The notes under the pieces: generated by a model
Seen by the model: the letters and a program-made list of their open reading frames with translations, nothing else
The model's database searches: none
Told to the model about the DNA's origin: nothing
Part shown: in pieces, positions 1 to 17,442 of the stretch
Position numbering within the stretch: the stretch's first letter is position 1
Layout of the letters: each line of letters starts with the position of its first letter
Translations under genes and position numbers: made by a program
Source of the DNA: a virus
DNA: 17,442 nucleotides
IMG/VR virus record: IMGVR_UViG_3300034159_000059
Strand: one strand, 5' to 3'

Positions 1-68
1 GAGATCCCTAAAAAGAGGGGGAAGAAGTAGTCCTACTCACCAACCAAGATTTGCGGCATTCCTAGAGT

Positions 69-431
69 ATGCTCCGTGAAAGTCTTCCATCTTTCTTCGA
101 CGAGCTCGGCAAGATCGCAGAGGATCTCATGAATCCTGCGGTCGTCGCCGACTCAGCCAGTGTCGACGGACCTCCGGCTGCTCCGTGGACAAGACGTAGA
201 GGTTTCAAGAAGATCGAAAAGGTCATCCCGAAGGAGGCCGCCGCTAAGGACCTCCTTCGAAAGGCCGTGACCTCTTACAAGGGCATCAAGAGGAAGGCGG
301 GGGACGCGGCCTTGAAGACCTACGTCGCCCTTCCGCACCCCGTTCGGAAGGCGCTCACCAATCCCTCGGCCATGGATCCCTCAGACGTGGCCACTTCGAC
401 AGCTATCCGTAGCCTGTTCGGAGGCTTCTAG
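69..431 (+). CDS. hypothetical protein (120 aa)
   Basis: ATG ORF in track; same strand and codon style as neighbours; no clear SD upstream (an internal ATG at 129 has a GAGGAT box); no recognisable domain. Confidence 0.45.
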   Translation: MLRESLPSFFDELGKIAEDLMNPAVVADSASVDGPPAAPWTRRRGFKKIEKVIPKEAAAKDLLRKAVTSYKGIKRKAGDAALKTYVALPHPVRKALTNPSAMDPSDVATSTAIRSLFGGF

Positions 432-446
432 TAGGCCCTGGGAGAG

Positions 447-872
447 GTGATGGCCAAAGTAGAGCTCCTAGAGATCGCGGACCTCTTCGGCATGATCGTA
501 GTGCAGCCGTCCGGCGTCCTCTGGGTGGGCAACGCGGGAGGAGCCTCCTGCTACCACCCAGAGGTTGAGGGGATATTCGTTCCGCTCGACCACACCATGC
601 TGCCTGCCCAAGACATCCTGGTGTACGACTTCTGGTTTTCGAAGGATCTCATGATAGACCAGAAGGATTTCATCGCAGAGTACCTTCACCAGAACTGCTA
701 CTTGGATACCTTCTTCGAGCCGGACCCAGACATGGCCCCCGAGACGGAGTTTGGAGAGGCTTGGATCCCGGTGAAGGTGAGGGATTCCGTCGACGAAGGT
801 TTCACCTTCGCTACGGTGATGCGGCCTTTCGTAGGTCGGCGAGCCGTCATCGTCTACACCAACTCCGCCTAG
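447..872 (+). CDS. hypothetical protein (141 aa)
   Basis: GTG447/ATG450 right after a GGGAGAGG box (440-447); start choice ambiguous; no recognisable domain. Confidence 0.55.
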   Translation: MMAKVELLEIADLFGMIVVQPSGVLWVGNAGGASCYHPEVEGIFVPLDHTMLPAQDILVYDFWFSKDLMIDQKDFIAEYLHQNCYLDTFFEPDPDMAPETEFGEAWIPVKVRDSVDEGFTFATVMRPFVGRRAVIVYTNSA

Positions 873-942
873 CTGCTGGTCTAGAACCCCCGCTACGTAC
901 CCACAAACCCTCAGTGCATCTGCACTGGGATAGGAGCTCGTT

Positions 943-1353
943 GTGAAAAAGGAAACGTCTGCGTCCTCTACGAAGAGCAGGGTAGATGTGCAGGAGGCGA
1001 TCATCGTCCACGTCGTCACCGACGGGCTCGCACGAGGATGGGCCCATACTCATGGCCTCTCTGCTTTCGACGAGCCGGAGTTGGAGATTCGGGGACTGCC
1101 ATGCTTCATGGCCCCCTCGGCGGTCGGGCTTCTCAACACGATCGCTGACTACATGCTGAACGACGCCACAAAGCCGATCCGGGCCGGACAGAATATGGAC
1201 CTCGGACGAGTAGTCGTTCGCTTCGAGGAAGGGAAGCCGGACGAGTCGGCTGGTTATGACAACAATCACTACGAGACTCGGCGACTGACCCTCGTAGATG
1301 TGGAGAGTGTGCCTTGTGATGCTTGCACCAAGGCAGGGGATCCTAAGAACTAG
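943..1353 (+). CDS. hypothetical protein (136 aa)
   Basis: GTG start preceded by AGGAG (spacing ~6); acidic/aromatic composition; no recognisable domain. Confidence 0.6.
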   Translation: MKKETSASSTKSRVDVQEAIIVHVVTDGLARGWAHTHGLSAFDEPELEIRGLPCFMAPSAVGLLNTIADYMLNDATKPIRAGQNMDLGRVVVRFEEGKPDESAGYDNNHYETRRLTLVDVESVPCDACTKAGDPKN

Positions 1354-1434
1354 GCCCAAACGAGCAATTTTGCCTCCACTAAGGGTACAAGAAGGTAGCG
1401 GGGAGAATACCTGCTACTTCCCTTGGAGGCACCA

Positions 1435-1989
1435 ATGAAGAACACGTTCTGGATGTTGCTGCTTGCAGTTTTCACGCTCCCGGCGTGTGGTGGAACCGAG
1501 GGTACTACTACCAACGGCCAGACCTACGCACAGGACCTCTACGGCACCACCTACCAGCCCGAGCTCATCACCCCCCAGTACGACCAGGCGATGAACGTCA
1601 ACAACGCCATCAAGGTCGCGCTCGGTCTCTCGGACAACCAGATGACGGCCTGCCTGTCGGGCATCGTCCACGTCGTCGAGCAGCAGGTCGACGCCTGCCC
1701 GCCGGAAGCAGGCGGCGTCTGCAACCCTGAAATGCGCGTTTGCCTCAACGATGGTACGTGCGTCAACGGAGTCCCGAACGCAGACGCCTTGACGGTGACC
1801 TCGGCCACTCTCACGGTCGTCGAACTCAAGTCGGGTAGCTGCTACTTCGACATCGAGTACGGAATGGCCCTCGGGTACCTGCTCGACATCTGCAAGCGTG
1901 GAGGTTCCGTTCAAACCACTACGGGAAACTTCCCCGACGCGCAGGCGGTCAACGAGACTCTTCGCGGGATGAACCTCTGCGTCAAGTAG
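1435..1989 (+). CDS. Cys-rich secreted protein, putative lipoprotein
   Basis: GGAGG at 1425-1429, 5 nt before ATG1435. N-terminus MKNTFWMLLLAVFTLPACGG is a signal peptide with a lipobox-like LPAC. About 9 further Cys residues and Thr/Gly/Asn-rich mature part. The track's TTG1423 start is less likely. Confidence 0.65.
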   Translation: MKNTFWMLLLAVFTLPACGGTEGTTTNGQTYAQDLYGTTYQPELITPQYDQAMNVNNAIKVALGLSDNQMTACLSGIVHVVEQQVDACPPEAGGVCNPEMRVCLNDGTCVNGVPNADALTVTSATLTVVELKSGSCYFDIEYGMALGYLLDICKRGGSVQTTTGNFPDAQAVNETLRGMNLCVK

Positions 1990-1996
1990 TGAGCCT

Positions 1997-2037
1997 CAGA
2001 AGAGCTTGGAGAGAACACCCTCCAAGCTCTTCTTTAC
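1997..2037 (+). terminator. intrinsic terminator
   Basis: perfect 13-bp stem AGAAGAGCTTGGA / TCCAAGCTCTTCT with 9-nt loop followed by TTT, 8 nt after stop of 1435..1989. Confidence 0.7.
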
Positions 2038-2059
2038 GTTAACTTCAAGGAGGTCTGGT

Positions 2060-2395
2060 ATGGGTTGGAAGGAAGAAGATCTGGAGATGCTCAAAAACAA
2101 GCTCGACTGGCCGCTTCATCCACTTCTACCGGTGAAGAGACCGATCGGCGGGTTGAGTATACCTACCAGTGGGGTGGTTCTGGCCTCGGACGAAAAGCCC
2201 ACTGTCTACGTGGGAGTATCCATCTTCGAGCTTGGAGTCGCGCCTACTGGCACGGCCCAAGGGAATGTGATCCACTACGACCCCACACCATCCTCTCTCC
2301 CCCACGCGGAGATTCGGGATATGCTACGTGGGTACCAAAAACGAGAGTTCTCCTCTTGGGAGGAGTTCCAAAAGGAAGGGTGGATGGTAGACTGA
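2060..2395 (+). CDS. hypothetical protein (111 aa)
   Basis: AAGGAGG 7 nt upstream of ATG2060; the track start at 2006 lies inside the terminator and is unlikely. Confidence 0.6.
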   Translation: MGWKEEDLEMLKNKLDWPLHPLLPVKRPIGGLSIPTSGVVLASDEKPTVYVGVSIFELGVAPTGTAQGNVIHYDPTPSSLPHAEIRDMLRGYQKREFSSWEEFQKEGWMVD

Positions 2396-2622
2396 TGGTA
2401 AAGGCCACTGCTATCACAGACAGAGGTGCTAGGCTGGTCATCATCGGCCTCTCCCGAGCCAACTGCGAACTGTTGTTGGCGGGGAAGCCGATCGCTTTTC
2501 AAGGGTCGGACGTCTCTCTAGACACAGAACCGGCGACAAACTTCCTCCTAGTGGCCGGTGAGACGGAAGACGCCATCGCAGAAGAGCTCAAGAAGCATCT
2601 TCATACTTCTGCGATAGCCTAG
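2395..2622 (+). CDS. hypothetical protein (75 aa)
   Basis: ATG overlaps stop of previous gene (TGATG, one shared base); in frame with track ORF 2065..2622; translationally coupled. Confidence 0.5.
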   Translation: MVKATAITDRGARLVIIGLSRANCELLLAGKPIAFQGSDVSLDTEPATNFLLVAGETEDAIAEELKKHLHTSAIA

Positions 2623-2730
2623 TACCACCCCACAGGGTCGAAAGAGGTCAAGAAAGTCCACAACTTGGCCCCACAGGCTTGCCAATGAGCCTCTTCGCCC
2701 CTCATGATGATGGCATTGTGACGGAAGAGC

Positions 2731-2759
2731 GGCAAAACAAGGGTCCTCGGAGCAATAAG
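2731..2759 (+). promoter_or_regulatory. promoter-like element GGCAAA-N17-AATAAG
   Basis: member of the recurring bipartite motif (see findings); 48 nt upstream of ATG2807. Confidence 0.3.
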
Positions 2760-2806
2760 ACATATAGTGAAGGAAGTAAGGTCTTCACTCTCTCGGGGAG
2801 GACATC

Positions 2807-3178
2807 ATGGGTATCTCGGTTCAAGACCTTGGAAAAGCCATCCGCTTGGAGCTGGAAGGTGTGAAGCGCAGTCTCGACTCGTTCGAGATCAGCCCGTTGG
2901 GACGAGAACGGGTGATGCTCATCGTCAACCGTTTCGAAGCGGCCACAGAAGCTGACCTGGAGCTCTACCGAACCACTCACCTCGATGTCCGTCCGAGTCT
3001 TCAAGGACGCCTGGACAACCTCCGGGACCTTCCGAGGGCTATCCACGGCGCCGTCGACGACGCTCACAACGTCAAGTGGCTGGCAGAGTGGTTCATCGAA
3101 GCCGAAGGGGATCCTCAGAGCGGTCTCAGAGCCGCTCTCGAAACAACCTCCCAGCCCGATTCCGGGCTGGTCAACTGA
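2807..3178 (+). CDS. hypothetical protein (123 aa)
   Basis: GGGGAGG 6 nt before ATG; long ORF; no recognisable domain. Confidence 0.6.
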   Translation: MGISVQDLGKAIRLELEGVKRSLDSFEISPLGRERVMLIVNRFEAATEADLELYRTTHLDVRPSLQGRLDNLRDLPRAIHGAVDDAHNVKWLAEWFIEAEGDPQSGLRAALETTSQPDSGLVN

Positions 3179-3189
3179 AGGTGGAGACG

Positions 3190-3357
3190 ATGGCTCCAGT
3201 TCTAGAAGAAGCCCGCCAAGAGAAGAAGGCCCATCAGAAGAAGACACCGAGACCTATCAGGCGGGTCCTTCTAGCACTGGAGCACGAGGGTGCGAAGAGC
3301 GCTGTGGAGAGCATCGAAGAAGCGCTCGCTGCCCTCTCCGAAGAGAATCCGAAGTAG
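3190..3357 (+). CDS. hypothetical small protein (55 aa)
   Basis: GAAGGTGGAG RBS before ATG3190, 11 nt after stop of previous gene; Lys/Glu-rich helical-looking peptide. Confidence 0.4.
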   Translation: MAPVLEEARQEKKAHQKKTPRPIRRVLLALEHEGAKSAVESIEEALAALSEENPK

Positions 3358-3456
3358 CGAAGCTAGTAGAGAGGCTCTCTTCTGTCCTCCCGGAGAGTCT
3401 CGGCGGCGGGGTCTCCCTCACTCCGCCGTTTTTAGGCCGAATTCTGCGCCACTATT

Positions 3457-3485
3457 AGCAAATCCATGGTCTCAGCCGGCATAAG
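3457..3485 (+). promoter_or_regulatory. promoter-like element AGCAAA-N17-CATAAG
   Basis: bipartite motif, 52 nt upstream of ATG3538. Confidence 0.3.
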
Positions 3486-3537
3486 GGGTTTGACGGAGAA
3501 GGTACGCATTCCGTTCTAAACCCGTTGGGAGGACACC

Positions 3538-3672
3538 ATGATCAAGACCATCATCAAGAACATCGCCATCTACTCGATCGCTGCGTTCGTCGGCGGCGCC
3601 GTCGCCGGCTGGGCCTTCCGCGGGCGCCGCGAGAAGAAGAGCGTCGTGTCGGAGGCCAGGAAGGCTGCGTAG
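3538..3672 (+). CDS. small single-pass membrane protein (44 aa)
   Basis: not in the 60-aa-threshold track; GGGAGG 5 nt before ATG3538; translation MIKTIIKNIAIYSIAAFVGGAVAGWAFRGRREKKSVVSEARKAA has a hydrophobic TM helix then a basic tail; stop 3670-3672; followed by a terminator. Confidence 0.5.
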   Translation: MIKTIIKNIAIYSIAAFVGGAVAGWAFRGRREKKSVVSEARKAA

Positions 3673-3696
3673 GCACCTTTCCCGCATCTGGTTGAA

Positions 3697-3730
3697 AGAG
3701 GCGCTCGAAGTCTGAGCGCCTCTTTTCTTA
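3697..3730. terminator. intrinsic terminator (between convergent genes)
   Basis: AGAGGCGCTC-gaagtct-GAGCGCCTCT then TTTCTT; between convergent genes 3538..3672(+) and 3776..4081(-). Confidence 0.75.
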
Positions 3731-3775
3731 GCCCTGTCTTCCCTCTACAACCCCCAGACCCAGGGCGCTGGTTGC

Positions 3776-4081
3776 CTAACCCATCATCAGGGAGGAGCCA
3801 AGAGAGCAGCCAGTCTCTTCAGGGGATGGCTGCTCTTGTTCTCTGGCCAGTGTCAGAACGATCCCTCCCTCGGTAGAGACCGACTGGATCCTGACGTGAG
3901 GGGAACGAACCGCCTTGACGAGACGTTCCATCCGCTCGCGCACAAGAGAATCACTCTCCCCGATGTAGAACAGATCAGGTAGCTCGGTGGTTGAAGCCTT
4001 GTAGCGACCATCGGGCAGCCGCTCGACAGCAACAGTGAGATCCATTAGAGCCTCCAGAGATGTGTAAGGGTAAGAGGACAT
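3776..4081 (-). CDS. HicB-like antitoxin-fold protein (UPF0150/HicB N-terminal domain), no DNA-binding tail
   Basis: minus-strand gene inside a + strand array. The segment VAVERLPDGRYKASTTELPDLFYIGESDSLVRERMERLVKAV matches the HicB N-domain pattern (E-x-DGGY-x-A-x-x-PDLPG-x-x-x-G-x-T-x-EEA-x-x-N-x-x-EA). ATG at 4081; the track's TTG4099 is an alternative start. Confidence 0.5.
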   Translation of the reverse strand: MSSYPYTSLEALMDLTVAVERLPDGRYKASTTELPDLFYIGESDSLVRERMERLVKAVRSPHVRIQSVSTEGGIVLTLAREQEQPSPEETGCSLGSSLMMG

Positions 4082-4175
4082 CTCTCGGTCCCAAGTCAAC
4101 CCCCGATAACCGAAAGAGCCCCATCTTTCTTGTCTGGCATTCTCTCATTCCCAGAGGGGGAACTCTATATGGGTG

Positions 4176-4256
4176 CTAGGGCGGATAGGTGGGACGGCCC
4201 TTTTGCCTTAGAAAACACCTCTCACTTCTTGAGATAAGACGTTCAAGAGGAGCCAC
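4176..4256 (-). pseudogene. possible decayed hicA remnant
   Basis: minus-strand frame reads VAPLERLISRSERCFLRQKGRPTYPP*; RLISRSERCFLRQKG resembles the HicA core (ELIKxLEKxGWxLVRQKGSH) but stops about 30 aa early and has no proper ATG; sits where hicA would lie upstream of hicB. Confidence 0.2.
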
Positions 4257-4344
4257 GAGTGCTCCAACTGGTATAGAGACAATCTACCTACTCTTTAAGT
4301 GATAAGGTCTGGGACCGAAAAACCGGCCCAACTACCAGGAGCAG

Positions 4345-4611
4345 GTGATGCCCAACGCCGTCCTTCATAGTATCGCGGAGTCGGTGACCGATATCGACTC
4401 CGGCGAAAGAAAAAAGGCCCTCGATTCCGTAGACGAACAGTTTCGGACCCAGGCGGAGATGGAGCTGGATCGGCTCATAAATACTGGCATCACCAGAGTC
4501 GCCGACGCAGTGCGCTATGGAGAGTTCGAGAAAGCGACTGAGTTGGTGATCAGGTTGCGCAGAGAGGTGACGACGTACCATCCCTCCACTGCGAACACGA
4601 AGTCCTGCTAG
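4345..4611 (+). CDS. hypothetical protein (88 aa)
   Basis: AGGAGCAGG before ATG; GATAAG boxes at 4233 and 4301 upstream. Confidence 0.6.
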   Translation: MMPNAVLHSIAESVTDIDSGERKKALDSVDEQFRTQAEMELDRLINTGITRVADAVRYGEFEKATELVIRLRREVTTYHPSTANTKSC

Positions 4612-4653
4612 CACGTGGGGTATTCCCCATTCACAAGCAGCGTGCAGGTAGGC

Positions 4654-4696
4654 AGGAGGGGGCGGCGCCTTCTAGGCCGCAGCGCCCTCCTTTTTT
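4654..4696 (+). terminator. intrinsic terminator
   Basis: GC-rich imperfect hairpin GGAGGGGGCGGC...GCCGCAGCGCCCTCC followed by TTTTTT then AGCC. Confidence 0.65.
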
Positions 4697-4710
4697 AGCC
4701 CATACTAATA

Positions 4711-4739
4711 GGAAAGACTTCCAGAGAGTTAGTCATAAG
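4711..4739 (+). promoter_or_regulatory. promoter-like element GGAAAG-N17-CATAAG
   Basis: bipartite motif, 39 nt upstream of ATG4779. Confidence 0.3.
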
Positions 4740-4778
4740 AGTCCATGGAGATTCACCCCTAGTACAGTAGGAGAGAAC

Positions 4779-5261
4779 ATGACCGGACTGGAGAAGCTGA
4801 AGCTCTTCAAGGAGAAGTTTCTGCAACTCACTCGTCTGCAAGGGCGATCGGAGATCCCGTCGCAGATGAGAAAGCCGATCGAGGCTGCTCTGAAGGTGGT
4901 CACCAACCTTCAAATCGAAGCCCTCTTCCTGAAGCTGGGGGAGGCGAACTGGAGACCGAAGGAGACGATGGAAGGGACCCTCAACGGCGCCATGTTCTCG
5001 GTGGCCTATACGCTTGGGAACTTCATCGATCGCTACGTCGCCGCTTCTGCGGAAGTCGATCCATGGGTGAAGCAGGCTGCTCCCTTCTTCGAGGAGCTGA
5101 AGGCTGTGGCTACTAGCCTCTACAGCGCTTCCACGGAGCCTGGGCAGGAGATCGGGGTCTCTCCGGACGCCCCGTTGATGGAGCCGATCACCCGGGCGAG
5201 CTTCCCGGACATCGAAACAAACGCACTGGTTGGCGGTCTCATGACCGCATCCTCGAAGTAG
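4779..5261 (+). CDS. hypothetical protein (160 aa)
   Basis: GTAGGAGAGAAC before ATG; long ORF; no recognisable domain. Confidence 0.65.
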   Translation: MTGLEKLKLFKEKFLQLTRLQGRSEIPSQMRKPIEAALKVVTNLQIEALFLKLGEANWRPKETMEGTLNGAMFSVAYTLGNFIDRYVAASAEVDPWVKQAAPFFEELKAVATSLYSASTEPGQEIGVSPDAPLMEPITRASFPDIETNALVGGLMTASSK

Positions 5262-5287
5262 GGCTTCTCTCGCTCTGAGTAGAAGCC

Positions 5288-5578
5288 ATGAAATACCTGA
5301 TCGGCAGAGCAACAGTCCTTCTTCAAGGACTGATCTTTTCCAAGGTCGAGGTCATGGCAGTTTCAGAGGACGAGCAGGGAGTGGTCTTCTTCGAGTACCG
5401 AGGAGACCTCATTCTGCTCGTTCCTCCAGAGTCTCGACCGCTCTTGATTGAAGGGTTCCCGTTCGAGACGAAGGTGGGAACTCTCCAACTCACCCCGTCC
5501 GCTCCTATGAGCGTTGCAGCACTGGCAGAGACTGGAAAGGTCGTAGCTCAACTCGTCTTCGGCAGGAGTACTACATGA
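5288..5578 (+). CDS. hypothetical protein (96 aa)
   Basis: ORF ending in ATGA overlap with next gene; weak SD at 5288, alternative start ATG5354 has an AAGGTCGAGG box. Confidence 0.45.
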   Translation: MKYLIGRATVLLQGLIFSKVEVMAVSEDEQGVVFFEYRGDLILLVPPESRPLLIEGFPFETKVGTLQLTPSAPMSVAALAETGKVVAQLVFGRSTT

Positions 5579-6018
5579 GGTCTTCTAAACTCACGACCGC
5601 GAACGTCGAAACCGTCTTCCAGAAGTGCCTCTTCCCCAAGGACCGGGCGGACTTCGACCACGCCATCGTGGTGGACGGCACGCAGGAGTGCTTCGCCTTC
5701 GAGGTGGAGAAGATCCAGGAGAACCGGGACCAGATTCACTCCATGCTCTCGGAGCTTCCGGAGTCGTTCATCGAAGGCGTCGGGGAAGGCGGGAGCTTCT
5801 TCCTGGCCGGCTTCGACCGGTACGGGAATGAGTGGGCGGCCCACCACGGGGAGATGGAGAAGCTGTTCGCGCTCGGCAAGGCGTCTGGAGACATCGAGGT
5901 GATCGTCGAGGATGGAGTCGGAGGTCTTCCCATCTTCCTGGTGACGATGGACTCGACCGAGAAGCTGGTTGGGAAGGGGTCTCACGCCTTCCACGAGCTG
6001 CGAGAAATTGGGGCCTAA
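5575..6018 (+). CDS. hypothetical protein (147 aa)
   Basis: ATG5575 overlaps the previous stop (ATGA); AGGAG 8 nt upstream; acidic protein. Confidence 0.65.
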   Translation: MRSSKLTTANVETVFQKCLFPKDRADFDHAIVVDGTQECFAFEVEKIQENRDQIHSMLSELPESFIEGVGEGGSFFLAGFDRYGNEWAAHHGEMEKLFALGKASGDIEVIVEDGVGGLPIFLVTMDSTEKLVGKGSHAFHELREIGA

Positions 6019-6020
6019 CG

Positions 6021-6048
6021 GCTCCGGGGCGGATTTCCGCCCCTCTTA
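6021..6048 (+). terminator. intrinsic terminator
   Basis: GGGGCGG-attt-CCGCCCC then TCTTAGCCC, 3 nt after stop. Confidence 0.55.
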
Positions 6049-6058
6049 GCCCAAGATC

Positions 6059-6087
6059 GGCAAATGCACTGAGGGTGCAGTCATAAG
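6059..6087 (+). promoter_or_regulatory. promoter-like element GGCAAA-N17-CATAAG
   Basis: bipartite motif, 22 nt upstream of ATG6110. Confidence 0.3.
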
Positions 6088-6109
6088 GGCTACGGAGGAA
6101 ACATACACC

Positions 6110-6334
6110 ATGGAACCAGCACGACTTCAGGCTTTGAAGAAGGACGCTGAAAGTCGGGGGCCGAATCAAGTAATCATTCTTCCCCCGCCCGAAGTCCTGG
6201 AACTGGTGGTGGAGCTGGAGATGTGGAGGCTTTGGGGTACTCGTATCGCGGCCATCGCGGGCGAGATGCCGAAGGAAGTCTCCATGGATTCGAAGGCTTC
6301 TGACAATCAGTCCCAGGCGATCGATCAGCAATGA
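6110..6334 (+). CDS. hypothetical protein (74 aa)
   Basis: GGAGG 11 nt upstream; small acidic protein. Confidence 0.5.
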   Translation: MEPARLQALKKDAESRGPNQVIILPPPEVLELVVELEMWRLWGTRIAAIAGEMPKEVSMDSKASDNQSQAIDQQ

Positions 6335-6410
6335 TAGCAGCACTGGGAATACCCAAGTACGTGGGACGTAGACTAGTCTCATCAAGAACTGGTAATTGAG
6401 GGAGAGGGAT

Positions 6411-6686
6411 ATGAATCCAGAACTTCAGAAGATACTACGCTACTTCCTGGAGCTTCGAGACGAGAGTCTCAAGATCATCAACGACCTCAAGATCCCCGAG
6501 GTAGACAAGGCGCAGCACAGAATCGAACTGAACAGCAGTTACTACACTCGGTGCTCCGTCATCTTGTGGACGCTGGCTCACAGCTCGCCCATCGATCCCT
6601 CGATCATCGAGGAAACTACGCGGCCTATTCAGGCCAAGAGAGACCAGCTCCGTCACATGACAGAGCTTTCACAAGTGAGTCTGTAG
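6411..6686 (+). CDS. hypothetical protein (91 aa)
   Basis: GGGAGAGGG immediately before ATG6411 (in frame with the track's 6396 start). Confidence 0.55.
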   Translation: MNPELQKILRYFLELRDESLKIINDLKIPEVDKAQHRIELNSSYYTRCSVILWTLAHSSPIDPSIIEETTRPIQAKRDQLRHMTELSQVSL

Positions 6687-6692
6687 CAAGAA

Positions 6693-6727
6693 GAGGGTGC
6701 TGGGGACCTCCCCAGCACCCTCTTTCC
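6693..6727 (+). terminator. intrinsic terminator
   Basis: perfect 14-bp stem GAGGGTGCTGGGGA-cc-TCCCCAGCACCCTC followed by TTTCC. Confidence 0.8.
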
Positions 6728-6744
6728 ACAATGGGAGGACTATC

Positions 6745-7602
6745 ATGGCTACTCAGCAGACGGCTCCGGTTTCTCTACGAGGCAGGATTGCAGTCGTGGC
6801 TCCGACGTTTCTGTCTACGTTCCAGAATCGTATGGCTGCGCTTCTCAATGAGGAGAAGAATCCGGAGCACGTGCTGACCATGGACTCCATCACCGACGAG
6901 GTGGATGTTCAGACCCGGTTCCTGATGCGTATTCTCGCCAGGAAGCCGGCACCTCTGGCTCTCATCACCGTCTCTGTCCGTCCCACGCCCGAGATGATTC
7001 GTGCGTTCAGGGAAGCCCAGATCCCGGTGGTGTTGATCGACGAGGAGGCACCGGGAGCGGCAACGGTTGCGGCCGACAACTTCGTGGGTGGGTATCTCGC
7101 AGGAAGCCACCTGGCGAAGCTCGGTCGAAAGAGCGTGGCGATCATCTCTGGACGGACCGACGTGGCTGGCGGGTACAACGCCAAGCAGAGGGTCGAGGGA
7201 TTCCGCTCGGCTCTCGTGAAACAAGGTCTTCACATTCCTGACGGTGGGAAGTTCGAGGTCGAGCACTACACCGACAAGGAAGGAGAAGATCTCTCAGTGA
7301 TTCTCGCTTCCAGCAAGAAGTTCGACGGCGTGTTCGTGGCCGCCGGAGATTCTTGCGCACGAGGCATTCTACGAGGGGTTCGACGCGCAGGCGTGAACGT
7401 TCCCGATCAGATGGCGCTCGTCGGGTACGACGGCATGCTGGCCGCCGAAGTCTGCGCGGTACCTCTCACCACAGTGAAGCAACCCTTGCAGCAGATGGCT
7501 GCGGCTGCGATCCGGCTGGCCATCGCCGACCGGATGGAGACGCTGACGCACCCCAAGAAGATGGTCTACAAGCCCGAACTCATCGTGAGACGGTCAGCCT
7601 AG
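6745..7602 (+). CDS. LacI/GalR-family ligand-binding (PBP type-1) core domain protein lacking the HTH DNA-binding domain
   Basis: GGGAGG 6 nt before ATG6745. The C-terminal stretch DGVFVAAGDSCARGILRGVRRAGVNVPDQMALVGYDGMLAAEVCAVPLTTVKQPLQQMAAAAIRL aligns to the LacI core ([48 protein letters not shown]). The N-terminus RIAVVAPTFLSTFQNRMAALL aligns to the first strand/helix of the LacI core at about residue 60. No helix-turn-helix is encoded in this ORF or upstream of it. Confidence 0.75.
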   Translation: MATQQTAPVSLRGRIAVVAPTFLSTFQNRMAALLNEEKNPEHVLTMDSITDEVDVQTRFLMRILARKPAPLALITVSVRPTPEMIRAFREAQIPVVLIDEEAPGAATVAADNFVGGYLAGSHLAKLGRKSVAIISGRTDVAGGYNAKQRVEGFRSALVKQGLHIPDGGKFEVEHYTDKEGEDLSVILASSKKFDGVFVAAGDSCARGILRGVRRAGVNVPDQMALVGYDGMLAAEVCAVPLTTVKQPLQQMAAAAIRLAIADRMETLTHPKKMVYKPELIVRRSA

Positions 7603-7632
7603 TAGGTGGACGGTCCTCCCCGTCCGAAACAG

Positions 7633-7673
7633 AAGGGCCCGAGGCTACGACGCTCGGGCCCTTCGCTTTTTCA
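7633..7673 (+). terminator. intrinsic terminator
   Basis: perfect 12-bp stem GAAGGGCCCGAG-gctacgacg-CTCGGGCCCTTC followed by GCTTTTTC. Confidence 0.85.
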
Positions 7674-7705
7674 CATCCTAAGCCCAAACCCAGAAGAGGG
7701 AGAGC

Positions 7706-8806
7706 ATGATCACGGTATCGTACAAGCCCCTAGCTGCTGGCGAAGACCCGTGGGGACGGGTCATCGAGTCATTCATCGCCGGAGAGTTTCCGCAGGCTCA
7801 CAAGCACACGGAGAGCCGTCTCGACGCTGTCATGGAGGCCTTCCTGTCGACGAGGCAGCGTCGGTTGGGCCCCGTGCCTGGCGTGGAAGCACAGGCTGAG
7901 ATGCGGAAGGTCATCCGGCACTACATCGAGGCGAAGCTTCCCATTCCCGTCCTGATCCCCTTCGGCCCGAAGAAGCCCAAGGAGAGTGAGGGCATCGACG
8001 TCGCCGAGTTGGCGGCGTTGAAGGCTCTCGGATGTCTTCAGCGATCTGTCGTTCCGCACCACGAACCGGGGATGCACTTCCTGTTTCGCATGGAAGACCT
8101 TACCGGAAGGGTTCTGGAAGAGGGAACATCCGGTCTCTGGTCCGACATGTTCACGTACTGTCGGGACTTCAACCAACTCTCCGTGATCCTTGGGTACTCG
8201 GAGTTCATCGAAGTCGTGAAGGAGTCGGAACTCGGAAACCAGGACACCTTCTGGGCCGAGATGGCGAAGGCGCAGTCTGTTATGGAGACGTACCTGACGG
8301 AGAGTTGGAACTCTGAGTCTCCGGCCGACTGCGCGTCCTACCAGCCGCTCAAGGAGCTGGGGTTTGTCGGCATGGTGTCCCCCGCGCAGCGCGAGTTCTA
8401 CATGGACCGATACTCTCGGCTCTACCCGACACTCACAACGGACCAGCGCGTCACGCTGCTCGCGAAGTACCTCGCCTGCTCGCTCGTCCGTCGTAACCTC
8501 GGTATGACGGGAGCCAAGAAGGAGTGGGGCGGTCGCTGCCTGAGCCTGTCGTTCGCTCCACCGGCTCCGGACCAGGCCAACACTGCTGCGGCGAGGATCT
8601 ACTACCGAACGATCCCGCTCGACCACTCGAAGATCCACATGCCTCCGTGGCGCGCGAAAGGGATCTTGAAGTGCTCGGATGACAAGGTCCGATTCTCCAT
8701 GATCCCCTGGCAGGAGGTCGAGGCCGCGAATCTGTCTCCGGGGATGCTCATCGTGCAGTCGGGGAAGGATTGGGTTCCGGTGCGGGCGGACTACTTGCTG
8801 GAGTGA
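7706..8806 (+). CDS. hypothetical 366-aa protein; tentative resemblance to DIT1/PvcA (isonitrile synthase) family
   Basis: GAGGGAGAG before ATG7706; the largest ORF in the window. Local motifs PIPVLIPFGPKKPKES, PGMHFLFRMEDLTGRV and LSLSFAPPAPDQ...IHMPPWRAKG recall motifs I remember (possibly imperfectly) for IsnA/PvcA-type proteins, roughly (LPAFPAKSPN, PG..ICSDGRVF, RLSIHPQP...WLTPWHG). The match is recollection-based, not a search. Confidence 0.6.
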   Translation: MITVSYKPLAAGEDPWGRVIESFIAGEFPQAHKHTESRLDAVMEAFLSTRQRRLGPVPGVEAQAEMRKVIRHYIEAKLPIPVLIPFGPKKPKESEGIDVAELAALKALGCLQRSVVPHHEPGMHFLFRMEDLTGRVLEEGTSGLWSDMFTYCRDFNQLSVILGYSEFIEVVKESELGNQDTFWAEMAKAQSVMETYLTESWNSESPADCASYQPLKELGFVGMVSPAQREFYMDRYSRLYPTLTTDQRVTLLAKYLACSLVRRNLGMTGAKKEWGGRCLSLSFAPPAPDQANTAAARIYYRTIPLDHSKIHMPPWRAKGILKCSDDKVRFSMIPWQEVEAANLSPGMLIVQSGKDWVPVRADYLLE

Positions 8807-8827
8807 AACACAACGAGGAGAGAAGCC

Positions 8828-9271
8828 ATGGGTTGGGTTCCAAGCAAGGTGAAACTCTTGAAGGGGACTGAGAGAGTGTTGGTGAGAACTCTCCAGACGA
8901 CCACCAAGATGCAGCTCACGAAGGTCGAGGCAGTGGAGGACACGGGGCCGTTGGGAGACGTGGAGAGAAGGATCCGGCTCTGTCCGGACGTGGGGTATCC
9001 GGTCGTCCTGAAGGCGGAAGAGGAGATCTGGATCTTTCAGAGAGAGCAAGAGCCGAAGCCCGATACGGACCTCAAGGTAGGCGATGTGGTCCAGTTCACC
9101 AAGGAAGGAAAGGTGGAGGTCACCAAAACCAAAGAGAGGTCGGCCTACCAACTCGGTTGGGATGCTGGAATCGAGGCCGTCGAGAAGAGGGTCCTCGCCG
9201 CATCCATCACAGATGCCGTAGCCGTTCCGTGGTTGAAGAAGGTCTTCGCGGAGCTGAAAGAGCAAGGCTGA
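8828..9271 (+). CDS. hypothetical protein (147 aa)
   Basis: AGGAGAG 6 nt before ATG, 21 nt after previous stop (same operon); Lys/Glu/Val-rich, beta-rich look. Confidence 0.65.
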   Translation: MGWVPSKVKLLKGTERVLVRTLQTTTKMQLTKVEAVEDTGPLGDVERRIRLCPDVGYPVVLKAEEEIWIFQREQEPKPDTDLKVGDVVQFTKEGKVEVTKTKERSAYQLGWDAGIEAVEKRVLAASITDAVAVPWLKKVFAELKEQG

Positions 9272-9274
9272 GAA

Positions 9275-9306
9275 CATGGGCCCGGGAAACCGGGCCCATG
9301 TCTATT
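9275..9306. terminator. intrinsic terminator (between convergent genes)
   Basis: perfect 11-bp stem CATGGGCCCGG-GAAA-CCGGGCCCATG (GNRA-type loop) 3 nt after stop 9271; also lies 9 nt past the end of minus-strand gene 9315..9548. Confidence 0.75.
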
Positions 9307-9314
9307 ACCCAGTC

Positions 9315-9548
9315 TTAGCTCCTGCATGCGAGACATAGGATGATGAAGTACTGCTTCTCTGGACTCTCGGGCCATTCGACGGCCTGGAGTGGTTCGTTAG
9401 GAAACGGGTCGAAAGGGAGCAGGATCTCCCCGGTACGGCGAACCACCGTCACAGATCCATAGACGTTGAAGCTACGGCGCGCGAGTTCAAGCATTTGCTT
9501 GACCTTGAACCGGAACGCACGTTCCTCTTCCGCCTTCTGCCGATCCAC
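9315..9548 (-). CDS. hypothetical protein (77 aa), lone minus-strand gene
   Basis: ORF in track (GTG at 9554); a second GTG at 9548 has AGGA 6 nt upstream; basic N-terminus (RQKAEEERAFRFKVK); no recognisable domain. Confidence 0.4.
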   Translation of the reverse strand: MDRQKAEEERAFRFKVKQMLELARRSFNVYGSVTVVRRTGEILLPFDPFPNEPLQAVEWPESPEKQYFIILCLACRS

Positions 9549-9666
9549 AAACACTCCTGTACGTCGCTGAGAGCCCCACTCTAGAACGATCTGGCTCCTG
9601 TGCCCCTAAGAAAATTGCCCTAGGCCGTCTTGGGAGGACCTACACCCCATTCTTCTTTCGCTCATA

Positions 9667-9695
9667 GGAAAGGGGCCGGTGGGACCGGGCATAAG
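9667..9695 (+). promoter_or_regulatory. promoter-like element GGAAAG-N17-CATAAG
   Basis: bipartite motif, 45 nt upstream of ATG9741. Confidence 0.3.
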
Positions 9696-9740
9696 GCCCT
9701 AGCAAGGAAACGCTGTTTCCATTCCCTTGAAGGAGCAGAC

Positions 9741-10106
9741 ATGTACCCAGTCATCGATAGACTCCTGAAAGAGGCACTCATTCTTCAGGAGACGATCGGA
9801 GCCGATCTGAGCGTGCTCTACGGAACGCTGCTCCCAGGATCTCCCCCCAAGATGGTCGCGGAGGGGTGGCTGGGGAGTCTGAAGGACCGGACGGCGGAGC
9901 TCAAGATTCGAAGGGATGACTTCCCCGTCAACGAGGCAGAGAAGCTGGTGAGAGACCTGCGAGACGCTCTGATAGAAGTCCGCTCTGTCGCTCTCATCAA
10001 CGGAGTAACTCTGTCCTACAGCACTGAATCAGAGGGACGGATCGATGCGAAGGCGGCCCAGAAAGAAACCAAGAAGCCGGGAGCAGGAAGAAGGAGAGTA
10101 TCGTAA
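9741..10106 (+). CDS. hypothetical protein (121 aa)
   Basis: GAAGGAG before ATG9741 (in frame with track ORF 9630..10106, whose N-terminal extension has no RBS). Confidence 0.55.
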   Translation: MYPVIDRLLKEALILQETIGADLSVLYGTLLPGSPPKMVAEGWLGSLKDRTAELKIRRDDFPVNEAEKLVRDLRDALIEVRSVALINGVTLSYSTESEGRIDAKAAQKETKKPGAGRRRVS

Positions 10107-10214
10107 GGCTCTCATCGAAGTCCTAGAGCTCCTGGTCCAGATCCAGGGGCAAGCGGAGGAGGGAGAGAAAGGCGCCAAGAGGCGCCATCTACGCATCATT
10201 CCGGGAGGGAAGAA

Positions 10215-10421
10215 GTGAATTCCGACCAAGTCATCACACTAGGATTCGCACTCTTCTGCGTTGGGATCGCCGTCTATTTGGCGTGGGAAGAAATGAAGAT
10301 CATCAAGGCTCAGAAGAGACTCAGCAAGGCACAGAAGAGATATGCGGAGATGCTACCCCGGGGTCCCAGTACCCGAACCCACAAGTCCAAGCTTCACGTC
10401 GTGCAGGGAGGAAGAGAATGA
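10215..10421 (+). CDS. small single-pass membrane protein (68 aa)
   Basis: GGGAGGGAAGAA before GTG10215; one TM helix (ITLGFALFCVGIAVYLAW) then a highly basic tail. Confidence 0.5.
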   Translation: MNSDQVITLGFALFCVGIAVYLAWEEMKIIKAQKRLSKAQKRYAEMLPRGPSTRTHKSKLHVVQGGRE

Positions 10422-10594
10422 AGCCTGATGTCATCGCCTCCGTAGTAGTCGCCGTGAGCTCTTTGGGCGCCTTCTTCTTCCTGTCCAAGATGATCTCGAA
10501 GGCGTTCAAGGCAGAAAGGGAGTTCAACGAGAAACTGATCAAGAAGCTCGACGGCGCTCGGGTTCCATCTCCCAACATCCAGGAGGAGAAGTAG
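10418..10594 (+). CDS. small single-pass membrane protein (58 aa)
   Basis: ATG10418 overlaps the previous stop (ATGA); GGAGGAAGAGA RBS; one TM helix (VIASVVVAVSSLGAFFFL) then a charged tail. Confidence 0.5.
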   Translation: MKPDVIASVVVAVSSLGAFFFLSKMISKAFKAEREFNEKLIKKLDGARVPSPNIQEEK

Positions 10595-10601
10595 CCTGCG
10601 T

Positions 10602-10630
10602 AGGAACAGGGGGCACCCCTCCTGTTCTTA
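10602..10630 (+). terminator. intrinsic terminator
   Basis: AGGAACAGGGGG-cac-CCCCTCCTGTTCTT imperfect hairpin then TTAGCTC. Confidence 0.5.
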
Positions 10631-10739
10631 GCTCAAGGTCTCTCAAACCCTCGATGCTCTGGCCCACCGAAAAATTTCACTCAGGATGTAGGCATAAGGA
10701 AGAGAGGCCAATACCTGGACTCTTGGACTGGGAGGTCCT

Positions 10740-10988
10740 ATGCCGAAGCCGAATCCTCTGGAGCTGGTTGCGAACACGCCGCCGTTCGACGGCCGTCTGG
10801 CTGGGGACCTGTCCTGGGCCGTCATGCGTCTCCGGGACGTGGCCCTGGATGACGACGAGCTCAGTCAGGCGGATGCGGAGCGGATCTACCAGCTCCTCAT
10901 CTCGGTCACGGTTGGCTTCAACGAAGTCGCCACCAAGAAGCTGTTGGTGAGCCCCATCTTCAACGAGAACACTGGTTCTCTGCACTGA
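10740..10988 (+). CDS. hypothetical protein (82 aa)
   Basis: GGGAGG 5 nt before ATG; CATAAG box at 10693. Confidence 0.6.
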   Translation: MPKPNPLELVANTPPFDGRLAGDLSWAVMRLRDVALDDDELSQADAERIYQLLISVTVGFNEVATKKLLVSPIFNENTGSLH

Positions 10989-11012
10989 CGCCGAGCATCC
11001 CAAGGGAGACAC

Positions 11013-11330
11013 ATGAGAACACCGGAAGAGCTGGAGCGGCTGAAGAAGATTCGCAACGAAGCTGCGGCAAAGATCGCTGACTTCATCTCCAAGGAGGTGG
11101 ACCAGCTCTTCCTCGGCCACGACATGGATAAGCCTCCAGACGATGACCAGCTTGCCAAGCTCATCGGGTTGGCCTTCGGCGCGTGGAAGGGCAGCAAGAC
11201 GCTCTCCAACACCTTCGGGCTCGATGCCTGGACCTTGTCCGATGAGATGAGCGGAGATGTTGCCGTGAAGGAGCTGAAGAAGGTCGGCGACATCATGATC
11301 TCGCTCCACGCTGGAGGAATGAAGAACTGA
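11013..11330 (+). CDS. hypothetical protein (105 aa)
   Basis: AAGGGAGAC before ATG. Confidence 0.65.
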   Translation: MRTPEELERLKKIRNEAAAKIADFISKEVDQLFLGHDMDKPPDDDQLAKLIGLAFGAWKGSKTLSNTFGLDAWTLSDEMSGDVAVKELKKVGDIMISLHAGGMKN

Positions 11331-11333
11331 GCC

Positions 11334-11573
11334 ATGGCCAAGAAACCGATGCTTCCATTCCTCTCAGTTTTCAACAGCTCGGTGACGATGCAGTTGGAAG
11401 AGATGATCCACGACATCGAAACGATGAAAGGGCAGCTTGAGGATATGGGGGCAGAGAACCCCCGGATGAAGCACGTCATGCAGCCCATCGAGTATTCCCT
11501 GATCGGGATCGCACACGACCTGCGCGCGCTGCAAGAGAGACTAGAGAACCAAACCCCAAACTCACAGAAGTAG
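11334..11573 (+). CDS. hypothetical protein (79 aa)
   Basis: ATG 3 nt after previous stop; the nearest SD (GGAGG) is about 15 nt upstream, so the start is uncertain. Confidence 0.5.
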   Translation: MAKKPMLPFLSVFNSSVTMQLEEMIHDIETMKGQLEDMGAENPRMKHVMQPIEYSLIGIAHDLRALQERLENQTPNSQK

Positions 11574-11582
11574 GAGGCAACC

Positions 11583-11837
11583 ATGGCAAGGCCTGTATCT
11601 GAGGTTCGGTTGGAAGAAGCACTCCAGCTCCCAGCGGCGTCTGGCAAGGGGCAGGAGAGCACCGGAACGTTGGTCCCTGTCGTCTCAGGGGAAGAGCTTC
11701 GGGCACTGGCGTATGCGTGCGCTCCGGAGGCTTCGGAGATCAGGAACGTCCGCGTCGACAGTAGGACGTTCTACAGCCTGGTCTCGGAGCTGACTCTGCG
11801 CCGGGAGCGGGATGCACAGGCTCAGGGCAAGAAGTGA
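11583..11837 (+). CDS. hypothetical protein (84 aa)
   Basis: AGTAGGAGG before ATG. Confidence 0.55.
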   Translation: MARPVSEVRLEEALQLPAASGKGQESTGTLVPVVSGEELRALAYACAPEASEIRNVRVDSRTFYSLVSELTLRRERDAQAQGKK

Positions 11838-12034
11838 CTCCCAAGCCCTCGACGCCCGCGAACGGGGATGAGAGGTGCCCTGAGTGCCACAACTCAGGGA
11901 CCTGCTGGAAGTACACGTCTGACGAAGAAGACGTCATCAAGACGTACTGCACCTGTCCCAGGGGCATGGAACTGGAGGACTTGGACCTGGCCAAGTTCCT
12001 GAGTCTCCAGCAGCCGGTACAAACAACGCTCTAG
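11834..12034 (+). CDS. small Cys-rich protein (66 aa), possible zinc ribbon
   Basis: GTG overlaps the previous stop (GTGA); motif CPECHNSGTC...YCTCPRG. Confidence 0.45.
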   Translation: MTPKPSTPANGDERCPECHNSGTCWKYTSDEEDVIKTYCTCPRGMELEDLDLAKFLSLQQPVQTTL

Positions 12035-12044
12035 GAGGAGACAC

Positions 12045-12326
12045 GTGATCGTCAGACTCATTCACCTAAGCAACAAGGAAGAGTTCATCGAACTCCTGAA
12101 GAAGCTGGAAGGCACCCAGCATCCGAGCACCGACATCTTCGTGGAGGTGAGGGCTGGTTCTAGCGGACTCAACATCCTCCACATCTCGGCCCTGGGGTAC
12201 TTCGACGCCTTCCCAACGTTCTTTGAGCTGAAGCTCCCCACCGAGCAGAGGGAAGAAGTGGAGGCGTTCTTCAAGAGCAAGGAGCGCAAGGTCTACCAGG
12301 GATTCGTCAACTTCCTGGTCGACTGA
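12045..12326 (+). CDS. hypothetical protein (93 aa)
   Basis: strong RBS TAGGAGGAGACAC before GTG12045. Confidence 0.6.
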   Translation: MIVRLIHLSNKEEFIELLKKLEGTQHPSTDIFVEVRAGSSGLNILHISALGYFDAFPTFFELKLPTEQREEVEAFFKSKERKVYQGFVNFLVD

Positions 12327-12360
12327 TCGCTCTCCCACACCCGCGTAGCCGGTAGAGACC

Positions 12361-12633
12361 ATGAGCTCTCCCAAAGACAAAGAGAACGAGGAAGAAGCAG
12401 CCGAGCTAGTGAAGGTGTTTCGTGAGGGAAAGTCCGAGATTCTCAAGAAGATGGCTGAAATCGTCACCCAGTACACCGACGAGAGTCCGTTCTCCTTGGA
12501 GCTCATCGCCAGGCTGGCTGGTATGTATGCCGGGTATGGGATCATCCAAGAGGTCCTCAAGGACATGATGCAGAAGAACGGCACCCAAGCCCCCTTCGAT
12601 GCCTGGCTGTCAGGTATGAAGAACCTTCACTAG
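12361..12633 (+). CDS. hypothetical protein (90 aa)
   Basis: ATG ORF with GGTAGAGA upstream; last gene before terminator and the long non-coding region. Confidence 0.6.
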   Translation: MSSPKDKENEEEAAELVKVFREGKSEILKKMAEIVTQYTDESPFSLELIARLAGMYAGYGIIQEVLKDMMQKNGTQAPFDAWLSGMKNLH

Positions 12634-12643
12634 GCTGGTAGGA

Positions 12644-12678
12644 GAAGACGAGGGCTCTCTCCAGCCTCGTCTTTTCTT
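12644..12678 (+). terminator. intrinsic terminator
   Basis: AAGACGAGGGCT-ctctcc-AGCCTCGTCTT then TTCTTAGCCC. Confidence 0.7.
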
Positions 12679-13260
12679 AGCCCTAAAGCAGGCCGGCTCC
12701 TACGTACCCCCGAAAATTCTGGCCTGACACCCCTCCCCGGTCCCGTTCCCTGTTGCACCCCCCCACCCCCTTCTAAATCCCCCCCGAATCTATGGTACCA
12801 CTGTCCCCCTCCCTACCCCCTCCCTCTCAAGTTCTACTAGCTCATCAGCCAGGCGAGGTGGCGAGGGATGACTTCATGTCCTGTTGCTGCGCTTGCGGCC
12901 ATGAGAGACGCGCGCAGGGCCAGGCAAGAAGTACCCTCGATGCTTGAGCTGCCCTCTCCCGACTAGACGGCGGAGCTAACACAGAGGGATACCCTCCGGG
13001 CTAGTCCTACTCCTCGGCTCGTGCCTATGGCGCTGGAGCTGCTGCGCTGGCGATGCCATAGCACTTCCCCTGCTCCTTCCTCTCTCTATCTCCTGTCACA
13101 TGAGTGTCTCTCGAAGGACCATCATGGCCACCTAGTCGCGCCGACATGCTAAGGAGGCAAGTCTGAAATCGGATAACGCGCTGACGGCAGATACACAGAC
13201 TCGCGTGTCATAAGAACGTGGGTTGGGAAGTACACATGCTAACGCCTAAAGGGAGAACGC
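12679..13260. other. about 580-bp ORF-free region, strongly C-rich on + strand
   Basis: no ORF of 60 aa or more on either strand. 12720-12835 is a polypyrimidine/C-run tract including the tandem CCCCCTCCCTA/CCCCCTCCCTC. Imperfect inverted repeat at 13025-13062. Ends in a GGCAGA-N17-CATAAG promoter-like box. Confidence 0.6.
13186..13214 (+). promoter_or_regulatory. promoter-like element GGCAGA-N17-CATAAG
   Basis: bipartite motif, 46 nt upstream of ATG13261. Confidence 0.3.
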
Positions 13261-13524
13261 ATGAAGAAGGCAAAGCAGCAGAGCCAAGTCGTCGCTTGGG
13301 AGTTCATGAAGTCCAAGATCGTCGCGACTCCTTCGAAGTGGATACAGATGGCTCTGTCGGCACAGAGGATGGCCAGCAAGGCTGAGGACGAGTTCCTTCG
13401 AAGTCTGTTCGAGAAGTACGAGCTCGGAAAGAAAGTGGACATCGAAGCTGCGCTCGAAACCTTCTTGCGCGCTGGGAAGTTCTACACGGAGCTATCGAAC
13501 TTGATGAGAAAGGAGATCTCATGA
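13261..13524 (+). CDS. hypothetical protein (87 aa)
   Basis: AAGGGAGAA before ATG. Confidence 0.6.
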   Translation: MKKAKQQSQVVAWEFMKSKIVATPSKWIQMALSAQRMASKAEDEFLRSLFEKYELGKKVDIEAALETFLRAGKFYTELSNLMRKEIS

Positions 13525-13991
13525 CCGCGTCGAAGGGCTTGGACCGTGCATCAGTGCTCACACTCGCTGCCTTCATCCAGGATGAGGAGAGGAACGAGAA
13601 GACGCTTCGACATCTCTCTGACTGCGCTGAAGATGCAGCTAGGTCAGAAGAGCGACAGATGTTGAGGCTGCTCATCCAGAAGTTCGACGCCAAGGATGTT
13701 CCAGAGCAGGAGAGCGTCGCCAAGATGTACCGTCTGGTAAAGGAGAGAGCGATGTTCTTCCAAGCTCTCTCTGAGCTCATCGATCCGATCTACGGGGACA
13801 AGTACCTCGACTGGTGCGATGAGCATCATGACGAGCTCCTCAAGCATCCCAACTCCTTCATCGCCATCAGCATGAAGGAAAGAGTGGTGATCGCTGAATC
13901 GAACCAGGAAGTGTTCTGCAACAAGCTACGAGAGCTTCGAGAAGGCCGAGTCGATGAGCTCTTCGTCATACACACTTCGGCAGTCGTCTAA
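13521..13991 (+). CDS. hypothetical protein (156 aa)
   Basis: ATGA overlap with previous gene; AAGGAG RBS. Confidence 0.65.
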   Translation: MTASKGLDRASVLTLAAFIQDEERNEKTLRHLSDCAEDAARSEERQMLRLLIQKFDAKDVPEQESVAKMYRLVKERAMFFQALSELIDPIYGDKYLDWCDEHHDELLKHPNSFIAISMKERVVIAESNQEVFCNKLRELREGRVDELFVIHTSAVV

Positions 13992-14001
13992 GGAGAACGT
14001 G

Positions 14002-14589
14002 ATGAGCCAGAGCTGTCACTGTGGATCACAAACTCTTCATGGCTCGAACCCGATCCCAGTAGAAGACCTCACGGGGCTCTTACACGACCGCGATCACTGC
14101 GAGACCGTGGAGGAGCTGAAGAGGGGGATCGAAGAGCATCGCGCTCAATCCCAAGCGCGTCCGAAGTTCTACATGCTGCTGAGAAGCTACGCAGAGAACA
14201 GCACTCAGCATGAAGTGAACTACGGCTACGTCTACGGCCCGTTCACCAACAACGCAGAGGTAGACGAGGATCTGGCTCGTCGCCATCCCAACAACAAGGA
14301 CCTTCGAGTGTTGGTGGTCGAGGGCGATCTTCGCAGTGTCCCGCCTTCTCCTCTTGAGCGCCCAGAGAGTGAGAAGCGTGAACCTGGCAACCTCGACAAC
14401 TACGAGATGAAGGACGGCAAGTTCTTCTGCAAGGTCTGCGGCTCCATCATCTACGAGCAGAGAGTCGCGCATCCCATCCACATGAAGGGAACGAACAACG
14501 GCTTCGGCGAGTGCAAGTACGACAACGTTCCCTACTGTCCCAACTGCGACAAGAAGCCGTCGTTCAGCGGAGTTCCGGTCTACGTCTGA
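14002..14589 (+). CDS. hypothetical protein with C-terminal zinc-ribbon-like Cys cluster (195 aa)
   Basis: AAGGAG 7 nt before ATG14002 (the track's 13954 start overlaps the upstream gene); CHCG near N-terminus; C-terminal CKVCGS...CKYDNVPYCPNC. Confidence 0.65.
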   Translation: MSQSCHCGSQTLHGSNPIPVEDLTGLLHDRDHCETVEELKRGIEEHRAQSQARPKFYMLLRSYAENSTQHEVNYGYVYGPFTNNAEVDEDLARRHPNNKDLRVLVVEGDLRSVPPSPLERPESEKREPGNLDNYEMKDGKFFCKVCGSIIYEQRVAHPIHMKGTNNGFGECKYDNVPYCPNCDKKPSFSGVPVYV

Positions 14590-14795
14590 TGAAGGAGACT
14601 GAGGTGTCGGATGACAACGACAGATGGCACCGAGCACTCAAGAGCGTTCGGTCTAGTTGTTGTGGAGCTCCAGTGACTGGAGTCATCAAGAAAGGACAGT
14701 GGTGGGTAGTGGTCGAGTGCTCCGACTGTGGGGCTCAGCCACCTATGAGCGACTGCATCGAGCCAGGAGATCCGCTCGCACGACCTTATGAGTGA
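14589..14795 (+). CDS. small Cys-rich protein (68 aa)
   Basis: ATG shares one base with the previous stop (TGATG); CCGAP...ECSDCG motif; the upstream part of track ORF 14511 is just the 3' end of the previous gene read in another frame. Confidence 0.45.
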   Translation: MKETEVSDDNDRWHRALKSVRSSCCGAPVTGVIKKGQWWVVVECSDCGAQPPMSDCIEPGDPLARPYE

Positions 14796-14813
14796 CATCA
14801 AGGAGATGCCCAA

Positions 14814-15092
14814 GTGAAGAAGACCGTGGAGAAGAGTGAGTTCGAGAAGAACAAGACTCGCGCTAGGATCACCTCATCACGCATCAAGAGGAGGCTGAAG
14901 GGCGGGTTGATGGACTATCTCCTACTCGCTCGCGCTGCTGATCGGCGTGCGGCCATGTTCGAAGACTACGCACTGACCAACCTCCTCGAAGGTGAGCCAG
15001 CGAAGCCGAATCACATGCTGGACCGCGCCAAGAAGAACCTCGCCGACGCTGAGTACTTCCGAAGACTCGCCTCGATGCTTCGGAGTAACTGA
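14814..15092 (+). CDS. hypothetical basic protein (92 aa)
   Basis: AAGGAG 9 nt before GTG14814; Lys/Arg-rich N-terminus. Confidence 0.55.
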   Translation: MKKTVEKSEFEKNKTRARITSSRIKRRLKGGLMDYLLLARAADRRAAMFEDYALTNLLEGEPAKPNHMLDRAKKNLADAEYFRRLASMLRSN

Positions 15093-15131
15093 GATGAACG
15101 ATCAAGCGAAGAAGCTGATCGAGGAGAGTTC

Positions 15132-15554
15132 ATGGGAAGTCCGGCATACGAACCGCTGACCGCCGAAGAGATAGAGCAGTTGCTTCCTCGCGTAATATCA
15201 GCGGCCTGGCGACGTCGTGAATTCCCCATCCCTGTGTTCGACTGTCATAGCTTCTCCAGTGGTCTCTATGGCATCCGAGTGCTCTTCGATGCCGGCATCG
15301 AGGAAGACGGTCAGAAGTGGGTGCACGTGTCCATTTCTCGTGAAGACCGTGAGCCCTCTTGGGAAGACTTGACCACGGTGAAGCGCCTCTTCCTAGGCGA
15401 CGAACGCTGGGCCTACCAAGTCATTCCGCCACAGAGCGAGTTCTACAACGTGGGACTGCCTGGACGCGGTCTACATGTCTTGCATCTCTGGTCGCCTCTC
15501 GACAACAAGCCCAGATTGCCCAACTTCCTCCAGGCCAGAGGAGGAACACTGTAG
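15132..15554 (+). CDS. hypothetical protein (140 aa)
   Basis: GAGGAGAG 4 nt before ATG15132; overlapped upstream by a 21-codon mini-ORF at 15094 (see findings). Confidence 0.6.
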   Translation: MGSPAYEPLTAEEIEQLLPRVISAAWRRREFPIPVFDCHSFSSGLYGIRVLFDAGIEEDGQKWVHVSISREDREPSWEDLTTVKRLFLGDERWAYQVIPPQSEFYNVGLPGRGLHVLHLWSPLDNKPRLPNFLQARGGTL

Positions 15555-15577
15555 CAACAAGAGAAAGAGAGCAAGAC

Positions 15578-15757
15578 GTGACATCGATGTGGGTGCTGCT
15601 GATCTTCATGAAAGCGACCGCGCCGATTGGAGGCGTATCGATGGCACAGGTCTCTGGATTCCACTCTCCAGAGACTTGCATGGTCGCTGCGAAGTGGGTG
15701 TTCAAACAGAACGACCGAGGTTTCATCATCGACGCGACATGCGTAGAGGTGAAGTGA
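15578..15757 (+). CDS. small hydrophobic-N-terminus protein (about 57-60 aa)
   Basis: GTG15578 after purine-rich AGAAAGAGAG, or ATG15587; N-terminus MWVLLIFMKATAPIGG looks signal-peptide-like. Confidence 0.4.
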   Translation: MTSMWVLLIFMKATAPIGGVSMAQVSGFHSPETCMVAAKWVFKQNDRGFIIDATCVEVK

Positions 15758-15760
15758 CTC

Positions 15761-16141
15761 ATGATCACAGATCAAGAAGTGGAGTTCCAGTTCACTGACT
15801 ACGGAGGCGAAGCCACTCACTTCTTCGGGATTCGCAAGCTGGGGTTTCTCGAAGAAGGCGGCTTCATCATCGTCGGGTACCTATCTCCCGCCGGCGCTCT
15901 CCGGAACACTCTCTCAACGAGCATCCCCATCAGCTCAACGGAGTACCGACAGAAGAATGCGACACTGACCAGGTACATGCGCAACCTGGACACTGCGATC
16001 GTCATCGACGACGACTGGGGCCACGCCTACGCCATCGTAGGCTCCAAGGAGTTCATCGATCAGGTAGTTGAGGACTGCATCAAGCATAAAGTTCCCAAGG
16101 ATCTATCCCTCCAACGCCTGCACGACTCAGGAGAGCTCTGA
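15761..16141 (+). CDS. hypothetical protein (126 aa), paralog of the next gene
   Basis: QEVEFQFTDY...HFFGIRKLGFLEEGGFIIVGY and DDDWGHAYAIVG align with QEVSFYLKYQ...HLVGFRKLGFEVSGHFIIEAF and ANDWGRVYTIRA of 16143..16739. Confidence 0.65.
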   Translation: MITDQEVEFQFTDYGGEATHFFGIRKLGFLEEGGFIIVGYLSPAGALRNTLSTSIPISSTEYRQKNATLTRYMRNLDTAIVIDDDWGHAYAIVGSKEFIDQVVEDCIKHKVPKDLSLQRLHDSGEL

Positions 16142-16142
16142 A

Positions 16143-16739
16143 ATGAGCATCAAGAACCAAGAGGTGTCGTTCTATCTCAAGTATCAAGAGTGGTTCCATG
16201 ACAAGCTTCAAGATGTCACCCAACACCTCGTCGGGTTCCGCAAACTAGGATTCGAGGTATCAGGCCACTTCATCATCGAGGCTTTCACAGTTCCGCCGTC
16301 CGAGCGAAGTGCGGGGTATGGTAACTACTACCATGACGTGGCGATCAGCGAACCGCTCTATCGACGCCACAAGCCGACGGGAACCTACTACGTGAGAGCT
16401 TCTGATGTGGAACTCTCCATCGCCAATGACTGGGGCAGGGTCTACACAATCAGAGCCCTGAAGATCCTCATCGACCTACTGGCGGCGGAGTGTGAGCGAT
16501 TCGAGATCCCTCAGAAAGCGGAGGTCTCCGTCAGTGTCGGCGACCTTCTCCGGGAGTCGTTCGAGGCTGCTCGTAAGACCGACAACGTCGTCTCCGTTCG
16601 CAGAGCTATGGACCCAAAGGAGCGAGGTCCTGGCATCGTCAAGCTCTTCCCCGAGCCCATGGTGATCAACTACGAGGCATGGCTCGACGAGCATGACCTC
16701 TTGCCTGATGCCGAGACGCATCTGGTTGGGAAACCATGA
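16143..16739 (+). CDS. hypothetical protein (198 aa), longer paralog of the previous gene
   Basis: AGGAGAG 8 nt before ATG16143, 1 nt after previous stop; shares its N-terminal half with 15761..16141, plus about 80 extra C-terminal aa. Confidence 0.65.
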   Translation: MSIKNQEVSFYLKYQEWFHDKLQDVTQHLVGFRKLGFEVSGHFIIEAFTVPPSERSAGYGNYYHDVAISEPLYRRHKPTGTYYVRASDVELSIANDWGRVYTIRALKILIDLLAAECERFEIPQKAEVSVSVGDLLRESFEAARKTDNVVSVRRAMDPKERGPGIVKLFPEPMVINYEAWLDEHDLLPDAETHLVGKP

Positions 16740-17191
16740 ACGAGAACGCAAAGAGGCTGATTGAGAAGTTCCTCTGCCCTGGTTGTGTCTGTGGCATGAA
16801 CGTGGACTGCGGACACTACAAGCCTGGTGAGGGAGGCGATGAGAAGCCTGGGTTCGAGTGTCTAGGTCATGTGCTCGGAACAGTGCTTATGCCAGGCATC
16901 GGGAACATCGCTCTCGGGCTGCCGAAGGGTTTCAACCGTCCCGGATACTGCCCCTTATGCAAGAGGTCGCCCAACCAGATGCCTGTGCGCCTCTGGCCGG
17001 CAGGAACACATCCGAAATGGGATGACTTCAACATCCCAGTCTGGGCTCTAGAGAAGGACGGGTTTCTCTTCGTTCGAACGGCATGTCCGAGAGTGGCGTA
17101 CTACTTCGTGGATGTGTTCGAAGGAGGCAAGGCGTCGGAGCTCTGCCCTCGCGCCATCGACATGACGTCTCAGTACGACAGCTACGACTAG
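16736..17191 (+). CDS. Cys-rich protein (151 aa), putative metal-binding
   Basis: ATGA overlap with previous gene; CPGCVCGMNVDCGHY...FECLGH...YCPLC; N-terminal MNENAKRLIE is duplicated at 15094. Confidence 0.65.
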   Translation: MNENAKRLIEKFLCPGCVCGMNVDCGHYKPGEGGDEKPGFECLGHVLGTVLMPGIGNIALGLPKGFNRPGYCPLCKRSPNQMPVRLWPAGTHPKWDDFNIPVWALEKDGFLFVRTACPRVAYYFVDVFEGGKASELCPRAIDMTSQYDSYD

Positions 17192-17220
17192 AGCAAGAGT
17201 GATGTCTCTTCTGACATAAG
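17192..17220 (+). promoter_or_regulatory. promoter-like element AGCAAG-N17-CATAAG
   Basis: bipartite motif, 47 nt upstream of ATG17268; overlaps the short inverted repeat GATGTC..GACAT. Confidence 0.3.
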
Positions 17221-17267
17221 ATACTGGCAGTAAAAGCTGTTCGAACTCTTACGCAAGGAGAGACACC

Positions 17268-17442
17268 ATGTGCTTAGAGACGCAGGAGAAGCCGAGCCCG
17301 GAGAAGGTCGCCGACGCGGCTTTGCGGTTGATCACCACCAACAAGTCGCAGCAGCTCAGCAGCCTCGCCCAGGCCGCCAAGCGGGAGAGTGAGTCGTGCT
17401 TCGACTCCGCTCTCAACGGCATCACGATGATGCTGATGAACG
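17268..17442 (+). CDS. hypothetical protein, 5' part (runs off window)
   Basis: AAGGAGAGACACC before ATG17268; open to the window edge. Confidence 0.45.
   Translation, partial: MCLETQEKPSPEKVADAALRLITTNKSQQLSSLAQAAKRESESCFDSALNGITMMLMN

Follow-up and report, generated by a model that had tools for sequence, protein, structure and literature searches.

Two phage promoter classes, the SPO1 middle promoters served by gp28 (AGGAGA-N17/18-TTTnTTT) and the T4 late promoters served by gp55 (TATAAATA), have a phage-specific consensus that is read by the host core RNA polymerase together with a phage sigma factor. For primary sigma factors T-7 is close to universal, the base being held in a conserved pocket. 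Other phages show different arrangements. In the PeSL cassettes of T4-like myoviruses a stem-loop terminator, a -35/N17/-10 promoter, a Shine-Dalgarno sequence and a start codon follow each other in this order (PMC2839356, PMC4122927). In jumbo phages that encode RNA polymerases and in phage P23-45 a short AT-rich conserved block that can be found by sequence lies upstream of early operons (PMC7598289, PMC10770324), and non-sigma70 conserved promoter motifs have been obtained by ONT-cappable-seq for the Pseudomonas phages YuA and 14-1 (PMC10914365).

The window analysed here, a stretch of 17,442 nucleotides of viral DNA (IMG/VR record IMGVR_UViG_3300034159_000059), contains ten full copies of a two-part motif, together with one ACAAG variant at 1387 (Table 1). 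The refined consensus is rGmAAr-N14-G-NN-ATAAG-r, in which the invariant G and the trailing purine are new with respect to the preliminary description of this DNA. That description had listed seven sites with hexamers exactly 17 bp apart, 39-52 nt before a start codon or, for 6059-6087, 22 nt; all seven are present and the recomputed distances agree. The copies at 4233, 4301 and 10693, which it had regarded as weaker, turned out to be full members with G at -3 and, 17 bp upstream, the blocks AGAAAA, GACAAT and AAAAAT. Two CTAAG variants had to be discarded: that at 1379 was mis-registered, the real candidate there being ACAAG at 1387-1391, and that at 7678 has neither the G nor a -35 block and is part of a terminator tail. 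The motif itself is confirmed, and it is stronger than first reported.

Table 1. Promoter-like sites and intrinsic terminators in the window
Feature	Coordinates	Strand	Sequence elements	Context
Variant promoter candidate	1363..1392	+	AGCAAT-N14-G-gt-ACAAG-A	43 nt before ATG 1435; PWM 13.3 bits
Promoter-like site	2731..2760	+	GGCAAA-N14-G-ca-ATAAG-A	47 nt before ATG 2807; predicted start near 2766
Terminator	3401..3438	+	hairpin, T-run, tail TTAGGCC	-19.6 kcal/mol
Promoter-like site	3457..3486	+	AGCAAA-N14-G-gc-ATAAG-G	52 nt before ATG 3538; after terminator 3401-3438
Terminator	3695..3733	+	hairpin, TTTTC-TTAGCC	-23.3 kcal/mol
Promoter-like site	4210..4239	+	AGAAAA-N14-G-ag-ATAAG-A	109 nt before start codon of gene 4348
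Promoter-like site	4278..4307	+	GACAAT-N14-G-tg-ATAAG-G	41 nt before start codon 4348; weakest -35 block
Terminator	4655..4700	+	hairpin, TTTT-TTAGCC	-26.6 kcal/mol
Promoter-like site	4711..4740	+	GGAAAG-N14-G-tc-ATAAG-A	39 nt before ATG 4779; after terminator 4655-4700
Terminator	6026..6051	+	hairpin, CTC-TTAGCC	
Promoter-like site	6059..6088	+	GGCAAA-N14-G-tc-ATAAG-G	22 nt before ATG 6110; after terminator 6026-6051
Promoter-like site	9667..9696	+	GGAAAG-N14-G-gc-ATAAG-G	45 nt before ATG 9741
Terminator	10603..10633	+	hairpin, GTTC-TTAGCT	
Promoter-like site	10670..10699	+	AAAAAT-N14-G-gc-ATAAG-G	41 nt before ATG 10740; after terminator 10603-10633
Terminator	12644..12682	+	hairpin, TTTTC-TTAGCC	
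Promoter-like site	13186..13215	+	GGCAGA-N14-G-tc-ATAAG-A	46 nt before ATG 13261; end of 627-bp non-coding gap
Promoter-like site	17192..17221	+	AGCAAG-N14-G-ac-ATAAG-A	47 nt before ATG 17268

The intergenic enrichment that had been proposed as a check is clear. The core GNNATAAGR matches the window ten times, always on the + strand, against 1.84 matches expected over both strands, and none of 200 shuffles reached ten. In 36 kb there are 16 matches on the + strand and none on the - strand, all of them in intergenic DNA, which makes up 18% of the sequence. Over 45 kb of the source contig the count remains 16 copies of the motif, all intergenic and on the + strand, with none on the - strand. When the upstream block is included (RRMAA-N16-GNNATAAGR) nine matches are found in the window where 0.01 are expected, while the original bipartite pattern gives seven against 0.05. 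CATAAG occurs ten times (3.25 expected), and its seven + strand copies are seven intergenic sites. An unsupervised Gibbs sampler, applied to upstream regions from which the Shine-Dalgarno stretch had been trimmed, recovered ATAAGrr. A PWM scan of both strands placed the 16 members at 16.5-21.8 bits and the variant at 13.3, with nothing else above 9.

The geometry of the sites is equally constrained. G occurs three bases 5' of ATAAG, and a purine directly 3' of it, in all 16 sites. A block of the form [AG][AG][AC]AA stands at a spacer of 17 in 14 of them; with the other spacers between 8 and 29 the number never exceeds three. The suspected positional bias towards gene starts holds as well, the distance from the end of ATAAG to the start codon being 39-53 nt in 13/16 sites, and a purine lies 7 nt 3' of the motif in 15/16. 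With -11 assigned to the first A of ATAAG, the conserved G falls at the extended -10 position (-14), where only the G of the 'TG' is conserved and the T is not, and T-7 is replaced by G in every site. The -35 block rGmAAr is unlike TTGACA, in keeping with the poor sigma70 match noted earlier. Some sites have local peculiarities. 4210..4239 and, downstream of it, 4278..4307 stand in tandem before gene 4348; at 6059..6088 the predicted leader is only about 16 nt long and would begin at the Shine-Dalgarno sequence; and the -35 block of 17192..17221 lies directly 3' of the stop codon of gene 16736-17191.

Six of the + strand copies lie in flanking contig DNA (window coordinates -884, 18743, 22911, 24904, 25061 and 25674); all six are intergenic, and five have a purine-rich xGmAAr hexamer at the 17-bp spacer. 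Within the 45 kb every copy falls in one rightward block of small ORFan genes. The motif also precedes the cro-like HTH gene that heads this block, where there is a divergent HTH pair. The lysis arm, which runs leftward, has no copy, and neither have the tail genes of the next 9 kb, where both strands lack ATAAG altogether. A related-phage contig of 1.1 kb from a different sample (L012) carries two perfect copies, one of them orthologous to a site of the present phage; the adjacent gene is 59% identical at the amino-acid level. Between the two orthologous sites the -10 block TGAGTGATAAGAAG is identical and the -35 blocks, AGAAAA and GGCAAA, are both within the consensus, whereas the spacer has largely diverged.

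Many sites follow directly after strong hairpin terminators, which share a conserved tail, CTTAGCy. According to the preliminary description the motif precedes the first gene after a terminator. This is correct for many sites; upstream of 2731 and 17192, however, there is no convincing hairpin, and 4210, 4278 and 9667 lie in divergent gaps behind minus-strand genes (gene 9315-9548 in the case of 9667..9696).

Comparison with the described systems shows partial likeness to each. As in the PeSL cassettes, the elements stand in the order given above and, always in the same orientation, recur again and again among small ORFan genes, with a phage-specific consensus. PeSL promoters, however, are recognisably sigma70-like (TTGACA/TTTACW ... 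TATAAT/TAYWAT), whereas here rGmAAr is combined with a -10 ending in G and a stem-loop is not paired with every site. A gene-shuffling role is a feature of PeSL, and the present phage cannot be called T4-like with any certainty. Extended -10 sigma70 promoters (TGnTATAAT) share G-14, A-11, T-10, A-9, A-8, the 17-bp spacer and a purine about 7 nt downstream, but in our sites T-15 and T-12 are not conserved, G replaces T-7 and the -35 is unrelated to TTGACA. The SPO1 middle promoters also have a purine-rich -35 but otherwise differ in sequence, and the T4 late promoters share the nATAA core but have no -35 block; for both the phage sigma factor is known, whereas none was identified here in 45 kb. 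P23-45 resembles the present case in having a conserved sequence at terminators too, and in both P23-45 and the jumbo phages the motif is limited to one gene class. Their promoters, in contrast, each consist of one contiguous block that ends at the start or close to it, such as cTTATTCCTTTA in P23-45, with no second block at 17 bp, and belong to phages with a known polymerase gene. YuA and 14-1 have other motifs (a CTGGG core in 14-1), and their start sites are experimental where ours are predicted from sequence.

We infer promoter function, the position of the start site and the nature of the specificity factor from these features. The two-part signal probably marks transcription starts at which either a phage polymerase or a specialised sigma acts. 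On balance we favour, with moderate confidence, a single promoter class read by the bacterial core RNA polymerase with a non-primary sigma. The earlier suggestion of a promoter class for a special sigma factor is thus supported in silico in its promoter part, by strand, intergenic position, spacing, the G at -14, the purine 7 nt 3' of the motif, the narrow distance to the start codon, the terminators that precede many copies, and conservation in the relative despite a diverging spacer; with its sigma part the G at -7 and the non-TTGACA -35 are consistent. The search for the phage sigma factor itself was negative: Pfam searches and precomputed Pfam lists revealed no sigma or polymerase gene in 45 kb of the contig. 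Sigma region 2 receives two flipped bases, A-11 and T-7, in its pockets, as stated in a passage of PMC7598289 that cites structural work. Because of this, an invariant G-7 is not expected for a primary sigma, and together with a -35 unlike TTGACA it makes a non-primary sigma the most likely reader.

The main rival, a promoter of a phage-encoded RNA polymerase (virion-delivered or early-made, multisubunit or two-barrel single-subunit), fits the data nearly as well, and we regard it as possible. G-NN-ATAAG-r would then be placed at the start site or immediately 5' of it, with the A-rich block as an auxiliary contact and the CTTAGCy tail as a termination signal; the G of ATAAG and the next purine (16/16) would suit a purine start at +1/+2. 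In jumbo phages that encode RNA polymerases, early operons are preceded by a conserved motif, AT-rich, about 10 nt long and centred near -10, that can be detected bioinformatically (PMC7598289), and Thermus phage P23-45, with its virion polymerase, pairs a pre-early promoter motif with a terminator motif (PMC10770324). The terminators here likewise share a conserved tail, all nine + strand copies of CTTAGC being intergenic. Sigma70-like promoters were found nowhere in the scanned sequence, canonical matches being at or below chance throughout. There is also a link to very large phages: a second contig, of 0.2-1 Mb, encodes the same proteins, and a 453-kb phage-like contig has a homologue of the 366-aa protein. 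In low-GC relatives with a homologue of this protein, however, the motif is absent. With a rigid 17 bp from one block to the other, 14 unconserved bases in between and G at -14, the sites have sigma-type geometry, whereas known phage-polymerase promoters are single contiguous blocks; nor did the 45 kb yield a polymerase gene. At the head of the block, the divergent HTH pair hints at a repressor-type switch, which would be awkward for a virion-delivered enzyme.

It is unlikely that the motif is simply the housekeeping consensus of a host lineage whose primary sigma prefers hexamers other than those of E. coli. The early-type position of the block, the use of the motif by its first gene (cro-like HTH) and the lack of any other visible promoter type in the block would agree with this, as would the T4-like early cassette consensus, which tracks the host sigma70 with phage-specific deviations (PMC4122927). 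G in all 16 sites is nevertheless at odds with the near-universal T-7 of primary sigma factors (PMC7598289), and the minus-strand genes embedded in or flanking the block have no copy. GTDB scans for the host gave no result. A role outside transcription initiation, as an RNA-level leader signal (processing or translational control), a protein operator or the remnant of a duplicated cassette, seems very improbable. Promoters seldom keep so narrow a distance to the start codon, and some spacers contain short dyads, but these are not general (mean z -0.8) and leader folding is not significant overall (mean z -0.77). Most copies, lying behind strong terminators, would escape transcription from upstream, and the element is asymmetric and bipartite with DNA-helical spacing. 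Since flanks and spacers of the sites carry no information, recent duplication does not explain the conservation.

Under the favoured reading, a non-primary sigma, the sites would drive early-type genes, small and mostly ORFan, that form a rightward array in an uncultured contractile-tailed phage. Each would consist of an rGmAAr -35, a rigid 17-bp spacer, G-14 and an nATAAG -10 whose first A is A-11. Initiation is predicted at the purine about 7 nt 3' of the motif, giving a leader of about 35-45 nt that carries a GGAGG-type ribosome-binding site. The sigma would be phage-encoded or an alternative sigma of the host, not the housekeeping one. Transcription would be re-started after the strong intrinsic terminators (hairpin, T-run and CTTAGCy tail), and the block may thereby be split into short units of 1-8 genes resembling T4-like promoter/terminator cassettes. 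A phage sigma, if one is required by the motif, would have to come from another promoter or be virion-borne, as the cro-like HTH gene itself uses the motif.

The motif rGmAAr-N14-G-NN-ATAAG-r is present in sixteen copies. Aligned with one another, they show an unvarying ATAAG, preceded by a base of mixed identity (C8, A3, G3, T2) and followed in every case by a purine. All 16 copies also share a G at the third base before the first A of ATAAG. This G had been overlooked in the preliminary description, and it is absent from all four copies of ATAAG found in coding sequence on the + strand. The upstream block reads r-G/a-m-A-A-r, its two A's being present in 16 and 15 of the 16 copies, respectively. 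It is found at a spacer of 17 bp in 14 sites, and no other spacer length in the range 8-29 accounts for more than three. Neither the 14 intervening positions nor the flanks carry information.

All seven sites originally listed exist, their hexamers lying exactly 17 bp apart, and the degenerate pattern describing them occurs 7 times against 0.05 expected. CATAAG is enriched as well (10 copies versus 3.25 expected), its seven + strand copies being the intergenic ones. Because this degenerate pattern had been written when the sites had already been seen, the motif was tested in three independent ways: with a Gibbs sampler, in flanking DNA and in a related phage. The Gibbs sampler, run unsupervised on all upstream regions after trimming of the Shine-Dalgarno stretch, gave ATAAGrr as the top motif. 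The flanking DNA of the source contig contains six further intergenic copies on the + strand, with the upstream hexamers given in the Table; the related phage is treated below. In the window GNNATAAGR occurs 10 times versus 1.84 expected, a number reached by none of 200 shuffles, and the full bipartite pattern occurs 9 times versus 0.01 expected. In the 36-kb composite there are 16 copies of GNNATAAGR on the + strand and none on the - strand, and all 16 lie within the 18% of the sequence that is intergenic, which bears out the proposed intergenic enrichment on one strand. In a position-weight scan the 16 members scored 16.5-21.8 bits and a single variant 13.3 bits, while all other sequences on either strand reached 9 bits at most. 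This variant, AGCAAT-N14-G-gt-ACAAG-A, has its ACAAG at 1387, 43 nt before ATG 1435, and replaces a CTAAG at 1379 once taken for a variant, in which both the G and the A are missing. The other such candidate, CTAAG at 7678, is not a member and belongs to a terminator tail. The earlier observation is thereby confirmed and sharpened, and the promoter reading is well supported in silico.

The window (G+C content 57.2%) derives from Logan contig SRR10968273_102441 of 109,055 bp. Of this contig, 45 kb around the genes of the window and one further gene were read. The same proteins are encoded by a second contig of 0.2-1 Mb. The phage is contractile-tailed, and its genes are arranged in the four regions listed in the Table. 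The motif is restricted to the rightward block of small genes: the left arm has no copy on either strand, and ATAAG is missing from both strands of the 9 kb of tail genes that come next. Taken as starts, the motif copies would delimit 10-11 transcription units in the window and, over the whole block, no fewer than 16. Among 50,697 phage records no close cultured relative was detected by megablast with the window or tblastn with several proteins. Weak matches were scattered over Myxococcus phage Mx4 (one protein, 30%), Streptomyces phages (DUF3307 protein) and Pseudomonas phages (endolysin). Scans of IMG/VR with the window proteins revealed no related loci, those of JGI metagenomes gave a single weak partial match in which the motif was absent, and a host search among GTDB genomes yielded no match to the LacI-type binding protein or the GH108 endolysin. 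No tRNA genes were found, and no Rfam family was matched in 40 kb.

Coordinates of gene regions, motif copies, terminators and other elements (window positions unless a contig is named; values below 1 or above 17,442 lie in flanking DNA; L002, L003 and L011 are pieces of the source contig, L012 is a contig of a related phage, L005-L008 carry low-GC relatives of the 366-aa protein)
Feature	Position or extent	Strand	Remarks
Left arm	7 kb	-	includes GH108 endolysin and Acb2/Tad1-like protein
Divergent region	about 950 bp	+ and -	HTH genes on both strands
Rightward block	about 27 kb	+	small, mostly ORFan genes; whole window inside
Right module		-	Laminin_G_3 protein and sheath-like 1105-aa protein
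Flanking motif copy	-884	+	hexamer AACAAC
Flanking motif copy	18743	+	hexamer AGAAAG
Flanking motif copy	22911	+	hexamer AGAAAA
Flanking motif copy	24904	+	hexamer TGCAAA
Flanking motif copy	25061	+	hexamer GACAAG
Flanking motif copy	25674	+	hexamer AGAAAA
Motif copy in relative	L012 90-119		GGCAAA-N14-G-tg-ATAAG-A; upstream of 161-aa homologue
Motif copy in relative	L012 748-777		GGAAAA-N14-G-gc-ATAAG-A
Terminator tails	3428-3438, 3721-3733, 4691-4700, 6041-6051, 9311-9320, 10621-10633, 12671-12682		also in L003
Terminator tails in relative	L012 735-742, 857-864		CTTAGCCC, two copies
Variant terminator tail	7672-7685		CCTAAGCCC
Terminators without following motif	1996-2040, 6693-6727, 7635-7685 (hairpin 7635-7671)
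Candidate small RNA	L003 18326-18440 (window about 25061-25175)
Candidate small RNA in relative	L012 748-864
Leader hairpin of 161-aa gene	L003 18939-18985		10 bp, z = -3.75
Leader hairpin in relative	L012 131-175		G-U to G-C change
Divergent pair at block head	L002 7354-8166 (window about -1440 to -628)	+ and -
Divergent gap of tail module	L011 15938-16127 (window about 31,670-31,860)
TTTTACCARA	L007 6882, 10129, 11495, 14071, 19642	+	five copies in 21 kb; also in L008

The block begins with a divergent gene pair. On the minus strand a 104-aa ORF and a 65-aa HTH gene form a toxin-antitoxin- or repressor-like arrangement, and on the plus strand a 67-aa cro-like HTH gene has a motif copy (TATAAG) as its candidate promoter, with a palindrome, TACATGTA, about 45 bp upstream of that copy. 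Two ORFan genes embedded in the block lie on the minus strand (3776-4045, 89 aa; 9315-9548, 77 aa). Each adjoins a divergent gap containing motif copies, and neither has a copy on its own strand or belongs to a Pfam family. Gene 6745-7602 encodes a protein of the LacI-type periplasmic-binding fold lacking a DNA-binding domain (Pfam Peripla_BP_3, E = 2e-22). After it comes a 366-aa ORFan (7706-8806) with only 7 matches among 5.8 billion proteins, one of them on a 453-kb phage-like contig. A non-coding gap of 627 bp (12634-13260) contains a long polypyrimidine tract at about 12,715-12,840, with C-runs including CCCCTCCCC, CACCCCCCCACCCCC, CCCCCCC and CCCCCTCCCTACCCCCTCCCTCTC, followed by GC-rich dyads. 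This gap ends in promoter-like site 13186 and has no Rfam match; it might serve as an origin or packaging site, or form a triplex. In the tail module a divergent gap contains the dyad GTGAAAnCCCCTTTCAC twice, 60 bp apart. The dyad is absent elsewhere in the 45 kb and may belong to another class of promoter, as an operator or an activator site.

In 13 of the 16 sites, 39-53 nt separate the end of ATAAG from the next start codon. The exceptions are 22 nt at 6083, in agreement with the preliminary description, 109 nt at 4234, the upstream member of a tandem pair, and 125 nt at 25061. The promoter-proximal genes belong to no Pfam family. The claim that the sites follow terminators holds for many of them and fails for 2731 and 17192. 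A stem-loop lies immediately upstream of sites 3457, 4711, 6059, 10670 and 18720, and probably 22887, and none does so at 2731, 9667, 13186 and 17192. Many of the sites are found just downstream of strong hairpin terminators, which share a tail composed of a T-run and CTTAGC(C/T), with the consensus TTTTC-TTAGC(C/T)C. All nine + strand copies of CTTAGC are intergenic and immediately follow hairpins whose energies range from -19 to -29 kcal/mol. The conserved tail may act as a signal, for termination or processing, that is peculiar to the promoter-reading enzyme. Three terminators have no subsequent motif, and directly after their hairpins comes the ribosome-binding site of the next gene. Some junctions must therefore rely on read-through, and genes 2060, 6745 and 7706 would depend on it or on antitermination. 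There is also one motif copy which is followed some 75-105 nt later by a strong CTTAGC-tailed terminator with no ORF between them, and the same arrangement occurs in the related phage. Both are candidate small RNAs; they have no obvious similarity to each other and no Rfam match.

The related phage is represented by two contigs. One, L012, of 1,128 bp and from a different sample (JGI 3300064354), carries two perfect copies of the motif and encodes a homologue, 59% identical, of the 161-aa gene at window 25732. The motif is conserved upstream of both genes: the -35 blocks, AGAAAA and GGCAAA, are both within the consensus, the two sites have TGAGTGATAAGAAG and the 17-bp spacing in common, and the spacer is their least conserved stretch. 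One promoter-terminator unit of L012 is additional. A hairpin formed by the leader of the 161-aa gene is kept in the relative. The other contig, L009 (90% identity), matches a motif-free part of the window and lacks the motif there too. Where its positions 1-400 are compared with window 6330-6760, the small gene preceding the binding-protein gene is not the same, and at the left junction the two share some 40 bp of intergenic sequence (window 6337-6376). This difference indicates mosaic gene replacement, which is not located at a motif site. The low-GC relatives of the 366-aa protein are of no help for footprinting, since ATAAG is neither enriched nor positioned in them. The 453-kb relative has a recurrent element of its own, TTTTACCARA, 7-18 nt upstream of start codons and unrelated in sequence to the motif described here.

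That the motif is a promoter, for whichever polymerase, is very probable. An RNA-level signal, an operator or a duplicated cassette is most unlikely, because the sites come after terminators, the motif is asymmetric, the flanks are uninformative and folding is not significant, either in the leaders overall (mean z = -0.77) or in the spacers (mean z = -0.8, several sites being without any stem). If the first A of ATAAG is set as -11, the layout would map exactly onto that of a sigma70-family promoter. The invariant G would be the G of an extended -10 element at -14, the upstream block would occupy -35 to -30 with a 17-bp spacer, and the purine lying 7 nt after the motif in 15 of the 16 sequences would be +1. 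On account of this fit a sigma-bearing bacterial holoenzyme is the best reading. Its sigma factor is unlikely to be the housekeeping one of the host. As pointed out in the preliminary description, the hexamers are poor sigma70 matches: rGmAAr is unlike TTGACA, only the A at -32 matching consistently, and the -10 block, with A at -11 in all 16 copies, ends in G in all of them and never in T. Position -15, next to the invariant G, is mixed (A7, C4, G2, T3). A standard scan found one sigma70-like site versus 4.1 expected, and canonical sigma70 promoters are nowhere matched more often than by chance. In primary sigma factors the T at -7 is flipped out and held in a conserved pocket (PMC7598289). 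A -35 block other than TTGACA together with G for T at -7 in every copy therefore favours a non-primary sigma, and a holoenzyme carrying such a factor, either phage-encoded or a host alternative, is a somewhat probable reader. A search for a phage-encoded sigma had been proposed; neither a sigma nor an RNA polymerase gene was found in the 45 kb read of the 109-kb contig, and no multisubunit phage RNA polymerase was seen in these 45 of at least 109 kb.

The main rival to the sigma-type holoenzyme is a phage-encoded RNA polymerase, which we regard as possible though rather doubtful. Known phage-polymerase promoters are contiguous, so the strict two-block geometry with its 17-bp spacing counts against it. 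The promoters of T7-like single-subunit polymerases have about 20 contiguous conserved bp from -17 to +3, whereas fourteen spacer positions are without information here. N4 virion polymerase recognises a conserved hairpin of 5-7 bp with a 3-nt loop; a promoter of this type was rejected because hairpins are not general among the spacers. T4 late (gp55) promoters have TATAAATA at -10 and no -35 element, whereas here the sixth base is G rather than A and a -35 block is present. Partial resemblances to the consensus sequences of sigma28, sigma32 and the sporulation sigmas (a core of ATAA or CAT, a -35 rich in purines or A) differ in register or conserved bases and are leads only. In favour of a phage polymerase, sequence alone suffices to find the short AT-rich motifs of early promoters in jumbo phages that encode a polymerase (PMC7598289). 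Those of the virion polymerases are a single AT-rich block of about 10 nt centred near -10; here there is a 9-nt block, G-NN-ATAAG-r, and also a second block 17 bp upstream, which is absent from that class (PMC7598289). The virion polymerase of Thermus phage P23-45 likewise has a conserved promoter motif paired with a conserved terminator motif, a parallel to the CTTAGCy tail (PMC10770324). The reverse complement of the P23-45 promoter contains GGAATAAG; as its orientation is opposite to the genes, this was judged a coincidence.

The closest architecture is that of the PeSL cassettes of T4-like phages, in which a stem-loop terminator, an early promoter of the form -35/N17/-10, a Shine-Dalgarno sequence and a start codon are repeated between ORFan genes (PMC2839356, PMC4122927). 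In both cases the promoter is followed, here mostly at 39-53 nt, by the start codon of an ORFan gene with a Shine-Dalgarno sequence, but PeSL promoters are recognisably sigma70-like and the present motif is not. PeSL cassettes also border insertions, deletions or replacements that set close relatives apart; here the gene replacement in L009 lies away from motif sites, and L012 has one additional unit of promoter and terminator. Phage-specific motifs that are not sigma70-like, with no known reading factor, have been reported for Pseudomonas phages YuA and 14-1 (PMC10914365). A literature search for CATAAG as a phage promoter found nothing relevant. Recurrent phage-specific promoter motifs combined with terminators, as in T4-like PeSLs, the host-takeover module of SPO1, jumbo-phage early promoters and P23-45, are a familiar theme, and the finding is therefore solid but unsurprising in kind.

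The consensus itself is well supported and previously undescribed. Tentatively, the motif and the hairpin-T-run-CTTAGCy element might form a self-contained transcription system of the phage, serving only the early/accessory block of a large uncultured myovirus lineage. An undescribed phage-encoded factor would then read the -10 element with G for T at -7 and the purine-rich -35, and it might be either a divergent sigma remodelling the host core polymerase or a phage polymerase. Since the G is invariant where sigma70-family factors bind a flipped T, despite a sigma-like geometry, a matching factor would show how -10 recognition can be re-specified, and promoter and factor together could serve as an orthogonal pair. 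For an uncultured, probably large, contractile-tailed phage the motif provides a map of transcription units from sequence alone, and it sets a class of early/accessory genes apart from the modules for lysis and tail.

Follow-up and report, generated by a model that had tools for sequence, protein, structure and literature searches.

A stand-alone LacI-type ligand-binding core without a helix-turn-helix domain on a phage-like contig

The window analysed here is a stretch of 17,442 nt from the IMG/VR record IMGVR_UViG_3300034159_000059. It carries a gene that starts with ATG at 6745 and stops with TAG at 7600–7602 on the plus strand, encoding a protein of 285 aa; the same start is found in the Logan gene call and in the related contig L088. 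The gene and the elements around it are as follows.

6691–6724, plus strand: upstream stem-loop with a perfect 16-bp stem, then UUCCAC (inverted repeat I2, fold energy, comparison with L088)
6733–6739, plus strand: Shine-Dalgarno sequence GGGAGGA, six bases 5′ of the ATG (direct reading)
6745–7602, plus strand: CDS of 285 aa, LacI/RbsR/PurR-type effector-binding core (type-I periplasmic-binding-protein fold), no helix-turn-helix (HTH) or signal peptide (domain, fold, selection and pocket evidence)
7632–7671, plus strand: downstream stem-loop with a 12-bp G+C-rich stem (7632–7643 paired with 7653–7664), then GCUUUUU (inverted repeat I3, comparison with L088)

The motifs on which an earlier sequence-only reading had based its assignment to the LacI family (PLTTV, VGYDG and GDSCARG) are all present in the translation, within the longer strings VPLTTVKQ, LVGYDG and AAGDSCARG. 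In Pfam the protein matches Peripla_BP_3 (2.4e-22), Peripla_BP_4 (3.1e-17) and Peripla_BP_1 (1e-10). LacI-family repressors come out on top in NCBIfam, with RbsR at 6.6e-34 followed by PurR, GntR, CytR and GalR. The RbsR alignment spans positions 63–327 of 331, thus from directly after the hinge, and the top match in a PDB profile search is PurR residues 58–329 (2e-45); both bear out the claim that the whole core is present and begins where the hinge would end. A single-chain AlphaFold model is confident (pLDDT 90.6, pTM 0.86), and Foldseek superposes it on RbsR with ribose, PurR and ancestral LacI with TM scores of 0.8–0.86. The modelled fold is the two-lobed LacI core, the type-I fold of the LacI/GalR repressors (RbsR, PurR and CcpA in particular). 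Strand 1 starts at residue 14 of the model, so that ∼13 residues precede it; unlike those repressors, the protein has neither an HTH_LacI domain nor a hinge helix.

The absence of the HTH was examined at several levels. PF00356 (HTH_LacI) has no match in the 285-aa protein, and the Pfam outcome is therefore the one predicted from the letters alone, a core match without the HTH. The entire window, searched in all six frames with a LacI-HTH HMM, yielded nothing (best E = 1.5); as positive controls, four HTH-bearing relatives left out of HMM building scored 83–103 bits. The upstream ORF 6396–6686 has no Pfam or PHROG match. The statement that no HTH is encoded upstream thus holds. Without the HTH_LacI domain and the hinge helix, the protein would be unable to read an operator or to repress alone.

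Could the protein instead be an ABC-transporter solute-binding protein, or a full-length LacI protein with its HTH in another frame or missing through an assembly error? Peripla_BP_4 and the profile of the ABC-transporter ribose-binding protein RbsB do match it, but RbsB (4e-11) does so far less well than RbsR and the other LacI-family repressors. RbsB and MglB share the fold, a similar sugar-binding geometry and the absence of a DNA-binding domain with our protein; they are, however, exported proteins that dock to a chemoreceptor or a transporter, whereas here the N-terminus MATQQTAPVSLRGR leads directly to strand 1 and has neither a signal peptide nor a lipobox. No transporter gene or domain adjoins the core gene or occurs in 37 kb of the contig, and the neighbours are ORFans. 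An assembly error is contradicted by the common start in the Logan assembly and L088 and by an identical protein on a 209-kb JGI contig, where the JGI gene call begins at an internal Met. The findings named beforehand as able to overturn the sequence-only reading (an HTH, a frameshifted HTH or a stronger ABC solute-binding match) are all excluded, and we regard these explanations as refuted, with practically no probability left to them. The 285-aa protein is a genuine stand-alone LacI-type core without HTH or export signal.

The stem at 6691–6724 is the longest perfect short-range inverted repeat of the window, and the region folds with dG −38.1 kcal/mol (z = −5.2). At the same place L088 has a 15-bp stem of other sequence, so the pairing is preserved through compensatory changes. 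The block TTCCACRATGGGAGGAC and the ATG are conserved in L088, the ribosome-binding site being kept, and so is the downstream hairpin, in which the loop alone differs. The downstream hairpin is probably a terminator that closes the cassette. The upstream hairpin had been described as a strong terminator. The strong hairpin is there, but only three U follow its stem, and this short U-run accounts for the lack of a call at 6691–6724 in a consensus terminator scan; the word terminator is thus an interpretation and not an observation. This element may terminate the preceding gene, or it may be an RNA-stability or processing element 5′ of the cassette. The gap between hairpin and ATG is only 20 nt, which leaves no room for a promoter, so transcription must pass the upstream hairpin. 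The earlier remark that expression would need read-through or antitermination is reasonable in this respect, with the reservation that the U-tract of the putative terminator is weak. We found no promoter for the cassette and no sigma-70-like site near 6600–6745 (the host's promoter type may differ), and the window has no Rfam match.

The window belongs to a 109-kb Logan record of the same contig. A GH108 endolysin, an Acb2/Tad1-type protein, Phage_phiTE_072 and long co-directional runs of ORFans are encoded on this contig, which supports a phage context. The carrier is probably a large phage and the core gene one of its functional accessory genes. The arrangement resembles that of phage morons: a single gene stands between hairpins among unrelated phage genes, with a putative terminator directly downstream (12-bp G+C stem 7632–7664, GCUUUUU) and a downstream neighbour that occurs elsewhere without the core. 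A moron would have its own promoter, but none was detected here, and the upstream hairpin leaves just 20 nt before the ATG. The neighbour in question encodes 366 aa and has homologues in the phage-like contigs L175–L177 with no core gene beside them, and for this reason we rejected a functional coupling of the two genes. In L175–L177 the genes upstream of the homologue are not homologous to those of the window, which prevents a clean definition of an insertion site. A megablast search with the window against deposited phage genomes gave no match. A tblastn search with the protein against the same genomes gave nothing above 34% identity, and many of the matches were to host-contaminated records; cultured phages are therefore uninformative. 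A tRNA scan found none, and PADLOC gave no match.

The closest relatives of the protein are 34–71% identical to it and 257–290 aa long, and all of them lack an HTH. The 16 nearest proteins (269–283 aa) have no PF00356. In a search of 1.84 billion cluster representatives, the top ∼32 clusters have lengths of 257–289 aa and matches that begin at residues 2–8. An in-frame stop lies <30 codons upstream in most of 83 loci. Hits with E ≤ 1e-30 number 3,438 in all. In a neighbor-joining tree, which is rough and has no support values, the window sequence falls in a clade of 106 leaves with no HTH-bearing member. As defined in the present analysis, this clade is characterized by length (257–290 aa), early start, tree placement and signatures. 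The signatures L-I-D-E-E, R-x-x-G-F, A-A-G-D, G-Y-D-D/G, L-T-T-x-K/R-Q-P and P-E-L-x-V-R-x-S show no or almost no variation in A1 and A6, and the window protein has all of them; with 285 aa and a start no more than ∼15 residues before strand 1 it also has the length and start of the clade. Members occur in Ignavibacteriota, Bacteroidota, Gemmatimonadota, Myxococcota, Spirochaetia and FCPU426, and many copies often share one genome.

Most phage copies fall into one subclade of 15 members, which includes the window, L088 (71% identical) and three IMG/VR phage lineages, and which contains none of the 71 copies retrieved from bacterial genomes. Short contigs of this subclade are co-directional and carry ORFans only. 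Between the window and five IMG/VR lineages the core gene is the sole common gene. HTH-less LacI cores, for which a search in other phages had been proposed, are thus indeed present there. In a metagenome scan nearly all copies were of the bacterial type, and the phage subclade did not grow beyond L156. Around the bacterial copies (71 loci) there is no universal partner, with 81–83 Pfam families among ∼70 neighbours per side. MCP, hybrid histidine kinase, DUF362/Fer4 and S41 peptidase recur as minority neighbours; a link to MCP or histidine kinase was dropped as a mechanism since these appear at only 4 and 2–4 of the ∼70 loci, respectively.

The nearest HTH-bearing relative that we found is 34% identical to the window protein. 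The best HTH-bearing scorers on the clade profile (240–270 bits) are the sisters P0148, P0152, P0155 and P0158. These share the signature motifs, PEL.IR.SA included; in contrast to the window protein, from which they differ at the same 34% identity, they have a canonical N-terminal HTH (‘MSITIKDVAK..GVSHTTVS...’) and a less uniform pocket. The HTH-less architecture is the norm of the family and not an accident of truncation; the HTH was probably lost long ago. Neither LacI cores lacking the HTH nor their phage copies were the subject of any paper found in a full-text literature search, and a paper on FixV describes an ordinary LacI/GalR regulator.

The window protein has in common with LacI/GalR repressors the motifs R..GF, GYDD and LTT.KQP and the equivalents of LacI R197, D274, D149, W220 and Q291. 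Positions that we take to be inducer contacts were mapped by homology to LacI; the LacI sequence used for this reproduced the known residue numbers. Conservation among the 106 clade sequences is given for each position.

LacI D149, window D99: 95%
LacI S193, window N145: 91%
LacI R197, window R149: 100%
LacI W220, window Y175: 95%
LacI N246, window G201: 100%
LacI D274, window D229: 100%
LacI Q291, window Q246: 100%

D202 of the window protein is also listed among the conserved pocket residues. The pocket positions are invariant in the 15-member phage subclade and more variable in 80 HTH-bearing relatives than in the clade. At the positions that correspond to the LacI dimer interface, variability is above the average (entropy 2.37 versus 1.87), which is no guide to oligomerisation. 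Comparison of 6745–7602 with L088 gave a dN/dS of 0.26 at a dS of 0.81, a sign of purifying selection. As far as conservation of residues can tell, the ligand pocket looks intact, and the binding of a small molecule, suggested earlier as one possibility, is well supported.

A non-functional remnant, left when a LacI repressor gene was captured by the phage without its 5′ end, is hard to reconcile with these data. The missing HTH, taken by itself, fits such an origin, but the dN/dS value, the reading frame (intact, with a ribosome-binding site conserved in L088), the identical architecture of every close relative, the invariant pocket and the confident AlphaFold model all speak against it. The architecture of the relatives, the dN/dS and the pocket effectively refute a decaying remnant, which we consider extremely improbable.

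The sequence-only reading had also proposed that the protein pairs with a host repressor. An HTH-less core would then form mixed dimers with a host LacI-family repressor; since a mixed dimer has one DNA-reading head only, the regulon of that repressor would be de-repressed or re-tuned. Negative dominance of the classical lacI(-d) type is established, and LacI-family cores dimerise via the domain retained here. Some MAGs contain both HTH-less and HTH-bearing genes. An indirect point in favour comes from the Spirochaetia and FCPU426 loci L082–L084, where the gene directly 5′ of an HTH-bearing sister, on the same strand, encodes a core without the HTH; the two cores are 43% identical. However, the HTH-less genes of these pairs score 236–248 bits on the clade HMM, compared with 340–380 for clade members, which points to an apparently independent loss of the HTH outside the clade of the window. 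For that clade no candidate target repressor with a closely similar oligomerisation domain was found, the best HTH-bearing relative being the one at 34% identity. No HTH-bearing copy was retrieved from Ignavibacteriota, which has the closest bacterial relatives, and the ∼150 kb of phage DNA that flank the phage copies contain no LacI-type HTH gene. An old clade without an HTH-bearing member also means that the gene did not arise by truncation of a host repressor, and one-to-one antagonism is hard to square with tandem arrays and with the presence, in some genomes, of 7 to 10 or more HTH-less copies. Dimer interfaces of LacI/GalR proteins are, moreover, reported to be variable in sequence and specific to each repressor (bioRxiv 10.1101/2025.04.02.646877). 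The proposed heterodimer is thus not supported by the data, and we consider it unlikely.

Could the phage copy be an anti-defence sponge that soaks up a ribose-containing immune signal (e.g. a nucleotide of the Thoeris or CBASS type)? A binding domain without an output domain, placed in a phage accessory region, has a sponge-like look; repressors that bind ribose or purines are the top matches by structure and by profile, and an Acb2/Tad1-hairpin protein is encoded on the same contig. The sponges Tad1, Tad2 and Acb2 are phage accessory proteins too, and small-molecule binding is all that they do. Their folds, however, are unrelated to that of the window protein, which, unlike them, has homologues in abundance in bacteria, and these share its pocket. 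The identical pocket of these bacterial members, which are present in many copies and in housekeeping contexts, indicates an ordinary metabolite as the ligand. PADLOC, with no match, revealed no link of the protein to a defence system, and the literature search found no sponge with a LacI-core fold. We judge the sponge to be a poor candidate, less probable than the mixed dimer.

The explanation that we favour, with a probability of roughly 0.6, is that the gene encodes a cytoplasmic one-domain LacI/RbsR-type ligand-binding accessory protein of a large phage, belonging to an old HTH-less clade of bacteria and phages. Such a protein would bind one small polar ligand, identical for all members and most likely a sugar or a sugar-like metabolite, in the cleft between the lobes. 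Its action would not involve DNA: the ligand might be sequestered or buffered, or the ligand-closed form might touch another protein. In a phage, the protein would give the virus a means to sense a metabolite pool of the infected host or to manipulate it. The gene would be expressed from a compact cassette between two conserved hairpins, with transcription entering through the upstream one. A bolder version, which we think doubtful, would make the HTH-less clade an unrecognised class of stand-alone cytoplasmic receptors tuned to one ligand and expanded as paralogues in bacteria; the lineage captured by phages would serve as a sponge or decoy receptor that blinds or hijacks a host signalling or metabolic checkpoint, possibly in anti-defence.

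LacI-type proteins are the textbook case of a sensor fused to a DNA-reading head. The present clade is a large, old and widespread branch of the family in which the head was dropped and the sensor pocket stayed almost unchanged across phyla. Annotation pipelines name such proteins ‘DNA-binding LacI/PurR family transcriptional regulator’, a label that is wrong for HTH-less cores. That several unrelated phages carry a lineage of their own suggests that the conserved ligand, or its pathway, matters in infection. The protein is small, soluble and confidently modelled, which makes the question directly testable: the identity of the ligand would assign a function to the family and might expose a new route by which phages manipulate host physiology.

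The gene under study reads as follows:

6745-7602, + strand: core gene, an ORF of 285 aa from ATG 6745 to TAG 7600-7602
six bases 5′ of ATG 6745, + strand: GGGAGGA, read from the sequence

The Logan gene call has the identical 285-aa start. We rejected a longer reading from GTG 6697, which lacks a ribosome-binding site and would begin within a hairpin. The JGI gene call begins at the internal Met30 and yields 256 aa.

The sequence-only reading had described a stand-alone LacI core that begins after the hinge and lacks a helix-turn-helix (HTH). Pfam matched the protein to Peripla_BP_3 (2.4e-22) and also to Peripla_BP_4 and Peripla_BP_1, with no PF00356 (HTH_LacI) among the matches. In NCBIfam, LacI-family repressors came top (RbsR at 6.6e-34, then PurR, GntR, CytR and GalR) and the transporter protein RbsB reached just 4e-11, so a solute-binding protein is not the better match. 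The core does begin after the hinge: the RbsR alignment spans profile positions 63–327 of 331, and a query profile of the window protein and its 15 nearest relatives matched PurR residues 58–329 in the PDB at 2e-45. An HMM of the LacI HTH, made from 15 HTH-bearing hits, found none in the six frames of the whole window (best E = 1.5), and thus no frameshifted HTH upstream of the gene; the same HMM gave 83–103 bits on four HTH-bearing relatives outside its training set. On all these counts the original observation is confirmed. AlphaFold models the protein with confidence (pLDDT 90.6, pTM 0.86), with strand 1 starting from residue 14 and disorder confined to residues 1–7; superposition on RbsR-ribose, PurR and a reconstructed ancestor of LacI gives TM 0.8–0.86.

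The nearest relatives among 5.8 billion proteins are all 269–283 aa long and without PF00356 (identity 34–71%); HTH-bearing LacI proteins enter the list only from about 30% identity downward. When 1.84 billion cluster representatives were searched exhaustively with a profile, 3,438 reached E <= 1e-30. The ~32 best-scoring clusters (267–389 bits, 257–289 aa) have matches beginning at residues 2–8, and below them rank proteins of 332–343 aa with a canonical HTH (MSITIKDVAK..GVSHTTVS) at 240–270 bits. A one-genome-per-species scan found 125 relatives, and 78 loci were retrieved by pattern-seeded searches, which miss members without the seed motif. These loci come from Ignavibacteriota, Bacteroidota, Gemmatimonadota, Anaeromyxobacter/Myxococcota, Bdellovibrionales, Spirochaetia, FCPU426 and Goldiibacteriota. 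Genomes with several copies are common (MAG OH_CBB_164 has at least 10 and Anaeromyxobacter MAG SMAG_U12088 at least seven), and HTH-less cores also stand in tandem, two or three together (L016 5569-8808; L017, L024, L025, L048 and L063). Most loci have an in-frame stop <30 codons 5′ of the first aligned residue, and the long upstream frames of loci from 70–75% G+C genomes encode no HTH. Five loci carry HTH-bearing sisters (L080, L082–L085). In a neighbour-joining tree of 222 cores, which is rough and has no support values, the smallest clade uniting the window protein with representative bacterial members has 106 leaves, none with an HTH, and 80 HTH-bearing proteins fall outside it. The source annotation of four proteins (P0001, P0003, P0015 and P0290) is ‘DNA-binding LacI/PurR family transcriptional regulator’, a pipeline label in conflict with the absence of a DNA-binding domain in this family.

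Inducer contacts were mapped from a LacI sequence that gave the expected residues at 11 of 11 checked positions (73, 75, 76, 79, 149, 197, 220, 246, 274, 291 and 293). Conservation was counted over the 106 clade members:

LacI D149, window D99: 95% in the clade
LacI S193, window N145: 91% in the clade
LacI R197, window R149: 100% in the clade
LacI W220, window Y175: 95% in the clade
LacI N246, window G201: 100% in the clade
LacI D274, window D229: 100% in the clade
LacI Q291, window Q246: 100% in the clade

The 80 HTH-bearing relatives vary at the equivalents of D149 (E61/D30), S193 (S27/N13) and W220 (Y45/F28). All seven positions are invariant in the phage subclade, a 15-member branch that includes the window protein. 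Conservation of the cleft is thus uniform in several phyla and in phages alike, which points to ligand binding as the function under selection and to one ligand that all members would bind. Since ribose- and purine-binding repressors give the best matches by profile and by structure, our guess is a sugar or sugar-like metabolite. The paralogues have expanded to many copies despite an identical ligand pocket in every copy.

The sequence-only reading had proposed looking for HTH-less cores in other phages, and they are present on IMG/VR contigs of 35–192 kb (L001/L006, L003/L004, L005, L007 and L090), one of which has a terminase. Beyond the core gene, these share with the window phage only a DUF7694 protein, in L005. 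The phage subclade of the tree includes the window, L005, L006, L007 and L088 (a related phage contig), together with P0010 and P0015, each from a short contig on which every other gene runs in the same direction and lacks a Pfam hit; the 71 copies from bacterial genomes all fall outside. L003/L004/L090 form a second phage lineage. Among bacteria, the window protein is closest to proteins of Ignavibacteriota (46–48% identity), whose genomes do not match the 57% G+C of the phage. Deposited genomes of cultured phages contain no family member, and in a viral structure library a single fragment carries the annotation of a LacI/GalR-like sensor domain.

The window sits on a 109-kb Logan contig, and according to a protein search a JGI contig of 209 kb carries the protein too. 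In the 37 kb around the core gene nearly all genes are small, run in one direction and match no family. Those that stand out encode a GH108 endolysin, an Acb2/Tad1-hairpin protein, a Cro/CI-type HTH protein, Phage_phiTE_072, DUF7694, DUF6210, DUF4262 and a GGDEF protein. No terminase or capsid gene was found in the examined part of the contig, which is an accessory or early region of a large phage, judged from the endolysin, the phage-specific families and the gene organisation and not from structural genes. Besides the core gene, the only window ORFs with a family match belong to families of unknown function; an antisense ORF is listed with them:

447-872: DUF6210
943-1353: DUF4262 (with DUF4026_C)
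5575-6018: phrog_26039
7769-9277, − strand: ORF of 502 aa overlapping + strand genes of 366 and 147 aa

The last is probably a shadow ORF of the 57% G+C sequence, because its G+C by codon position (0.78/0.42/0.59) is unlike that of the + strand genes. Two of the family matches named above lie on the same contig outside the window: the Acb2/Tad1-hairpin-type protein (L087 2113-2334, − strand), whose family comprises anti-CBASS/Thoeris sponges, and the GGDEF protein, of diguanylate-cyclase type (L086 17252-18136, + strand). The element thus carries further small-molecule signalling or anti-signalling genes.

The core gene is bracketed by the two strongest short-range inverted repeats of the window and followed by an ORFan:

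6691-6724, + strand: upstream hairpin, perfect 16-bp stem (region −38 kcal/mol, z = −5.2)
7632-7664, + strand: downstream hairpin, 12-bp G+C stem followed by GCUUUUU
7706-8806, + strand: 366-aa ORFan directly 3′ of the core gene

The 2.7-kb contig L088 has the same gene pair (core 71% identical, neighbour 90%) and retains both hairpins as well as the TTCCACRATGGGAGGAC-ATG block after the upstream one. The upstream stem differs in sequence and keeps its geometry, so pairing has been maintained by compensatory change. The strong terminator proposed ahead of the ribosome-binding site thus stands as a hairpin; since just three U follow and a consensus terminator scan missed it, terminator is a function that we infer. 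The ATG follows after just 20 nt, which means that transcripts have to run through the hairpin or be processed at it. Four further perfect or near-perfect intergenic stem-loops of 12–15 bp punctuate the co-directional gene array (1998-2033, 3695-3725, 9274-9301 and 12639-12679); the sole scan call among them, 12652-12667, lies inside the last.

For the 366-aa ORFan, Pfam, PHROG, NCBIfam and PADLOC returned nothing, and 5.8 billion proteins include just seven homologues. Its predicted structure (AlphaFold, pLDDT 70.7) looks like the isonitrile synthases PvcA and PIsnA (Foldseek E about 1e-9, TM 0.43–0.52), with a weaker likeness to TyrRS catalytic domains. Homologues occur in other ORFan-dense, phage-like contigs with no core gene adjoining, so the core gene is an independent accessory unit and not in an operon with this neighbour. 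Compared with L088, the core gene (dN/dS 0.26, dS 0.81) is under purifying selection, yet evolves faster than the neighbour (dN/dS 0.105, strong purifying selection).

Bacterial gene context is mixed: 71 upstream neighbours represent 81 Pfam families and 68 downstream neighbours 83, and no partner can be read from them. Recurring minorities are S41 peptidase (five loci), DUF362/Fer4 (five), MCP (four), hybrid histidine kinase (two to four), UPF0102 (three) and paralogous cores. We place first a reading in which the protein would bind its ligand with a DNA-independent output, either sequestration or ligand-dependent contact with a protein. The dominant-negative heterodimer of the sequence-only reading, placed second, has a parallel in its favour in three loci from Spirochaetia and FCPU426 MAGs, where an HTH-less core lies directly upstream of an HTH-bearing sister:

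L082, 4749-5597 with 5797-6822, same strand: cores 43% identical
L083, 12-881 with 1023-2042, same strand
L084, 3796-4668 with 5809-6828, same strand

However, the scores of these HTH-less genes are well under those of clade members, and the genes look like an independent, apparently more recent HTH loss still paired with the full-length regulator. The closest HTH-bearing protein to the window's clade is 34% identical, and ~150 kb of phage flanks contain no LacI-type HTH. LacI/GalR dimer interfaces are also reported to vary in sequence and to be specific to individual repressors (bioRxiv 10.1101/2025.04.02.646877), which counts against heterodimers; the above-average variability of the equivalent positions in the clade decides nothing on this point. 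That the protein is an anti-defence sponge is placed third; PADLOC gave no match.

With ligand binding and a DNA-independent output, the window protein would act as the sensor half of a LacI repressor does, or as a sugar-binding protein of the cytoplasm. Its lack of the defining HTH means that it is not a LacI transcription factor in the functional sense. Nor is it a transporter binding protein, since it lacks an export signal, fits those profiles less well and lies near no transporter genes. Full-text literature searches turned up no account of LacI cores lacking the HTH, whether as a family or from phages. The core is a real, conserved derivative of a textbook family, and the derivative is probably old; what is new is this HTH-less branch of the LacI family, with a lineage carried by phages.

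Follow-up and report, generated by a model that had tools for sequence, protein, structure and literature searches.

Does a bacteriophage carry its own isonitrile synthase? The question is raised by a gene at positions 7706-8806 of the stretch of viral DNA analysed here (17,442 nucleotides, referred to below as the window), whose product had been tentatively assigned by a first-pass annotation to the DIT1/PvcA isonitrile synthases on the basis of three short motifs. In the established IsnA reaction, an amino acid and ribulose-5-phosphate are the two substrates, and the cellular isonitrile synthases of the PF05141 type are parts of secondary-metabolite clusters. Such enzymes have been described in bacteria, in fungi and in a few further eukaryotes (PMC5974471). 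A literature search found no paper joining phages with isonitrile chemistry or describing the phage family treated here. The gene and its immediate surroundings comprise the following features.

6745..7602, + strand: ligand-binding core of LacI/RbsR type without HTH (285-aa gene call, Peripla_BP_3/4/1 matches, Shine-Dalgarno sequence and ATG at 6745)
7632..7671, + strand: terminator-like hairpin, a 12-bp GC-rich stem followed by GCTTTTT (inverted repeat I13)
7696..7702, + strand: Shine-Dalgarno-like GAGGGAG, read from the sequence, just 5' of the ATG at 7706
7706..8806, + strand: gene of the PvcA-fold protein, from ATG 7706 to TGA 8806, 366 aa
8828..9271, + strand: ORF of 147 aa that starts 21 nt after the stop codon of the PvcA-like gene and has its own Shine-Dalgarno sequence

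The 366-aa ORF is the longest on the + strand. It had been called the largest ORF of the region, which is accurate for that strand; an overlapping antisense ORF (7769-9277, 502 aa) is longer. The greater length of the latter might suggest that it is the coding sequence instead, or that the region is non-coding, but the + frame is favoured by its codon-position GC content. GC3 amounts to 0.80 in the + frame, against a GC1 of 0.78 and a GC3 of 0.59 in the antisense frame. The antisense pattern is the mirror image expected for a genome of 57-60% GC, which argues for coding by the + frame. Furthermore, the + frame product is conserved among its homologues at 26-90% identity and has hundreds of full-length homologues, whereas antisense matches between loci are only short ORFs within the family gene. 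The antisense product has no Pfam match and its ORF stretches across two separate + strand genes. Coding by the antisense strand has a negligible probability and is effectively refuted, the codon-position GC marking the 502-aa ORF as a by-product of GC-rich codon bias. The 366-aa ORF is a real gene. The whole window contains no tRNA, Rfam family or meaningful repeat.

Taken alone, the window protein had no match in Pfam, PHROGs, NCBIfam, PADLOC or the sequences of the PDB. The check proposed along with the initial assignment, hmmscan with PF05141, gave no hit for this protein, even at E <= 10. No hit was obtained either with NF045653, the L-tyrosine isonitrile synthase PvcA equivalog (threshold 600 bits), against which the best relative, P0007, scored 10.9 bits. 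The single sequence aligned with an isonitrile synthase profile at an E-value of 0.0098 over 61 columns. Similarity to PF05141 (profile of 273 positions, gathering threshold 26.4 bits) is found among its relatives. Six of the eight closest sequences have sub-threshold matches, the close relatives scoring 11.5-22.4 bits at profile positions 3-121 only, and one family member (L062) reaches 28.1 bits over the N-terminal half of the profile only. Among 128 family members, 63 match PF05141 at E <= 0.01 (best 1.1e-7) and no other Pfam family recurs. Seven plasmid-borne isonitrile synthases of full length (Streptomyces, Burkholderia, Hymenobacter, Bacillus, Embleya and Pseudonocardia) made up the control set; the four that were scanned scored 123-268 bits over positions 1-272.

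When a profile of 150 family members was searched against all PDB sequences, exactly three entries were retrieved, all of them isonitrile synthases (9dh4, E 1.1e-6; 9dhm, 1.3e-6; PvcA 3e59, 5.1e-6). HHalign of the same profile with the seven control enzymes gave a probability of 96.4% (E 1.4e-9) over 242-261 columns and placed family residues 54-325 on isonitrile synthase residues 33-283 of 313. Judged by these profile methods, the homology to PF05141 extends across the whole catalytic domain. An AF2 model computed from 150 sequences (pLDDT 96.5, pTM 0.92) replaced a mediocre earlier one from 8 sequences (pLDDT 70.7), and its predicted fold matches PvcA over the full length. According to the model, the phage protein has the complete PvcA architecture: the core is Rossmann-like and akin to class Ic aminoacyl-tRNA synthetases, and it is joined by a helical insertion and by beta hairpins at the C terminus. 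Outside the isonitrile synthases, the nearest folds are TyrRS and TrpRS; the viral structure library BFVD returned only remote TyrRS and cyclodipeptide synthase matches. Neither the HIGH and KMSKS motifs nor a closest structural match to class I aminoacyl-tRNA synthetases or cyclodipeptide synthases, which would place the protein among those enzymes, were found. Superfamily-level homology to DIT1/PvcA is solid, and rests on the family profile together with the predicted structure. The identity first proposed holds at the level of the superfamily, as seen with the family profile and HHalign; canonical membership does not hold, the PF05141 threshold being missed. We consider it moderately probable, as one joint explanation, that the phage family diverged deeply from the DIT1/PvcA isonitrile synthases as their sister family and that the 366-aa product is a soluble protein whose entire length forms one PvcA-like unit.

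The three motifs that had prompted the assignment are all present in the protein: FGPKKP at residues 86-91, PG at 121-122 with GRV at 134-136, and LSLSFAPPAPD at 279-289 with HMPPW at 311-315. The spacing given for the second, PG-x8-GRV, was wrong, 11 residues rather than 8 lying between its two parts. In the profile alignment, the blocks fall on FPxKS, PGAR..CSDG and RLSIHPQ / TPWH of the isonitrile synthases. By this alignment they are the right blocks, and the two C-terminal ones have the residues that define isonitrile synthases exchanged. The regions concerned, mapped column by column with HHalign between 150 phage-family sequences and the seven isonitrile synthases, are listed below.

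7961..8008, + strand: loop after strand 1 and helix cap, F86-E101, with K90, D98 and E101 invariant or nearly so
8066..8098, + strand: P121-G122, strand 2 and E130-D131, counterpart of PGAR..CSDG
8156..8158, + strand: invariant Y151, on the invariant Y131 of isonitrile synthases
8540..8572, + strand: LSLSFAPPAPD (279-289), positional counterpart of RLSIHPQ, with Arg and His replaced by the variable S280 and A284
8636..8653, + strand: H311-M-P-P-W315-R316, counterpart of W-x-T-P-W-H, with Trp kept and His replaced by a conserved Arg

In the N-terminal half, K90 (150/150) falls on K68 of the isonitrile synthase FPxKS, D98 (150/150) and E101 (148/150) on D81 and E84 of PDxxE, and G122 on G105 of PGA. 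Together with Y151, these residues form an N-terminal signature of the isonitrile synthases that is conserved in 148-150 of the 150 phage sequences. The Asp of CSDG (D113) is placed by HHalign on G134, a G/A column, and by an ungapped count from the common PG on E130. Both E130 (148/150) and D131 (146/150) are conserved in the phage family and left unaligned by HHalign. D119 is retained as Asp or Glu in only 80 of the 150 sequences.

The C-terminal signature of the isonitrile synthases (Arg and His of RLSIHPQ, His of TPWH, R165 and D203) is absent from the phage family, and only P250, P272 and W273 are retained. R245 falls on a Q/E/D/K column, H249 on a V/A/T column and R165 on A/V/S, and D203 is unaligned. 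W315 (150/150) occupies the position of W273, R316 (135/150) that of H274, which is present in all seven control enzymes, and H311 (139/150) that of W269; R301 lies on an Arg/His column of the isonitrile synthases. Because the invariant polar residues R165, R245, H249 and H274 are lost, the label of isonitrile synthase is not justified. If R165, D203, R245, H249 and H274 are catalytic, the chemistry of the phage family may be unrelated. A literature search found no publication assigning the catalytic residues of isonitrile synthases, so that both the functional weight of these substitutions and the attribution of each reaction step to one half of the site are inferred.

The loss of these residues is accompanied by the conservation of others. 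The phage family has its own near-invariant set (R53, E130, D131, E173, G219-W220-x-G222, Y236, Y255, R262, Y300 and H311). In total, five columns are invariant and 24 nearly so (at least 90%) among 150 sequences whose identity is mostly near 30%, and most of these columns are polar or aromatic. Polar and aromatic positions of the family are strongly constrained, which points to selection for function. As read from the alignment, the phage family agrees with the isonitrile synthases at about half of the conserved positions of the putative pocket, and the Arg and His residues of the C-terminal half have been swapped for a conserved set proper to the family (R53, E173, Y236, Y255, R262, Y300, H311 and R316).

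The family is large. A word-indexed search found 7 relatives and an exhaustive profile search 646 cluster representatives (50% identity), of which 376 have E <= 1e-30; among the 150 matches listed, most are about 350-385 aa long and nearly all align end to end. Members are encoded by 14 IMG/VR viral contigs of 17-223 kb, with more on contigs of 72, 110 and 454 kb, and the exact window protein is found on a 109-kb contig and on one in the 0.2-1 Mb class. The first-pass annotation had taken the gene to be phage-borne, which is borne out by these IMG/VR contigs and by phage genes on the source contig. About 36 kb of the latter encode a GH108 endolysin with a PG_binding_3 domain, an Acb2/Tad1-hairpin protein, Phage_phiTE_072 and a GGDEF protein, along with a long same-strand array of small genes without assigned function, the start of which is preceded by a divergent Cro/CI-type HTH gene. 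This genomic context gives no pointer to a substrate or a product. Among GenBank phages (50,697 records), no match was obtained by tblastn with three family members or by megablast with the whole window. When the genomes of 185,579 prokaryotic species (one per species) were scanned twice by motif, one full copy and one fragment were obtained among 54 motif matches; the full copy lies on a contig of 28 kb from a Paceibacterota MAG. Since these scans hinge on one motif, absence from cellular genomes is suggested and not proven. The family appears to be restricted to uncultivated, mostly large phages, and is absent from Pfam, PHROGs and BFVD.

A link with the gene upstream of the PvcA-like gene had been raised as pure conjecture. 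That this neighbour is a LacI-type sensor domain devoid of HTH proved correct: it has a Peripla_BP_3/4/1 core, and its match to the RbsR profile covers positions 63-327 only. No HTH is found in this gene or in the ORF upstream of it, so the combination of HTH_LacI and core that characterizes LacI/GalR regulators is lacking. Its start is likely the ATG at 6745, which is preceded by its Shine-Dalgarno sequence and by a hairpin (6690-6725) containing a 16-nt perfect inverted repeat (6691-6724). The suggested link between sensor and enzyme did not survive. The hairpin at 7632-7671 (RNA fold of -27.5 kcal/mol, z -4.64, with none of 200 shuffles folding as well) separates the two genes, the PvcA-like gene has its own Shine-Dalgarno sequence, and the 19 further family loci in the comparison have no related neighbour; on these grounds a functional link is rejected. 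The conserved-neighbour searches likewise lead us to reject any fixed partner at the loci compared. Downstream, the 147-aa ORF is probably co-transcribed with the PvcA-like gene. It has no Pfam, PHROG or PADLOC match and is not conserved beside other family members.

More generally, the gene stands alone. When the ORFs of 20 independent loci were compared all against all at two stringencies, the family gene was the only common gene. An oxygenase partner of the IsnB/PvcB type had been noted as missing, and none was found: PF02668 (TauD) does not occur in the ~36 kb searched of the source contig, tblastn for TauD, P450 and MFS over 293 kb gave only noise, and no Pfam family of these three kinds is present in the precomputed annotations of that part of the source contig or of the other annotated loci. 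The adjacent or fused Fe(II)/2-oxoglutarate TauD-type dioxygenase that defines the two-enzyme systems IsnA/IsnB and PvcA/PvcB is therefore lacking at these loci. This is less unusual than had been supposed, as single-domain isonitrile synthases without dioxygenase are a recognised architecture (PMC5974471). Plasmid-borne isonitrile synthases adjoin a P450 gene, or an MFS pump gene, or lack both oxygenase and P450 genes within 2.5 kb. In addition, the product of yeast Dit1 is reportedly N-formyl-tyrosine and not an isocyanide (PMC7345447), so the PvcA scaffold does not dictate an isonitrile product.

The explanation that we favour, with moderate confidence, is a stand-alone enzyme of the PvcA fold with a remodelled pocket, for which isonitrile synthesis is unproven. 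Such a protein would be an active, cofactor-independent enzyme working alone on abundant host metabolites. Its conserved N-terminal site would keep its half-reaction and play the same role as in IsnA and PvcA; by analogy with these enzymes, it would bind a phosphorylated carbonyl such as ribulose-5-phosphate and condense it with a primary amine into an imine, without any cofactor. The remodelled C-terminal half may then accept another amine substrate, direct the intermediate to another fate, or both, candidate products being an isonitrile, an adduct of another kind, or an N-formyl compound like the one proposed for yeast Dit1. The enzyme would be produced from its own ribosome-binding site, its gene being set off from the LacI-like gene by the terminator-like hairpin, within a same-strand array of accessory genes of a large phage.

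Three other explanations of the protein were weighed against this one. It could be a genuine L-Tyr or L-Trp isonitrile synthase that converts its amino acid and ribulose-5-phosphate into an alpha-isocyano amino acid; with no decarboxylating oxygenase involved, this product would either be released unchanged or be hydrolysed, giving the N-formyl amino acid. The full-length fold match to PvcA and the profile homology are consistent with this, as are the conserved lysine, D-x-x-E, PG, Tyr and Trp positions and the TyrRS and TrpRS folds as nearest others, which would fit a pocket for aromatic amino acids; moreover, single-domain examples without IsnB exist (PMC5974471). Nevertheless, the protein fails the thresholds of both PF05141 and NF045653, it has lost the Arg and His of RLSIHPQ and the His of TPWH, and even a bona fide family member, yeast Dit1, reportedly makes no isocyanide (PMC7345447), all of which makes a genuine isonitrile synthase unlikely.

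Alternatively, the scaffold could have been recruited for unrelated chemistry on a nucleotide, a tRNA or an aminoacyl-tRNA, for instance to modify or deplete some molecule of the host in the course of takeover or counter-defence. Such recruitment happened in its structural cousins, namely class I aminoacyl-tRNA synthetases, cyclodipeptide synthases and nucleotidyltransferases; for the phage protein we regard it as quite improbable. Finally, the protein could be non-catalytic and simply bind a ligand, as a pseudoenzyme or as a sponge that sequesters a metabolite or signal of the host. In favour of this, the isonitrile synthase signature survives only by half, sponges are common in phages, and the same contig encodes an Acb2/Tad1-hairpin protein. 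Against it, 366 aa is large for a sponge, and K90, D98, E101 and Y151, invariant at positions common with the isonitrile synthases, are more typical of catalysis. The probability of a mere binder is very low.

The fold and the superfamily were already known, and what is new is a large, apparently phage-only branch, devoid of partners and with half of the signature swapped; it comprises hundreds of sequence clusters of the PvcA fold, always alone at the loci compared. If active, these proteins would extend the biology of phage infection by a new type of small-molecule chemistry and offer a natural active-site swap for probing a poorly understood class of cofactor-free enzymes. It is conceivable, albeit doubtful, that during infection this enzyme of a large phage draws on amino acids and pentose phosphates of the host to make a small molecule, either of the isonitrile type or new in another way. 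Should this be true, it would be the first virus-encoded member of isonitrile-type chemistry, its product might poison host enzymes by binding metal or haem or interfere with defence, and the swapped Arg/His set would represent a new reaction variant on the PvcA scaffold.

Overall, the phage family differs from the known isonitrile synthases in several respects. Its identity to PvcA (PDB 3E59), IsnA and 9DH4/9DHM is only about 15%, and its matches to PF05141 lie below or only at the Pfam threshold and within the N-terminal half of the profile. Its members have an invariant set of their own (R53, E130/D131, E173, GWxG, Y236, Y255, Y300 and H311) and were never found with a dioxygenase, P450 or NRPS partner at the loci examined. 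Isonitrile synthases belong to bacterial and fungal biosynthetic clusters, whereas the phage family is found in phages. Yeast Dit1, compared by description, is alike in belonging to the same superfamily and in working without an IsnB-type dioxygenase. However, Dit1 belongs to PF05141 as a canonical member and has the P450 Dit2 for a partner, in contrast with the phage protein, which has no P450 nearby.

The entire window falls within a rightward gene array headed by a Cro/CI-type HTH_31 gene. The stretches of the source contig that flank it (L084 upstream, L083 downstream) carry the following features:

L084 537-1100, GH108 endolysin gene, in the leftward arm
L084 2113-2334, opposite strand, 73-aa Acb2_Tad1_hairpin (PF24729) protein (precomputed match), also in the leftward arm, roughly 6.5 kb before the window begins
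L084 7008-7963, gap of about 950 nt between divergent gene arrays, roughly 0.9-1.9 kb before the window begins
L084 7963-8166, Cro/CI-type HTH_31 gene, first of the rightward array
L083 12471-13154, Phage_phiTE_072 family protein, near the GGDEF gene
L083 17252-18136, phage-encoded 294-aa protein with a GGDEF (diguanylate cyclase) domain, roughly 7 kb past the end of the window

The divergent gap is probably the early regulatory region. The PF24729 fold is that of the sponges with which phages counter CBASS and Thoeris.

Within the window, the HTH-less LacI/RbsR-like gene is flanked on both sides by strong hairpins (bracketed region 6690-7671):

6691-6724, upstream hairpin, a perfect 16-nt inverted repeat
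6745 (ATG)-7602, LacI/RbsR-like gene
7632-7671, downstream hairpin, a 12-bp GC stem followed by a U-run

Together, the gene and its two hairpins look like an insulated one-gene cassette (moron). A phage-encoded ligand-binding core devoid of a DNA-binding domain could serve as a small-molecule binder.

A 502-aa ORF (7769-9277, minus strand) overlies two plus-strand genes. Its codon-position composition (GC1 0.78, GC3 0.59) and the absence of any family match mark it as a by-product of GC-rich codon bias rather than a gene. Family signals were obtained for four other window ORFs:

450-872, DUF6210
943-1353, DUF4262 (weak)
5575-6018, phrog_26039
15132-15554, DUF7694

The remaining ORFs, among those scanned or seen with annotation, were all ORFans, with a family signal in none. 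The neighbouring ORFs 15761-16141 and 16068-16739 contain a 55-nt direct repeat (15818-15872 and 16224-16278, 71% identity), which suggests that they are tandem diverged paralogues.

In two other phage loci (L020 13507-17116 and L021 9696-17104), the genes near the family member code for ThyX, a PNKP-like kinase/phosphatase, a DNA methylase, a T4-type RNA ligase 1, a 449-aa sigma-70 factor and an adenylosuccinate-synthase homologue, possibly PurZ-like. None of these neighbours is kept across the family loci. The sole full-length member found in the species-genome collection (L062 2307-3368) lies on a 28-kb contig of a Candidatus Paceibacterota MAG; this contig probably belongs to a phage and was placed in a CPR genome by binning. 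The protein shares 46% identity with the family protein P0013 and, among the members scanned individually, was the only one to score above the PF05141 threshold, with 28.1 bits.

The Hymenobacter swuensis plasmid pHsw1 (L024 1700-3334) encodes a bona fide isonitrile synthase. This 544-aa protein carries a fused N-terminal TetR_N DNA-binding domain, an unusual regulator-enzyme arrangement, and its gene is followed by that of a TauD/TfdA dioxygenase.
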